Shown: positions 1-32,000 of the stretch, one piece after another
Position numbering within the stretch: position 1 is the first letter of the stretch
How the letters are laid out: every line of letters starts with the position of its first letter
Source of the DNA: Candidatus Iainarchaeum sp.
GTDB taxonomy: Archaea > Iainarchaeota > Iainarchaeia > Iainarchaeales > JACQJH01
DNA length: 32,000 nucleotides
Reading direction: 5' to 3'
Assembly (NCBI GenBank): GCA_016205145.1
Contig: JACQJH010000002.1
Location: forward strand, 480,001-512,000
Notes under the pieces: model-generated
Told to the model about the DNA's origin: nothing
The model's input: the letters and a program-made list of their open reading frames with translations, nothing else
Databases searched by the model: none
Translations under genes and position numbers: made by a program

Positions 1-462
1 TTTGCGGGCGCGTTCAGGAAACTGCCGAAGGCAATGTGCTATCTTTTCACGCACGCGTACCAGAGCTATTTGTTCAACAAAATAATCGACCGCAGGTTCG
101 AGGAAGGCATCGGCATTTCAAAAACCGACGGAGATGTCCTGCTTGACAATGTTCCATCCGCAATGCTTGCCGGCTATGAAAGCGCTTTTGCCGAGGGAAA
201 GGCTGGCGCGATAGAGAAAGCCGTGCTGGAAGAGCAAGGCGTTTCGCTTTCGGAGTTCAAAATCGCGAGCATGCCGGAACTTTCGTCCAAGGGTGCGCGC
301 AAAGCCATTGCATTGTTTCCGGAAAACCCGGAAATCCTTGCCGTGGGGGACGACGAATTCTTTCCGGGCAAAAGATTCTGCACGGTTTCGTTTTCGCTTT
401 CAAAGGGAAACTATGCAACGACAATCATGCGCGAGATAATGAAAGTGAATGCTCCGGCGTAG
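1..462 (+). CDS. truD: tRNA pseudouridine synthase TruD/Pus7-type, C-terminal part (5' end outside window)
   Basis: Frame 1 is open from base 1 (FAGAFRKLPKA precedes the listed M at 34). Contains the TruD-family motif HAYQSYLFN. Stop TAG at 460-462. Confidence 0.75.
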   Translation, partial: FAGAFRKLPKAMCYLFTHAYQSYLFNKIIDRRFEEGIGISKTDGDVLLDNVPSAMLAGYESAFAEGKAGAIEKAVLEEQGVSLSEFKIASMPELSSKGARKAIALFPENPEILAVGDDEFFPGKRFCTVSFSLSKGNYATTIMREIMKVNAPA

Positions 463-490
463 CCGCCACAACTTGTTATCATGAAAATAA

Positions 491-548
491 AGCAGATGGG
501 TATTGCAACGGCAATACCCGTCGTCGCTCCACGCAGCCGAAACTGCGT
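491..548 (+). repeat. Modular hairpin repeat unit (linker gcagatgg, H1, linker cgtcgtcg-ctcc, H2)
   Basis: H1 is GGGTATTGC aacg GCAATACCC (498-519). H2 is ACGCAG ccgaaa CTGCGT (531-548). The same linkers and H1 recur at 13056-13090 and 30270-30358, and H2 recurs at 6568-6585 and 30363-30380. Confidence 0.85.
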
Positions 549-583
549 AAAGTTAAAAACATCTATCATGGACTTCTTGTACT

Positions 584-612
584 GCCGGCTTTCCGGCTTG
601 TTTTGCTTTTTT
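584..612 (+). terminator. Terminator-like hairpin plus T-rich tract between truD and the GT4 gene
   Basis: GCCGG cttt CCGGC (584-597) is followed by ttgttttgctttttt (598-612). It sits only about 11 nt before the ATG at 624, so it could also act on the GT4 leader. Confidence 0.35.
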
Positions 613-623
613 GAGGGAAATGG

Positions 624-1586
624 ATGCTGCCTTGGGCGCTGCTGTTCGCGGTTTCGTTTGTTCTTGCGGCAATCGCTGTTTCGGTTGTCGCAAAATTCAA
701 CGCGAAAAGGAACATTGTCGGCGTTGACATAAACAAGCGTGACCAGGCAATGGTGCCTGAAAGCACTGGCATAGCCTTGCTTCCCGTGCTTTTCGCGGTT
801 TCGTTTCTTTTCCTTGCCAAGCCGCTTGGCGGAAACATCTGGGCATGGCTTTTAACCATGGGCGCATTCACGGGGATCGGATTTGCCGGCGATTTCAGCC
901 AGCGCGTCCTGAACAGGGAAATTCCATGGACTGTGAGGGCAGCCGCCATCGCTTTTGTGTCCTTGGCGTTCGCATTTTTTTATTCGCAGGAATTCGATCC
1001 CTGGCCGTTGTGGCTGGTTTTGTTTTCGCTTTACATTGCAGGCATTGCCTCTTTCCAGAACACTTTCGCGGGCCTGAACGGCTGGGAAGTTGGTTCGGGC
1101 TTCATCATTTCAGTTTTTGTCGCCTTGCTGCTTGCTCCGACAAGGCTTTTCTGGCCGGCGATTGCCTTGAGCGGCGCGATTCTGGGCCTGCTGTTTTTCA
1201 ACAGGTTTCCGGCAAGGGTTTTTCCCGGCGACAGCGGAACCCTGCTCATGGGCTCGGCGATGGCGTCCCTGCTTTTGATGTCCCAGGACCTGGCGATAAT
1301 CGTTCCCGGATTCCTGTTCTTTTTGCCGCACGCGATCGACTTTTATGTCATAAAGCTTGGAACGAACCGCGGGGACGCGACGCAGAAAAAAGCCAAGCCG
1401 TATTCAGTGGGCTTTGACGGAAAGCTTTCAGTGCCGGGCAACGGAAAATCGGGCCTCGACTTCGCCAAAGTCATCATCCGCGCATTCGGCCCGCTGGAAG
1501 AATGGAAAATCGTCGCGATAATCTGGTTTGTGGTGGCGGCAAACTGCGCGTTCTGGTTCTACGTTTTTTCCCGCATCATACTGTGA
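624..1586 (+). CDS. Glycosyltransferase family 4 (MraY/WecA/AglH-like polyprenyl-phosphate sugar-1-phosphate transferase)
   Basis: Polytopic membrane protein. Has DINKRDQAMVPESTGIAL and FPGDSGTLLMGSAMA motifs typical of the MraY/WecA superfamily. ATG at 624 is preceded by GAGGG (613-617). Confidence 0.7.
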   Translation: MLPWALLFAVSFVLAAIAVSVVAKFNAKRNIVGVDINKRDQAMVPESTGIALLPVLFAVSFLFLAKPLGGNIWAWLLTMGAFTGIGFAGDFSQRVLNREIPWTVRAAAIAFVSLAFAFFYSQEFDPWPLWLVLFSLYIAGIASFQNTFAGLNGWEVGSGFIISVFVALLLAPTRLFWPAIALSGAILGLLFFNRFPARVFPGDSGTLLMGSAMASLLLMSQDLAIIVPGFLFFLPHAIDFYVIKLGTNRGDATQKKAKPYSVGFDGKLSVPGNGKSGLDFAKVIIRAFGPLEEWKIVAIIWFVVAANCAFWFYVFSRIIL

Positions 1587-2548
1587 GTGCCTGCAATGGC
1601 GGCGAATGCCAGGCTTAAAAGCGTCGGAATGACTATCCTGACAACGCCGAAAACCACCATGATTGCGCCGATTTCCGCGAATGAAAGCATTGCATTTGAA
1701 AACGCGGGAACGGAAAGGTAAGCGAAGCCTGCCGCCTCCACCAGGCCGATGCCGCGCGGCAGGAACGGCGCCCGTTCAAGGATCGAGGCGATGACAAAAA
1801 GCGCGATCGCCGAGGCAAGCGGAATTGAAACGCCCACTGCAAAAAAGCTGTACAGCAAGGCGAGGAATTCAAAAAAAAGCGAGAGGGCGCTGAGCAAAAA
1901 AACCCATACAAAAAGCCGCAGGCTTATGCGCTTCAGGTAAGCAGAATAATTCGAAAAAAAATCCGCAGCCCTGGACAGCAGGGAAAATCTTTTGGATGCG
2001 TGCCTGAAAAAAGCCGCGATCGCCCGGCCGAAGCGCTCGTTAAGCGGCAGCAGGAACAAGGCGCTTGCCGCCGCGACCATGAAAAAGCCGGACAGCAGGG
2101 CAAAAAACACGAATGGCGGAAGGCTTGAATTGAAAAGCAGGGAAAACGAGACCAGGAGGGAGAGCACGAAGATTGCAAAGAATTTCATGCCCTTGACAAG
2201 CATTGACGCTGCAAGGGAATCCCTGAATGGAACGCCGAAATGCCTTTTCAGCTGCACCGAACGCAGGTAATCGGAGCCCACCTGAACCGGTGAAACCGAA
2301 CCGTAGACGGACGCACAGCCCAAAAAAAAGGCTTTACGGAAAGGGGTTTTGGAGCCGTTTTTTACAAGAATGGCCCACGAAAAAACCCAGATAACCACGC
2401 TGGCGAGGAAAAAAACTGCCGCGGCAGCGAAAAAAAGCGGGTTTGTTGCCTGCAATTCGCCAAAAGCGTTGGTTAGGGTTGAAAGCACGCCCAAAAGCGC
2501 GAAAAAGACCAAAACAACCAGGACTGCCTTGCCAAAACCGCTCTTCAA
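1559..2548 (-). CDS. Polytopic membrane protein, flippase-like / LPG-synthase-TM (UPF0104)-like
   Basis: 329 aa with about 8 hydrophobic helices and family-like composition. Apparent TTG start at 2548 overlaps the upstream stop (TTGA, 2545-2548). Its 3' end overlaps the convergent GT4 gene by 28 nt. Confidence 0.45.
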   Translation of the reverse strand: MKSGFGKAVLVVLVFFALLGVLSTLTNAFGELQATNPLFFAAAAVFFLASVVIWVFSWAILVKNGSKTPFRKAFFLGCASVYGSVSPVQVGSDYLRSVQLKRHFGVPFRDSLAASMLVKGMKFFAIFVLSLLVSFSLLFNSSLPPFVFFALLSGFFMVAAASALFLLPLNERFGRAIAAFFRHASKRFSLLSRAADFFSNYSAYLKRISLRLFVWVFLLSALSLFFEFLALLYSFFAVGVSIPLASAIALFVIASILERAPFLPRGIGLVEAAGFAYLSVPAFSNAMLSFAEIGAIMVVFGVVRIVIPTLLSLAFAAIAGTHSMMREKT

Positions 2549-3192
2549 GCAGCGCCACCAAGCCTTGAACCAACAGCGTTTGTCTTGTCGATTATTTCCT
2601 GCGCATTGGAAAACATTGCAAGCAGCACCAGCCTTGAAAGTTCCGGAATTTCCCGCTCATTCGAAGGCAATATCAGAATCTGGTTACCCGAAACCACAAC
2701 TGCTGGATTTTGCCTTGACGCGTCCGGAAAGTCTATGACAATCCTCACGCTCCTGCCATCAGACAGCATTGCGGAGCATTCGGCAGGGGAAACGGTTTTG
2801 CTTGAATTGAAATCGCCGAAATTTGAAATGCATTCCTTTAAGGCGCCGGTTCCGGTGAAAACCTGCAAAAGCTGGGTCGTGTCCTTCCTGTTCCCGGACA
2901 GCACAACAATGAATGCATTGAGGCCGTTGCTCATGAACGTGTTAACGCCGCCGGCTTCAGCGAGCTTGGGCGAAACGACAAACGAGACGCTTTCCCCGGC
3001 TTTGCCGAAAAACGCGTTCGGGTCAACCTCATTCGAAACAAAGGCCACTTTTTCCCCGCTTTTAAGCATGCCAAAAGCCGAATACTTCGGCGCAAACAAT
3101 CCCGCATACACGGCAGCGCCCGCGACAATGAAGACAAGCAGCAGAATCGAGGCAAGATTGAACTTCGAAAAAACACTGGACTTTTCAGGCAT
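2545..3192 (-). CDS. Hypothetical N-terminally membrane-anchored protein
   Basis: Start moved to ATG at 3192 (MPEKSSVFSKFNLASILLLVFIVAGAAVYAG, one TM helix). The longer listed ORF (to 3279) only translates the hairpin repeat at 3225-3280 (NQPDETGF). Confidence 0.55.
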   Translation of the reverse strand: MPEKSSVFSKFNLASILLLVFIVAGAAVYAGLFAPKYSAFGMLKSGEKVAFVSNEVDPNAFFGKAGESVSFVVSPKLAEAGGVNTFMSNGLNAFIVVLSGNRKDTTQLLQVFTGTGALKECISNFGDFNSSKTVSPAECSAMLSDGRSVRIVIDFPDASRQNPAVVVSGNQILILPSNEREIPELSRLVLLAMFSNAQEIIDKTNAVGSRLGGAA

Positions 3193-3224
3193 AAAAAACA
3201 ACTCATACTGCAAAAAGATTAAAA

Positions 3225-3280
3225 AGCCGGTTTCGTCCGGCTGGTTCGACGGCAGGTATTGCTTACGCAATACCTGCAAG
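3225..3280 (-). repeat. Modular hairpin repeat unit, inverse orientation (H1 plus H3)
   Basis: On the plus strand: AGCCGG tttcgt CCGGCT (3225-3242) and CAGGTATTGC ttac GCAATACCTG (3253-3276). The reverse complement of 3225-3250 is identical over 26 nt to 13087-13112. Confidence 0.85.
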
Positions 3281-3328
3281 CATTAAAGATTTCGGGGGTT
3301 TGCAGGGGGTGAAACTCCGGCGGAAGCT

Positions 3329-3395
3329 GGGAAAGAAAAAATAAAAGAAAAAGAAAAGAAAAAAAAGAAAGGAAAAAGGGAAACAAGGTTTCCCC
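3329..3395 (-). terminator. Hairpin plus long multi-oligo(T) terminator of the S-layer-like gene
   Basis: In minus sense, 12 nt after the stop comes GGGAAAC ctt GTTTCCC (3378-3394). An approx 50-nt almost pure pyrimidine tract follows, with runs of T5, T8, T4, T5, T4 and T6. Confidence 0.6.
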
Positions 3396-3407
3396 TTTTC
3401 AGACTAC

Positions 3408-6227
3408 TTACGCCAACAGGCCGTCAAGGGCGCTTATGAGTTCCTGTGCTGCGGCAGCGGTGTCGTCAGCGGTGTAACCCGCGGCAACTATGTCGCCGTT
3501 GTTCAGGAGCTCTGCGACCTTGTCGCCTCTTGCCGTCAGGGCATCTTCCAAGGTTGTGCCGTCGTCAAGCTGGAGGCCTTTTGCCAAGGTGTTGACCTTG
3601 TAGCCGCCAACTATGATGGCGTTTCCGCTCGGATTGAAGCCTGCGTCGGTGTAGACAAGGTTTCCGGTCTTCACGATTTCGTTGTATTTTGCCGGAACTG
3701 CCACAGCTCCGCCAGCTCCGCCAGCCACTGTGTAGTTGACCTTGTCAACCGTGACTGTCGTGCCGTCGTCTGTCTTGGCTGTTGCGCCCTCTAAGACTCC
3801 GGCCAGCGTTGCGCCGCCCGAAACCTCTTCAGTCGTGTCCAGGCTTTCAACGGTCCAATAGGACTTCATCCTGGAGTTCGGAAGCACGAATGAAAGCTCC
3901 CTGCTTGCCAGTTCGACCTTTATTCCGTTGTCGTCGTATCCTTTCGTGAAGTTCGTTGAGCTGCCAGTGTATTCGCTCAGCGTTGTTATGGTTCTCTCTG
4001 CGTTGTAGTCTGCAGCGGTTGTCTTACCGGCGTAGTTTGTCTTGTTGTTGTTCGCCGTGTCGACTGTTCCCGCGTTTCCGCCTTCCGTGTCAATGTAGAT
4101 TGTCCACACGCCTACGCGGACATTCGGTGCATCTCCGCCGTGGTGCGGTATGGCTGTGTTCGTGTCCAGCTCCCTTATGAAGAAGACGGCTGTCTTGTAG
4201 ATTCCGCCAGCTGAACCCGCATATGTTCCGAAGTCTGCCGTGTCAGGCGCGTAGTATGAAACGCCCCTGAACGAAGCCGTCGCAACGCTTGTTTGCTGGG
4301 CCTGCGACAGGTTGTAGTCGTTCAACGAGGTTGTCACATTGTCGTTGTCGCTGACGTCTGTTCCCAGGAGGAACAGGCCGCCTGTGCTCCACTCCAATGT
4401 GTCAATGTAACCGTTGACACTGGTTGTTCCGTTTATGTCGTAACCTGCAAGGACAAGCCAAGCCGCGGAAGTCGTGGTCTTGAAGAAGTACTTGTAGGTT
4501 TTGCTGTTCTTTCCAGTTATAGTGATGAGGTTCCCGGAAGCCAGGTTGTTTATGTCACCTGTGCCGCTCCAGTTCTCGTCAGCTGTTGCGGCAGGAACAT
4601 TGTCTATTCCATACGCAAAGTTGAAGTCGCCTGTTATCTGTGCGGACGTCGAGTAGGTAACCTGGCCTGGTTCCAATATGAACCTGTTGCCGGATGTTCC
4701 CGCGCCTGAGTCGCCTTTTCCGACTGCGTAGGTGTAGTCCTGGCCTTCAAACTTCAGGTTTCCGCTGATTGGCGGCTGGCCGAGCTTGATTGCCATCGGG
4801 ATCTTGTGTTCAACGGACGACGTGTCCTTGTACTGGATTGCGCCGTATGTTGAGGATCCGCCTGAGATGTCGGCAACGTTCTGTCCCTTGAGGAACTTGA
4901 CCGTTGTCTTCTGGACACCCTGGTCGTAGAAGCCCTTGAATTTGACGTAACCTATCGGGTCAAGACCTGAGCCCTCAAGGATTCCCGCCTTGTCAACTCC
5001 CGTGGTAACATTGCCGAGAGTGTAACCTGTTGCCGTCAATGGATTTGACGCATTCCAGATTTTCGCGTTGTTTGTCACGGCTATCGCGGTGAGCGTTGTT
5101 CCTGAGGTTGTCAGGGCCGCCTGCCACGGGTAGCTTCCCGAAGTGTTGTTCGGGTCGTACGGGAACCTGTTGCCGTTCCTGATGTCAAGCCTATCAGAGC
5201 CGACAAGGAGCGTGAAGTCGTACGTTGTCGTGTTGTCAACGGTGTTCGTTCCAACTCTCTTCATTGTTACCTTTGTCTCAAGGATTGCCTTTCCGTCTGT
5301 GTCCGAGAAGACCGTGTCAATCTGGTCGTCGTTTGTCACAGACTGGACCTGGAGCTCTGTTCCGTCGGCGTCAAGCAATGCAACCTTTGCGTAGGTTGTT
5401 CCGCTTGAAGTGTAGCCGCCCCTGAGCTCAAGGGAGTAATCCTTTCCGTCCCTGCCCTTCAACGCGATCCTGTCGCCCGTCTGGTAGACCTTTTCAGCGG
5501 ATGTTGAGACAAGAACAATCTGTGTTCCTGACGTGTTGATTGAGTCCACTACGTAGGTTTTTCCGAGGAATGAGATCGGAACATAGTCGTCCGCCCCGGA
5601 ATCCGTGAAGTAAGGTATGCCCGGCGAGAAAGTAACCTGGTAGTTCAGGTCGCCTGAGCTGATGTAACCCACAAGGTCTTTTACGCTGACATTTGTGGTG
5701 TCGAACAGGGCATCAAGCTTTACGCCGATGCTTTCAACAACGGTCGTAGTGTTCGTGTCGTTGTTGATTTTTATCTGCTTCGACTCGTTCTTGAAGCTCT
5801 TGAAGTAGGCGTTTCCAACGTCGGTTCTATATTCCCACTGGCTCGAGCCGCTGTTCATGTTGGCTGTCAGCAGTTCCCTGACTCCGCCGGAAACCTTTAC
5901 TGTTCCGCCGACTGTCAAGTCAACTGACAGGTCTGAAACCGTCGCGCCTTCGCCTGAGCCTTCTCCGGCCTGGACTGTGACGTCCTTTTCAACTGTCGCG
6001 AGCTGCGCAACCCTTGCGGCTATGTTGCCTGCCCAGACAACGTCTGATGCTTTGGCTTTAGAGCCGACAGCAACGCCGACAATGGGCTGGCCCGTTGCCG
6101 TGTTGATTATATTTGATTTGCTAATCTGGCTTACAGAAACTGCTGAAACGATTGGCGCCAGAGCGCTGCCCACAAGGGCCGCACCAACACCAATGGCTGC
6201 AAGCCTTTTTACGTTAAGTCCCTTCAT
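3408..6227 (-). CDS. S-layer-like large secreted surface protein
   Basis: 939 aa from ATG 6227. Signal peptide MKGLNVKRLAAIGVGAALVGSALAPIVSA. Thr/Gly/Asn/Ser-rich with more than a dozen N-x-S/T sequons. Strong SD and strong terminator. The listed GTG at 6239 lies inside the SD. Confidence 0.65.
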   Translation of the reverse strand: MKGLNVKRLAAIGVGAALVGSALAPIVSAVSVSQISKSNIINTATGQPIVGVAVGSKAKASDVVWAGNIAARVAQLATVEKDVTVQAGEGSGEGATVSDLSVDLTVGGTVKVSGGVRELLTANMNSGSSQWEYRTDVGNAYFKSFKNESKQIKINNDTNTTTVVESIGVKLDALFDTTNVSVKDLVGYISSGDLNYQVTFSPGIPYFTDSGADDYVPISFLGKTYVVDSINTSGTQIVLVSTSAEKVYQTGDRIALKGRDGKDYSLELRGGYTSSGTTYAKVALLDADGTELQVQSVTNDDQIDTVFSDTDGKAILETKVTMKRVGTNTVDNTTTYDFTLLVGSDRLDIRNGNRFPYDPNNTSGSYPWQAALTTSGTTLTAIAVTNNAKIWNASNPLTATGYTLGNVTTGVDKAGILEGSGLDPIGYVKFKGFYDQGVQKTTVKFLKGQNVADISGGSSTYGAIQYKDTSSVEHKIPMAIKLGQPPISGNLKFEGQDYTYAVGKGDSGAGTSGNRFILEPGQVTYSTSAQITGDFNFAYGIDNVPAATADENWSGTGDINNLASGNLITITGKNSKTYKYFFKTTTSAAWLVLAGYDINGTTSVNGYIDTLEWSTGGLFLLGTDVSDNDNVTTSLNDYNLSQAQQTSVATASFRGVSYYAPDTADFGTYAGSAGGIYKTAVFFIRELDTNTAIPHHGGDAPNVRVGVWTIYIDTEGGNAGTVDTANNNKTNYAGKTTAADYNAERTITTLSEYTGSSTNFTKGYDDNGIKVELASRELSFVLPNSRMKSYWTVESLDTTEEVSGGATLAGVLEGATAKTDDGTTVTVDKVNYTVAGGAGGAVAVPAKYNEIVKTGNLVYTDAGFNPSGNAIIVGGYKVNTLAKGLQLDDGTTLEDALTARGDKVAELLNNGDIVAAGYTADDTAAAAQELISALDGLLA

Positions 6228-6235
6228 GATTTTGT

Positions 6236-6242
6236 TCACCTC
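6236..6242 (-). promoter_or_regulatory. Shine-Dalgarno-like site of the S-layer-like gene
   Basis: In minus sense, GAGGTGA lies 8 nt upstream of ATG 6227. Confidence 0.6.
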
Positions 6243-6525
6243 ACAATCTTACGAAGGATATTGTATGTATGAATAAAAAACAAGCCCGGCAACCCGCCCC
6301 CAAAACCACTGAAGGCAAAGGTCAGTCAGACCATTCAATACTTATCAAGTCAACTTATTTAAATACCTTTCCGTCCCAAAAAAAAGCTTAAAAAGCGCTT
6401 ATTTTGGGAAAACAAGCCCAAAATTTACTGCTTTTGCAGAAGACCTGTTCGTCAATTTACGAACCATGTACCAGCAGGGACTGGCCTCTCGCACACCCAC
6501 TGACCCCCGAAATCGTTAATACGCC

Positions 6526-6586
6526 TACTCGGCGTATTGCGCTAGCAATACGCCTTGGTTTCGCTCCGCGCAGCCGAAACTGCGCC
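6526..6586 (+). repeat. Modular hairpin repeat unit (linker tactcgg, H1, linker ccttggtttcg-ctcc, H2)
   Basis: GGCGTATTGC gcta GCAATACGCC (6531-6554). GCGCAG ccgaaa CTGCGC (6568-6585) ends 2 nt from the stop codon complement at 6588-6590. Confidence 0.85.
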
Positions 6587-6587
6587 G

Positions 6588-7235
6588 TTATTTCTTGTGC
6601 AACTCGCGATTGAAGCTTTCCAGCTCCTGCCGGTTCATCAATTTAGTAATATATTCAGTATAGCCTTGAACCATGTCGGACAGGTCAATCAGGCCGTCCT
6701 GCAAGTCCTGCGCCGGAAACGTTATTTTGTCCGGTTTTATGACCTCGACCGAGATTGGGCCGAAGAAAATCATGAATCGCACAAGCGCAGAGAAGGTTTT
6801 CACGGAAAAATTTACGTCAAGGAACGAAGAATAGTAGTCATTGCTTTCCATTTTTTCAATCGGCGCCTTTTCAAGCGAGTAAACAAGGTAGTTTTTGTCA
6901 CTGGAAAGCGATTTTCCAAGCTTGTCGAGGTGCTCTTGGACCAGTTCTTGGGTTATTGCCTGGATTTCAACTATTCCGCGTATGCGCAGCTTGTTCGTGT
7001 CCTCTTCTTCAAGCTTTTTGCGCCTTGAAACCTCTTCCACTATGTTTCCATGCAGGGAATACCTTGTCGGCGCCCCGCCTTTGTCCGCGAGCCGCAGTTT
7101 GAGCATCATTCTCAGGGTATCGGTGACAACCGGCAGGCTTATGCTTAGGCTTTCGCTGATTTCTTCGGCTGTTCTGGGGCCTTCCCTGAGCAGGAATGCT
7201 GCTATCTGTTTCTGTTCCTTTGAAAAGCTCGGCAT
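6588..7235 (-). CDS. Winged-helix (TrmB/MarR-like) DNA-binding protein with uncharacterised C-terminal domain
   Basis: Start moved to ATG 7235 (MPSFSKEQKQIAAFLLREGPRTAEEISESLSISLPVVTDTL is an HTH-like N-terminus). A TATA-like box lies 23 nt upstream. The listed longer N-terminus runs into the repeat array. Confidence 0.5.
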   Translation of the reverse strand: MPSFSKEQKQIAAFLLREGPRTAEEISESLSISLPVVTDTLRMMLKLRLADKGGAPTRYSLHGNIVEEVSRRKKLEEEDTNKLRIRGIVEIQAITQELVQEHLDKLGKSLSSDKNYLVYSLEKAPIEKMESNDYYSSFLDVNFSVKTFSALVRFMIFFGPISVEVIKPDKITFPAQDLQDGLIDLSDMVQGYTEYITKLMNRQELESFNRELHKK

Positions 7236-7258
7236 AATTGAGTTTGGGCGGCAAAATG

Positions 7259-7266
7259 TTTTAAAA
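7259..7266 (-). promoter_or_regulatory. TATA-like box (TTTTAAAA) for the wHTH gene, leaderless geometry
   Basis: 23 nt separate the box from ATG 7235. Confidence 0.4.
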
Positions 7267-7267
7267 C

Positions 7268-7565
7268 GCAGGGGCTTTCGCCCCTTGCACGCTCCCAAAA
7301 ACAACCTGGCTTACTCGGCTTATTGCAATAGCAACAAGCCTTGGTTTCGGACCCGGCGTGCGAGCAAAAGCGAACGCAGGGATTGCACCCCTTGCAAACC
7401 CCGAAAGCTTTAACGGAATACTCGGCATATTGCGTAGCAATATGCCTTGGTTTCGGCACACGCGATCGAAAACGCGTCCGGACGAAACCGGCTCCGAGCA
7501 AAGCGAGGCGGCGCTATGCGAGCAAAGCGAGCATAGTGCGTCGGCACACCCGCTCGAAAGCGGGT
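7268..7565. repeat. Approx 300-nt array of at least 8 GC-rich hairpin modules
   Basis: H6 7268-7288. tactcgg-H1 7312-7340. H6-like 7376-7395. tactcgg-H1 7419-7446. ACGCG..CGCGT 7460-7477. Truncated H3 7478-7493. GCGCTATGC..GCATAGTGC 7511-7539. ACCCGCT cgaa AGCGGGT 7548-7565. The motif gcgagcaaa(a)gcga occurs three times. Confidence 0.85.
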
Positions 7566-7574
7566 TGGAAAAGC

Positions 7575-7582
7575 AATAAATA
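7575..7582 (+). promoter_or_regulatory. TATA-like box (AATAAATA) for the small membrane protein gene
   Basis: 22 nt upstream of ATG 7605. Confidence 0.4.
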
Positions 7583-7604
7583 CTTTGCCGCACAATTCTT
7601 TTGC

Positions 7605-7928
7605 ATGGGCCTTTTCTTGTTGCAGGCTTCCGATGCGATTGCCAATGCGGGAAGCGCTGGTTCCGCCATTGCCGAAAAGGGATTGCAGCTTGCCGGCAAC
7701 CCGGCAATTCTTGTGGCGGGCGTTGTGCTCATCATTGCGGCCGTGCTCATTTTCGTTTTCCTGAAAAAGATCATCGTGAACTCGGTTGCCGGCCTGGCCG
7801 TCTGGGCAATAGTTTCATTCGTCTTCCACGTCAACCTGCCGTTCATTCCAAGCCTGGTGATAAGCATTGTTTTTGGCCTGGCGGGAATCGGCGCGCTTCT
7901 GCTGGCGAAATTCCTGGGCCTGTTCTGA
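7605..7928 (+). CDS. Small integral membrane protein (possibly BofA-like)
   Basis: 107 aa from ATG 7605 with 2-3 hydrophobic helices (IIVNSVAGLAVWAIVSF, SLVISIVFGLAGIGALLLAKFL). The listed ORF from 7341 merely translates the repeat array. Confidence 0.5.
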   Translation: MGLFLLQASDAIANAGSAGSAIAEKGLQLAGNPAILVAGVVLIIAAVLIFVFLKKIIVNSVAGLAVWAIVSFVFHVNLPFIPSLVISIVFGLAGIGALLLAKFLGLF

Positions 7929-7978
7929 CAACCGGCATGCAAGCCGGCGGGGGCAGGTTTTTCTATATTTTACCCCAC

Positions 7979-7986
7979 TAATTTAT
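7979..7986 (+). promoter_or_regulatory. TATA-like box (TAATTTAT) for the EndoQ-like gene
   Basis: 23 nt upstream of the TTG at 8010. A second AT-rich box lies at 7963-7972. Confidence 0.35.
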
Positions 7987-8009
7987 GCTGAAGTTAATCT
8001 GGCGATGCT

Positions 8010-9284
8010 TTGGAATCCTTTGACTGCGATTTGCATTTCCACGGCCTGTATGCCGGCGGGGTTTCAAAATTCATGACAATCCCGGTGATAGCGGATCAGG
8101 CCAAGCTGAAGGGCCTCAGCCTGGTTTCCACTGCCGACATCACTCACAGGAAATGGTTCGAACATGTCAAGGAAAACCTTGTCGAAGAGGAAAACGGCGT
8201 GTTTTCGGACAAGGCGGGAAAAACGCATTTTGTCGTTGGCACCGAGGTCGAGGATTCGAAGCGCGTGCACCATCTGCTGTTTTTTCCCGACCTTTCCTCG
8301 GCGCAGACTTTCAGGGAAAAAGTTGCGAGGTTCGGCGTACTTGACTGCGTGATGTGCGGCAGGCCAAAACTCAGGCTTTCCGCTGAAACGATTGCGGAAA
8401 TCGCGGACGGCTGCGGCGGCATTTTCGGGCCCGCGCATTCCTTCACGCCTTACACCGGCATTTACGCGCATTTTGATTCATTGAAGCAGGCGTATGGCCA
8501 GATGCATGAAAAGCTTTCTTTCATCGAGCTTGGGTTGAGCGCGGACTCGTATTTTGCGGACCTGATCCAGGAAAACCATGATTATGCGTTTCTCACTGCA
8601 TCGGACAGCCACAGCCCGTGGCCTTACCGGATTGGAAGGGAGTTCTCGCGCATGAAACTCAAAAAGCCGTGCTTTGACGAAATCAAAAAGGCTTTGGCCA
8701 GCCGGGGCGAAGGACTCATTGAACTGAATGTCGGCTTGGACCCGCGCGAAGGAAAATACCATGCGACTGCCTGCAATGCCTGCTTTGCAAGGTTTTCCGC
8801 GGAAGACGCGAAAAGGTTTGACTGGAAATGCCCGAAATGCAGGGGCCAGATAAAAAAAGGGGTCAAGGACCGCATACTTGAGCTTGCGTCTTTCAGCCAG
8901 GAAATCCACCCGGATTTCCGGCCGGAATACTTCCATGCAATTCCGCTCGCCGAAATAATCCAGCTCGCATTGGGGGCGAAGGATGTCAAGGCAAAGGAAG
9001 TGCAGGGCCTGTGGCTTGAAATGGTTGAAAGGCTCGGGCCTGAAACCGGAATCCTTGTCGACGAACCCATTGTTTCGGTTTCAGAGATAAACGAAAGCGT
9101 TGCCAAAAAAGTTGAAAGCTTCCGCAACGGCTGGGTCCACTACATTCCCGGCGGCGGGGGAAACTATGGCAGGCCGGTCATCTGCGATTCAAAGGAAGAG
9201 TTTGAAACAAAAAAGCTGGAACTCGAAAGGCAGGAAAAAGGCTTTGGCATGAAAGGCCAGAAAACCCTGAAAGAATTCGAGTGA
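8010..9284 (+). CDS. endoQ: Endonuclease Q-like protein (PHP-domain nuclease with zinc ribbon)
   Basis: N-terminal DLHFHG and STADITH PHP-type metal motifs, plus TASDSHSP. CNAC...CPKC zinc finger. About 424 aa, as in archaeal EndoQ. TTG is the only start codon in the open frame, because an in-frame stop lies at 7995-7997. Confidence 0.65.
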   Translation: MESFDCDLHFHGLYAGGVSKFMTIPVIADQAKLKGLSLVSTADITHRKWFEHVKENLVEEENGVFSDKAGKTHFVVGTEVEDSKRVHHLLFFPDLSSAQTFREKVARFGVLDCVMCGRPKLRLSAETIAEIADGCGGIFGPAHSFTPYTGIYAHFDSLKQAYGQMHEKLSFIELGLSADSYFADLIQENHDYAFLTASDSHSPWPYRIGREFSRMKLKKPCFDEIKKALASRGEGLIELNVGLDPREGKYHATACNACFARFSAEDAKRFDWKCPKCRGQIKKGVKDRILELASFSQEIHPDFRPEYFHAIPLAEIIQLALGAKDVKAKEVQGLWLEMVERLGPETGILVDEPIVSVSEINESVAKKVESFRNGWVHYIPGGGGNYGRPVICDSKEEFETKKLELERQEKGFGMKGQKTLKEFE

Positions 9285-9320
9285 GCGGGAAAACAAGGAA
9301 ACTGCAGAACTGCAGACGTG

Positions 9321-10109
9321 TCATCGGACGTAAGTGAGGTCTTCGTCGGAATCAGCTTCGACTTCTTCCTGCTGCGCGATTTCAAGCTGCTTTGAGAGTT
9401 CCGCAAAAGCCTTTTCGATTTCCTTGGACTCTTTCTCGATGCGGCTCATGTCGACCGTGAAGCCGAACTTCTGCACAAGCAGGGCCAAAACCCTTTTAGC
9501 CGCGCCGTGGTCGCCGTAAACAAGGTTCGCGTTCGTTTCGCCCATCAGGCAGGCGCCGTCCATTCCTTTTTCCTTTGCAATGCCGAGAAGAAGGCCTGCC
9601 GCGCCGCTGATGAGGCCTTCGCGCGTGTCCGCCTTTCCGCCTACGTCAACAAAATCCTTCAAGGCCTTCTTGGAGGTTGCGGCTACAACGACTTCCGGGT
9701 CCTTGTTCATGCGCGCGCTGCCGATGTTTATTCCGGCAAGCGTGAAAATCCTTTTCACCCCAAGCTTCTGGCAGGCCCCCACAACGGTTTCCGCGAACTC
9801 GTAGTGTTCCTCTGAAAAGCCGCCGGCCATGTCAAGCGACGGCTGAACAGGCCCGGCCAAAAAAATGAAAGCCGTGCCCTTCACGTTTGACGCGAACATC
9901 TCGTCCTTGATGAGCTCGACAATGGAATCCTTTGTGTAAACGCTCGGCGGGAACGAATCGGAATAGATTTCCGCGACCTTCTCGGTTTTCAGCTGCTTCA
10001 AAAGGTAATCGACGCAGATTTTTCCGACCAGGCCTATGCCGGGCAGGCCGGTTATCATGACCGCGTTCTTGAATTTTTTCTTTTTCAGGAATTTTATGAC
10101 AGTGGCCAT
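9321..10109 (-). CDS. PAC2-family proteasome assembly chaperone (PbaA/PbaB-like)
   Basis: Has VMITGLPGIGLVGKICVDYLL and SDSFPPSVY, typical of the PAC2/ATP-grasp-like family, with an acidic C-terminal tail. ATG 10109 lies 7 nt after the aIF2-alpha stop. The listed TTG at 10136 is less likely. Confidence 0.6.
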   Translation of the reverse strand: MATVIKFLKKKKFKNAVMITGLPGIGLVGKICVDYLLKQLKTEKVAEIYSDSFPPSVYTKDSIVELIKDEMFASNVKGTAFIFLAGPVQPSLDMAGGFSEEHYEFAETVVGACQKLGVKRIFTLAGINIGSARMNKDPEVVVAATSKKALKDFVDVGGKADTREGLISGAAGLLLGIAKEKGMDGACLMGETNANLVYGDHGAAKRVLALLVQKFGFTVDMSRIEKESKEIEKAFAELSKQLEIAQQEEVEADSDEDLTYVR

Positions 10110-10116
10110 TCCAGCA

Positions 10117-10884
10117 TCACGCCCTCTTGAACTCAAAGCTGCCGTTGGGTTTCACAGCCGACTCGATTGCCGAAGACACCTGCTTCAATGCGTGCTCGGA
10201 AACCTTGAAATCATGCGACGTAATCTTCACGGAATACTTGCCGCCGCCCGAATAAAAGAGTTCGACCTGCACGCCTTTCGGGGAAGCGGACTCGCCTTTC
10301 AGCATCGCATTCCTGACGACGCTCACGCCGTCAGAATCAAAGCTGTGCAAAACAAAAAATCCGCCGACCGACTTTTTCGGAATCTCAATGCTTTTTTTGA
10401 CAAGCTCGACAAACTGCTTGCGCACCGATGAATCGACCGATGACGCGGCTTCCTCGCCGTGAATCGCAATCTCAGGCATTGCGTCAAAAAAAGTGCCGTA
10501 CTCGGCTTCAAGGGGCTTGACGATTTTCAGCTGGGCGTCGGCAATGGAAATCCCCGCCAGCCTTGCAAACTGCTCGAGGAGCTTTGCAGACCTTTTCTCC
10601 TGCTTCACGGATTCGATTTTCTGCCTCTGCTGTTCAGTTGAAACCTTTGCGAACGACAATTCGACCTGGCCTTCTACCTTGCCGCGCCCCATGACCTTTG
10701 CAGCGCGCACCTGGCCTTCCTTGACAAAATTGCGGATATTCTTAATCCAGCTCGTGGCAACCTGGGAAATGTGCACAAAGCCCTCTATGCCGGGATACTC
10801 TTCGAGTTCCACCATCACGCCGAAGTTCATTACCTTGCGGATCTTGCAGACGACTATTTCGTTGACTTCAGGCATTTTCGGCAT
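10117..10884 (-). CDS. eif2a: Translation initiation factor aIF2 alpha subunit
   Basis: N-terminal S1 domain (VVCKIRKVMNFGVMVELEEYPGIEGFVHISQVA). Length and domain order match aIF2-alpha. A second ATG lies at 10875. Confidence 0.8.
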   Translation of the reverse strand: MPKMPEVNEIVVCKIRKVMNFGVMVELEEYPGIEGFVHISQVATSWIKNIRNFVKEGQVRAAKVMGRGKVEGQVELSFAKVSTEQQRQKIESVKQEKRSAKLLEQFARLAGISIADAQLKIVKPLEAEYGTFFDAMPEIAIHGEEAASSVDSSVRKQFVELVKKSIEIPKKSVGGFFVLHSFDSDGVSVVRNAMLKGESASPKGVQVELFYSGGGKYSVKITSHDFKVSEHALKQVSSAIESAVKPNGSFEFKRA

Positions 10885-10936
10885 AAAAACCAGAACAAAA
10901 GAATTGCAACAAAAACAGTATTTTAAAGGAATATGT

Positions 10937-11139
10937 AGCCGTCACGCCCGGCTAGTGCGAACTAAGGCTTATCATGGCAAAATCGCGATTTTGCCATGTG
11001 CCCGGAATCTTGGGATTCCGGTGCATGCCGCTGCAATAAGCCGAGTAAGCTTTTTGCAAATAAGTGGCGTTGCAACAGCAACGCCACGCAAGGGGCGTGC
11101 GAGGGGCGAAAGCCCCTGCCTGCGCGCTGTTGCGCGTGA
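10937..11139. repeat. Approx 200-nt nested array of hairpin modules
   Basis: H3-like 10937-10953. Outer stem GGCTTAT (10966-10972) pairs with ATAAGCC (11036-11042) and encloses the 26-nt palindrome H5 (10973-10998) and H4 (11002-11021). Inverse tactcgg at 11041-11047. H1 11064-11087. Inverse H6 11099-11119. Inverse H7 11120-11138. Confidence 0.85.
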
Positions 11140-11183
11140 CAAACCAAACAATAGATGAGACTCGCGAAGGAAGTAGCAAGATT

Positions 11184-11741
11184 TTATTTTTCAACTACAA
11201 GCTTTCTTGACATAAGCAGTTCCGCGATCTTCTGCGGCAGTGGAATGACTTCGCCCTTCGAAAACGGCCCGTATTCCTTCATGTCGGTTCCGACAAAAGC
11301 AGGCACGTCCTTCAGCACGGAAAACAGTTCGCCGGAAGACGCCTCGGCAATGGAAAAGCTTTGGGTTTCACCGTCAAACAGTTCGGCAAGCGACTTCCTG
11401 TGCTCCGCCATCAGTTTGAGCAGTTCAATGAACGTCGCCTTTTCTTCGGAGGACACTTTCTGCAGGGCAACATCCCCGGTCCTTGACGCCACAAGCGCGC
11501 GGTTCAGGAGCTTTTTTTCGCGCAAGGCAAAGATTTCCTGCACCATTTTCTTGAGGTTCGAAAAATTCCTCGCCTTTGAAGTGGAAATGTCGCGCAAAGA
11601 CTTCAGGTATTCCTCTTTTTCGGCTTTCATGAAGGCGTTGAGCTTTTCGAAGAAATCGTCGTCAACTTCGACAAGCTTGGAAGTGTTCTTTTCAAGCCTG
11701 TAAATGCGCCTAAGCTCGTCGTATGAAACGTTCAAAGCCAA
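11184..11741 (-). CDS. gins51: GINS subunit, Gins51 (Gins15)-type
   Basis: 185 aa. N-terminus SYDELRRIYRLEK and C-terminus VLKDVPAFVGTDMKEYGPFSKGEVIPLPQKIAELL match the archaeal Gins51 pattern. Lies directly downstream of priS. Apparent TTG start with a TATA-like box at 11769-11776. Confidence 0.6.
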   Translation of the reverse strand: MALNVSYDELRRIYRLEKNTSKLVEVDDDFFEKLNAFMKAEKEEYLKSLRDISTSKARNFSNLKKMVQEIFALREKKLLNRALVASRTGDVALQKVSSEEKATFIELLKLMAEHRKSLAELFDGETQSFSIAEASSGELFSVLKDVPAFVGTDMKEYGPFSKGEVIPLPQKIAELLMSRKLVVEK

Positions 11742-11789
11742 CCCCGAACAAAGAATGCTACAAAAACTGTTTAATAGATATTGCAGGGC

Positions 11790-13001
11790 CTAAACAGGCT
11801 TTGCCCTGCCCGAAGCGACCAAAAATATCGCAGCGGACAGCGGAAGTTCCGTTTCAGCCTTGCGCATTTCCGCAAACTTTTCCCCTTTCAGGGAAAATTC
11901 CGGCGAAAAATCCACGAAAACCTTGGCGGGCTCGCGCCCGAAAACAACCGCGTCGGAGAAAGGGTCAAACTGTTTCAGCGCATCCAATGAAACTCTTTTC
12001 GCCTGGAAGCCCGTGCCGCCATGCAAAGTGTCGGGAACGCGCAGGATCTTGCTCTTGTCAAGCGAAGTCTGCCTGTCGACATTGAATGATTCGCACAAAA
12101 CCGTGAAATCGAAAATCTTTGGCCAGAAATCCTTTGTGTTCCTGCCCGAAGGCGAAACGAGGATGCCTTGCGAAAGCTTTTCAAGAAAATTGTCCCTTCC
12201 AGCCAAAAGTTCTTCGGCTTTTTTCTTGCTTATCCCGCCGATTGCCGCGACCTTTTCCGCGTTGCCCGCGCTGAAAAGGCTTTCAATGCCGGACAGGATT
12301 TTTTTCTGCCAGCCGAGGGCAATCTTCTTTTGCGGGCAATGGAATGCCTTGCCGATGCGCACAAATCCAAGTGCAGTGAGGTTGACGGAATGGCCAGTTA
12401 GATAGTCGAGCAGTTCTATGCGCCCGGCATGCGGCAAAGCGTTGATTTCCTCGCCGCGCAAATGCACGTGGTATCCGGCATTGCCCGAGAAGTTCACGTC
12501 AAAGCCTGAAAACCCGAAGTCTTCCTCAAGCGCTTTGACAAGGCGAAAAACCTGGCTTTTGGTTTCGCCAAGGCATTCGTTGCAGAACATCTGCTTTACA
12601 GAGACAGGCGAACCGCAGGACGTGCAGTTCTCCACTTTTCCCGGGCCGCTGGAAAAACATTTCGGGCACAGCCAATAGTCATGGCGCTGCTTGCAGTCTG
12701 TCTGAATGTCGTCGGCGTCGAATTCATAGACGAGGTCGGCTGAAATGAAGCCTTTTGCTTCAATCGGCCTCGCCGCCGGCATTTTGTATTTTGCGCCCGA
12801 ATAGGATACGAACAGCGGCACTTCTGAGCGGAGGAAAGCGTTGAATGCGTCATGGCTTGGAAATGCAAGGTGCCTCTGCGAAATCTTCAGGCCGAAAATG
12901 CCGCAGCCGAACTCCCTTTTCTCCGGTTCGGGCGGCTGGGAAACGAAATTTTTTTCGTAAAACTGCCTGAAATGCTGTTTCAGGAAATCCTCGGCACGCA
13001 T
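11790..13001 (-). CDS. priS: DNA primase small (catalytic) subunit PriS
   Basis: Has KREFG, DLVYEFDADD and FSGNAGYHVHL catalytic motifs, plus a Cys-rich zinc module (CPKC...CTSC). Confidence 0.85.
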   Translation of the reverse strand: MRAEDFLKQHFRQFYEKNFVSQPPEPEKREFGCGIFGLKISQRHLAFPSHDAFNAFLRSEVPLFVSYSGAKYKMPAARPIEAKGFISADLVYEFDADDIQTDCKQRHDYWLCPKCFSSGPGKVENCTSCGSPVSVKQMFCNECLGETKSQVFRLVKALEEDFGFSGFDVNFSGNAGYHVHLRGEEINALPHAGRIELLDYLTGHSVNLTALGFVRIGKAFHCPQKKIALGWQKKILSGIESLFSAGNAEKVAAIGGISKKKAEELLAGRDNFLEKLSQGILVSPSGRNTKDFWPKIFDFTVLCESFNVDRQTSLDKSKILRVPDTLHGGTGFQAKRVSLDALKQFDPFSDAVVFGREPAKVFVDFSPEFSLKGEKFAEMRKAETELPLSAAIFLVASGRAKPV

Positions 13002-13025
13002 GCAAGCATTCTTTGCCTAAAAGTA

Positions 13026-13033
13026 ATAAAAAA
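13026..13033 (-). promoter_or_regulatory. TATA-like box (TTTTATTA) for priS, leaderless geometry
   Basis: 24 nt upstream of ATG 13001. Confidence 0.4.
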
Positions 13034-13055
13034 GGTGCCGGGCACCCAACACAAA

Positions 13056-13112
13056 GCAGATGGGTATTGCAATGGCAATACCCGTCGTCGAACCAGCCGG
13101 ACGAAACCGGCT
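13056..13112 (+). repeat. Modular hairpin repeat unit (linker gcagatgg, H1, linker cgtcgtcg-aacc, H3)
   Basis: GGGTATTGC aatg GCAATACCC (13062-13083). AGCCGG acgaaa CCGGCT (13095-13112) ends immediately before the stop codon complement at 13113-13115. Confidence 0.85.
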
Positions 13113-13328
13113 TCAGCCGCGCTTTGAGCCTATTATGGACGCAGATGAAAGTATTGCCGCCGACAGCACAACAAAGTTCGCTTCGGGCGAGAAACCCAGG
13201 AGCTTTGCCGCAATCGAGATTATCGCAAGGTTTATGCCGAATGAAACCAGTCCGACGACCAGAAGCACGAACGCAGTCAAAACCACAAACGCAAGAGTTC
13301 CGACGCCAAGAGAAGCCCAGAAGCCCAT
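13113..13328 (-). CDS. Small hydrophobic protein (2 predicted TM helices)
   Basis: 71 aa from ATG 13328. SD-like GGGGTGG (13334-13340) lies 5 nt upstream. No recognisable family. Confidence 0.45.
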   Translation of the reverse strand: MGFWASLGVGTLAFVVLTAFVLLVVGLVSFGINLAIISIAAKLLGFSPEANFVVLSAAILSSASIIGSKRG

Positions 13329-13385
13329 CAAAACCACCCCAAAAAAAGCCGAAGCTTTCAGGAAGAATGAAAAGCGGAAAAATTT

Positions 13386-14516
13386 TTAAACGCTGTTTTC
13401 CGTGCTTTTTGGAAGCGGGGTTGCCGCAGTGCCATCATTGGCTGCTTTTTCCACGCCATTGGCGTTGCCCGTGCCATCCGTGCCGGCCGGGGCTGGCGGG
13501 GCGTTTTTTTTGCCGGAATCCTTTTTCAGTTCGCGCTGGTAAAACGAGACGGGATGGGAAACATTGCAGTCTTTTCCTTTCGGGCAAAAGCCGTATTCCC
13601 TGACTTTTTTGCACGCCGGCGCGGACATCTGCTTTCCTACAATCCTCTTGACCTGGTATGCGGTCATCTTGCGGCTGAAATTCGGGGTTTTCGAGTAAAG
13701 CTCGACTATGTCCTCTTCGGGCATGCCGATTGACGACAAGAAGGCGGCAATGAAAAACCTGCCCATGTGCGGAACGTTTTTCCCTTCCAGCAAATCAGAG
13801 TAAAGCGATGCCATGCAGTCCGGAAAAAGGTTGGGGTCGATTTTGCCCGACAGCTTGAGCTCGAAATCGCGTTCGCGCAAAGAGTTGAGGTGCGAGGAAA
13901 CCTGCGACGCAATGCGCTTGAACGCGTTCGGCACTGCCGGCTGTTGGCCGGAAACGGATTCGAAAACGTTCCAGTAAACCTTTTCCGCCAGGAAATGGCA
14001 GAACCCATTCTCGTCGAAAAAAACCCTGCCATCGGAAACCTTCTGGTTGACAAGCTTGAGGCTTTCGTCCCTGAAGCCTATGGACAGAAAATCCGGCAAT
14101 GCAACTGAAACGAAAAAATCGGGGGAATCGGAAAGCGATGCGCTTATGCCAAGTTCGCCTGCAAGCTCCTGCGATGCCTTGCCGCGGTCCGGCTCATCCT
14201 GCAAATTCTTAAACGTGTTTTTTGCGGTCCACGAGGCGAACTTCTTGTCCGCCTGCCCGTTTTTCATCTGCCCGAGAATGATTTTGGCGGCCGGAAAAGC
14301 CATTATTTCGCGTTCAAGGATTTCCTCCGATGAAACGTGTTCCAGGGGCTGCTGCTTGTCCTTCCACGCGCTCACGATCATGAAGACCGCGCGCTCTATT
14401 ACGGGCCTGTTCTCGGCGGTTTCGTCAAGCGAAACATTGCTGTCCTTCAGTATGCGCATTGCGGCTGAGGAAAAAGGGTATTTCTGCGCGAACAAAAGAT
14501 CCTGCGAAACCGGCAT
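13386..14516 (-). CDS. priL: DNA primase large subunit PriL
   Basis: Has YPFS near the N-terminus. FPDCM...HMGRFFIAAFL...YQVKRIVG...CKKV...GFC...C is the PriL Fe-S domain pattern. ATG 14516 is preferred because the TATA-like box at 14541-14548 lies 24 nt upstream. The listed ATG 14552 would include that box. Confidence 0.8.
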   Translation of the reverse strand: MPVSQDLLFAQKYPFSSAAMRILKDSNVSLDETAENRPVIERAVFMIVSAWKDKQQPLEHVSSEEILEREIMAFPAAKIILGQMKNGQADKKFASWTAKNTFKNLQDEPDRGKASQELAGELGISASLSDSPDFFVSVALPDFLSIGFRDESLKLVNQKVSDGRVFFDENGFCHFLAEKVYWNVFESVSGQQPAVPNAFKRIASQVSSHLNSLRERDFELKLSGKIDPNLFPDCMASLYSDLLEGKNVPHMGRFFIAAFLSSIGMPEEDIVELYSKTPNFSRKMTAYQVKRIVGKQMSAPACKKVREYGFCPKGKDCNVSHPVSFYQRELKKDSGKKNAPPAPAGTDGTGNANGVEKAANDGTAATPLPKSTENSV

Positions 14517-14540
14517 ACAGGGAAGAATGCCTGAAAAACA

Positions 14541-14548
14541 ATAAATAA
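14541..14548 (-). promoter_or_regulatory. TATA-like box (TTATTTAT) for priL
   Basis: 24 nt upstream of ATG 14516. Confidence 0.35.
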
Positions 14549-14628
14549 CCATCCCGGACGCTAAAAGCTTAAAAGCCGGCAGACGAAAATGCTTATGGCC
14601 GAAAGGCGAAAACCTGAACGTGGAAGAA

Positions 14629-14982
14629 ATGCCAGCAAGAACAGAGAGAAACGGAAACAGAAACGGGCGGCCGGAAAAGCCAAAGCCGGCAAGACTCGGA
14701 TTTTTTTTGCGAAGGAAAGCGGTTTCCGCCGAAAGAAGACTTTCAGCACAGGTGGCCGATGTTCAACTGCTGGAAAAGCGACTTGCCGGGGAAGAAAACG
14801 ACGACAAGCGCAACGCCCTGCAGGCAATGCTTGGCTTGCGCCGGAAACAAGCTGCTTCGGCAATCCGCAGGGAAATGCCCGCACTCGAAGAAATGGCGGG
14901 AAGGCTCGAAGGCCTGCAGTCGGAAGAAGCGGAGCGCATTGCGCAAAAAATCAGGCAAATCATTGAATTCGGGCAGAATTGA
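14629..14982 (+). CDS. Possible small basic / coiled-coil protein, start uncertain
   Basis: The C-terminal approx 76 codons (from GTG 14752: VADVQLLEKRLAGEENDDKRNALQAMLGLRRKQ...AERIAQKIRQIIEFGQN) look coding. The N-terminal part is Arg/Lys-rich and contains a hairpin plus T8 run (14670-14708), which argues against the long form. Confidence 0.3.
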   Translation: MPARTERNGNRNGRPEKPKPARLGFFLRRKAVSAERRLSAQVADVQLLEKRLAGEENDDKRNALQAMLGLRRKQAASAIRREMPALEEMAGRLEGLQSEEAERIAQKIRQIIEFGQN

Positions 14983-14986
14983 AAAC

Positions 14987-14995
14987 AAAAAAAAA
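14987..14995 (-). terminator. Oligo-T (T9 in minus sense) terminator after PCNA-A
   Basis: A9 on the plus strand lies 3 nt beyond the stop at 14999. Confidence 0.5.
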
Positions 14996-14998
14996 CGG

Positions 14999-15724
14999 TC
15001 AGAGTATCATGTGCGCCAGGTAAAAGTTTATTTCGGAGTCGCCGATCGGATACGAGATTTTCATCGGCGAATCGGTCTTGAGCTCAAGCAGGATTTTTTT
15101 GTCCGCGTCGGCCTCGCGCACGATGTTCTGCAAAAAATTCAGGGAATACTTGCTTTGGGTGTCGGCCGAGCTTTTCACGGAAACGCTTTTCCCGTTCGAC
15201 TGGTCGCTGCGCATAGTTCCCTGGCTGCCCTTCGCCTCGATTGAAAGCTTGCCTTTTTTCACGTTTATGACGGCTGCGCTGCCGAACAAGGCAGCGTCTT
15301 TCAGGACTTCCCTGAAAATGCGCGCATTGATCTCGATGTGCGAGTCGAAGCCCACCTGCGGAACCTTCGGCTCTTCCTCGGAAACGTCTATGAGCGGCAG
15401 GCTGAATTTTCTCACCAGGTCGCCTTCAAAGGTCAAAGCCATCTCGTTTTCCGTAAGGTCGAGAACCATCCTGTCGCCGGGCAGTGCGCGCAGCATTATT
15501 TTGGACAGCTCGGAAATGTCGACTCCTGCAAAAGCCGGCTCGACAGCATACCTGTCAAAAATCTTTTTGTCAAGGAAAAGGTCGACCAGCACAATCTGGC
15601 TTGGGTCGATTGCCCTGAACAAAACGCCCTTGTCGGAAAAATGGAAATTGCCCTCCGAAATGAACGATGAAATCGCCTGCACCGCCTTCTGCCACGAATC
15701 AAGCTTTTTGAGTTCAATCGCCAT
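14999..15724 (-). CDS. pcn: DNA polymerase sliding clamp PCNA, paralog A
   Basis: 241 aa. Has AIDPSQIVLVDL, VRKFSLPLIDVS and SKYSLNFLQNIV. The C-terminus FYLAHMIL is a variant of the usual LAPRI ending. Confidence 0.8.
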   Translation of the reverse strand: MAIELKKLDSWQKAVQAISSFISEGNFHFSDKGVLFRAIDPSQIVLVDLFLDKKIFDRYAVEPAFAGVDISELSKIMLRALPGDRMVLDLTENEMALTFEGDLVRKFSLPLIDVSEEEPKVPQVGFDSHIEINARIFREVLKDAALFGSAAVINVKKGKLSIEAKGSQGTMRSDQSNGKSVSVKSSADTQSKYSLNFLQNIVREADADKKILLELKTDSPMKISYPIGDSEINFYLAHMIL

Positions 15725-15746
15725 TCAAGTCAGAGATAAGTAAAGC

Positions 15747-15763
15747 AAAATATTGTTTAAATT
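15747..15763. promoter_or_regulatory. Back-to-back TATA-like boxes of a divergent promoter pair
   Basis: AATATTTT in minus sense (15747-15754) is 22 nt from ATG 15724. TTTAAATT (15756-15763) is 21 nt from ATG 15785. Confidence 0.4.
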
Positions 15764-15784
15764 GTTTTGCTGGCAACCATCTGC

Positions 15785-16234
15785 ATGAAATCAGGCGTTT
15801 TCGCGTTTTTTATGCTGATGCTGGCACTTTCGGCATGCGTTGCGCCCGCCCAAAACAAATCAACAGCCGCAGGCGCCTGCCTTGAAAACGGGAAATGCAT
15901 TGACATCAGGATTGCGGATTCCGCTCAGGAACGGGAGCAGGGCTTGATGTTCGAAAAAAGCCTGCCGGAAAGCGGAGGCATGCTGTTCGTTTTCGAAAAC
16001 GAAGGCCCGCACGCTTTCTGGATGAAAAACACGCTGATTCCCCTTGACATCATCTGGCTTGACACAGAAGGCAAAATAGTTTTCATGAGAGAAAACGCTT
16101 TGCCGTGCAGGGAAGAGCCATGTGAAACATTTTTCCCGGACGCAAACGCCAGGTTCGTTCTGGAAACCAATTCAGGCTTTGCGGAAAAAAACGGCCTGGA
16201 AAAAGGGCGGAAAATTTCAATCAGCATTGGCTGA
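15785..16234 (+). CDS. DUF192-family secreted protein with lipobox-like signal peptide
   Basis: Signal MKSGVFAFFMLMLALSAC matches the L-S-A-C lipobox pattern. The core GLMFEKSLPESGGMLFVF...FWMKNTLIPLDIIWLD is typical of DUF192 (COG1430). Confidence 0.6.
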   Translation: MKSGVFAFFMLMLALSACVAPAQNKSTAAGACLENGKCIDIRIADSAQEREQGLMFEKSLPESGGMLFVFENEGPHAFWMKNTLIPLDIIWLDTEGKIVFMRENALPCREEPCETFFPDANARFVLETNSGFAEKNGLEKGRKISISIG

Positions 16235-17041
16235 GCCCTGCGCTTTCAGGCACGCGCCTATCGCGGTTGCGATTCCTGCGTTTTTAGGAAAAACCAGATT
16301 TTTGCTGTAATAGCCGGCAACGGTCTGCATGCGTTTCCTGAACCCTTTGACTTCAGGGGTTTTCCCGACAACGACAATTTCATCCAAGCCTGCCGCGCGG
16401 CTGGCAAAAATTATCGAGACCGCGTTCACTTCAGCAACCATCTTCACGAGCGCTGCCGCAGCGTCCTCTTTTTTGGATGATGAAAGCTTCGCAAAATTCG
16501 AGCCTGTCGCGCCGACCGGAACAACGCCTATGCCTTTGCCCATGATGTCGCCGACTGACAAATCGATTTTTTGCGCTCTGCCTTTTGCCGCAAGCGCCTC
16601 CAATTCAAAAACGTTTTTGGCGCCAAGCAGAAGACTTGCGAGGCCGAGCAGCGTTCCGCCGCCAACTCCGGTGCCGCCAAAATGCCTTGACTTCCCGTTC
16701 CGCATTTCAACTATGCAGGTGCCCGTGCCGAGGCTTGCAACCAAACAGCTCTTTTTGCCCGCAAGGAACGCGCCGCCCAGGCCGATCGCATCGATTTCGG
16801 AAACGTGCCTGACAGGAACGCCGAAAACCTTTTTGCCGTGCAATTGCATTGACCTTCCGCCGGTGACCGCAACCGCCCGTATTTTTTCAAACGGCATGCC
16901 GAGCGATTTCAGGAATTTTTGCATGCCGCGCACGGGCATTGCAGGAAAACTCCACGAACGCACGATTTTTCGTTTGCCGAACAGCACTATGTCAGTCGTC
17001 GAAGCGCCGAAGTCAATTCCCAAGACAAATAGTTTGCCCAT
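16217..17041 (-). CDS. coaW: Type II pantothenate kinase (CoaW / fumble-like)
   Basis: Blocks align with the staphylococcal type II enzyme: GIDFGASTTD, VTGGRS, ASLGTGTC, GGTGVGGGTLLGL, IDLSVGDI, VVVGKT, ATAIGA. Confidence 0.7.
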   Translation of the reverse strand: MGKLFVLGIDFGASTTDIVLFGKRKIVRSWSFPAMPVRGMQKFLKSLGMPFEKIRAVAVTGGRSMQLHGKKVFGVPVRHVSEIDAIGLGGAFLAGKKSCLVASLGTGTCIVEMRNGKSRHFGGTGVGGGTLLGLASLLLGAKNVFELEALAAKGRAQKIDLSVGDIMGKGIGVVPVGATGSNFAKLSSSKKEDAAAALVKMVAEVNAVSIIFASRAAGLDEIVVVGKTPEVKGFRKRMQTVAGYYSKNLVFPKNAGIATAIGACLKAQGSANAD

Positions 17042-17058
17042 TTATCAGTTTCAGCCCT

Positions 17059-18552
17059 TTACGCATTTTCCTGCACGAACTGCACCAGGAGCCTCACGCC
17101 GAATCCCGTCGCCCCGACCCAGGAGTATTGTTTCGGCGCCTTTTCGTTCCACGCAGTTCCCGCAATGTCCAAATGCACCCACGGCGTTTCGCCGACGAAT
17201 TTTGAAAGGAAGCCCGATGAGACGATCATGTCCGCAAACATGCTTTTGCCCAGATTTCTTACATCCGCAACGTCGCTTTTCGTCTGCTCCTTGTATTCGT
17301 CATACAACGGCATTCTCCAGACGCGCTCGAAAATCTCCTGGCCGGTTTCAAACATTTTTTCCGCGAACTTGTCGTTGTTCGAAACCATGCCCGCGACAAA
17401 ATCGTCGAAAGTGCCGATGCAGCTTCCCGTGAGGGTTGCCGCGTCAACAATGAGCTTGGGCTTGATTTTTTCCGACGTGAACGCAAGCGCGTCCGCGAGA
17501 ATAAGCCTTCCCTCGGCGTCAGTGTCAGCCACTTCGACGGTTTTGCCGGAATAAGACTTGATTATGCTGCCCGGCTTGTAGGATTTCGCGCCGACCGCGT
17601 TTTCGACTATCGGCAAAACCGCGACGACGTTCACTTTCGCCTTCAGCTCAGCCAGGGATTTCACCGCCGCAAACATTGTTGCCGCGCCGGCCATGTCAAG
17701 CTTCATGTCCTTCATGTCCCTTGTCTTTATGTCCAAGCCGCCTGTGTCGAATGTTACCCCTTTGCCGACCAGAGCAATTTTGTCCTTTTTTGACTTGTTG
17801 CCGTTGTATTCCAATATGAGCATTCTTGGCGGGAATTCCGCGCCCTTGCCCACTGCAAGAATGAGGTTGAAGCCCTGCTTTGCAAGCTGTTGCGCCGTGA
17901 GTTCCCTGCATGAAACCCTCGCCCTTTTCGCCAAAGCCTTTATCTGCCTTGAAAACGTTTCGGTGTTCTTCTGCCAGGGGCTCTCGTTGACCATGTCGCG
18001 CACAAGGCAGACGTTGCTGCACACTATCGCGGTTTCCTTCACCGCCCTTTGCGCGGCGGCAATGTCCCCGGACTTCAGGATGACGGTAAAGGTTTTCACG
18101 TTGGAGCGCTCCTTCGCATCCTCAAGCAGATATTTGTCGAAACTGTAATGGCCGAGAATGGCGCCTTCAGTGATTGCCTGCAGTTCCTTTCCCTTTCCCT
18201 CGCCGAAGCCCTCAAGCGGGAACGCAACGGACGGATGCTCTATGCCGAGGCTTCTGCATGCCCTTGCAACGATTGCCGAAGCCTTGCGCAGCTTTTCAAG
18301 CGACAGCTCCTTCCTCTTGCCGAGGCCGAGCAAAAAAACGTTTTTTATTTTAGGAAGCGGTGCATTCGGAATGAGAAAGGCCTGGCCGTCCTTTCCTTCA
18401 AAGCCCTTTTTCGGAAGCGCCGCCTTGAACCTTGAAAAAAAGCCGTTGCCGGATTTTTTGAGTTCCTTCAGCTTTTCCTCTGAAACAAAAATTGCAAGCA
18501 GTTCAGTTTCCGCTTTTTCAAAATCCCCGGACTTGACGCGAACCTCGACCAT
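17059..18552 (-). CDS. pepA: Leucyl aminopeptidase, M17 family
   Basis: Has VGKGVTFDTGG, DMKLDMAGAA, VADTDAEGRLILADAL and HLDIAG motifs. SD GGTGG at 18559-18563. Confidence 0.85.
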   Translation of the reverse strand: MVEVRVKSGDFEKAETELLAIFVSEEKLKELKKSGNGFFSRFKAALPKKGFEGKDGQAFLIPNAPLPKIKNVFLLGLGKRKELSLEKLRKASAIVARACRSLGIEHPSVAFPLEGFGEGKGKELQAITEGAILGHYSFDKYLLEDAKERSNVKTFTVILKSGDIAAAQRAVKETAIVCSNVCLVRDMVNESPWQKNTETFSRQIKALAKRARVSCRELTAQQLAKQGFNLILAVGKGAEFPPRMLILEYNGNKSKKDKIALVGKGVTFDTGGLDIKTRDMKDMKLDMAGAATMFAAVKSLAELKAKVNVVAVLPIVENAVGAKSYKPGSIIKSYSGKTVEVADTDAEGRLILADALAFTSEKIKPKLIVDAATLTGSCIGTFDDFVAGMVSNNDKFAEKMFETGQEIFERVWRMPLYDEYKEQTKSDVADVRNLGKSMFADMIVSSGFLSKFVGETPWVHLDIAGTAWNEKAPKQYSWVGATGFGVRLLVQFVQENA

Positions 18553-18601
18553 CCAATACCACCTTCAAAAAAAGAAAGCCGCACATTTTTAAAAGCCAAC
18601 A

Positions 18602-19453
18602 TCATGCGGGAACGGAAACGGCAAGGTTGTCTATGAGCCTTGTCTTTCCGATGCGGCACGCGCAAAGCAAAACAGCCCCGCCTCGGATTTCCTTCAGCTC
18701 CGACAAATCCTTGGCATCGCGCACGGCGAAATACTCGGGCTTTGCCAGCGGCTCTTTCCCAAAAAAGCCTTTTGCAAAACCTTCAACCTCTGCGGGGCTT
18801 TTTTCGCCCGCCAGAATTTTTTCCTTTCCAGCGTTGAGCGCGCGGAACAAAACAGTTGCCGCTTTCCTCTCCCGCGCATCCAGGCGCGCGTTCCTGCTCG
18901 AAAGTGCCAAACCGTCTTTTTCGCGCACTGTCGGGCACACGACAACCGTGACAGGCAGGCTATGCGCGCGGACCATTTCTTTGACAACCAAAAACTGCTG
19001 ATAATCCTTATGGCCGAAGTACGCCTTGCCCGGAGAAACAATTTCGAAAAGCCTTTTGACGACCGCGCACACGCCCGCAAAATGCCCCGGCCGGAATTTT
19101 CCCTCAAGCGTTTCCGCAACGGCGGGCGGCTTTACATCGGCATTGGTGCCGTGCGGATAGATTTCCTTTTCGGTTGGCGCGAAAACAAAATCAACTTTTT
19201 CCTTTTCCAGCAGGCCGAGGTCTCTTTGCAAATCGCGCGGATAATTTTTCAGATCGCTCTTGTCGTTGAACTGCATCGGATTCACAAAAATCGACACTAC
19301 GCAAAAATCGTTTTCCTGCCGGCATTTGCGCACCAATGACAAATGGCCTTCGTGCAAGGCGCCCATTGTGGGAACGAAGCCGACGCTTTTTCCCGGCTCA
19401 TTCAGACGGGCGGCAGCCGCACGCATTTCCTGCGCGGATTTTACGACCTGCAT
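18602..19453 (-). CDS. panC: Pantoate--beta-alanine ligase (pantothenate synthetase)
   Basis: Has FVPTMGALHEGHLSLV plus FVNPMQF and GHKDYQQ motifs. Confidence 0.85.
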   Translation of the reverse strand: MQVVKSAQEMRAAAARLNEPGKSVGFVPTMGALHEGHLSLVRKCRQENDFCVVSIFVNPMQFNDKSDLKNYPRDLQRDLGLLEKEKVDFVFAPTEKEIYPHGTNADVKPPAVAETLEGKFRPGHFAGVCAVVKRLFEIVSPGKAYFGHKDYQQFLVVKEMVRAHSLPVTVVVCPTVREKDGLALSSRNARLDARERKAATVLFRALNAGKEKILAGEKSPAEVEGFAKGFFGKEPLAKPEYFAVRDAKDLSELKEIRGGAVLLCACRIGKTRLIDNLAVSVPA

Positions 19454-19481
19454 GGAATAAAGCTTGCGGAAAAAGGATTTT

Positions 19482-20297
19482 TTAATAGCTGTATTTTTTG
19501 CTTGGAAATTTCCCGCTTTTTACCTGATTGCCGAATTTTTCCGCTGCGCCGGAAATCTTTCCCCCGAGGTTGTCGAACCGCTTCACGAATTTCGGCTGGA
19601 AATCCGGCAGCAGGCCGAGAATGTCGTGCAGCACCAAAACCTGTCCATCACAGTGCCTTCCCGCGCCGATGCCGATTGTCGGAATGGCAAGGCAGTTAGT
19701 GATTTTTTTTGCGAGGCCGGACGGAACGCATTCCAGAACAAGCGCGAAACAGCCTTCCCTTTCAAGGCAGAGCGCGTCCTGCATAATTTTTTCCGCTTCT
19801 TCGGCATTCCTGCCTTTCACGGAAAAGTTTTCCGCTGTCTGCGGAGTCAGGCCGAGATGGCCGATGACCGGAATGCCGGCATCGCGGATGGCTTTTGCTA
19901 TGCCATCGGAAAAGCCTTCAATTTTCACGCAATGGCAGCCTGCTTCCGAGAATTTTTTCGCGTTCTCGCCTGCAAGGTTTGAGTTCGTGAAAGAGCCGAA
20001 CGGCATGTCCCCGATCACAAAGGATTTTTTGCACGCCCTTGCGACAGCCGCGGAATGCCGGAGCATTGTTTCCATTGAAACCGTCGAGGTTTTCGGCTCG
20101 CCGTAAACCACGTTGTTCAGGGAATCTCCGACAAGCAGGGCGTCAACCTTCGCGTCGACAAGCCGTGCAAAGGCATGGTCGTAGCAGGCAAGCACGGAGA
20201 TTTTTTCGCCGGACTTCTTCATTTCGGCAAACTTTTCGGAAATGTGCATGAAAAGCTTGTGCTGGAACAATTTGAAAAAGCTATTTGTCCCGCTCAC
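19482..20297 (-). CDS. panB: 3-methyl-2-oxobutanoate hydroxymethyltransferase
   Basis: Has ISVLACYD...LLVGDSLNNVVYG...DMPFGS...VKIEG...GHLGLTPQ. GTG 20297 overlaps the PCNA-B stop (GTGA). The alternative start is ATG 20249. Confidence 0.85.
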   Translation of the reverse strand: MSGTNSFFKLFQHKLFMHISEKFAEMKKSGEKISVLACYDHAFARLVDAKVDALLVGDSLNNVVYGEPKTSTVSMETMLRHSAAVARACKKSFVIGDMPFGSFTNSNLAGENAKKFSEAGCHCVKIEGFSDGIAKAIRDAGIPVIGHLGLTPQTAENFSVKGRNAEEAEKIMQDALCLEREGCFALVLECVPSGLAKKITNCLAIPTIGIGAGRHCDGQVLVLHDILGLLPDFQPKFVKRFDNLGGKISGAAEKFGNQVKSGKFPSKKYSY

Positions 20298-21040
20298 TCT
20301 GATTCTATGCGCGGCGCAAGGAAATAGGTTATGTCGGCCTTGCCGACCTTGTAGTTGACCTGGATGGGCGCGTTTGTTTTGAGGAAAACCTTGACTTCGG
20401 TGTCAGAGGAAGCGGTTTTGAGCATGTCGGAAAGGTAGTCCAACGGGAACATGCTTTTAGCCTCGTCTTTCACTTTCATTTCGGTTATCGCCTTGTCGTC
20501 CTTCTGGGTTTCGCTGTTCAGTTCGCCCTTGCTTGAATGCGCCCTGACAAAAAACTTTTTGTTCTCGATGCCCAACGAAACGTGCGTTGAAATGAGCGCG
20601 GAATCCTTGAGCGCGTCCTGCAGGACCGAAGCCTTCATTGAAAGTTCCGCGTCGAAGTCTATGCGCGGACTCGGCAATTCGGAAGCGGAAATGTCTATCA
20701 AAGGCATGGAAAATTTTCTCACGGAAGAGCCCTTGAACGTGACGCTCAGATAGTTCTTGTCGTCCTCCAATGCCAGGTGCAGTTCGTCGCCGGCCTTCGA
20801 CCTGGACATTATCTGGCCCAGGTAATCGAGGTCCAGGCCGAGCTTGGTTTTGCCGTCCAAATCGAATTTTTTGAAGGAATCCTTTTTGAGCGAGAAGTCG
20901 ACCATTGAAATCTGGCTTGGGTCGGTCGCCCTCAATGACAAACCATTGGCGTCGAAGATGAATTCGGCCTCGTCGATCAGGACCGCGATTGAGTCGATGC
21001 ATTTCTTGAAATCGTCGGCCTTTTCGAGCACTACGTCCAT
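20294..21040 (-). CDS. pcn: DNA polymerase sliding clamp PCNA, paralog B
   Basis: 248 aa. Has ATDPSQISMVDF, VRKFSMPLIDIS, FPLDYLSDMLK and a canonical YFLAPRIE C-terminus. Confidence 0.8.
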   Translation of the reverse strand: MDVVLEKADDFKKCIDSIAVLIDEAEFIFDANGLSLRATDPSQISMVDFSLKKDSFKKFDLDGKTKLGLDLDYLGQIMSRSKAGDELHLALEDDKNYLSVTFKGSSVRKFSMPLIDISASELPSPRIDFDAELSMKASVLQDALKDSALISTHVSLGIENKKFFVRAHSSKGELNSETQKDDKAITEMKVKDEAKSMFPLDYLSDMLKTASSDTEVKVFLKTNAPIQVNYKVGKADITYFLAPRIESE

Positions 21041-21062
21041 GAACAGATTTTACGGGAAGAGG

Positions 21063-21070
21063 TTTTAAAA
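21063..21070 (-). promoter_or_regulatory. TATA-like box (TTTTAAAA) for PCNA-B
   Basis: 22 nt upstream of ATG 21040. Confidence 0.4.
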
Positions 21071-21116
21071 AAAGAACTTAACCTCGTGGCAAAAATCTAC
21101 CCCGCAGGCACATGCA

Positions 21117-21222
21117 TACTCGGCGTGCCGCACAGCGGCACGCCTTGGCTCCGAACCAGCCGCAGTTGCGAAGCCAGCGCCATGCAATGCATGGTGCGCG
21201 TACCAGCCGGACGAGACGGCTG
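21117..21222 (+). repeat. Hairpin module array (tactcgg-H1 variant, H8, H3 variant)
   Basis: GGCGTGCCGC aca GCGGCACGCC (21122-21144). CCATGCA a TGCATGG (21180-21194). CAGCCG gacgaga CGGCTG (21204-21222). Lies 14 nt from the stop at 21237. Confidence 0.8.
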
Positions 21223-21236
21223 CGGACGGAAGCGGC

Positions 21237-22010
21237 TCAGCAAATCAGGTCGTAGTCCGCCGGCAGCCTTCCGGTCGAAGCGAGGCCGAGCAGGTTGTCG
21301 AAAATCCAGAGCTTTGCGCAGCCGAGCACAGGGATCTGGAAGATTGCCTTGCCCTGCACTTGAGAGGCGTTGACCGGATAGAGCGTGATGCATGCCTGCT
21401 GTGAAACGCCGTTCACGATTTTGCCGCAGTCCGCGTCAAGAGTGTAATTCTGCTCGCTGTCGCCTTTTGTCAGGAGAAACGTTCCATCATTTGCAGCGAG
21501 TTTTGCCACGACGCGGTGGATTATCGGCCTGCCTGACGGGACAGCCGTGTAAACGACAATCGACCCGGTCTTTTCAACCGGAATTGTTTTGCCGTCCTTG
21601 AAAACGATTTTTTTCGCCTGCGGAATGCCATTCTCCATTTCAAACCTCAGCGACGCGAAATCGGAAAAAGGCGTGTTCGAAAGGCTTTGGCTTGGCATGG
21701 AAACTTCCGTTGCCTTGATGCCGTCCGGTCCGGCGCCGGCAAGCATTATGATGTCGCCGCGATGGTACAACGGTTTCATGGAGCCGGAAACGACTATCAT
21801 GAAAGGCGATTGCGTCTGCAGGATCATGCCCGCAATAGTGTATGCGAGCCAAGCGAAAACGAATGCGGAAACGATGTAAACTATTGTCGAGATTGCCGCG
21901 TTGTTTTTCGGGTTGACTGCCGGCATGACAAAGAGGTCGACGTAGTGGAACGGATCGAGCCATTTCAGCTTCTGCAGGATTGCATGGAATGGGCTTTGCT
22001 TGGCCGGCAT
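21237..22010 (-). CDS. Signal peptidase I, archaeal/Sec11 type (S26B)
   Basis: N-terminal TM helix, then SGSMKPLYHRGDII (Ser box), IIHRVV (His box) and TKGDSEQNYTLD. Confidence 0.75.
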   Translation of the reverse strand: MPAKQSPFHAILQKLKWLDPFHYVDLFVMPAVNPKNNAAISTIVYIVSAFVFAWLAYTIAGMILQTQSPFMIVVSGSMKPLYHRGDIIMLAGAGPDGIKATEVSMPSQSLSNTPFSDFASLRFEMENGIPQAKKIVFKDGKTIPVEKTGSIVVYTAVPSGRPIIHRVVAKLAANDGTFLLTKGDSEQNYTLDADCGKIVNGVSQQACITLYPVNASQVQGKAIFQIPVLGCAKLWIFDNLLGLASTGRLPADYDLIC

Positions 22011-22036
22011 TTTTTCACGTCGGGCAGCCGGAAAGG

Positions 22037-22309
22037 CTACTTCGCCTTCTTTATTTCTTTCTTGAATTCGTCAAGCTTTTCGTCGACCCTTTTCAGGGCG
22101 TCGGAAAGCGCCTTTTTCGCCTGCTTGCCTTCCGTCTTCACAATGAACCTGCAGTCGTGGTCCATTGGATGATTGAGGGAATACGCCGCAAAGGACACTT
22201 TCTCGTCTTCCAGTAGGGCTTCCCTCAGGAGATTGGGGAAAGTGTGCCTTTCGCCCTTGATTATGAATTCGGCAGAATTGTCCGAAGAATTCAGCACTTC
22301 AAGTTCCAT
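22037..22309 (-). CDS. rpo11: DNA-directed RNA polymerase subunit L (Rpo11)
   Basis: 90 aa with the pattern ERHTFPNLLREALLEDEKVSFAAYSLNHPM. Confidence 0.8.
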   Translation of the reverse strand: MELEVLNSSDNSAEFIIKGERHTFPNLLREALLEDEKVSFAAYSLNHPMDHDCRFIVKTEGKQAKKALSDALKRVDEKLDEFKKEIKKAK

Positions 22310-22319
22310 TTATCGCACC

Positions 22320-22886
22320 TCATTTCAAAATATAATCTGAAGAAATTTTCCGCTGCTGCGTTGAGCCGCATGACAGGCATTTCAGGCCCTGGCCGAAAAG
22401 ATGCAGCGGCTGCCTGCATTCCGTGCAGTAAGCCTTTATCACGCCCAGTGAATCGTCATTCGTGCTCACGTCGATCGCGAAAGGCGAGACCATTTCGGCT
22501 TTCCCCTTGACAAGGTCGCCTATCCTGAAAAAGTCTTTCAGGCTTTTCACGTATTCGCGCGCTACCATCCTGACCGGAATCATTGCAACGCCGATGTGAA
22601 CTGCCTTCTTTTTGCCGTCCTTTTCAGCCGAAATGATGTCAATCAGCACGGATGAGTCCTTGACAAGCCTGACTTTGCCGTAAACTATCGAGCCCCTGTC
22701 AAGCAATGCAACTTCGCGCTTTTTTTCGACGTTGACTTCCTTGAACCTTTGGTCAAACGAGACAAGGCCGATGGAATTGGACAGGATTTCGCCCTCGCAT
22801 TCAAAGACGTTGCTGCCGGGAACGAATTCCTCGGCCGTCGACACGGCTTCGCCCGGCACGACGGGCTTTTGAGCATGTTTTTGCAT
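22320..22886 (-). CDS. csl4: Exosome complex RNA-binding subunit Csl4
   Basis: 188 aa from ATG 22886. N-terminal VVPGEAVSTAEEFVPG, a central S1-like domain, and a C-terminal zinc ribbon CTECRQPL...CLSCG. Lies 10 nt upstream of rpo11. Confidence 0.7.
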   Translation of the reverse strand: MQKHAQKPVVPGEAVSTAEEFVPGSNVFECEGEILSNSIGLVSFDQRFKEVNVEKKREVALLDRGSIVYGKVRLVKDSSVLIDIISAEKDGKKKAVHIGVAMIPVRMVAREYVKSLKDFFRIGDLVKGKAEMVSPFAIDVSTNDDSLGVIKAYCTECRQPLHLFGQGLKCLSCGSTQQRKISSDYILK

Positions 22887-23022
22887 TGTATAACCCCAAA
22901 AATGGCGTTTTTGCGTTTTTCGGCCTGACCAAAAAAAACAGCTGAAAAACCGCAAACCGCAGAGAAAACCATTAAAACTGGTTAATACTTTATAGAAATG
23001 GTAAGGAATTTAAAGGAACGGG

Positions 23023-23919
23023 TTGCCCTTGGTTTTGGAATCACTGATAGACACGGCCGCGGCAAAACGGCACCCTTTGGCCATTTTCCTGCTCGCCCTG
23101 GCCCTTTCCTCCGCGGCTTTCTGGATGGCATTTTTCACTTTCCCGGACTCGGCGAGCATACTGGCAATAGCATTCATCACCATAGCATTCGTGCCCATAA
23201 TCCACTCCATCCTGGCTGAAACCGAGGAAGAGGAAGCGTTGGTGCCAAGCTGGTCGGTCGGCTTCCTGAGAAGGCATTTCGACGTCATCAAGATTTACGC
23301 CTGGCTTTTCCTCGGCGTTGTCGTAAGCTATTCGTTCTGGTTCGTGATCCTTCCAGGCGACGTGCACGCATCATTCTTCCAGGTCCAGGAAAAGGAGCTT
23401 GGGAAAATCACCACCATGAAGTCCACGCTTTCCGGAAACGCAAGCGGCGTGAAAAGCGTTGCCGAAAAGTGCGGCAGGGAATTCAGCTGCTGGTTCAACG
23501 TCATTTTCGTGAACAATGCGACAGTCCTGTTCTGGGCCGTGCTGTTCTCATTTGCAATGGGCGCCGGCGCGATTTTCCTGATAAGCTGGAACGCATCAAT
23601 AATCGGAGTTGTCATCGGCCGTGACATAATGGCGTTGTCATCGGCTTATTCGAATCTGGGCGAATACAGCCTTGCCGCGGCATTCCTGCACGGCCTGTTC
23701 AATGCAATTGGCTTCATTCCGCACGGCTTGCCCGAGATAACGGGCTATTTTTTGGGCGCAATCGCCGGCGGCATAATCAGCGCCGCGATTTCCAAGAAAA
23801 AGTTCCGGACCCACGAATTTGAAATAGTCGCAAAGGACGCCGCAGTGCTGGTGATGGCCGGAATACTGCTGCTGCTTCTCGGCGCCGCAATAGAGGCAAG
23901 CATAATAGCGGCTGTTTAG
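23023..23919 (+). CDS. SpoIIM/DUF95-family integral membrane protein
   Basis: Has NNATVLFWAVLFSFAMGAGAIFLISWNASIIGVV and IPHGLPEITGYFLGAIAG. Apparent TTG start, with the TATA-like box TTTATAGA (22989-22996) 26 nt upstream. Confidence 0.55.
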   Translation: MPLVLESLIDTAAAKRHPLAIFLLALALSSAAFWMAFFTFPDSASILAIAFITIAFVPIIHSILAETEEEEALVPSWSVGFLRRHFDVIKIYAWLFLGVVVSYSFWFVILPGDVHASFFQVQEKELGKITTMKSTLSGNASGVKSVAEKCGREFSCWFNVIFVNNATVLFWAVLFSFAMGAGAIFLISWNASIIGVVIGRDIMALSSAYSNLGEYSLAAAFLHGLFNAIGFIPHGLPEITGYFLGAIAGGIISAAISKKKFRTHEFEIVAKDAAVLVMAGILLLLLGAAIEASIIAAV

Positions 23920-23926
23920 TCTTGCT

Positions 23927-23935
23927 AAAAAAAAA
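23927..23935 (-). terminator. Oligo-T (T9 in minus sense) terminator after the SPFH gene
   Basis: A9 on the plus strand lies within the 39-nt convergent spacer. A weak palindrome lies adjacent at 23936-23960. Confidence 0.45.
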
Positions 23936-23958
23936 GATGCAACGCACGTTTTGCAGCA

Positions 23959-24945
23959 TCAGGCATTCGCGTTTTCCAAAGCCATTTTTTTGAGCTTTGC
24001 CTCAACTGCTGAATCCACGGCTTTCTCAAAGGTTTTCTGGAACGGCGCAATCATCTGCTCGATGTCCTTTTCCCCCGCGGTTGAAGCGCCAATCTTGTCT
24101 GAAATGGAGTTGGCAATCCTGCTCAGCTCAAGCGGCAGGACAAATTTCGTGCTCTGGCCCCTTGAAAGCTCTTCAAGCGCCTTGATGTAGTAATACGCGA
24201 CCGTCTTGTCTGAAAGCTCCTTTGCCGCGGCATTGACTGCGCTGATTTCTTCCCTGTGGGCCTCGGCTTTCTGGATGCGCGCCAGTTTCTCCTGTTCCGC
24301 TGCCTTGAAGGCGTTGGTTGCGGCGAGGATTTCCTGCGGAATGTCGACGTCCTCGATTTCGACTTTCACTATCGATATGCCCCAGTCCTTTGATATTTCC
24401 TCGACCTCGGATTTCAGGGCGCGGTTTATTTCCTCGATTTTTGAAACGACTTCGGGGACTTCCATGTCACCTATGACGTCACGCGTCGCTCCGATGACAT
24501 TCGCAACAACCGCTTCCTCGAAATTCTTGATGTTCACCACAGAGCTTACAACGCTCCCGTCATCCCTGCCCACATTCAGGAAGATTGCCTCCTTGACCTT
24601 GAGCTCGATGTTGCCTTTTGTTATGACCTCGTACTTGGGCGTGAAAAGCGTTTTCGTGCGCAGGTCGACAATGACAAAGCTTTCAATGAATGGAATGACA
24701 AAAGTCCAGCCCCTTCCCACCCGGTTCACTTTTCCGAAGCGGAAGATGACGGCGCGCTGGTAGTCCACGAGCAGCAGAAGCACCGGATACTTTGTGACCG
24801 CGAAAAGGAAAACTCCCAGGACAATTATCCACGGCAGGCTTGCCATTGCCGCGTCAAAGTTGACCATGAGCCAGACCGCGGCAAGAAGGAATGCCGCGAA
24901 AGCCCCTGCAATGATGCCGGATTTTACGCTTTTGCCCTCAACCAT
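23959..24945 (-). CDS. SPFH/band-7 (stomatin/prohibitin-like) membrane protein
   Basis: N-terminal TM helices, then YQRAVIFRFGKVNRV...FVIPFIESFVIVDLRTK and a coiled-coil C-terminal half. Confidence 0.75.
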   Translation of the reverse strand: MVEGKSVKSGIIAGAFAAFLLAAVWLMVNFDAAMASLPWIIVLGVFLFAVTKYPVLLLLVDYQRAVIFRFGKVNRVGRGWTFVIPFIESFVIVDLRTKTLFTPKYEVITKGNIELKVKEAIFLNVGRDDGSVVSSVVNIKNFEEAVVANVIGATRDVIGDMEVPEVVSKIEEINRALKSEVEEISKDWGISIVKVEIEDVDIPQEILAATNAFKAAEQEKLARIQKAEAHREEISAVNAAAKELSDKTVAYYYIKALEELSRGQSTKFVLPLELSRIANSISDKIGASTAGEKDIEQMIAPFQKTFEKAVDSAVEAKLKKMALENANA

Positions 24946-25006
24946 GCCAATCAGCCGATACGGTTAATCAGTTAATACAGTATACTTTATATATTTCATG
25001 CAAAAA

Positions 25007-25016
25007 TTTATTAATA
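25007..25016 (+). promoter_or_regulatory. TATA-like box (TTTATTAATA) for the DUF373 gene
   Basis: 24 nt upstream of ATG 25041. Confidence 0.4.
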
Positions 25017-25040
25017 AGCGCGTTGGCTTTTTGTGATAGC

Positions 25041-26261
25041 ATGGCTGAAGAAAAAATCCTCGTCATCTGCGTTGACCGCGACGACGACCTTGGAAGGAAA
25101 ACCGGGATACAGGGGCCGGTCATTGGCAGGGACGCAAACATCAAGGCCGCGACAAGGCTCATTCTCAAGGACCCCGAAGAAAACGATTCCAACACAATGT
25201 TTGCGGCCGTGAAAAAATTCGACGAGGTAAGGAAATCAGCCGCTGCATGCGAGGTGGTGACGCTCACGGGCTACGGCAAGGCCGGCTTCAAGTCCGACAG
25301 GATTGTGGCGCAGCAGCTTGACGCCGTGCTCGAAAAATTCCCGGCCAACGGAATAGTGCTTGTAACCGACGGCGCCGAAGACGACCAGGTCATTCCCATA
25401 CTGCAGGGCAGGGCAAGAATCATTTCAAAGGAAACAGTCATCATAAAGCAGGCGCAGGCAGTCGAATCAACGTTTTACACGATAAAAGAGGCGCTGAAAG
25501 ACCCTTTCATTGCAAGGATTGCATTCGGAATTCCCGGACTGCTGTTATTGCTTTTCGGCCTGCTCGGCAACCTCAGCTTCCAGGTCATAGCATTCATCGG
25601 CGGAACATATCTGCTGGTGAAAGGCTTCGGCATCGAGGAATGGGCCATAAGGGGATTCCACAGCGTCACTTCCTCGATTTCCGCGCAGAGAATCTCCTAT
25701 CCGCTTTACCTTTCCGTGATTTTCATTCTCGGCTTCGGCGGAATGACCGCTTTCAACAAGTTCAACGAGCTTTCGGGCATAGAGCTTGTTGCAAGGGCAG
25801 TGATCACGGCGCAGTCAACATATCTTTTCATAGCGATTTCCGCTTTGCTCATTGTCGCGGCGAAAAGCGTCGACCTCATCCACCTCAAAAAGGCGCAGCA
25901 CCTGCGCAAAATGCTTTTGTACGCGACCTCAACGCTTCTGGCGTGGTTCATACTCGACTCCGCAACACTGGTGGTGTTGGGCAGGGCCGACCTCAACTGG
26001 TTCCTGTTCAGCGTGGGCTTCAGCATGTTCCTGCTGCTGCTTGCATTCAAGCTCTCCGAGATAATGGAAGTCAACTCGAAAGTGACGAGGCTGCTCGTCG
26101 GCCTGTCTGTTTACGCGAACGACGGAAGGTGGCTGGGCAAGGTAGAAAACGTCGACCGCGAAAAGCAGGAGATACTGTTCAAGGACAACGCGTCAAAGAA
26201 AAGCGTTTCCCTGAAAAAAAAGGAATTCGAAATAACCAAGGGCAGGATCCTGATAACCTGA
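25041..26261 (+). CDS. DUF373-family archaeal membrane protein
   Basis: N-terminal soluble domain ILVICVDRDDDLGRKTGIQGPVIGRDANIKAATRLILKDPEENDSNTMFAAVK is followed by multiple TM helices. Confidence 0.6.
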   Translation: MAEEKILVICVDRDDDLGRKTGIQGPVIGRDANIKAATRLILKDPEENDSNTMFAAVKKFDEVRKSAAACEVVTLTGYGKAGFKSDRIVAQQLDAVLEKFPANGIVLVTDGAEDDQVIPILQGRARIISKETVIIKQAQAVESTFYTIKEALKDPFIARIAFGIPGLLLLLFGLLGNLSFQVIAFIGGTYLLVKGFGIEEWAIRGFHSVTSSISAQRISYPLYLSVIFILGFGGMTAFNKFNELSGIELVARAVITAQSTYLFIAISALLIVAAKSVDLIHLKKAQHLRKMLLYATSTLLAWFILDSATLVVLGRADLNWFLFSVGFSMFLLLLAFKLSEIMEVNSKVTRLLVGLSVYANDGRWLGKVENVDREKQEILFKDNASKKSVSLKKKEFEITKGRILIT

Positions 26262-26296
26262 TTCTTTCACATTGCCTGAAATTTAATACAAAAAAA

Positions 26297-26407
26297 GCAG
26301 ACGGGTATCGGGCAAGCGGAATCGTCCAACCAATCACGCGCAACAGCGCGCAGCTCCATGCGAATGAAATGAGCATGGGGCGTCGGACCAGCCGGACGAA
26401 ATCGGCT
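26297..26407 (+). repeat. Hairpin module array (gcagacgg linker, H7, H8, H3)
   Basis: CGCGC aaca GCGCG (26337-26350). CCATGC..GCATGG (26356-26378). AGCCGG acgaaa TCGGCT (26390-26407) overlaps the lonB stop complement by 1 nt. An A7 run lies at 26290-26296. Confidence 0.8.
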
Positions 26408-28350
26408 TAATGCGCGGATTTTTGGGAGACCTTTTCAATATTTACGCCGCTAATCGACGGCAGGCTTTTCAGTATTTTTTTGAGCGACAGCAGCATTGAA
26501 TCCTTTTTCCTGGATTTCTCGAAAGCGTTCGCCAGCACGTCGGACAATGTCGAAACGGAAATTATTTTTATTTTGGCGAGTTCGGCTTCAGGCAGGACTA
26601 TGTCCTCGCGGTTGGCCTTGGGCACGATGACTTCCTTGAAGCCCGCGCGGATTGCGGCGTGCACTTTTGAAGTAACGCCCCCGACGGGAAGCACTTCGCC
26701 GCGGACGGAGAGGCTGCCTGTCATTGCCAGGCTCTGCTTTACCGGAATGCCTTCAAGCGCTGAAATCACTGCCGTTGCGACGGACACCGAAGCGGAATCG
26801 CCTTCGACCCCTTCATAAGTCTGCAAAAACTGTATGTGCAGGTCGTGCTGGCTTATGTCCTTGCCGGAAATGCGCTTGATTATTGCGGAAACATTCTGCA
26901 CGGCTTCGCGCGCAATCTCCCCAAGCTTTCCGGTCGCAATGACCCGGCCCTCGGACTTTGAAGCTGCCGGCGCGATTTCGGCCTCGATCGGCAGCACAGT
27001 GCCCGCACTCCCGTCACCGGAAACTGCGAGGCCGTTGACCCTGCCGACAACCGCGCCCTCTGAAAGGTAAACTTCGTATTCGCGCTTGCTGTCGATTATC
27101 TTGTCAACCATCTGCTGTTCCAGCGTTCTTGCGGACATCTTTGCCTCGATGACGTCCTGCGCCTCGACAAGCGAATGGCTTTTCTCCTTTGCAATGTCGC
27201 CGGCCGCCCTGACAAGGCCGCCCAAATCGCGCAGTTTCAGTGTCAGCCTGACTTTCCTGTCGGCGCGCCTGCGCGCCTCGAAAATTATCAGGTCAACGGC
27301 TTCCCTTGAAAAGTGCGGAATCTTGCCGTCCTTTTTGATTTCCTGGCAGACGAACTGCACTATCTTTGACCTGTTTTCGGGCGTGTCCGGCATGTCAATG
27401 TTCATGTAAACCTCGTAGCCGTAGCCCCTGATCCTTGAACGCAGGGCGGGATGCACTTTTTCCAAATCACGGTAGTTGCCCGCCGCGACAAGCACGAAAT
27501 CGCACGGCACGGGCTCGGTTCTCGTCATGGCGCCGGAGGACATTTCGCTCTGCCCCGTAATCGCATACTTTTTTTCCTGCATGGCCGTAAGCAGTTCCTG
27601 CTGTGCCTTGTATGAAAGCGTTGCAAGCTCGTCGACAAACAATACTCCGCCCGAAGCCTTGTGAATGAGGCCCGGCTCGACGCGCAGATGCGGGGGCGTG
27701 CCGAGGCCGCCTGACTGTAACGGGTCGTGGCGGACGTCGCCGAGCAGTGAGCCGGCCCTCGCGCCCGTTCCTTCAAAAAACGGCGCAAGCTTTTTGCCTG
27801 CATTGTCAACCAACAGCTTGGGCGTCCTTTTTTCCTCGCGGCTCCTCATCTGGTTGCCGACTGCAAAGCCCACTATCAGGAAGCCGCCCAGAATCATCAT
27901 CGCAGCCACGATCACGTCAGGCGCCCACTTGAAAAAATAGACGACCCAGACAATCAAAAACCAGCCCAGCGGAAACAGCATTGAAACGAGCCTGAAATTG
28001 TCGTCCGCGTGCTGTGCTTCAATCCTTTCCTTGTTCAAAATTTTCTGGCCCTCGCCCGCAGGAACCGGCCTCACCTTGGGATTGTTGGGATCAGTGTCGT
28101 TCGGGTAAATGAGTATGTCGCTCAGCTTCTGCACGGGCAGGACTTCCGACATTGCCAATGCAAGCATGCTCTTGCCTGTTCCGGGCTCGCCCACCAGAAG
28201 AACGTTTCTTTTCTGCGCGGCCGCCTTTCGGATGATGTCAACGCTCGAATCCTGGCCGATGACCTGGTTTATGGTCTTGTCGGAAACCGGGATTTCGGCT
28301 GTGGACCGGAAATTGAGGAAATCGGCCTTGTGCGGGGAAGACTTAGGCAT
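26407..28350 (-). CDS. lonB: Archaeal membrane-bound Lon protease (LonB)
   Basis: 647 aa from ATG 28350. Has Walker A GEPGTGKS, two TM helices inserted in the AAA+ module ([32 protein letters not shown]) and the protease motif EGDSAS. The listed 104-aa N-terminal extension looks non-coding. Confidence 0.85.
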
Positions 28351-28372
28351 TAAAAGAGTTAGCCAAAAAAAC

Positions 28373-28382
28373 ATTAATAAAT
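28373..28382 (-). promoter_or_regulatory. TATA-like box (ATTTATTAAT) for lonB
   Basis: 22 nt upstream of ATG 28350. Confidence 0.4.
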
Positions 28383-28399
28383 CAATCGCAGGCCCGGCG

Positions 28400-28487
28400 A
28401 AAAAACCGGAAAAATACGGCAAAACGCGAAGGCAAAAAAAGCGGAAAAACAGCCGCAAAAAAAAACAGGGCGGATGCGGGTAAAAAA
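28400..28487 (+). promoter_or_regulatory. Strand-asymmetric phased A-tracts in the lonB / rnz divergent spacer
   Basis: A6 28400-28405, A5 28410-28414, A4 28421-28424, A7 28434-28440, A5 28445-28449, A9 28457-28465, A6 28482-28487. They are separated by short G/C blocks. Confidence 0.5.
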
Positions 28488-28504
28488 GTCTCAAGGGTTT
28501 TTGA

Positions 28505-29413
28505 ATGAATGCCAAAATAACCGTTCTGGGCACGAGCTGTTCTAATCCCACAAAGGAAAGGAACCTTTCAAGCGTCTGCCTCGAATTTGCAGGCAAGACG
28601 CTTTTGTTCGACTGCCCGGAGGGAACGCAGAGGCAGATGATGCTGGCAGGCGCGTCATACATGTCCGTCGACTATGTTTTCATCAGCCACTTCCACGCCG
28701 ACCACGTGCTCGGCCTTCCCGGAATGCTGGCAACAATGAGCATGCAGGGCAGGGACTGGCCGTTGCACGTCTTCGGGCCGCACGGCATTGAAAGGCAGAT
28801 GGAAAAAGTGCTGAGCCTCGGCCTGCTGAAGCAGGGCTTTGAAATAATCTGCCACGAAGCGAAAAACGGCGGGATTCTCGCTGAAAAGGATTTCACCATC
28901 GAAGCTGTCGGGTTAAGGCATGAAGTGCAGTGCTTCGGCTTCGTTTTCAGGGAAAAAAACAAGAGCGGCGAATTCCAGAGGCAATGGGCGGAAAAGCTCG
29001 GCATACCGGAAGGGCCGTTGTGGAGCAAACTGCAGAAAGGCGAAAACGCCGAGGCGAACGGAAAAACTTTCAGGCCCGAAGACGTGATGGACTATTCGAA
29101 GGGAAGGAAGGGAAGGAAAATCTCCGTCATCATGGACACTTTGCCGGACGAAAAATATTTCCAGGCGATAATGGATTCCGACCTTTTGATTCACGAGTCA
29201 AGCTTTTTGCAGAAGCATGCGGAAAGGGCGAAGGAAACGAAGCACTCCACTGCAAAGCAGGCCGCGGAAGTCGCAAAAAAAACCAATGCGAAAAAACTCC
29301 TGCTTTTGCACATCAGCCCGCGCTACCGCGGCGAAAAGGAAATGGAAGAGGAAGCGGAAAAGGTTTTCCCGCACGCGATTGTGGCGAGGGACCTCATGCA
29401 AATCGAAATCTGA
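28505..29413 (+). CDS. rnz: Ribonuclease Z (tRNA 3' endonuclease)
   Basis: Has ITVLGTS...NLSSVCLE...[13 protein letters not shown] and [14 protein letters not shown] (HxHxDH). Length about 300 aa. Confidence 0.8.
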
Positions 29414-29448
29414 ACAAAAAAAGTTTCACTTCAAGCGGAAGGCAATTG

Positions 29449-30159
29449 CTATTTCAAATTGAAGGTTTGCCCCGGCGCGAGAATGACCGGCTTTGTTTTC
29501 AGGATGCTTTTCTCTATTTTCTGCCTGAACTCCTGCGGGTCCTGCTTTATGGTCTCGAAAGTGTTGTAGTGCATCGGAATCACATAATCCGGCTTCATTG
29601 TCTTGGTCGCGCGCACAGCATCGACGCAGTCCATTGTCTCGTTGCCGCCGATGGGCAGCAATGCGACGTTCGCCTTTATCTGCGAGAAGGTGTCCAAAAG
29701 CTGGGTGTCGCCGGCATGGTAAACCGTTGTTGTGTCGTCCGAAATCAGGAAACCCATCGGATAGAATGACTGGGGGTGATGCGCGTGCACGGCTTCGATG
29801 TGAAGGCCCCTGCAATTGATTTTTTTCGCAGTGTCAATCGAGTGCATCATCGGCTTCTGGAGCGAAAGCTGGTTCAGGATGGAATCGTGCGCCACAACGC
29901 ACGCGTTCGTCGACCTTGAGAGCCTTTCCACCATCTTCGGCTCGAAATGGTCGAAATGCTCGTGCGTTATGAGTATGACATCGGCCTTTTTCACGTCTTT
30001 TTCGGCGACCGGGCACTTTACGATGCGCTTGAACTCGCTGTTATGCGCGCAGACAAAAAAAGGGTCCACAAGGACGGTCTTGCCGGAAAAGTTGAGTTTG
30101 AAAAAAGCGTGGCCCAAAAACTGTACTTTCAGCGCCAAACAAACCACACCATTAATCAT
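29449..30159 (-). CDS. Metal-dependent hydrolase, MBL fold (UPF0173-like)
   Basis: Has VQFLGHAFFKL...VLVDPF...ILITHEHFDHF...YHAGDT. The start may be a downstream TTG/GTG (30138-30147) because the TATA-like box at 30173-30182 is only 13 nt from ATG 30159. Confidence 0.65.
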   Translation of the reverse strand: MINGVVCLALKVQFLGHAFFKLNFSGKTVLVDPFFVCAHNSEFKRIVKCPVAEKDVKKADVILITHEHFDHFEPKMVERLSRSTNACVVAHDSILNQLSLQKPMMHSIDTAKKINCRGLHIEAVHAHHPQSFYPMGFLISDDTTTVYHAGDTQLLDTFSQIKANVALLPIGGNETMDCVDAVRATKTMKPDYVIPMHYNTFETIKQDPQEFRQKIEKSILKTKPVILAPGQTFNLK

Positions 30160-30209
30160 ATTGAACCGAGAGGAATATTAATACCTACTTTTCCTGCAGG
30201 CAAAAAAAA

Positions 30210-30397
30210 GCAGATGGTTACTGGGCGAATGCGACGCACCGGAACCCCAAGATTCTGGACACGTCCAAAGCAGATGGGTATTGCATCAGCAATGCCCCAG
30301 AATCCTAAGATTCTGGGCACGTCGCAAAATCCAAGATTTTGCGAAGTACCCGTCGTCGCTCCACGCAGCCGAAACTGCGTCCGGACGGAATCACCGG
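30210..30397 (+). repeat. Approx 190-nt composite hairpin array with an apparently interrupted H1-H2 unit
   Basis: gcagatgg occurs twice (30210-30217, 30270-30277). H4-like 30239-30258. H1 30276-30297. H4 30296-30317. H5 30323-30343. ccgtcgtcg linker (30349-30358 region). H2 30363-30380. H3 variant 30381-30397. Confidence 0.85.
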
Positions 30398-30407
30398 CTT
30401 GGAAAAC

Positions 30408-30415
30408 TATTTATA
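30408..30415 (+). promoter_or_regulatory. TATA-like box (TATTTATA)
   Basis: 35 nt upstream of GTG 30451. Confidence 0.35.
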
Positions 30416-30450
30416 CAATAAATGCAGTTGAATTATCTGGGTGGATTGCA

Positions 30451-31266
30451 GTGGAATGTGCTGTTTTGAGCCGGCGGAAACTCTGCCTTGCAGTATTGTT
30501 GCTTGCCGTCTTTTTCTCCGGGCTTGCGTTTGCCCAGTCCTATGAAATCCAAAAGCACGAAATAGAGATTACGCTCGGCGAAAACGGCGAAACCTCTGTT
30601 GCCGAAAGGTATTACCTGGACTTTCCGAACAGCCTCCAGCTCGAGCGGTTCAAGCAGAAAAGCGAGGAACTCGGCGTCGACCTCCAGAAATGGAGGGAAT
30701 TCGACCCGAACATCAGGGTTTTCATCGGCGGCGAGGAGGATGTGAGAAGCGGGGTGCTCAGCTTTGACGGCGCGAAAAAGTTTTTGCAGCTGAGCTACGG
30801 CCTTGAAACCCCGGTCGTTTCAAAGACAAGCGAAACCGGCAGGATAACGACGTTCGAACTCAAAAAAAGCGCGCTCAAGGACTTCCGGACAGGGGACACG
30901 ACTGTCATTCCGGCAGGAACAAGCATAAAAATCAATTTCCCGAAGAATTCGGAAATAATCCAGCCGGTCCAGCCTGCCGCAAAAACAAGCGGCGATTCAA
31001 TCCAATGGACTGGCTATACGCGCTCGAACGCAGTCACGTTGTCATACAGGGTTTTCAAGGAGATTGCGCCGCAGTTCGAGCTGTCCGGCCTGCTCAAAGG
31101 CGCATTCGCAAGCAACGTCTTTCCGCTTGTAGTGCTTTTTGTCATCATCGTGAGCGCGATCGCTTATTCAAGGCGCAGGGCAATCGCGGACCGGATCGAG
31201 GAATACGTTGTAGAGCACTCCGACTTGGAAGAGGAAACCTTCGAACAGGAAGAGGAAAACCAGTAG
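30451..31266 (+). CDS. Hypothetical secreted protein with C-terminal TM anchor and acidic tail
   Basis: Has signal-like RRKLCLAVLLLAVFFSGLAFAQS, the C-terminal helix NVFPLVVLFVIIVSAIAY and an acidic tail. The start is GTG 30451 or TTG 30466. The listed ORF from 29947 is antisense to the hydrolase and crosses the repeat array. Confidence 0.55.
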   Translation: MECAVLSRRKLCLAVLLLAVFFSGLAFAQSYEIQKHEIEITLGENGETSVAERYYLDFPNSLQLERFKQKSEELGVDLQKWREFDPNIRVFIGGEEDVRSGVLSFDGAKKFLQLSYGLETPVVSKTSETGRITTFELKKSALKDFRTGDTTVIPAGTSIKINFPKNSEIIQPVQPAAKTSGDSIQWTGYTRSNAVTLSYRVFKEIAPQFELSGLLKGAFASNVFPLVVLFVIIVSAIAYSRRRAIADRIEEYVVEHSDLEEETFEQEEENQ

Positions 31267-31294
31267 GCCCTGCCTTCAAGACCGCTGCTGAAGT

Positions 31295-31492
31295 TCAGCT
31301 TCCGATTTGTTCCAGTGAAAACGACGCGAAAAGCACGTTCGCCAGTATCCAGAAAAAAGCGACCGCGATTCCAAAACCGGTGAAGGCGGAGCTTTTCATG
31401 AAGCCGTGGCCTGCCCAGCCGAAAAGCACGGCGATTGCGTAAAGCAGCATGAGGAAAAAAAGCGACTGCACTGCGTTGCGTAGAAAGTTCAT
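31295..31492 (-). CDS. Small hydrophobic protein
   Basis: 65 aa with 2 TM helices. SD-like GAGG lies upstream of ATG 31492, which is 9 nt after the upstream stop. Confidence 0.4.
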   Translation of the reverse strand: MNFLRNAVQSLFFLMLLYAIAVLFGWAGHGFMKSSAFTGFGIAVAFFWILANVLFASFSLEQIGS

Positions 31493-31501
31493 CGGGCCGC
31501 C

Positions 31502-31873
31502 TCAGAAGTTTATCCAGATGTTGTAAACGATTATGAGGAAAATCGCGGAGAATGCCACGACAAGGGGAAGGTAGGGCCTCAGCACGTCCACGTTTTCCGT
31601 GAAAATCGCGGTCGACATCCTTGTCAGGTACATCAGCGACAGGAAGGCGGCGGTGAAATAGACAAAGCCCGTGAAAGTGATGAAGTCGAAGAAGACTATG
31701 AAAAGGAAGCCGTAGAGGATTGCGCCCATTGCGAAGTTTTTGCCGCTGAAAAGATAGTATGAGCCGGCGAGAAAGCCAAAAACCCAAATAATGTTGTTGG
31801 CGAAGAACAGGAAGATGTAGCCCAGGTCGAAAGCGAGAAGGTGCATCACCAAATCGAGGAAAACGAACGCCAT
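31502..31873 (-). CDS. Integral membrane protein, unknown family
   Basis: 123 aa from ATG 31873 with 4 hydrophobic helices. SD-like AGGTG lies 5 nt upstream, inside the end of the preceding gene. Confidence 0.5.
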   Translation of the reverse strand: MAFVFLDLVMHLLAFDLGYIFLFFANNIIWVFGFLAGSYYLFSGKNFAMGAILYGFLFIVFFDFITFTGFVYFTAAFLSLMYLTRMSTAIFTENVDVLRPYLPLVVAFSAIFLIIVYNIWINF

Positions 31874-31875
31874 GG

Positions 31876-32000
31876 TCACACCTTTATCAGCAGGCTCTCC
31901 ACAAGCACCAGGAAGAAAACCACGATCAGTCCGGGCAGAGAGAAAAGCGCGTCCGCCACTATCCTGAAGAACAGCGCGTTGATCGCCGCCGCGGCCGCAA
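31876..32000 (-). CDS. Membrane protein, C-terminal fragment (5' end outside window)
   Basis: The open minus-strand frame ends ...INALFFRIVADALFSLPGLIVVFFLVLVESLLIKV with TGA at 31876-31878. Confidence 0.4.
   Translation of the reverse strand, partial: AAAAAINALFFRIVADALFSLPGLIVVFFLVLVESLLIKV

Follow-up and report, generated by a model that had tools for sequence, protein, structure and literature searches.

Modular hairpin elements in intergenic DNA of an Iainarchaeota archaeon, probably non-autonomous palindromic repeats

The window (the whole 32,000-nt stretch of DNA analysed) has nine spacers holding 31 GC-rich hairpins, all made from a common set of modules. The host is a groundwater archaeon represented by an uncultured Iainarchaeota (Diapherotrites, DPANN) MAG, which bears out the archaeal gene context given in a preliminary description of this DNA. 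The elements look like inserted selfish DNA, not genes or known RNAs. They are probably lineage-specific, small non-autonomous hairpin-forming repeats that were inserted in intergenic DNA and in each other, giving BIME-like mosaics.

Extent of the hairpin family

The hairpins form a family that is restricted to intergenic DNA and is under structural constraint. The 31 perfect hairpins sit in 1,215 nt of element DNA, which is 3.8% of the window and some 38% of its non-coding part. All nine spacers named in the preliminary description contain the hairpins that it described, and both of its pairs of exact reverse complements (26335-26353 with 11120-11138, and 3225-3250 with 13087-13112) are true. 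Its total of about 1.1 kb was too small, and the element bounds are somewhat larger, with an extra U module preceding the units at 3280-3322 (minus), 6504-6525 and 7375-7418. Elements were found in all nine spacers longer than 140 nt and in none of the 22 shorter than 111 nt. Among the perfect stems of at least 8 bp, 14 of 15 are intergenic, while intergenic DNA makes up 9.9% of the window (binomial p = 1e-13). GC-rich stems of at least 8 bp number 11 in the window versus 5 or fewer in each of 80 relatives' loci. The motifs are also concentrated in element spacers, which hold 5/6 window occurrences of GCAGAYGG (forward strand), 3/5 of CGTCGTCG (both strands), 3/3 of CCTTGGTTTCG and 3/3 of CGCAGCCGAAACTGCG. 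A repeat finder run on the window retrieved families D1, D2, D4, D6, D7, D17 and D19 as well as I1, I4, I5, I8, I10 and I23.

Once gene starts were corrected, no element lay inside a confident CDS of the window, as the preliminary description had claimed. A covariance model of linker plus tail hairpin, built from ten copies that score 23-41 bits, found zero copies in coding DNA, and its best hit beyond those ten reached 11.6 bits. No element copy occurs in the 3 kb that follow the window on its right.

That the cassettes are assembly or chimera artefacts, the outcome against which the preliminary description had warned, is effectively refuted and extremely improbable. Short-read contigs do break within some cassettes (L002 at 21227, L083 at 519, L084 at 30351, L087-89 at 7428) because 31-mers inside the window are shared between copies or are palindromic. 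However, Logan contigs from three runs (SRR12113383, -84 and -85) span cassettes 2, 3, 7 and part of 4, with the coverage of spacer 3 and part of spacer 4 by L087-L089 resting on coordinates, not alignment. L001 (cassette 7) and L083 (cassette 2) are 100% identical to the window.

Frame architecture and hairpin modules

The basic unit is a 60-nt two-hairpin frame in which a head is followed by the H1 hairpin, a linker and a tail hairpin. The type A frame reads AAAGCAGAYGG, H1, C(C)GTCG(TCG), NNCC and tail hairpin, and the type B frame reads TACTCGGC, H1, GCCTTGGTTTCG, NNNC and tail hairpin. H1, present in 7 copies, is a perfect inverted repeat whose two halves keep a fixed spacing (TATTGC-N3/4-GCAATA). 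In the tail hairpin, a conserved NCGAAA loop is closed by a variable stem of 5-6 bp, usually A-opening and T-closing. H2 and H3, counted separately among the "about eight" hairpin types proposed earlier, fall with several unnamed hairpins into this single class. Accessory modules (the H4-H5 pair, H6, H7, H8 and U, the last being CAAACCCC(C)GAAAKCTTTAAY) are located beside frames or within H1. The nine cassettes are:

Cassette 1, 489-548, plus strand: canonical 60-nt A frame beginning 27 nt past the TruD stop codon; head AAAGCAGATGG, H1 GGGTATTGC-aacg-GCAATACCC (498-519), linker GTCGTCGCTCC, tail hairpin ACGCAG-ccgaaa-CTGCGT (531-548, plus).
Cassette 2, 3225-3322, minus strand: U module (3280-3322), then A' frame with extended H1 GCAGGTATTGC-gtaa-GCAATACCTGC (minus) and tail hairpin AGCCGG-acgaaa-CCGGCT (3225-3242, minus); flanked on one side by the terminator-like T-run of the S-layer gene and on the other by the TATA-like box of gene 2545-3192.
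Cassette 3, 6504-6585, plus strand: U module (6504-6525), B frame TACTCGGC-H1-GCCTTGGTTTCG, tail hairpin GCGCAG-ccgaaa-CTGCGC (6568-6585, plus); its end is 2 nt from the stop codon (6588) of a minus-strand HTH gene.
Cassette 4, 7268-7565, plus strand: 298 nt in a divergent spacer; reversed H6 (7268-7295), B frame 1 (7312-7349), GAGCAAAGCGAG-type module (7360-7377), U (7375-7418), B frame 2 (7419-7455), tail hairpins (7460-7477, 7478-7493, 7539-7565) and two further GAGCAAAGCGAG modules (7494-7536); bounded by putative TATA-like boxes, inferred from sequence, at 7258-7265 (minus-strand gene) and 7577-7584 (plus-strand gene).
Cassette 5, 10936-11139, minus strand: 204 nt in a divergent spacer, mostly reverse-oriented; tail hairpin TAGCCG...CGGCTA (10936-10954), H5-H4 pair (10973-11021) nested inside a B frame, B head (11030-11050), variant H1 GTGGCGTTGC-aaca-GCAACGCCAC (11064-11087), H6 (11088-11119), H7 (11122-11139).
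Cassette 6, 13053-13112, plus strand: canonical A frame with tail hairpin AGCCGG-acgaaa-CCGGCT (13095-13112); adjoins the stop codon (13113) of a 74-aa minus-strand membrane ORF.
Cassette 7, 21117-21222, plus strand: B frame with fully compensated H1 GGCGTGCCGC-aca-GCGGCACGCC, H8 insert (21177-21199) with duplicated ACCAGCCG on its flanks, tail hairpin CAGCCG-gacgaga-CGGCTG (21204-21222, plus).
Cassette 8, 26294-26407, plus strand: convergent spacer; A head AAAGCAGACGGGTAT and A linker CGTCGGACC, interior replaced by H7 (26334-26353) and H8' (26354-26380), tail hairpin AGCCGG-acgaaa-TCGGCT with one G-T pair; the final base belongs to the LonB stop codon.
Cassette 9, 30207-30399, plus strand: 193 nt in a divergent spacer; A head (30207-30221), solo H4 (30237-30262), second A frame (30267-30380) with the H4-H5 pair (30296-30344) between H1 and the CGTCGTCG linker and a TGCCC/TACCC duplication, tail hairpin (30363-30380) and extra CCGG...CCGG hairpin (30381-30399).

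Modules are nested within other modules. The A frame is kept in 5 copies, whose interior consists of the H1 apex in some and of 54-62 nt of other, inserted hairpins in the rest. The H4-H5 pair occurs at two different positions, one in an A frame and the other in a B frame.

Ten tail hairpins share the NCGAAA loop, and their stems covary. In the stem alignment 88% of cells are paired (13-36% in slid controls), and both partners differ between copies in 5/6 pairs. Covariation scores 0.574 versus 0.207 in shuffles, and none of 500 shuffles reached 0.574. The H1 of cassette 7 and the H5 of cassette 5 are likewise fully compensated variants inside conserved flanks.

Comparison with relatives

The closest available relative is contig L086 (PheRS-alpha 85% identical in amino acids; 75-83%, about 80%, in nucleotides), which aligns to window positions 27962-30192 and 30401-31258. 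In place of the 208-nt window block 30193-30400 containing cassette 9, L086 has 24 nt. This is an orthologous empty site for cassette 9, and no target duplication is visible at this one site. Relative to L086, the cassette (about 190 nt) is present or absent as a whole block, and at least cassette 9 is therefore dispensable. A single empty site is compatible with either gain in the window lineage or loss in the relative.

Spacers with elements (LonB/DUF373, sec/MBL and hyp257/PCNA2) were compared with their counterparts at syntenic loci of other Iainarchaeota. In two of these three, the excess over the relatives' median is close to the length of the element: the LonB/DUF373 spacer is 145 nt versus a median of 1 nt, and the sec/MBL spacer is 300 nt versus 90 nt. 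Element-free spacers have lengths similar to those of the relatives at these loci. When the elements are subtracted, occupied spacers are 32-117 nt long, with one of 266 nt, and resemble unoccupied ones.

In 1.3 Mb of relatives, neither BLAST nor the covariance-model scan that the preliminary description had proposed gave a match. GTDB genomes, JGI metagenomes and IMG/VR (the source MAG not among them) gave no match, nor did phages and plasmids. Mobile families are usually lineage-specific, and these searches suggest that the hairpin family is lineage-specific too, as expected of mobile families. The preliminary description had offered three natures for the elements, and the mobile palindromic family is favoured by the empty site, the excess spacer length and the nesting.

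Siting, orientation and folding

On a reading of the sequence, each of the three largest cassettes, of 298, 204 and 193 nt, has the TATA-like boxes of a divergent gene pair on its two sides and is therefore probably outside any mRNA. In tandem spacers, element orientation is sense in 2 and antisense in 3, and orientation relative to flanking genes is mixed overall. Seven of the nine cassettes are on one strand, a bias that is not significant. Three elements are 0-2 nt from stop codons (6588, 13113, 26407). The cassettes fold far better than shuffled sequence on both strands (z = -4.3 to -5.7), with no clear preference for either strand in folding energy, and no promoter is consistently ahead of the units. 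The mixed orientation and the lack of a clear strand preference fit elements acting as DNA, not transcripts.

Transcript-stabilising or similar RNA roles have been proposed for many bacterial REPs. The elements could be selected at the RNA level in 3' or 5' untranslated regions of mRNA, acting in exosome protection, termination aid or translation control. The covarying stems and conserved loop, the closeness of three elements to stop codons, the strong folding and the exosome subunits encoded by the organism (Csl4) are in line with this explanation. However, it is unlikely given the siting between divergent TATA-like boxes, the 2 sense/3 antisense orientation, the lack of strand preference or consistent promoter, and the absence of cassette 9 from the orthologous site. 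The Rfam search suggested earlier gave 0 matches even at E<=1, and the structured-RNA or 3'-end reading of the preliminary description is thus weak.

A slightly less likely explanation is that the cassettes are duplex-DNA binding sites for a dimeric protein (a regulator, a chromatin/insulator or a segregation factor), set as arrays between promoters. H1, a perfect inverted repeat with the same internal spacing in its 7 copies, would suit such a protein, the cassettes are placed exactly between core promoters, and the HTH gene (6588-7235) has B frames on both flanks. In contrast, stem sequences change while complementarity stays (GTATTGC, GTGCCGC and GCGTTGC; tail stems CGCAG, GCCGG and CCCGC), so the hairpin is preserved and not a duplex recognition sequence. 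Moreover, the elements combine at least eight hairpin types that are unrelated to one another, some copies are in convergent and 3' spacers, and the elements are absent from all relatives, including the L086 orthologous site.

Proposed mode of spread

Under the preferred reading of non-autonomous repeats, copies would be inserted into spacers and into one another, which would produce the BIME-like mosaics. The spreading form may have been DNA, most plausibly single-stranded hairpins that are recognised by an enzyme whose gene lies elsewhere in the genome. No transposase domain or HUH gene was found in the ORFs scanned over 35 kb (the window plus 3 kb to its right), in agreement with the absence of a transposase reported before. 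An IS200/IS605-type Y1/HUH transposase would be the leading candidate mobiliser, because the unit carries hairpins at both ends and lacks terminal inverted repeats, the one examined site shows no target duplication, and an A-run comes before every A head. All five A heads are preceded by AAA. This AAA may belong to the element itself, and a target-site rule is thus unproven. Copies would persist only where they are harmless, namely in the gap from a stop codon to the terminator T-run and in the gap that separates the core promoters of two divergent genes, and a host function would not be required.

Against this reading stand the lack of a transposase or HUH gene in the 35 kb and of any copy in the 3 kb beyond the right end of the window. 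Module shuffling could also come from recombination between copies, and the strong conservation of the unpaired linkers and the NCGAAA loop could reflect a selected host function.

Local spread could also have occurred with no transposition and no dedicated enzyme, through template-switching at palindromes during replication, through slipped duplication, and through gene conversion or recombination between spacers. The modules do occur in many combinations (A+H2, A+H3, B+H2, B+H3-like), short duplications flank internal inserts (TGCCC/TACCC, ACCAGCCG/ACCAGCCG), no transposase is nearby, and bacterial CGTC-tagged REPs likewise have no dedicated transposase (PMC3733652). However, near-identical 31-60-nt units lie 12-30 kb apart in unrelated spacers, and the cassette 9 block differs from L086 as a whole. 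Template switching also leaves the conserved unpaired linkers unexplained, and we give local spread without a dedicated enzyme about the same low probability as RNA-level selection.

Comparison with known systems

On the best reading, the elements are REP-, BIME- and PATE-like in behaviour and have the defining features of none of these. The resemblance to REP, BIME or MITE elements noted before is upheld in that they are intergenic only, modular and in both orientations. Membership of any named family was rejected, with GTAG on 0/31 hairpins, no alternation, no terminal inverted repeats and no target duplication.

Like REPs and REPINs, the elements are short GC-rich extragenic palindromes that are species-specific, in either orientation, often clustered, and with compensatory stem changes. 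CGTC stands beside the window hairpins, as GTCGTCG after H1 and as CGTCG-NNCC ahead of the tail hairpin. GTAG-tagged REPs and REPINs are RAYT-associated, whereas the 5' GTAG tag is on 0/31 window hairpins and no RAYT was found in the 35 kb scanned. In the CGTC-tagged REPs of Di Nocera et al. 2013 (PMC3733652), the tag stands immediately 5' of a stem of 8-9 bp whose loop has 4-5 nt, whereas in the window CGTC is 3' of H1 or precedes the tail hairpin by 4-5 nt. REPs are single palindromes or inverted doublets, and window units are two-hairpin frames. Tagged REPs are reported only in 8 bacterial phyla (PMC3733652), while the window host is an archaeon.

E. coli BIMEs are described from transcribed extragenic regions, not from between divergent promoters, whereas the three largest window cassettes are in divergent spacers. 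The elements resemble BIMEs as extragenic mosaics of palindromic units with a few conserved linker motifs and variable order and number, but have no sequence similarity to them. Palindromic units of BIMEs alternate in orientation (PMC2817692), whereas the modules of a window cassette are mostly co-oriented without alternation.

PATEs, the IS200/IS605-derived palindrome-associated elements (Y1 HUH, single-strand transposition), share with the window units a hairpin at each end, the lack of terminal inverted repeats, no target duplication (at one empty site), non-autonomy and possibly a fixed 5' flank, the AAA ahead of the five A heads. In contrast, the window unit is only 60 nt, TnpA/TnpB are absent within 35 kb, pairing between guide and cleavage site is not demonstrable, and the strand bias (7/9) is not significant.

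MITEs and pneumococcal BOX elements differ from the window elements, which have no terminal inverted repeats, target-site duplication or recognisable parent IS, and whose modules are individual 14-26-nt stem-loops. Prokaryotic MITEs are catalogued at high density in some DPANN genomes (PMC11602168). The window elements are modular like BOX, and like MITEs they are small, non-coding, intergenic, lineage-specific and nested.

Hairpin elements are confined to nine spacers

In total the elements take up 1,215 nt, in which 31 perfect hairpins (stem at least 5 bp) were counted. All lie within nine spacers, whose hairpin-bearing blocks are numbered cassettes 1–9. The preliminary description had reported shared hairpins and linkers in these spacers. 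The same was seen on reading all nine, and a repeat finder picked out the common blocks both as direct and as inverted repeats; the two pairs of exact reverse complements described earlier are also correct. The linkers CCTTGGTTTCG and CGCAGCCGAAACTGCG occur three times each in the window, always inside cassette spacers, and five of the six forward-strand occurrences of GCAGAYGG in the window lie there too. Among the 15 perfect stems of at least 8 bp in the window, 14 are located in its intergenic DNA, which is 9.9% of the sequence (p = 1e-13). When gene starts were corrected, no element overlapped a confident CDS, as had been stated, and no covariance-model copy was found in CDS. Every one of the nine spacers above 140 nt has elements, and the 22 spacers below 111 nt have none. 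After subtraction of the elements, the occupied spacers measure 32–117 nt, except one of 266 nt, and the unoccupied spacers are similar. The sole long non-element remainder among the occupied spacers is 6240–6503, 264 nt of AT-rich, element-free sequence upstream of the S-layer gene, which carries an AT hairpin (ATTTTGGG-n8-CCCAAAAT, 6401–6424); it may be either a long leader or the region of a strong promoter.

Window genes were found in three Logan runs (SRR12113383, -84 and -85), whose contigs reach across cassettes 2, 3 and 7 and into cassette 4. Of these contigs, L001 (cassette 7) and L083 (cassette 2) were among those aligned, and L087–L089 cover cassette 3 and part of cassette 4 by coordinates. 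All aligned contigs (L001, L002, L083, L084 and L085) are 100% identical to the window; since L001 and L083 are identical across cassettes 7 and 2, an assembly or chimera artefact is refuted. The only bases mismatching the window are at the end of L001 (6729–6746), which reads CTGTCTCTTATACACATC, a Nextera adapter remnant. The short-read contigs break inside cassettes: L002 ends at 21227, L083 starts at 519, L084 and L085 end at 30351, and L087–L089 start at 7428. In the three runs the breaks fall at a 34-nt block common to cassettes 1 and 9 or within the palindromic hairpin H1, indicating that the repeats fragment k-mer assemblies.

Two frames share a conserved tail hairpin

The vocabulary of the cassettes consists of two 60-nt frames and accessory modules.

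Order of parts in the two frames
Frame A: AAAGCAGAYGG, H1 (GTATTGC-N4-GCAATAC), C(C)GTCG(TCG), NNCC, tail hairpin
Frame B: TACTCGGC, H1, GCCTTGG(T/C)T(T/C)CG, NNNC, tail hairpin

About eight hairpin types (H1–H8) had been distinguished. The hairpins exist, but H2, H3 and several unnamed ones form a single class, the tail hairpin, with a variable stem of 5–6 bp (CGCAG, GCCGG, CCCGC, CGCG) that mostly opens with A and closes with T, and a conserved NCGAAA loop. In ten aligned copies 88% of the cells were paired, versus 13–36% in slid controls, and both sides had changed in five of six pairs. The covariation score of this class was 0.574 versus 0.207 in shuffles, a value reached by none of 500 shuffles. 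H1 can be fully compensated with unchanged flanks, as in GGCGTGCCGC-aca-GCGGCACGCC at 21122–21144, and the outer stem of H5 covaries across its two copies (TCG/CGA versus CATG/CATG). These results indicate that the hairpin is kept, rather than the duplex sequence, and protein-binding sites in duplex DNA are a weaker reading of the cassettes.

A module overlooked in the preliminary description, CAAACCCC(C)GAAAKCTTTAAY, stands ahead of frames in three cassettes. The frames also carry cargo. An H4-H5 pair is located between H1 and the CGTCGTCG linker in cassette 9, with a TGCCC/TACCC duplication, and within the apex of the B-frame H1 in cassette 5. In cassette 8 the A-frame interior is swapped for H7 and H8, and in cassette 7 an H8 insert lies between duplicated copies of ACCAGCCG. 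When the units were tested for terminal inverted repeats (TIR), their ends had at most GCAG/CTGC in common.

Host lineage and an orthologous empty site

The archaeal genes of the window encode, among others, TruD, an S-layer protein, aIF2-alpha, PAC2, the small and large primase subunits, two PCNA paralogues, Csl4, RpoL, LonB and RNase Z; the window has about 52% GC. At 100% identity, LonB matches MBI4053544.1 ('Candidatus Diapherotrites archaeon'), which places the window in Iainarchaeota, a DPANN lineage; the best GTDB relatives of LonB are only 75–79% identical. The PCNA paralogues of this DPANN genome (14999–15724 and 20294–21040) are less than 5 kb apart with both primase subunits adjoining, and a PanB-PanC-M17-PanK-like block is situated between them. 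ORF 8010–9284 (424 aa, starting MESFDCDLHFHG) has CxxC...CPKC motifs and no Pfam match; it may be similar to archaeal endonuclease Q (PHP-like).

Iainarchaeota share the gene order around LonB, so that the spacers could be compared one by one. Three element-bearing spacers (LonB/DUF373, sec/MBL and hyp/PCNA) were compared with those of relatives, and a clear excess was observed in the first two. Between LonB and DUF373 the window has 145 nt and relatives a median of 1 nt (the element being 113–114 nt), and the sec/MBL spacer is 300 nt versus a median of 90 nt (element about 193 nt). Six element-free spacers are about as long as in relatives.

The closest relative is represented by an ENA contig (L086) with an 85%-identical homologue of PheRS-alpha, the gene just right of the window. 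This contig aligns to 27962–30192 and 30401–31258, on either side of cassette 9, with 75–83% nucleotide identity. Between collinear flanks (an A-run at left, GGAAAACTATTTATAC at right), the site is 208 nt in the window versus 24 nt, TTTTGCGGGCGCAAAACGCCGTTC, in the relative. As judged from this alignment, the 24-nt stretch is the orthologous empty site of cassette 9, a single site at which gain and loss are not separable. No target-site duplication (TSD) was visible between the filled and empty forms of this one comparable site.

In the 3 kb right of the window, reached through contig L084, no element was found. A toxin-antitoxin cluster of PIN_6, PIN and MazE-like genes is located there (L084:1462–2459), flanked by membrane-protein genes and PheRS-alpha and kept in the closest relative. 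The absence of a transposase from the window, as described earlier, extends to all 35 kb read (window and 3 kb right), where no RAYT was found either.

Position of the cassettes relative to genes

Three cassettes lie between divergent genes, one between convergent genes and five between tandem genes; of these five, two run with the transcription of the flanking genes (sense) and three against it (antisense). Plus-oriented tail hairpins end 0–2 nt from three stop codons.

Stop codons next to tail hairpins
6588, minus strand, HTH protein
13113, minus strand, 74-aa membrane ORF
26407, minus strand, LonB

The final T of the cassette 8 tail hairpin (26407) belongs to the LonB stop codon. Promoter boxes were read by eye, assuming the usual archaeal promoter layout. 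By this reading, the three large cassettes appear to sit exactly between the TATA-like boxes of divergent gene pairs, and they are thus probably outside any mRNA.

TATA-like boxes read by eye at large cassettes
7258–7265, minus strand, TTTTAAAA, cassette 4
7577–7584, AATAAATA, cassette 4
30407–30416, CTATTTATAC, following cassette 9

On both strands, cassettes 4 and 9 form much more stable folds than shuffled sequence does (z = -4.3 to -5.7), and their fold energies gave no clear strand preference, the minus strand being only slightly more stable. RNA 3'-end elements are a weaker explanation, favoured by the hairpins that end near stop codons and disfavoured by the large cassettes that probably lie outside mRNA. 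An independent sRNA gene was rejected, as reading the sequence upstream of the heads showed no consistent TATA-like box at a constant spacing.

Other hairpins near the cassettes look like terminators. A perfect hairpin, GGGAAAC-aag-GTTTCCC (3378–3394), lies 3' of the minus-strand S-layer gene, and after it come about 50 nt of T-rich sequence, A/G-rich when read on the plus strand; the whole region, 3325–3394, resembles a strong terminator and has no relation to the repeat family. Small GC hairpins with T-runs at 583–613 (GCCGG-cttt-CCGGC, then T-rich) and 13030–13046 (minus strand, GGTGCCCGGCACC and TTTTTT) are outside the family and look like terminator signals adjoining cassettes 1 and 6.

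No stop codon occurs in any of the six frames of the canonical A-type 60-nt units, which produces long spurious ORFs and shifts apparent gene starts upstream.

Examples of ORFs affected by elements
481–732, spurious or extended ORF
13060–13389, spurious or extended ORF
29947–31266, spurious or extended ORF, gene start displaced upstream
2545–3279, gene start displaced upstream
6588–7304, gene start displaced upstream

Searches for further copies

The Rfam search that had been proposed gave no matches at gathering thresholds and none at E<=1, and tRNA and tmRNA searches returned nothing explaining the elements. The proposed scan of related genomes found no modules: 1.3 Mb from 80 relatives' loci gave 0 matches by BLAST and with a covariance model of linker and tail hairpin. 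Exact patterns (A head with H1; linker with H3 tail) had 0 matches in GTDB genomes and JGI metagenomes, and four module patterns had 0 matches in IMG/VR, so neither a carrier nor the source genome is in these collections. Phage and plasmid records contained no modules. To catch spurious ORFs overlying other element copies, 15 stop-free six-frame unit peptides were concatenated and searched against a 5.8-billion-protein database, with 0 matches at E<=10.

Analogous families were sought in the 80 relatives' loci, and the two loci richest in repeated 13-mers were ruled out. The repeated 13-mers of L076 are Glu-rich coding repeats, and the repeats of L053 are an AT-rich 40-nt tandem hairpin array unrelated in sequence to the window modules. 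This array (L053:19421–19591) belongs to the distant Iainarchaeota relative Meg19_1012_Bin_505 (GC 33%) and has four tandem 40-nt units of hairpin AAACCTTTTAGAAAAAGGTTT plus linker; its spacer, between the hyp257 and PCNA2 homologues, is the ortholog of the cassette 7 spacer. L076, from a Nanoarchaeota single-cell genome, also holds, at 7779–7914, two tandem copies of a GC-rich 68-nt unit that are 97% identical.

Origin and significance of the repeats

On balance, the cassettes seem to be a lineage-specific, non-autonomous palindromic repeat family that entered compact spacers and its own copies and persisted where it was harmless. Its copies would be mobilised, like PATEs and REPs, by an IS200/IS605-type (Y1/HUH) enzyme that recognises hairpins in single-stranded DNA. 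This type is suggested because hairpins stand at both unit ends without TIR, because no TSD is seen at the one testable site, because an A-run precedes every A head, and because structure is conserved while sequence is not. No Y1/HUH-type gene was found in the 35 kb read. Spread of the repeats without an enzyme, through template switching or recombination, is a weaker explanation.

It is conceivable, although improbable, that the cassettes were left behind by an archaeal system for hairpin-specific DNA insertion, unrelated to RAYT/REP, or that the mosaics were co-opted as insulators between tightly packed promoters. In such a system, the enzyme would come from this DPANN lineage and recognise the NCGAAA-loop hairpin and unpaired linkers on single-stranded DNA, 60-nt frames would be inserted beside A/T-runs and into the apex of existing hairpins, and BIME-like mosaics would reach several percent of a genome of about 1 Mb.

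The genomes of DPANN archaea are very small and densely filled with genes. In this window the elements make up about 38% of the non-coding DNA. If this share holds genome-wide, the family would be several percent of the genome; the densest genomes in a survey of prokaryotic MITEs are up to 1.23% MITE (PMC11602168). The clean architecture (two-hairpin frame, conserved loop, covarying stems, nested cargo), together with the empty site, makes the family a tractable case for studying the spread of REP/BIME-like DNA in archaea, from which to our knowledge no RAYT-type system has been described. The practical hazard is that the elements yield spurious ORFs, mis-set gene starts and broken short-read assemblies.

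Comparison with known families

The resemblance to REP, BIME, MITE and PATE elements that had been proposed holds for behaviour, but REP, BIME and MITE each have a defining feature that is absent here (GTAG, alternation and TIR/TSD, respectively). Like REPs, which are imperfect palindromes of 20–40 bp, the elements are GC-rich palindromes confined to extragenic DNA. However, a REP tag sits right at the palindrome's 5' end, whereas here GTAG has this position in 0 of 31 hairpins and CGTC in 2 of 31. CGTC is common in the cassettes, but it lies 3' of H1 or 4–5 nt upstream of tail hairpins, and membership in the CGTC-REP family (PMC3733652) was rejected on this geometry. For the bacterial CGTC-tagged REPs, too, no transposase is known (PMC3733652). 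Typical of REPs are also more than 100 copies in a genome and a RAYT (Y1 transposase) gene with REPs on its flanks; the 35 kb read here contains no such gene.

The way in which palindromic units form a mosaic through a few conserved, nearly cassette-only linkers (GCAGAYGG, CGTCG(TCG), TACTCGG and CCTTGGTTTCG) is BIME-like. BIME units alternate in orientation; in contrast, oriented modules (heads and NCGAAA loops) are co-directional within seven of the nine cassettes. Also unlike BIMEs, the cassettes occupy promoter-side spacers. The MITE hallmarks, TIR and TSD, are both absent, TSD being judged at the one site compared with L086. A MITE would also have a parent insertion sequence with matching ends; phage, plasmid and viral collections gave no matches to the modules.

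Loosely defined 'REPs' have already been counted in archaea (PMC12306157), and among DPANN genomes there are some with a high density of catalogued TIR-type MITEs (PMC11602168). That genomes of this sort carry small repeats is therefore not new in kind. The frame-plus-cargo architecture with its conserved NCGAAA loop has no counterpart in the collections searched.

No cognate TnpA (Y1) of the PATE type was found in the 35 kb read. PATEs insert 3' of a fixed tetra- or pentanucleotide and show a strand bias relative to replication. Here AAA precedes all five A heads, although it may be element sequence, and B heads have no common flank; seven cassettes are on the plus strand and two on the minus strand, a bias that is not significant. 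The elements are like PATEs and IS200/IS605 elements in having subterminal hairpins at both ends (H1 and the tail hairpin), no TIR, and no TSD at cassette 9.

Follow-up and report, generated by a model that had tools for sequence, protein, structure and literature searches.

What is conserved in H1, a short hairpin that recurs throughout the window (the whole 32-kb stretch of DNA analysed here), is its pairing and not its sequence. On balance, H1 is probably one module in a family of interspersed, REP/BIME-like hairpin repeats (or 'repetitive hairpin elements') that is specific to this lineage and maintains the pairing of its stems. Such elements are well known in bacteria and organelles, and are undescribed in the present host, an uncultured, Diapherotrites-like DPANN archaeon with 52% GC. 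The H1 sample is limited to about 13 distinct copies, drawn from a single 32-kb window and a few short contigs.

Pairing in the H1 stem

All nine H1 hairpins proposed in the initial annotation were found, with the coordinates and arms given there. The window holds ten perfect hairpins (stem of at least 9 bp, loop of 3-4 nt), seven of them H1, against a mean of 0.55 in 200 dinucleotide-preserving shuffles of the window (s.d. 0.73, maximum 3). The copies are no assembly artefact, because three Logan assemblies made independently from the same organism agree at 100% identity over the hairpin copies that they span; breaks of independent short-read Logan assemblies fall within H1 copies.

A search with a flank-only pattern that leaves the inner bases unconstrained (TACTCGGC-N16-19-GCCTTGGYTYCG) retrieved four window copies, with none expected, and these carry four different stems, three perfectly complementary and one with a single A.C mismatch. 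Two more distinct flank-defined copies came from JGI metagenomes, both of them pairing, one via a T.G wobble. Across the flank-retrieved copies the free stem positions are paired in 29 of 30 cells. Copies defined by their flanks thus pair with different stems, a pattern for which shared ancestry alone is insufficient, as had been argued from the sequence.

An alignment of ten copies shows a standard pair in 99 of the 100 cells of the inner ten pairs, with both-sided changes at 9 of 12 stem pairs, which bears out the earlier proposal that pairing is kept through compensatory substitutions. On these aligned copies the covariation score was 0.53, compared with 0.20 after shuffling, and 0 of 500 shuffles reached the observed value; with the partners slid, the score was at most 0.14. 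One stem position preserves a stepwise intermediate (T-A in eight copies, T.G in the L051 copy, C-G in w21122), and mismatches on the forward strand of the unit are mostly G.T wobbles.

Some details of the original description changed. The hairpin at 11064-11087 belongs to neither of its two flank classes, and the class-1 stem is longer than described, at 12 bp (GATGGGTATTGC/GCAATACCCGTC, one T.G wobble). To the nine copies we add a tenth, overlooked before, which lies at 10957-11047 on the reverse strand and is a four-way form of class 2; decayed or variant copies occur at 30207-30266 and 26295-26407. The copy at 30276-30297 is a hairpin, but it does not stand alone, being arm 1 of a four-way junction in which its GGGTA and the TACCC at 30349-30353 form a stem that encloses two more hairpins.

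Units and mosaic arrays

H1 was presented as an isolated hairpin, a view that gives way here to that of an interchangeable module, joined to a spacer and a second hairpin (hp2) in mosaic arrays. The repeated unit, with fixed boundaries and a length of about 60 nt, consists of a variable 5' hairpin, a spacer of 13-16 nt and hp2 at the 3' side. The 5' hairpin may be H1 of class 1, H1 of class 2, another small hairpin or an expanded H1, in which two extra hairpins create a four-way junction (for example the 30276 copy and the reverse-strand form at 10957-11047). The spacer is semi-conserved (..CGTCG.. or ..TTGGTTTCG.., then NNCC). hp2 has a covarying 6-bp stem (both-sided changes at five of six pairs, 97.6% of cells paired) and a conserved hexaloop, NCGAAA, and on the reverse strand the stem closes on a UUCG tetraloop. 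The same compensation pattern is common to every hairpin module in the arrays, including hpA (CCAGAATC versus CCGGAATC) and hpB (TCGC, CCGC or ATGGC preceding AAAATC). Units and further small hairpins (hp0, hp3) follow one another head-to-tail in co-oriented arrays, within each of which order and orientation are fixed. A covariance model detects at least ten units in the window, and the nine arrays, listed below, cover about 1.26 kb (4%) of the 32 kb at 58% GC.

489-548, forward strand: class-1 unit (covariance model 59.9 bits; RNA fold of two hairpins, z = -5.2) between the TruD 3' end and a glycosyltransferase gene; flank AAAGCAGAT, H1 at 495-522 (previously 498-519), spacer GTCGCTCC, hp2 at 531-548 (ACGCAG-CCGAAA-CTGCGT).
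3225-3320, reverse strand: class-1-like unit (64.3 bits) between the stop of an S-layer gene and the next gene; hp0-like hairpin at 3299-3320, linker CCCCCGAAATCTTTAATGCTT at 3278-3298, H1 at 3252-3277, hp2 at 3225-3242.
6500-6585, forward strand: class-2 unit (79.1 bits), antisense, between the stop of a TrmB/MJ0538-like gene and an S-layer promoter; linker CCCCCGAAATCGTTAATACGCC, TACTCGG, H1 at 6531-6554, CCTTGGTTTCG, hp2 at 6568-6585.
7266-7571, forward strand: largest array, in a divergent promoter region; hp0 at 7269-7287, class-2 unit with H1 at 7317-7340 (one A.C mismatch), hp0b at 7377-7394, second class-2 unit with H1 at 7424-7446 plus a hairpin at 7460-7477, CCGG-ACGAAA-CCGG at 7478-7491, hp3 (CTATGC-GAGCAAAGCGA-GCATAG) at 7514-7536, hp2 at 7548-7565.
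10937-11137, reverse strand: array with the class-2 four-way-junction form at 10957-11047 (outer stem GGCTTAT/ATAAGCC, arm TGC-AGCG-GCA, hpA CCGGAATC..GATTCCGG, hpB CATGGCAAAATC..GATTTTGCCATG), the previously listed hairpin at 11064-11087, hp0 at 11101-11118, an hp2-like hairpin at 10937-10953 and CGCGC-TGTT-GCGCG at 11122-11137; it has no coding potential, and the S27e gene expected there by synteny is absent.
13053-13112, forward strand: class-1 unit whose end abuts the stop codon of a 71-aa minus-strand gene; H1 at 13059-13086 (previously 13062-13083), hp2 at 13095-13112.
21095-21230, forward strand: class-2 unit (32.5 bits); triple-compensated H1 at 21122-21144 (GGCGTGCCGC/GCGGCACGCC), hairpin GCGCCATGC-AAT-GCATGGTGC at 21177-21199, hp2-like hairpin at 21205-21221.
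26295-26407, forward strand: class-1 variant (28.5 bits) overlapping the Lon stop codon by 1 nt; flank AAGCAGACGG, inner hairpins CGCGC-AACA-GCGCG and CCATGC-(11 nt)-GCATGG in place of H1, spacer GGCGTCGGACC, hp2 at 26390-26407 with a G.T closing pair.
30207-30397, forward strand: array in a divergent region; truncated class-1 copy at 30207-30266, class-1 four-way-junction unit at 30267-30380 (junction in the MFE structure, z = -6.0; outer stem GATGGGTA/TACCCGTC, arm 1 the 30276-30297 region, hpA at 30296-30317, hpB at 30322-30344, hp2 at 30363-30380) and hairpin CCGG-ACGGAATCA-CCGG at 30381-30397.

The arrays are intergenic and fill whatever room the genes leave, just after stop codons, just upstream of core promoters or between tRNA genes. 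The units match no known RNA family in Rfam and hold no tRNA and no coding capacity.

Turnover, conservation and rival explanations

Relatives with 80-90% protein identity carry the family (L003, L049-51, L050); those with 45-55% (L052, L057) lack it and have short, AT-rich intergenic regions. Among close relatives, array content differs at the same sites. The site of the largest array spans 369 nt in the window compared with 93 nt and one small hairpin in L053, another array site holds different modules in L055, and the unit at 13053-13112, simple in the window, has a four-way form in L003 through a 54-nt two-hairpin insertion. Within the window, the truncated copy adjoins a full copy (30207-30380). 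Since arrays differ in this way, the family would appear to spread and be reshuffled as units insert, duplicate and recombine. Neither a transposase nor any other gene for mobilisation was found in the 32-kb window, and the units revealed neither target-site duplications nor terminal inverted repeats nor a conserved target, so that the case for mobility comes from presence and absence only. Stems may drift in sequence yet stay paired because what functions or is recognised is a single strand folded into a hairpin, either as DNA handled by a hairpin-specific enzyme or as RNA in the flanking transcripts. The benefit could lie with the element (propagation), with the host (protection of transcript 3' ends, or insulation), or with both. 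One orthologous copy is identical at 110 of 111 positions, compared with 76% at 4-fold degenerate sites (P about 4e-12), and is thus unlike decaying selfish DNA. Such identity between species suggests that individual copies are under purifying selection (host function) or are still being homogenised and, like the absence of a mobilising gene from the window, counts against the repeat-family reading. The signals on the acting strand diverge: G.T wobbles favour the forward strand by about 5 to 2, which is not significant, and RNA folds are predicted to be as stable or more so on the reverse strand.

The conserved ortholog also agrees with a possible, though clearly less probable, explanation, that the units are cis-acting RNA hairpins serving the host in 3' or 5' untranslated regions, where they would be selected for RNA folding as exonuclease blocks, signals for transcript ends or processing, or insulators between packed genes. 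Bacterial REPs are thought to act in this manner (PMC3733652). Here the hp2 loop NCGAAA (UUUCGN on the other strand), kept while the hp2 stem varies, would be a feature for protein or RNA recognition. Placement of units right after stop codons and the G.U-type intermediates fit, as do reverse-strand features, namely hp2 on its UUCG tetraloop and the CUGCUUU(U) runs that follow class-1 units. Against this explanation, most units have no T-run after them, and orientation relative to genes is mixed (three arrays co-oriented, three anti-oriented, two divergent and one convergent), the two largest arrays sitting in divergent promoter regions, where no gene has its 3' end. In addition, the relatives at 45-55% identity, and even one at 80% at the same site, do without the units.

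The initial annotation read the paired changes as selection on the palindrome; its core, that pairing is kept, holds, yet intrastrand templated correction of a DNA hairpin offers an alternative free of selection. Templated correction is a known mutational mechanism for quasi-palindromes. Under such neutral maintenance, which we regard as improbable, a DNA hairpin or cruciform would template its own repair, with intrastrand template switching or mismatch correction copying changes from arm to arm. This would account for the common transversion double changes that have no wobble route (G-C to T-A to A-T; C-G to G-C) and for the near absence of mismatched intermediates (one A.C in 100 cells). However, G.T intermediates exist, and the mechanism leaves unexplained why the unpaired parts (flanks, spacer, hp2 loop) are conserved, why the orthologous copy is 99% conserved, and how the family arose and spread.

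Still less likely, the copies could be small structured RNAs of one family, each transcribed on its own and folding into two hairpins or into a four-way form like a cloverleaf. The covarying, well-defined secondary structure, very negative folding z-scores and fixed unit boundaries would suit RNA genes, and some class-2 units are preceded by CGAAA and TTTAA, which are archaeal BRE/TATA-like. However, that motif is missing in most copies and would place the transcription start within H1, units, at roughly one every 3 kb, are packed far too densely for RNA genes, arrays differ among close relatives, and there is neither a consistent terminator nor an Rfam match.

Among the three mechanisms first offered, an RNA hairpin and a single-stranded-DNA hairpin remain, whereas operator sites for a dimeric protein on double-stranded DNA are the least compatible and very improbable: although the sites are palindromic, several lie beside core promoters and one array flanks the TrmB/MJ0538-like regulator gene, copies disagree in half-site sequence at 8 of 10 stem positions, the distance between half-sites changes with loops of 3 and 4 nt, the palindrome tolerates wobble pairs and the insertion of two whole hairpins (54 nt), and many copies follow stop codons far from promoters.

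Comparison with known hairpin repeats

As a module of an interspersed repeat family, H1 resembles the REP/BIME elements of Enterobacteria and Pseudomonas, which are short (20-40 nt), GC-rich extragenic hairpins in high copy number, with stems that vary among subfamilies and still pair, and with conserved unpaired flank motifs. They too form mosaic arrays with other short motifs, are placed after genes and differ in content among related genomes. By contrast, H1 units lack the GTAG tag of those systems (GTAG-tagged REPs and REPINs, which RAYT Y1 transposases mobilise), run head-to-tail and not as the inverted doublets of REPINs, and have an archaeal host, an hp2 with a conserved loop and four-way-junction variants. 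No RAYT was found in the 32 kb of the window.

BOX elements of Streptococcus pneumoniae are similarly modular (boxA, repeated boxB, boxC, in variable number), intergenic and predicted to form stable RNA or DNA folds, but they differ in sequence and host, and their longer modules (45-60 nt) are not simple hairpins with covarying stems. Integron attC sites share with H1 covarying arms, because the site is defined by its folded single-strand structure and not by sequence. H1 is much shorter, has neither R''/L''-L'/R' boxes (GTTRRRY) nor an integrase, and is flanked by syntenic housekeeping genes and not by attC-type cassettes.

The CGTC-tagged REPs, which include Rickettsia RPE-4/6 and Neisseria dRS3 (Di Nocera et al. 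2013, PMC3733652), have 8-9 bp stems with 4-5 nt loops and a short, conserved, unpaired tag beside the stem; class 1 likewise carries CGTC, directly 3' of its stem (CC-CGTC-GTCG). They have no known dedicated transposase and, like H1, some of their families occur in large arrays (PMC3733652). Their stems, though, nearly always open on two A-T pairs and finish in a CCA-like tail, whereas H1 starts with G-C pairs, its flanks differ, and class 2 carries TTGG in place of the tag; the tagged families are usually head-to-head dimers and are described in bacteria only, while H1 is archaeal.

Among archaeal elements, the PATEs of haloarchaea are non-autonomous, IS200/IS605-derived miniature elements recognised via subterminal hairpins on one DNA strand, with no target duplication, as in H1 units, which have a hairpin near each end. 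PATEs are longer, have two end hairpins that are alike and insert by a conserved tetranucleotide; the search of the window found neither such a target nor tnpA or tnpB.

Mitochondrial repetitive hairpin elements, double-hairpin elements and GC clusters occur in fungi, sponges and algae (PMC2800124). These belong to organelle genomes and share no sequence similarity with H1 units, which are distinguished by a conserved-loop hairpin and a defined spacer. Like H1 units, they are GC-rich hairpins or double hairpins that invade AT-rich intergenic DNA of a compact genome, their mobility is deduced without a known enzyme or target duplications, and they come in several families per genome, with presence and absence differing among close relatives.

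The H1 hairpins and their pairing

All nine copies of H1, the variable 5' hairpin of the repeat unit, are present at the coordinates and with the arms proposed in the initial annotation, and both of its flank classes are present. Counting perfect hairpins whose stem reaches 9 bp or more and whose loop has 3-4 nt, the window has ten, compared with 0.55 ± 0.73 (maximum 3) in 200 dinucleotide-preserving shuffles, and H1 makes up 7 of the 10. Because the copies had originally been chosen as palindromes, we repeated the analysis without this selection bias, constraining only the flanks (TACTCGGC-N16-19-GCCTTGGYTYCG). This pattern recovers four window copies, where none are expected, with four different inner sequences that are self-complementary except for one A.C. 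The same pattern finds two further distinct copies in JGI metagenomes (three short loci in all), with stems GGCGTGTCGC/GCGGCACGCC, which includes one T.G pair, and GGCTTATTGC/GCAATAAGCC.

An alignment of ten copies shows a standard pair in 99 of 100 cells across the ten inner H1 pairs, with 9 of 12 stem pairs altered on both sides. Covariation scores 0.53, whereas shuffled alignments score 0.20 ± 0.04 and alignments with slid partners no more than 0.14. Compensatory pairing across copies is confirmed both by the self-complementarity of flank-defined copies and by a covariation score that none of 500 shuffles attains, in a sample of ~13 distinct copies from the 32-kb window and a few short contigs of relatives. 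An assembly artefact is ruled out by the Logan assemblies of three runs (SRR12113383-85), which are 100% identical to the window. Logan contigs of the same organism end inside H1 copies, at 519 (L061), 7428 (L058-L060) and 13084 (L001-L002), as expected where a repeat breaks the short-read graph, and repeats of this type explain why assemblies from short reads fragment at intervals of a few kilobases in this lineage.

Unit anatomy, further modules and four-way forms

Every H1 copy sits in a non-coding stretch composed almost wholly of small hairpins, and, once aligned, the copies resolve classes 1 and 2 as two subfamilies of a single unit, ordered as 5' flank, H1, a spacer of 13-16 nt and a second hairpin, hp2. 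The flanks are AAAGCAGAT and GTCGTCG in class 1, and TACTC and TTGGTTTCG in class 2. H1 is 22-28 nt long, with loops of 3-4 nt and stems starting GG/CC or GGC/GCC, and is followed by a spacer of CGTCGTCG or TTGGTTTCG, then NNCC. hp2 combines a 6-bp stem (ACGCAG, GCGCAG, ACCCGC, AGCCGG, ACGCGC or CGGCGG) with a conserved hexaloop, NCGAAA; both sides change in five of its six pairs, and pairing holds in 97.6% of cells. A covariance model built on the unit detects at least ten in the window; it also detects units in close relatives but none in distant ones.

The place of H1 is filled by a different hairpin in two units, and several other modules recur, among which hpA and hpB covary between copies too. 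Within each array, all modules have the same direction and the same order, and the nine arrays amount to ~1.26 kb of the window at 58% GC.

Hairpins replacing H1, and recurrent modules
7514-7536: hairpin in the place of H1, CTATGC...GCATAG
~26356: hairpin in the place of H1, CCATGC...GCATGG
recurrent: hp0 hairpin module, GGGGC-TTTC/GAAA-GCCCC
recurrent: linker module, CCCCGAAA..TTTAA
recurrent: hpA hairpin module, CCnGAATC-loop-GATTCnGG
recurrent: hpB hairpin module, GCAAAATC-loop-GATTTTGC

A loop motif, GAGCAAAGCGA, also recurs, in hairpin loops (7490-7536, 7350-7366 and the array of L049/L051) and in arm 1 of a four-way form.

The copy at 30276-30297 does form a hairpin, as initially annotated, but is not a free-standing H1, since its GGGTA pairs with TACCC at 30349-30353. 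This outer stem encloses a short arm (TTGC-ATCA-GCAA), hpA and hpB, and the predicted fold is a four-way junction (z = -6.0). The same architecture is found in three other places.

Further four-way forms
10957-11047, minus strand: class-2 flanks; overlooked in the initial annotation
L049/L051, contigs of relatives: outer stem GAGGGTTT/AAACCCTC, different but compensated
L003, contig of a relative: site orthologous to that of the simple window copy at 13053-13112

At this last site, L003 and the window differ by a clean 54-nt indel holding exactly hpA and hpB.

Host, placement and turnover of the arrays

The window encodes both subunits (small and large) of an archaeal primase, GINS, two PCNA paralogues, LonB, eIF2-alpha, an S-layer protein and RNA polymerase subunit L. 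Among named relatives, the primase large subunit is closest to those of 'Candidatus Diapherotrites archaeon' MAGs (~41% identity), and from this and the gene content of the window we conclude that the host is an uncultured DPANN archaeon, here with 52% GC. Since the gene order matches that of the distant relative L052, the window is ordinary chromosome and not a mobile island. The two PCNA genes lie at most 6 kb apart (14999-15724 and 20294-21040), as in L052, which suggests a heteromeric PCNA in this DPANN lineage. The ribosomal protein S27e gene, located between GINS and eIF2-alpha in L052, is absent from 10885-11183, which is a ~300-nt gap without a credible ORF, full of hairpin modules. 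Among cellular genomes, those of DPANN archaea rank with the most reduced and densely packed, and a family of covarying hairpin repeats that accounts for ~4% of the sequence and for the bulk of the longer intergenic regions is unexpected in them.

Relatives with and without units
L003, L049-L051 (including L050): ~80-90% protein identity to the window; units present
L052, L057: 45-55% protein identity; no units; intergenic regions short, AT-rich, promoter-like

Individual sites differ as well. The divergent region at 7236-7604 spans 369 nt in the window versus 93 nt, with one small hairpin, in L053-L056, and following the TrmB/MJ0538-like gene the window has a class-2 unit and L055 different modules. 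At 30207-30380, a complete class-1 copy has a truncated one immediately upstream. Linkage of subfamily features extends across modules, such that the window copy w7312 and L050 have the linker type, the T-A stem variant, the spacer GGACCC and the hp2 stem GGCG in common; features are also recombined, L051 joining the stem type of w21117 to the spacer and hp2 of w7419. The one clearly orthologous copy lies in an intergenic region that, with the primase promoter included, is identical at 110 of 111 positions (window 13002-13112 versus L003 5432-5597), compared with 76% identity at 4-fold degenerate sites of the flanking genes (P ~4e-12) and 79-95% in the other intergenic regions of the same 6.8 kb, indicating that individual copies are under purifying selection or are being homogenised.

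Among the genome contigs of GTDB representatives, which include neither the source genome nor its relatives, the flank-anchored class-2 pattern has 45 matches, each of them a single, chance occurrence in unrelated bacteria. Two pattern scans of viral contigs gave no match, nor did a protein query made by concatenating the six-frame translations of the units (E <=10).

hp2 ends 0-2 nt from, or 1 nt into, the stop codons at 13113, 26407 and 6588, and the stop codons that it abuts or overlaps (13112/13113, 26407, 6585/6588) belong to genes on the opposite strand. Similarly, the array in L049 sits between two tRNA-Pro genes, with hp2 abutting a tRNA-Pro 3' end (3072-3078). This abutment of gene ends could reflect a target preference, or merely the use of all free space. 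Arrays fill the available space and stop immediately upstream of BRE/TATA-like promoter elements, which relatives conserve. With respect to the genes on either side, three arrays are co-oriented and three anti-oriented, two lie in divergent regions and one in a convergent region; the excess of arrays running forward on the plus strand (seven of nine) is not significant, and the GC skew of the window gives no replication direction. Directly after the stop codon of the S-layer gene, 3330-3400 holds a long purine-rich plus-strand tract (T-rich on the coding strand) and a GAAAAAGGGAAA/TTTCCCCTTTTC hairpin, probably a strong terminator that serves a gene with high expression and does not belong to the repeat family.

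Readings of the family and comparison with known elements

The repeats have a defined anatomy and covarying stems, are restricted to a narrow clade, and differ between relatives at individual sites; its mobility, and the reason its pairing is kept, we infer. We take the hairpin repeats as a new family of the general REP/BIME kind, in an archaeal lineage that seems to have had no earlier description of one: we found no account of such elements in the literature on Diapherotrites, Iainarchaeota and DPANN. Sister lineages with and without the family, together with simple and four-way forms at one orthologous site, provide a natural experiment bearing on the origin, spread and retention of REP-like elements.

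The main rival has the units serving the host as RNA, and its best support is the strong conservation of the orthologous copy (110/111), a pattern that homogenisation would produce as well. We also consider it possible, if rather improbable, that the units are substrates of a dedicated, putative hairpin-recognising system in this DPANN archaeon and not passive repeats. Such a system could be an archaeal counterpart of REP-RAYT acting on single-stranded DNA, with hairpin pairs inserting into hairpins to give four-way junctions; or a putative protein could read the hp2 loop in RNA, the arrays setting transcript ends in scarce intergenic space. If so, the near-perfect orthologous copy, amid 24% neutral divergence, would reflect a host-level function, and, should a cognate enzyme or RNA-binding protein exist, Archaea too would have the host-element relationship of the REP type.

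When the unit is read on its forward strand, cells that are not Watson-Crick are mostly G.T (~5 G.T versus ~2 A.C, not significant), located at the class-1 foot, in the L051 stem, in arm 1 of four-way forms and in two hp2 closing pairs, and one stem position shows a T-A, T.G, C-G path. In RNA folding, the reverse strand was equal or better in all four tests, and on that strand hp2 turns into a stem capped by a UUCG loop. Within the 21117 unit, the degenerate hp2 position (21145-21165) contains GCGAAGC, and hp0 copies contain GCGAAAGC; both match DNA mini-hairpins of unusual stability, d(GCGAAGC) and d(GCGAAAGC), which hints that DNA-level folding may matter.

A dimeric duplex-DNA operator, also proposed initially, is unlikely, given the differences between half-sites at most positions, the variable loop length and the tolerance of a 54-nt insertion inside the palindrome. 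Intrinsic terminators carry a T-run after the hairpin, whereas here only one of eight hp2 copies is followed by at least four T, with at least five T after two of five class-1 units on the reverse strand; given these rare T-runs, the mixed gene orientation and the two arrays in divergent regions, terminator-like hairpins were rejected. A long-range helix (CCGAAA/TTTCGG) around class-2 H1, predicted in one copy, was discarded for want of compensatory support and because it is broken in w7312 and w21117, as was a promoter role for the BRE/TATA-like motif upstream of class-2 units, seen in only ~3 of 7 copies.

Rfam covariance models, run on both strands, gave no match at gathering thresholds and one irrelevant match at E <=5 (a fungal snoRNA, E = 3), and ARAGORN found no tRNA. 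The family lacks defining features of GTAG/REPIN, CGTC-tagged REP (stem start and tail), MITE and attC elements. attC sites have R''-L''...L'-R' boxes, a GTTRRRY core and a length of 55-140 nt, in a cassette context with intI, whereas H1 spans 22-28 nt without a GTTRRRY core, among housekeeping genes syntenic with a distant relative. MITEs have terminal inverted repeats and target-site duplications, whereas here neither end of the unit (AAAGCAG... and ...CTGCGT / CCGGCT) is the inverted repeat of the other; no duplicated flank marks a target site at eight unit boundaries, with few filled/empty comparisons. PATEs, derived from IS200/IS605, have subterminal hairpins at both ends, insert 3' of a conserved tetranucleotide and depend on a cognate tnpA/tnpB in the genome. 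In the unit, a hairpin is located close to each end; 5' of class-1 units the sequence is A-rich and not conserved.

GTAG-type REPs carry an unpaired GTAG at the hairpin foot, which neither flank class has, the single GTAG being a chance occurrence in a loop at 7434-7437. REPINs are inverted doublets of REPs, whereas units here run head-to-tail on one strand in every array, and the 32-kb window contains no transposase genes, including no RAYT (Y1 HUH transposase), which in REPIN systems is a single-copy gene flanked by the repeats. CGTC-tagged REPs combine a stem of 8-9 bp and a loop of 4-5 nt with an unpaired CGTC (or TGTC / CCTC) at one end of the stem (PMC3733652). Class 1 has CGTC directly 3' of a 9-bp stem, partly able to pair (GAT/GTC), and class 2 has TTGG in its place. 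The stems of CGTC-tagged REPs start with two A-T pairs and have a CCA-like untagged tail (PMC3733652), whereas H1 starts GG/CC or GGC/GCC and its untagged flank is GCAGAT or TACTC.

REP/BIME-type and organellar repetitive hairpin elements, as general kinds, are short GC-rich hairpins with conserved unpaired tags, covarying stems and mosaic arrays, which are lineage-restricted, differ between relatives and have no coding capacity (PMC3733652, PMC2800124), and the H1-bearing family has these properties.

Follow-up and report, generated by a model that had tools for sequence, protein, structure and literature searches.

A non-coding unit of 53–54 nt made of two hairpins, H4 and H5, is probably a transposase-free palindromic mobile DNA cassette that targets the palindromic units of BIME-like mosaics in the genome of a DPANN archaeon. 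Several patterns were observed directly. The cassette forms a discrete indel unit whose ends are exact, it is present and absent at one orthologous site, it occupies an equivalent position in two unrelated host families, and its target is defined by place in a hairpin and not by a fixed sequence. The window, i.e. the whole stretch of 32,000 nt that was analyzed, has an archaeal gene content (aIF2-alpha, GINS51, PriS, PriL, two PCNA paralogs, LonB, a PAC2 proteasome chaperone, and an S-layer protein), the closest named relatives of its aIF2-alpha are Diapherotrites, and its host is a DPANN archaeon (Diapherotrites/Iainarchaeota). Arrays of palindromes occur in nine of its intergenic spacers, with modules nine times on the plus strand and twice on the minus strand, in sense, in antisense, or between divergent or convergent genes, their orientation being unrelated to gene direction. 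The arrays that host the cassette are intergenic palindromic units with conserved heads, GCTTACTC for the family here called module B and AAAGCAG for module A, combined in mosaics comparable to REP/BIME elements of Bacteria.

The nested site at 11 kb lies between GINS51 and aIF2-alpha, and its features are as follows, in window coordinates.

10117-10884, minus strand: aIF2-alpha
10885-11183 (299 nt): spacer between GINS51 and aIF2-alpha, holding the nested site
10937-11130, minus strand: whole mosaic array of the GINS-aIF2alpha spacer
10955-10972, minus strand: 3′ part of the split host, with outer right arm ATAAGCC and tail TTAGTTCGCAC (in intact modules CCTTGGTTTCGGCAC)
10973-11025, minus strand: H4-H5 cassette, subtype I, 53 nt, profile match E = 6e-18
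11026-11050, minus strand: 5′ part of the split host, a module B, with head GCTTACTC, outer left arm GGCTTAT, and mini-hairpin top TGC-AGCG-GCA
11184-11741, minus strand: GINS51

The order of elements in the array is a GCGCGC hairpin, a AGGGGCTTTCGCCCCT hairpin, a GTGGCGTTGC-TGTT-GCAACGCCAC hairpin, the nested module B, and an AGCCG...CGGCT hairpin. The initial annotation had read this site as one palindromic element inserted into the loop of another, and each of its statements about the sequence here was reproduced. The minus strand at 11050-11032, GCTTACTCGGCTTATTGCA, is identical over 19 nt to 7309-7327, and these were the two matches in the window even with two mismatches allowed, against 0.00 expected from 100 shuffles; TACTCGG occurs seven times in the window against 0.88 expected. 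H4 (11002-11021) and H5, a perfect 26-nt palindrome (10973-10998), lie where they had been placed, and the outer arms GGCTTAT (11042-11036, minus strand) and ATAAGCC (10972-10966, minus strand) are paired in the predicted minimum-energy fold. Read along its own strand the host runs GCTTACTC-GGCTTAT-TGC-AGCG-GCA, then 53 nt, then ATAAGCC-TTAG, with the cassette placed after the host loop AGCG and the initial GCA of the right arm. When the site was aligned by MAFFT with four uninterrupted modules the cassette appeared as a single clean 53-column gap, and deletion of 11025-10973, which joins 10955-10972 to 11026-11050, gives the perfect 10-bp hairpin GGCTTATTGC-AGCG-GCAATAAGCC. Beyond the distal arm comes TTAGTTCGCAC, in agreement with the tail TTGGTTTCGGCAC of the modules, and the distal arm is therefore the true other half of a module and not a chance complement. 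The reading of one palindromic element inserted in another is supported, with two amendments. Insertion stands, but the loop as its site does not, because in the alignment the block sits 3 nt inside the 3′ arm; and the hosts belong to two families. Duplication of a target CATG...CATG or CCC...CCC was considered and rejected, as the host is not restored on removing one copy.

The 11-kb cassette has the sequence TGC-A-CCGGAATC-CCAA-GATTCCGG-GCA, in which the A is bulged, followed by CATGGCAAAATC-GC-GATTTTGCCATG, and it is nothing more than two hairpins set back to back, neither end being left single-stranded. In the first, TGC-N-CC(R)GAATC-loop-GATTC(Y)GG-GCA, H4 is lengthened by TGC/GCA and the variable N forms a 1-nt bulge; H5, with 10–13 bp, is the second, and the stem tops of both are AATC...GATT. 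Beginning with H4 and ending with H5 in the 5′ to 3′ direction, the cassette totals 53–54 nt, too short for a transposase, and inverted terminal repeats were not found in the cassettes, which begin with TGCNCC and end with ATG, ACG, or AAG. MAFFT put the length difference between cassettes outside the H5 loop. Folding of the filled site, as RNA or as DNA and on either strand, predicts a four-way junction with no unpaired junction bases, to which the host contributes its outer 7-bp helix and the 3-bp mini-hairpin of its top, and the cassette contributes H4 and H5. The energy at 11 kb is −43.1 kcal/mol as RNA (z = −6.0) and −30.1 (z = −6.8) and −30.5 kcal/mol as DNA on the two strands, and none of 200 shuffles reached the fold energy of the site.

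A fold of this stability could also be expected of a structured RNA, the nested form then being a four-helix-junction variant of a hairpin RNA family kept by selection on the RNA fold, with H4-H5 an expansion segment that may be absent, and compensatory changes in all four helices as well as the GNRA-like loops common in neighbouring hairpins would fit such an origin. Over six distinct copies pairing holds in 96.8% of cells, and seven pairs are changed on both sides, distributed over all four helices, a number reached in 0 of 500 shuffles. Against RNA, however, 193 of 200 pairs (96.5%) are Watson-Crick, and the G-U pairs expected of an RNA (2, seen as G-T) are no commoner than A-C (4), so that neither strand is favoured. 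Both strands fold equally well, the modules occur in every orientation relative to genes, the arrays are dispensable and absent from the same spacers in relatives, and Rfam returned no match at the gathering score, the best permissive match having E = 0.64. The near-exclusive Watson-Crick pairing, the lack of a G-U preference, and an orientation blind to genes argue for DNA, and the pairing pattern points to DNA palindromes rather than an RNA selected on one strand; we consider a structured RNA very improbable. Three more specific candidates were rejected. A tRNA-like cloverleaf has the wrong arm sizes, and ARAGORN found no tRNA genes; an intrinsic terminator is not compatible with the lack of T runs and the mixed orientation. 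An archaeal bulge-helix-bulge intron would have each of its boundaries in one of two 3-nt bulges flanking a 4-bp helix, whereas the boundaries here lie at a fully paired four-way junction free of bulges.

Cassettes were enumerated with a hand-aligned profile and nhmmer in 110,232 nt, comprising the window and 22 related contigs. Besides the 11-kb site, the window holds the following filled, empty, and truncated elements.

489-545, plus strand: empty module A with CGCAG hairpin
3228-3280, minus strand: empty module A variant GCAGGTATTGC-GTAA-GCAATACCTGC with CCGG hairpin
6523-6584, plus strand: empty module B GGCGTATTGC-GCTA-GCAATACGCC, tail TTGGTTTCG, with CGCAG hairpin
7309-7349, plus strand: empty module B GGCTTATTGC-AATA-GCAACAAGCC, whose left half is the 19-nt match
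7416-7456, plus strand: empty module B GGCATATTGC-GTA-GCAATATGCC
13053-13112, plus strand: empty module A, vacant site between 13078 and 13079 (GCAA^TACCC)
21114-21150, plus strand: empty module B variant GGCGTGCCGC-ACA-GCGGCACGCC
30236-30265, plus strand: truncated cassette, H4 hairpin and CACGTC, profile positions 2-31, E = 1e-5
30267-30379, plus strand: filled module A, AAAGCAG GATGGGTA TTGC-ATCA-GCAA ^cassette^ TACCCGTC GTCG, then hairpin CTCCACGCAGCCGAAACTGCG
30293-30346, plus strand: cassette, subtype II, 54 nt, inside module A, profile match E = 6.5e-19

Full-length cassettes were found at seven distinct loci (window 11 kb, window 30 kb, and contigs L002 (=L136), L125, L126 (=L127), L128, and L137), and at all seven they lie inside split host hairpins, five in module B and two in module A; no free-standing full-length cassette was found by the profile search of the 110,232 nt. 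The same association emerged from a metagenome scan with a cassette pattern blind to context, which yielded four contigs, each with a cassette inside a split module B, and contigs bearing orthologues of window genes contributed the extra cassettes in L002/L136 and L137. The position is likewise uniform. At 7/7 loci the 3′ arm is interrupted 3 nt (GCA^) or 4 nt (GCAA^, GTGA^) past the loop, with the cassette in an identical orientation relative to the host and without target duplication. The host top is TTGC-loop-GCAA or TCAC-loop-GTGA, and the 5′ flanks of the seven cassettes are ..GGCA, ..AGCA, ..AGCA, ..GGCA, ..GTGA, ..GCAA, and ..GCAA, so that the offset from the loop is constant and the letters vary. 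A 14-base pattern searched over genome contigs gave 120 single chance matches in unrelated bacteria. No match was found in viral contigs, plasmids, or phages, and the cassette does not come from a known virus or plasmid.

The host of the 30-kb cassette is a second family, also a split hairpin. Module A has the form AAAGCAG-GATGGGTATTGC-loop-GCAATACCCGTC-GTCG followed by a small hairpin, and it shares with module B the hairpin top TATTGC...GCAAT-AC. The filled copy at 30267-30379 aligns with the empty copies at 489-545 and 13053-13112 except for the cassette, which sits at GCAA^TACCC, in the 3′ arm shortly beyond the loop, and the truncated cassette at 30236-30265 directly adjoins this module. 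The unit at 30 kb had been described as a copy of the 11-kb unit in opposite orientation with compensated stem changes; the compensation is real and the window strand is indeed the opposite one, but relative to its own host each cassette has the same orientation.

Removal of the cassette restores the host at other loci as well: L125 gives GGTCTTTCAC-AACA-GTGAAAGACC, L128 gives the 10-bp stem GGCGTATTGC/GCAATACGCC with loop AATCA, and the 30-kb module A gives GCAATACCCGTC. Cassettes are more uniform than their hosts. Subtype I comprises the 11-kb copy, L128, and L002/L136, and subtype II the 30-kb copy, L125, L126, and L137; subtype I copies differ pairwise at 1–2 of 53 nt, and their host loops are AGCG, GATTA, and AATCA. 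The host stems of filled and empty modules match, with stem CTTATTGC common to the filled 11-kb site and the empty module at 7312, stem CGTATTGC common to the filled L128 and L002 and the empty module at 6526, and TTCAC-AACA-GTGAA present in both modules of L125, one filled and one empty, 90 nt apart, which indicates that presence of the cassette is independent of the host variant. The tail CCTTAG is found in 4/5 filled module B copies versus 0/6 empty ones (six empty copies were counted). This tail in filled copies, together with paralogous composites at two loci, suggests that some filled modules probably spread as composites, and some nested copies may thus have spread whole rather than by separate insertions.

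The most direct evidence that the cassette comes and goes is an empty/filled pair. Contig L137 (ENA ERZ4903072) is syntenic with the window from 11.8 to 18.5 kb and about 88% identical overall, and its spacer between a small membrane-protein gene and PriS contains the window's module A with loop AATG, then a CCGG hairpin. In L137 a 54-nt cassette lies exactly at GCAA^TACCC, and the corresponding site of the window (13053-13112, with the module at 13,056-13,086) is empty. Alignment of 13053-13112 with L137:5395-5605 gave one clean 54-column gap with matching host, loop, and both flanks, and the BLAST breakpoints of the window/L137 match fall at 13079. No target duplication was found at the L137 site, and the ambiguity of the boundary is a single T. 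This was the one clean orthologous empty/filled pair found, and the difference could reflect either insertion or exact excision. Related populations with and without the cassette at the same site suggest that it behaves as a mobile unit.

The arrays around the cassettes turn over as well. Comparison was with contigs about 90% identical in DNA (L001, L002, L136, L140) and with a sister lineage at about 79% nucleotide identity. In the GINS-aIF2alpha spacer the window has the nested composite, L002 a different array, and L001 other genes; in L136 the spacer is unrelated, array-free, and about 115 nt long, and the 10937-11130 array is missing from it in L003/L004. The spacer at 7236-7600 has two empty module B copies in the window, and in L002/L136 it has a nested composite paralogous to the 11-kb array. 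In L140, 71 unrelated bases stand in place of the array at 26.3 kb, and in the sister lineage the 11-kb and 21-kb spacers are short and array-free. The host arrays are therefore unstable between populations about 90% identical. An inversion that swapped the 7.3-kb and 11-kb arrays was rejected, as the gene order in L002/L136 is the same and the copies are paralogous, not identical. Coincidence or misassembly of repeat-rich spacers might be suspected, and short-read assemblies do break at these arrays, with L129, L133, and L134 all ending inside H5 at window position 30351. The same architecture is, however, present in independent NCBI, Logan, ENA, and JGI assemblies, the expectation for the 19-mer is 0.00, and the covariation exceeds that of all shuffles, leaving coincidence or artefact a negligible prospect. 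One further contig was an identical copy of the 30-kb site.

An alternative explanation without any dedicated enzyme would be that gene conversion, or template switching during replication where it stalls at hairpins, copies the cassette from one paralogous module to another, in which case the position of each new cassette would simply repeat that of its donor. The hairpin top common to modules A and B is a possible microhomology for such copying, whole arrays have been swapped between related populations, suggesting frequent recombination in these spacers, and the tie between the CCTTAG tail and the filled state could mean that the transferred tract may exceed the cassette. This would not readily account for L137, whose host loop is AATG as in the empty window copy and not the ATCA of the other filled module A, so that a conversion tract would have had only 4 nt of homology on its left. 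Nor would it account for the L125 host (GTGA^AAGACC), which shares almost no microhomology with the other hosts, and there are no direct repeats at the boundaries for slippage; deletion by slippage between direct repeats was rejected on the same observation. Copying therefore appears to us an unlikely source of the pattern.

If the cassette is a mobile unit, it would presumably be served in trans by an enzyme that inserts and/or precisely excises it and recognizes folded single-stranded hairpin DNA. By analogy, the pathway could be IS200/IS605-type Y1/HUH peel-and-paste, with the terminal-only PATE derivatives as precedent, although we hold this assignment to be tentative and somewhat doubtful. 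Peel-and-paste elements have hairpin ends, make no duplication, excise exactly, and include very short non-coding archaeal derivatives. They normally need a fixed tetranucleotide, however, with the left cleavage site some 19 nt away from the hairpin, whereas the 5′ flanks of the cassette (GCA, GCAA, GTGA) are not one tetranucleotide and its ends are the hairpin feet. No transposase or recombinase gene was found in the window or in any of the related contigs. The main alternative enzyme model is one in which a recombinase would exchange strands at the four-way junction and release a 53-nt dumbbell circle. In a bolder reading, the cassette and its hosts may be substrates of a so far undescribed recombination system that acts on DNA structure instead of sequence. 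This structure-specific system would recognize the hairpin top and swap strands at a constant offset from the loop; on a single folded strand the filled site would then resemble a Holliday junction, its resolution would free the 53-nt dumbbell circle and reseal the host exactly, and the mosaics could be built by repeated insertion of hairpin into hairpin. We regard this as rather unlikely. The cassette and its hosts behave like selfish DNA that spacers tolerate, with no benefit to the cell required.

The closest known cases are the 52-bp PATEs and the SMR-A repeats of Haloquadratum. PATEs carry palindromes close to their ends, lack inverted terminal repeats, and do not duplicate their target (PMC3119063), and the terminal-only 52-bp PATEs of Haloquadratum walsbyi show strain-specific insertions (Dyall-Smith et al. 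2011, PMC3119063). SMR-A repeats insert into palindromes of PATEs and of IS605-type elements, and those who described them called their mode of mobilisation enigmatic (PMC3119063). Like both, the cassette is archaeal, non-coding, too short for a transposase, without target duplication, flanked by sequence that is contiguous once it is removed, and a palindromic guest in a palindrome. In essence a 52-bp PATE is a fusion of two near-terminal palindromes that are alike in sequence, much as H4 and H5 of the cassette share their stem tops; a PATE nevertheless has a fixed targeting sequence of 4–6 nt and a longer 5′ lead, whereas the cassette ends at hairpin feet and has a variable 5′ flank. The residence inside host palindromes at 7/7 loci, with no target duplication, is a likeness to SMR-A, but SMR-A is about 110 bp with inverted terminal repeats and the cassette is 53–54 nt without them. 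Because it lacks terminal inverted repeats and is half the size, the cassette is not an SMR-A, and because it has no known parent element or fixed targeting sequence, we do not yet call it a PATE. There is in addition no sequence relation to the Haloquadratum repeats, the phylum is different, and the hosts of the cassette are REP/BIME-like, not recognizable IS605 ends.

Other classes of small repeats fit less well. Terminal inverted repeats and, usually, a target duplication are what define MITEs; the cassette has neither, and its assignment to them was rejected. MITEs are reported to be dense in some DPANN genomes (PMC11602168), and the present elements resemble them in being small, non-autonomous intergenic repeats abundant in a reduced DPANN genome. 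In Bacteria, IS1397 targets the palindromic units of BIMEs, and ISPa11, ISPpu9/10, ISPsy8, and ISRm19/22 target REPs (Tobes and Pareja 2006, PMC1525189). The host arrays are like REP/BIME in forming intergenic mosaics, in the single-stranded head (here TACTC or GCAG) beside a stem, and in having units that are specific insertion targets; the REP/BIME systems differ in that their hosts are bacterial and their guests are full transposase-encoding insertion sequences. Moreover, within a genome REP stems keep their sequence, whereas the host stems here vary with full compensation. The small dispersed repeats of cyanobacteria are reportedly about 21–27 nt long and also nested in one another. Mobility has been reported for cyanobacterial small repeats, and SDR5 is reported to use the palindrome HIP1 as insertion site (PMC5861425). 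These repeats are bacterial, unrelated in sequence to the cassette, and have a different target. A search of the literature on palindromic repeats of DPANN or Diapherotrites returned nothing specific.

By its behaviour the cassette ranks among the smallest mobile DNA units known. If the present reading is correct, two hairpins alone make up a mobile unit of 53–54 nt whose ends are exact, whose target is set by structure, and for which a natural empty/filled pair exists; and if the structure-specific system should prove true, the cassette would be near the lower size limit for autonomous DNA mobility. As a compact substrate it could serve in finding the enzyme that moves transposase-free palindromic repeats. 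The arrays break short-read assemblies, and they could serve as markers telling populations apart. The occurrence is in a small-genome DPANN archaeon, where expanded spacers are unexpected, and it indicates that REP/BIME-like mosaics exist outside Bacteria, with fast turnover between populations about 90% identical.

One cassette in the window (the H4-H5 unit of two back-to-back hairpins) is truncated to its H4 hairpin and CACGTC at 30236-30265, within a degenerate host resembling module A at 30210-30266. This remnant immediately adjoins the next module A, itself filled with a cassette, an arrangement that points either to another level of nesting or to a deletion. In module B, the other host family of intergenic hairpin repeats, the filled state was associated with the tail CCTTAG, present in four of five filled copies (compared at window 10962-10965 and on the related contigs L002, L125 and L128) and in none of six empty ones (compared at window 6555, 7341, 7447 and 21146), where the tail was CCTTGG or CCTTGA. 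The outer helix may extend by an ACT/AGT pairing, in which the A of CCTTAG would convert a T-G to a T-A pair.

The arrays, mosaics of palindromic units lying in spacers, also contain the following units.

Window 11064-11087: hairpin GTGGCGTTGC-TGTT-GCAACGCCAC, with a paralogue at L002:3650-3672.
Window 7357-7372, 7496-7509 and 7519-7533, also 11104-11115 and 21172-21178: GCGAGC-AAA-GCGAGC and two mini-hairpin motifs.

The hairpin is bordered on both sides by a TTGC...TTGC direct repeat, and its paralogue differs at two pairs, both fully compensated. The hairpin could itself represent a further insertion, in this case one accompanied by a brief duplication of its target. GCGAGC-AAA-GCGAGC recurs in the loops of different hairpins and is a direct repeat in which pairing is possible via tandem G-A. 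The two motifs are GCGAAAGC and GCGAAGC, known as very stable DNA mini-hairpins.

Over all arrays in the 32-kb window, nine modules were in plus and two in minus orientation, unrelated to gene direction, and this skew may reflect a strand (replication) bias. The short-read (Logan) contigs L129, L133 and L134, assembled independently from the same strain, terminate within the H5 hairpin, at window 30336 and 30351. The arrays are assembly breakpoints, which implies numerous copies in the genome. Among the genes, two PCNA paralogs (14999-15724 and 20294-21040) and panC and panB of bacterial type for pantothenate (18602-20297) were observed in this small DPANN genome. A purine-only A/G-rich tract of ~65 nt occupies 3320-3385, in the spacer upstream of the S-layer gene stop codon.

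The 100-nt bin containing module A (window 13000-13100) was 99% identical to L137, a contig from a related population, versus 88% overall. A few coding bins were likewise 98-99% identical, and such high identity could be due to constraint or recent exchange. Between populations ~90% identical, entire spacers were swapped for unrelated sequence precisely at the same gene boundaries, at these sites.

Window 10885-11183: replaced spacer between GINS51 and aIF2-alpha.
Window 26262-26406: replaced spacer, the 26.3-kb array.
L136:3531-3650, L140:540-610 and L001:1-1190: the corresponding stretches on related contigs.

These differences are not gain or loss of single modules; whole-spacer replacement at fixed gene boundaries resembles the "deletion-coupled insertions" of Haloquadratum.

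Follow-up and report, generated by a model that had tools for sequence, protein, structure and literature searches.

Modular hairpin units in the intergenic regions

The window (the whole 32,000-nt stretch of DNA that was analysed) holds at least nine intergenic arrays with modular hairpin units, located outside the called coding regions (Table 1). Perfect hairpins with stems of at least 9 bp are strongly enriched: the window has 10, whereas 30 first-order Markov resamples gave an expectation of 1.0 and never more than 3. The basic unit is composed of a 5' motif (aaaGCAGAT or TACTC), a palindrome, a linker and a G+C-rich hairpin with a CGAAA-type loop. The palindrome, 9-12 bp long, varies in its outer part but keeps a conserved TATTGC/GCAATA core; the linker is short and ends in TCG plus NNCC. 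The neighbours of the units are housekeeping genes (PCNA, primase, aIF2-alpha, Lon and others) that carry their own TATA-like boxes. Successive units share the same orientation in the arrays at 7268-7566 and 30207-30397.

The sequence expected for the junction of an intact unit, gcaatACCCgtcgtcg, was confirmed at 511-526 and 13075-13090. The unit at 487-548 has a 7-nt repeat, TATCATG, on both of its sides, possibly by chance.

Table 1. Location and composition of the hairpin units, arrays and component parts
Feature	Position	Strand	Description
U1, truncated or degenerate unit	30207..30266	+	aaagcagatgg; H4-type module GCACCGGAACC ccaa GATTCTGG; acacgtcc
Composite unit A	30267..30380	+	aaagcagat 5' motif, split H1 palindrome with nested H4-H5 module, linker gtcgtcg-ctcc, H2 hairpin
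Outer stem P1, 5' strand	30273..30281	+	GATGGGTAT; pairs with 30346-30354
Outer stem P1, 3' strand	30346..30354	+	GTACCCGTC; distal H1 3' arm and linker GTC; includes the right-hand ACCC
Helix P2, apical H1 remnant	30282..30291	+	TGC atca GCA; from folding
Nested two-hairpin module of A	30293..30346	+	54 nt, GCAA/TGCCCC...GCGAAG/TACCC; B and D have a homologous module of 53 nt
Tail of unit A and cluster end	30355..30397	+	rest of linker gtcg ctcc; H2 ACGCAG ccgaaa CTGCGT (30363-30380); small hairpin CCGG acggaatca CCGG (30381-30397)
Composite unit B	10937..11048	-	ttactc GGCTTATTGC agcg GCA, 53-nt module, ATAAGCC ttagttcg cact AGCCGG gcgtga CGGCT
Composite D			in two related strains (L131, L136); same H4-H5 module at the same place as in A and B
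Intact H1-H2 unit	487..548	+	H1 is a 12-bp stem, GATGGGTATTGC/GCAATACCCGTC
Intact H1-H3 unit	13051..13114	+	confirmed by Logan unitig L134
Intact H1-H3 unit	3224..3286	-	outer stem covaries, GCAGGTATTGC/GCAATACCTGC
Intact H1'-type unit	6524..6586	+	tactc GGCGTATTGC gcta GCAATACGCC ttggtttcg ctcc GCGCAG ccgaaa CTGCGC
Long array	7268..7566	+	two intact H1' units (7310-, 7417-) and at least 6 more hairpin modules
Further array	21095..21237	+	H1'-type unit with a stem of entirely different sequence, GGCGTGCCGC aca GCGGCACGCC
Unit with gcagacggg 5' motif	26292..26407	+	other internal hairpins, then CGTCG gacc and H3

A two-hairpin module is nested in one arm of unit A

The cluster at 30207-30397 contains the incomplete unit U1 followed by composite unit A, and its tail adjoins the TATA box of the downstream gene. 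The same pairing of an H2-type hairpin with CCGG..CCGG as in this tail occurs at 7459-7484. The upstream parts described in the original prediction were recovered, namely gcagatgg (30210-30217), a degenerate H4 (30239-30258) and acacgtcc (30259-30266). U1 also holds a non-palindromic stretch similar to the 5' part of the unit at 26292, and it lacks H5, the distal arm and H2. A 35-nt repeat (30231-30265 and 30289-30323) is 80% identical between U1 and unit A. We dropped tandem duplication as the origin of U1/U2, as TRF detected no array and their similarity reaches only about 65-80%, in parts of their length.

The interrupted junction of unit A reads as had been predicted (30289-30358): gcaat GCCC, a 50-nt block (30298-30347) and ACCCgtcgtcg, after which the unit continues with ctcc (30359-30362) and H2 (30363-30380). 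The block is made up of H4 (CCCAGAATC/ctaa/GATTCTGGG), cacg, H5 (TCGCAAAATC/caa/GATTTTGCGA) and agt. When aligned with seven intact units (MAFFT), the extra 53-54 nt appeared as one clean indel, so the block is indeed an additional self-contained two-hairpin module within an otherwise normal H1-H2 unit. H4 of unit A (30296-30304/30309-30317) is lengthened by TGCCC:GGGCA, and H5 spans 30322-30331/30335-30344.

Composite units B and D carry the extra 53-54 nt in the same MAFFT columns as unit A, where it separates GCA(A) from (A)TAxxCC in the 3' arm. In all three, the 3' arm of an H1-type palindrome is interrupted after its first 3-4 nt. In B, the module (plus-strand 10973-11025) reads TGCACCGGAATC ccaa GATTCCGGGCA CATGGCAAAAT cgcg ATTTTGCCATG. 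The composites belong to two subfamilies, gcagat/gtcgtcg (A) and tactc/ttagttcg (B and D). The module has the same position in both, and their homology is limited to about 10 nt on one side. Four contexts preserve the 5' end of the module, which reads TGCACC in B and D, GCACC in U1 and TGCCCC in A. By our own count on the alignments, H4 is 81-89% identical across contexts, compared with only roughly 50-60% for the host units. The left flank of the module is always TTGC-N4-GCA(A), in the three copies known, two of which are related. Since B and D derive one from the other, the case for independent insertion at a single site depends on the comparison of A with B/D.

We considered whether the composite could be a chimeric join of two repeat-bearing loci in a short-read metagenome-assembled genome. 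Logan unitigs back unit A leftward to 30335 (L001) and rightward from 30351 (L128, L129), and the 15 nt that join H5 to ACCC (30336-30350) lie between them; moreover, the 30 nt after 30351 are repeated at 519-548. However, unit A reads 'gaagtaccc' where the intact copies of the window read 'caataccc', and this difference (aagtaccc versus aataccc) excludes a simple chimera with those copies. The distal arm and the 5' arm of A are perfect complements, and the same architecture is present in B, the right junction of which is backed by Logan unitig L137, and in D, which was found in two independent ENA assemblies. An assembly artefact is therefore extremely improbable.

The RCCC repeat consists of stem bases

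The original prediction took the RCCC repeat for the target-site duplication that transposition would leave. Spelled out, the 50-nt block would be a miniature transposable element that entered an H1-H2 unit by the staggered cuts of a cut-and-paste or replicative transposase, with duplication of a 4-nt RCCC target. Some of this stands. GCCC and ACCC do border the block, the block is palindromic and self-contained, and the locus is clearly the product of an insertion relative to its relatives. The duplication does not stand. The homologous modules of B (GCA/.../ATAAGCC) and D (GCA/.../ATACGCC) have no flanking repeat. The left GCCC of A is the module's own 5' end: B, D and U1 have GCAC at the aligned position, and the GCCC of A pairs with GGGC(A) of the lengthened H4. 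The right-hand ACCC pairs with GGGT of the outer stem. As both copies are stem bases, in two different helices, their similarity carries no statistical weight. The copies also differ in their first letter (G versus A), and the parse GCAA/54 nt/TACCC fits unit A without any duplication or substitution. The ends of the module are not mutually inverted (TGCACC.../...GCCATG in B and D, TGCCCC.../...GCGAAG in A), and symmetry is seen only within each hairpin.

Block copies that lack a duplication and CCC residues that serve as stem bases were the two outcomes named beforehand as contradicting a transposition, and both were observed. A target-site duplication is thus not supported, and we regard the transposition that would have made it as very improbable. 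Rather than an inserted element with a duplicated target at its borders, the block is the H4-H5 two-hairpin module of a modular intergenic hairpin family. What looked like the footprint of a transposon is a coincidence of structure and should not be taken as evidence for transposition that generates target-site duplications.

Composite units fold into a four-way junction with compensated stems

The folding z-scores of A, B and D ranged from -4.3 to -7.6. For all three, a four-way junction was both the minimum free energy and the centroid structure, with DNA and RNA parameters alike, because the split arm still pairs across the module. Outer stem P1 of unit A was present in both types of structure under both parameter sets, with pair probabilities of 0.97-0.997. 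The pairing of GGG to the right-hand CCC had P = 0.997 (RNA) and 0.967 (DNA), and the junction was favored over a fold with H1 restored through GCCC by 6 kcal/mol (RNA) and 0.9 kcal/mol (DNA). The junctions of B and D contain no unpaired nucleotides.

Stems were kept paired through double substitutions. Between the super-units of B and D, 3 of the 44 pairs changed on both sides yet remained paired, and one pair was broken; unpaired columns differed at 14 of 64 positions. One of the compensated pairs (T-A to G-C) lies in the outer stem that spans the module. Sliding the partners by 1-3 columns, as a control on the B/D comparison, yielded zero compensatory pairs. With two sequences the shuffle control has a floor of about 0.12 (58/500), and the significance of the covariation is our own estimate, about 0.2 compensated pairs expected versus 3 observed.

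Such features might be expected of structured RNA. The units would then be RNA genes or cis-elements, the composite a four-way-junction RNA, the H1-only unit its minimal form, and the stems would be selected for RNA function. This is in line with very stable, conserved folds, fully paired in the junctions of B and D, with compensatory changes that extend across the module, and with the GNRA-like CGAAA loops. A T-G pair (U-G wobble) is conserved on the sense strand of the 12-bp H1 stem, and the arrays at 487, 3224 and 10937 lie just 3' of co-oriented genes. However, A-C mismatches are also found on the sense strand, in the stem at 7316 and in H4 of D. Both kinds of orientation relative to flanking genes occur: the units at 6524 and 13051 are antisense to both neighbouring genes, and the arrays at 7268 and 30207 lie between divergent promoters. 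No promoter-like element was apparent before the units. The window had no match to Rfam 15 at the gathering score, and the two composite regions gave only chance-level matches at E up to 10. Units are also present, absent or fully replaced among strains with 99% identical neighbouring proteins (see below). We consider a structured RNA quite unlikely. The occurrence of units in both orientations and between divergent promoters fits selfish DNA better than cis-acting RNA.

ARAGORN detected zero tRNA or tmRNA genes, and on the Rfam and ARAGORN results we rejected a tRNA-like or known RNA identity. Strand-specific G-T versus A-C mismatches in the stems were also tried as a discriminator between DNA and RNA; this was dropped, as the cases were few and pointed both ways.

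Units and arrays turn over between strains

Repeated rearrangement had been suspected at the 30207-30397 locus, and related contigs show that the locus has been rearranged. The whole cluster is absent from L126 and L135 (MBL 91% identical) and from L127 (87%). The cluster's last hairpin is a small one whose 3' arm aligns with sequence in the empty alleles.

Between GINS and aIF2-alpha, the window has array B; L131 has another array at this place, and the spacers of L130 and L136 are free of arrays. The aIF2-alpha of L130 and L131 is 99% identical to that of the window, and that of L136 was retrieved solely through its membership in the same 90%-identity cluster. The array boundary here cannot be described as a clean insertion, since the spacer itself was replaced too. 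At the locus orthologous to the array at 7268-7566, L131 and L136 carry composite D instead. The super-unit of roughly 150 nt shared by B and D is therefore at a non-orthologous locus in these strains, and it has sharp ends at the two unrelated loci. After the MBL stop codon, a unit is present in L125 and none in the window. The L125 unit is bordered by a 45-nt direct repeat, with the 3' arm of its last hairpin inside the second copy. Overall, units and whole arrays are gained, lost and moved among intergenic regions on a strain time-scale.

Unit parts also show short similarities to nearby unique DNA, at 13141-13157 and 414-425.

Database searches for the units and for an enzyme

Genome contigs (596 Gb) were scanned with the 16-mer AAGCAGAYGGGTATYG, which is too short for this collection and returned only chance matches in unrelated bacteria. 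A pattern of 21 specified bases had one unrelated chance match in metagenome contigs. Viral contigs yielded no match to either module version, to H2 or to the H1 and H1' units. Protein search with the concatenated six-frame translation of the units gave nothing at E up to 10, and an exact-protein look-up of the ORF at 34-462 gave no match. No transposase, RAYT, tnpA, tnpB, integrase or other enzyme was found within the 32-kb window.

Comparison with known hairpin repeats and mobile elements

REP sequences of Proteobacteria are extragenic palindromes of about 22-26 nt with 8-11-bp stems and 3-5-nt loops, and REP dimers nested in other palindromes are known from H. neapolitanus (CGTC-1), T. roseum (GTAG-23) and A. 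variabilis (GTAG-15) (PMC3733652). The units of the window resemble REPs and BIMEs as short extragenic palindromes that are clustered in intergenic regions and heterogeneous in stem, loop and tail. Counted within the 32-kb window, they agree with the generic description of REPs as extragenic palindromes of 20-40 nt in many copies. The nested REP dimers (PMC3733652) are the closest published parallel to the two-hairpin module inside H1, but here the module is in the 3' arm and not in the centre, which gives the four-way junction. CGTC REP families have 8-9-bp stems that start with A-T pairs, and a CCA tail (PMC3733652), whereas the stems here start with G-C and the CGTCG is 3' of H1 and 4 nt (NNCC) 5' of the second hairpin. 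Given this tag position, we rejected membership in the CGTC REPs. Unlike GTAG and CGTC REPs in general, the units carry GCAGAT or TACTC, and no tag, directly 5' of the stem. In each unit a conserved linker joins two different hairpins in a fixed combination, array units are direct and not alternating as in BIMEs, and the host is an archaeon.

For REPINs, compensatory changes and a 'clover' configuration have been described (PMC3116915), and it was stated that REPINs were not detected in archaea (bioRxiv 10.1101/2021.07.10.451892). The likeness to the REPIN-RAYT system lies in non-autonomous hairpin repeats with compensatory stem changes, in an alternative fold like the 'clover' proposed as the enzyme-recognised form, and in a presumed single-stranded DNA (ssDNA) mechanism without target duplication. 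However, two inverted REPs in one long hairpin were not seen. The pairs 7310/7417 and U1/U2 are direct, and H4 and H5 are not mutual inverted copies.

The IS200/IS605 family is common in archaea. Its elements and their miniature derivatives, such as the PATEs of haloarchaea, have end hairpins and insert as ssDNA by a short specific sequence, with no target duplication. The module likewise has hairpins at both ends, no duplication and the left flank TTGC-N4-GCA(A) (three copies, two of them related). It differs in being 53-54 nt long with nearly no sequence beyond the hairpin feet. With essentially nothing between these feet and the module ends, there is no room for an IS608-type arrangement of guide and cleavage site. 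There is also no tnpA or tnpB nearby (32-kb window).

Like the units, pneumococcal BOX elements, ERIC and RUP are small, non-coding, intergenic, strongly folding and modular, and their presence is polymorphic between strains. The boxA-boxB-boxC order is comparable to the 5' motif, palindrome, linker and hairpin of the units. A MITE has, by definition, terminal inverted repeats and target-site duplications, and neither feature was found at unit A, B or D or at the boundary of the cluster. MITEs and small modular repeats are reviewed in PMC3184786 and PMC10969869.

Integron attC sites are recognised in folded single-stranded form, conserve structure over sequence and recombine at a fixed position of one arm. 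The nesting point also has a fixed position in one hairpin arm, but the units lie between housekeeping genes, with no gene cassettes, no integrase (in the window) and no R/L box pattern.

Possible origin of the composite units

We favor, with some reserve, a selfish hairpin family similar to REPs and REPINs, in which modules nest at a structure-defined site and copying proceeds via a folded single strand. A family of this kind would behave like selfish DNA of the REP/REPIN type. The strand that is copied would most plausibly be ssDNA at the replication fork, and the acting agent would be a putative structure-specific enzyme of the HUH/Y1 kind, provided in trans. The proposed ssDNA mechanism would account for nesting at a structure-defined position within another palindrome with no target duplication. 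The polarity could be either insertion into H1 or precise loss from a composite. Several observations argue against this origin. The 32-kb window has no transposase or other such enzyme, and both the REP tags (GTAG/CGTC directly 5' of the stem) and the inverted doublets of REPINs are absent. Only three composites are known, of which B and D are related. The 45-nt direct repeat in L125 is not predicted by a duplication-free ssDNA mechanism, and the GINS/aIF2-alpha array boundary is unclean.

The L125 repeat, with a hairpin arm inside its second copy, would be easier to understand if the composites had originated without an enzyme. In this scenario, hairpins and composites would arise and spread by replication errors at palindromes (fold-back or template switching) together with gene conversion or illegitimate recombination between arrays, and the shared TTGC-N4-GCA would have guided the template switch that brought a copy of the module into H1. 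The alignment of the cluster's last hairpin arm with empty-allele sequence, the short similarities of unit parts to unique DNA, and array boundaries that are replacements and not clean insertions are in agreement with this. In contrast, the B/D super-unit is sharp-ended at two unrelated loci, and the module has the same position in two subfamilies with so little homology. The single-stranded motifs (GCAGAT, TACTC and TCG-NNCC) and the TATTGC/GCAATA core are conserved as well, which suggests recognition by a protein. We therefore regard an enzyme-free origin as unlikely.

The favored selfish family could be taken further. A DPANN archaeon might harbor active, REPIN-like but architecturally distinct mobile hairpin modules that fold as single strands and home to the 3' arm of another palindrome, building the four-way-junction composites, with arrays reshuffled among promoter-proximal intergenic regions within the species. 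We put this forward tentatively and hold it to be rather doubtful. Target-primed or fold-back copying as an alternative to homing is hinted at by the 45-nt repeat that flanks the L125 unit. Small palindromic systems (REP, BIME and REPIN) are regarded as bacterial, and the host here is a DPANN archaeon, represented by a Candidatus Diapherotrites metagenome-assembled genome. If the modules do home, this would be the first such archaeal system and would imply a new trans-acting structure-specific enzyme.

The units form a fast-changing REP-like hairpin system, for which we found no literature description in archaea. A DPANN genome of roughly the 1-Mb class is expected to be streamlined, yet this one has several hundred bases of units per intergenic region. 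If mobile as folded single strands, the units would serve as a small natural model for the study of insertion into hairpins that is structure-directed and leaves no duplication, and as a strain-typing marker for these uncultivated archaea. They would also explain why assemblies fragment at intergenic regions, since every related contig that we retrieved ends in or beside arrays.

Hairpin arrays and unit architecture

Hairpin modules fill at least nine intergenic regions of the window. The hairpins are not the product of chance: with a minimum stem of 9 bp, ten perfect ones were found against 1.0 expected, and all ten lie inside the intergenic arrays. An intact unit consists, in order, of aaaGCAGAT, the palindrome GGGTATTGC-N4-GCAATACCC (H1), GTCGTCG, ctcc or aacc, and a hairpin (H2 or H3) with a CGAAA-type loop. 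Alignment revealed two subfamilies with a common architecture: each has a linker with TCG at its end, then NNCC, then a G+C-rich hairpin. The H1 core TATTGC/GCAATA is conserved across units, and the H1 outer stem varies in step with its partner (GGG/CCC, GCAGG/CCTGC, GGCG/CGCC, GGCA/TGCC, GGCT/AGCC). A tactc-type unit in the 21095-21237 array has a wholly different stem sequence (GGCGTGCCGC aca GCGGCACGCC) between flanks of the usual type (ttggctccg aacc, then AGCCGG..CGGCT hairpins), so the flanks are more conserved than the stems.

Hairpin features and their positions (window coordinates unless a contig is named)
Feature	Position	Sequence or setting
Hairpin array	487-548	
Hairpin array	3224-3330	
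Hairpin array	6518-6590	
Hairpin array	7268-7566	
Hairpin array	10925-11150	
Hairpin array	13051-13125	
Hairpin array	21095-21237	
Hairpin array	26292-26407	
Hairpin array	30207-30397	
Subfamily 1		gcagat-H1-gtcgtcg
Subfamily 2		tactc-H1'-ttggtttcg or -ttagttcg
Composite A	30267-30380 (plus)	outer stem GATGGGTAT/GTACCCGTC
H4 of A		CCCAGAATC/GATTCTGGG, perfect hairpin
H5 of A		TCGCAAAATC/GATTTTGCGA, perfect hairpin
Composite B	10937-11048 (minus)	outer stem GGCTTAT/ATAAGCC
Composite D		outer stem GGCGTAT/ATACGCC
H4 module in unit U1	30236-30262	H4 module alone
Super-unit, window	10925-11150 (minus)	GINS/aIF2-alpha spacer
Super-unit, L131	L131:3515-3745	TrmB-like/membrane-protein spacer
Super-unit, L136	L136:5080-5300	TrmB-like/membrane-protein spacer

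A small membrane-protein ORF that is apparently unannotated (~13131-13322, minus strand) contains, in its 3' end, GCAGATGaaaGTATTGC (13141-13157). This stretch is similar to the 5' start of the H1 unit 85 nt upstream (GCAGATGgGTATTGC, 13056-13070) and may represent a relic, a target similarity or the source of the motif. The stretch TGCAACGACAAT (414-425, inside the gene at 34-462) matches the H1 apex TGCAACGGCAAT (504-515, 90 nt downstream) at 11 of 12 positions, and the 7-nt TATCATG stands on both sides of the 487-548 unit (477-483 and 564-570); chance may account for both.

A two-hairpin module nested at one position

Composite A has an intact-type 5' half, followed by GCAAT GCCC, a 50-nt stretch with two perfect hairpins (H4 and H5), and ACCC GTCGTCG ctcc H2. 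On reading 30000-30600, 400-700 and 12950-13250, all strings and coordinates of the original prediction proved correct. In a MAFFT alignment with seven intact units, the extra segment is a single clean indel. Logan unitigs from independent runs reproduce A on the left to 30335 and on the right from 30351, with the 15 nt between uncovered; we consider an assembly artefact extremely unlikely.

The module recurs. Composite B begins with ttactc GGCTTATTGC agcg GCA, continues with the module (TGCACCGGAATC ccaa GATTCCGGGCA CATGGCAAAAT cgcg ATTTTGCCATG) and ends with ATAAGCC ttagttcg cact AGCCGG..CGGCT. Composite D, with a module almost identical to that of B, was found in two ENA assemblies that are independent of each other and represent closely related strains: L131, whose aIF2-alpha (P0121, also that of contig L130) is 99% identical to the window's, and L136, whose aIF2-alpha falls into the same 90%-identity cluster. 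The alignment columns occupied by the module are the same in all three composites: they directly follow TTGC-N4-GCA(A) and lie 3-4 nt inside the palindrome's 3' arm. The H5-type hairpin of B (CATGGCAAAATCGCGATTTTGCCATG, 10973-10998) is a perfect 26-nt palindrome, loop included, and Logan unitigs break within such hairpins (L001 ends at 30335, L137 starts at 10989). Almost every contig of this lineage terminates within an array or next to one, and thus the repeats fragment assemblies.

The flanking RCCC pair consists of stem bases

The GCCC and ACCC on either side of the 50-nt block had been read as a target-site duplication left by transposition. The module junctions of B and D lack any repeat. 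In the alignment, B, D and U1 have GCAC at the module 5' end where A has its left GCCC, which thus arrived with the module. Composite A can be parsed as GCAA / 54 nt / TACCC, with zero duplication and zero substitution relative to the intact arm GCAATACCC. A, B and D all fold as a four-way junction (MFE and centroid, with DNA or RNA parameters), in which the outer stem is joined by a 3-bp apical remnant, H4 extended by TGC(CC):(GG)GCA, and H5. In the predicted fold of B and D, the four helices abut with 0 unpaired junction nucleotides. The GGG of A has a pairing probability of 0.997 (RNA) or 0.967 (DNA) with the right-hand CCC, against at most 0.01 with the left-hand one.

Since B and D carry no repeat and the CCC runs are stem bases, the RCCC pair is very probably not a target-site duplication. 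An extra nested module and a rearranged locus remain of the earlier reading, and the transposition footprint falls away; classical transposition with such a duplication is very unlikely.

Compensatory change in the super-unit

B and D each lie within a homologous super-unit of ~150 nt (hairpin Hx, spacer, composite, hairpin H3'), and the two are ~90% identical. Among its 44 base pairs, three are changed on both sides yet still paired (two in Hx and one in the outer stem spanning the 53-nt module) and one is broken; 14 of 64 unpaired columns differ. No compensated pairs between the B and D super-units were obtained after sliding the partners by 1-3 columns, and by our own estimate ~0.2 would be expected by chance against the three observed. 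With only two sequences, the covariation shuffle control has a floor of ~0.12 (58/500). Uncompensated intermediates are present in the Hx of L136. Between A and B, H4 shows one compensated G-C to A-T pair.

Units that act as functional structured RNA would also be in keeping with the fold, with the CGAAA loops and with compensation in stems. However, unit orientation is mixed, units lie between divergent promoters, arrays are replaced at strain level and Rfam gave zero matches, and we regard this explanation as quite unlikely.

Gain, loss and movement between strains

The 30207-30397 cluster lies between divergent genes for an MBL hydrolase (minus strand, start near 30138-30159) and a membrane protein (start 30451), with TATA-like boxes on both sides. 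In two independent contigs of a relative whose MBL is 91% identical (L126 from JGI, L135 from ENA), the two promoters are ~15 nt apart (caaaaaaaagcccgtttgcaaaactatttatac), and the cluster is also absent from L127, a single contig from a relative at 87%. All 190 nt of the cluster are missing in 3/3 relatives' contigs. Since the outgroup is empty as well, parsimony favours gain of the cluster on the lineage of the window.

Between GINS and aIF2-alpha, the window has the B array. L131 has another array in this spacer, with the tail of a unit resembling that at 7417-7490, and neither L136 nor L130 has any; in L130 the upstream gene is different. L131 and L136 have the super-unit at a position orthologous to 7231-7604 of the window, which contains another array there; both locus ends are conserved. 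In the reverse direction, L131 has the tail of the 7417-7490 unit beside its aIF2-alpha promoter. The 3' end of each of these units abuts the TATA box of the co-oriented downstream gene.

In L125 (ENA ERZ4903072; MBL 91% identical), an H1'-type unit directly follows the MBL stop codon, at a site without a unit in the window (29414-29448). A 45-nt direct repeat with copies at 718-762 and 825-869 (43/45 identical) borders the unit on both sides and takes in the last 27 nt of the MBL gene. The 3' arm of the unit's last hairpin (CCGCCGGG) lies inside the second copy. Such a long duplication is not what a duplication-free single-stranded DNA mechanism predicts. Enzyme-free template switching with gene conversion could account for it, as well as for the overlap of terminal hairpin arms with target sequence and for unclean array boundaries. 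The super-unit ends are sharp and the flanking motifs conserved, which speaks against this route; we hold it to be unlikely but not far-fetched.

Comparison with known repeat families

All conclusions draw on the 32-kb window and ~30 kb of related short contigs. By kind, we classify the hairpin family as small palindromic interspersed repeats. On balance, we lean towards a REP/REPIN-like family of selfish DNA. Its units are modular, strongly folding intergenic palindromes with conserved single-stranded motifs beside variable, compensated stems. They occur in both orientations relative to genes with rapid presence/absence polymorphism, and the module nests, with no duplication of the target, at a single position defined by structure. 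A putative structure-specific enzyme, acting in trans, would copy the units as folded single strands, and the composite would be a nested four-way-junction form that is itself propagated (B and D).

REP dimers have been reported to be regularly nested in other palindromes (PMC3733652). For REPINs, compensatory changes have been described, together with a 'clover' configuration in which they are proposed to be recognised, in an IS200-like manner (PMC3116915). The family works like REP/BIME/REPIN elements, but it lacks the GTAG or CGTC tag of REP superfamilies at the stem, the inverted doublet of REPINs and the alternating orientation of BIMEs. A mechanism like that of IS200/IS605 would be compatible with the observations. 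A MITE identity was rejected, there being neither terminal inverted repeats nor a target-site duplication. REPINs were stated to be undetected in archaea (bioRxiv 10.1101/2021.07.10.451892). Our literature search, of incomplete coverage, found no account of such repeats in Diapherotrites or other DPANN, which is absence of evidence only. The proposed footprint is explained away. The hairpin system beneath it is unusual, both for an archaeon and for a genome that is reduced.

Gene content of the window

The genes of the window are archaeal and include two PCNA genes, PriS, PriL, GINS, aIF2-alpha, Lon, an EndoQ-like protein and an S-layer protein. The MBL hydrolase (29449-30159) has 229 aa, not 236, in the NCBI annotation and most homologues, so translation probably begins with the TTG at 30138. 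On the minus strand, 11184-11741 encodes GINS (Gins51_C in relatives), and this is the real gene rather than the overlapping plus-strand ORF at 11155-11703. Contiguous pantothenate/CoA genes (PanB, PanC and a Fumble-type pantothenate kinase) lie at 16217-20297 beside an M17 leucyl aminopeptidase; this set of a reduced DPANN genome is flanked by the two PCNA genes (14999-15724 and 20294-21040). At 3326-3395, directly downstream of the minus-strand S-layer gene, a ~50-nt purine-rich tract (gaaagaaaaaataaaagaaaaagaaaagaaaaaaaagaaaggaaaaaggg, plus strand) is followed by a GGGAAAC/GTTTCCC hairpin. For that gene, the tract reads as a long T/C-rich run, and the region may be a terminator.
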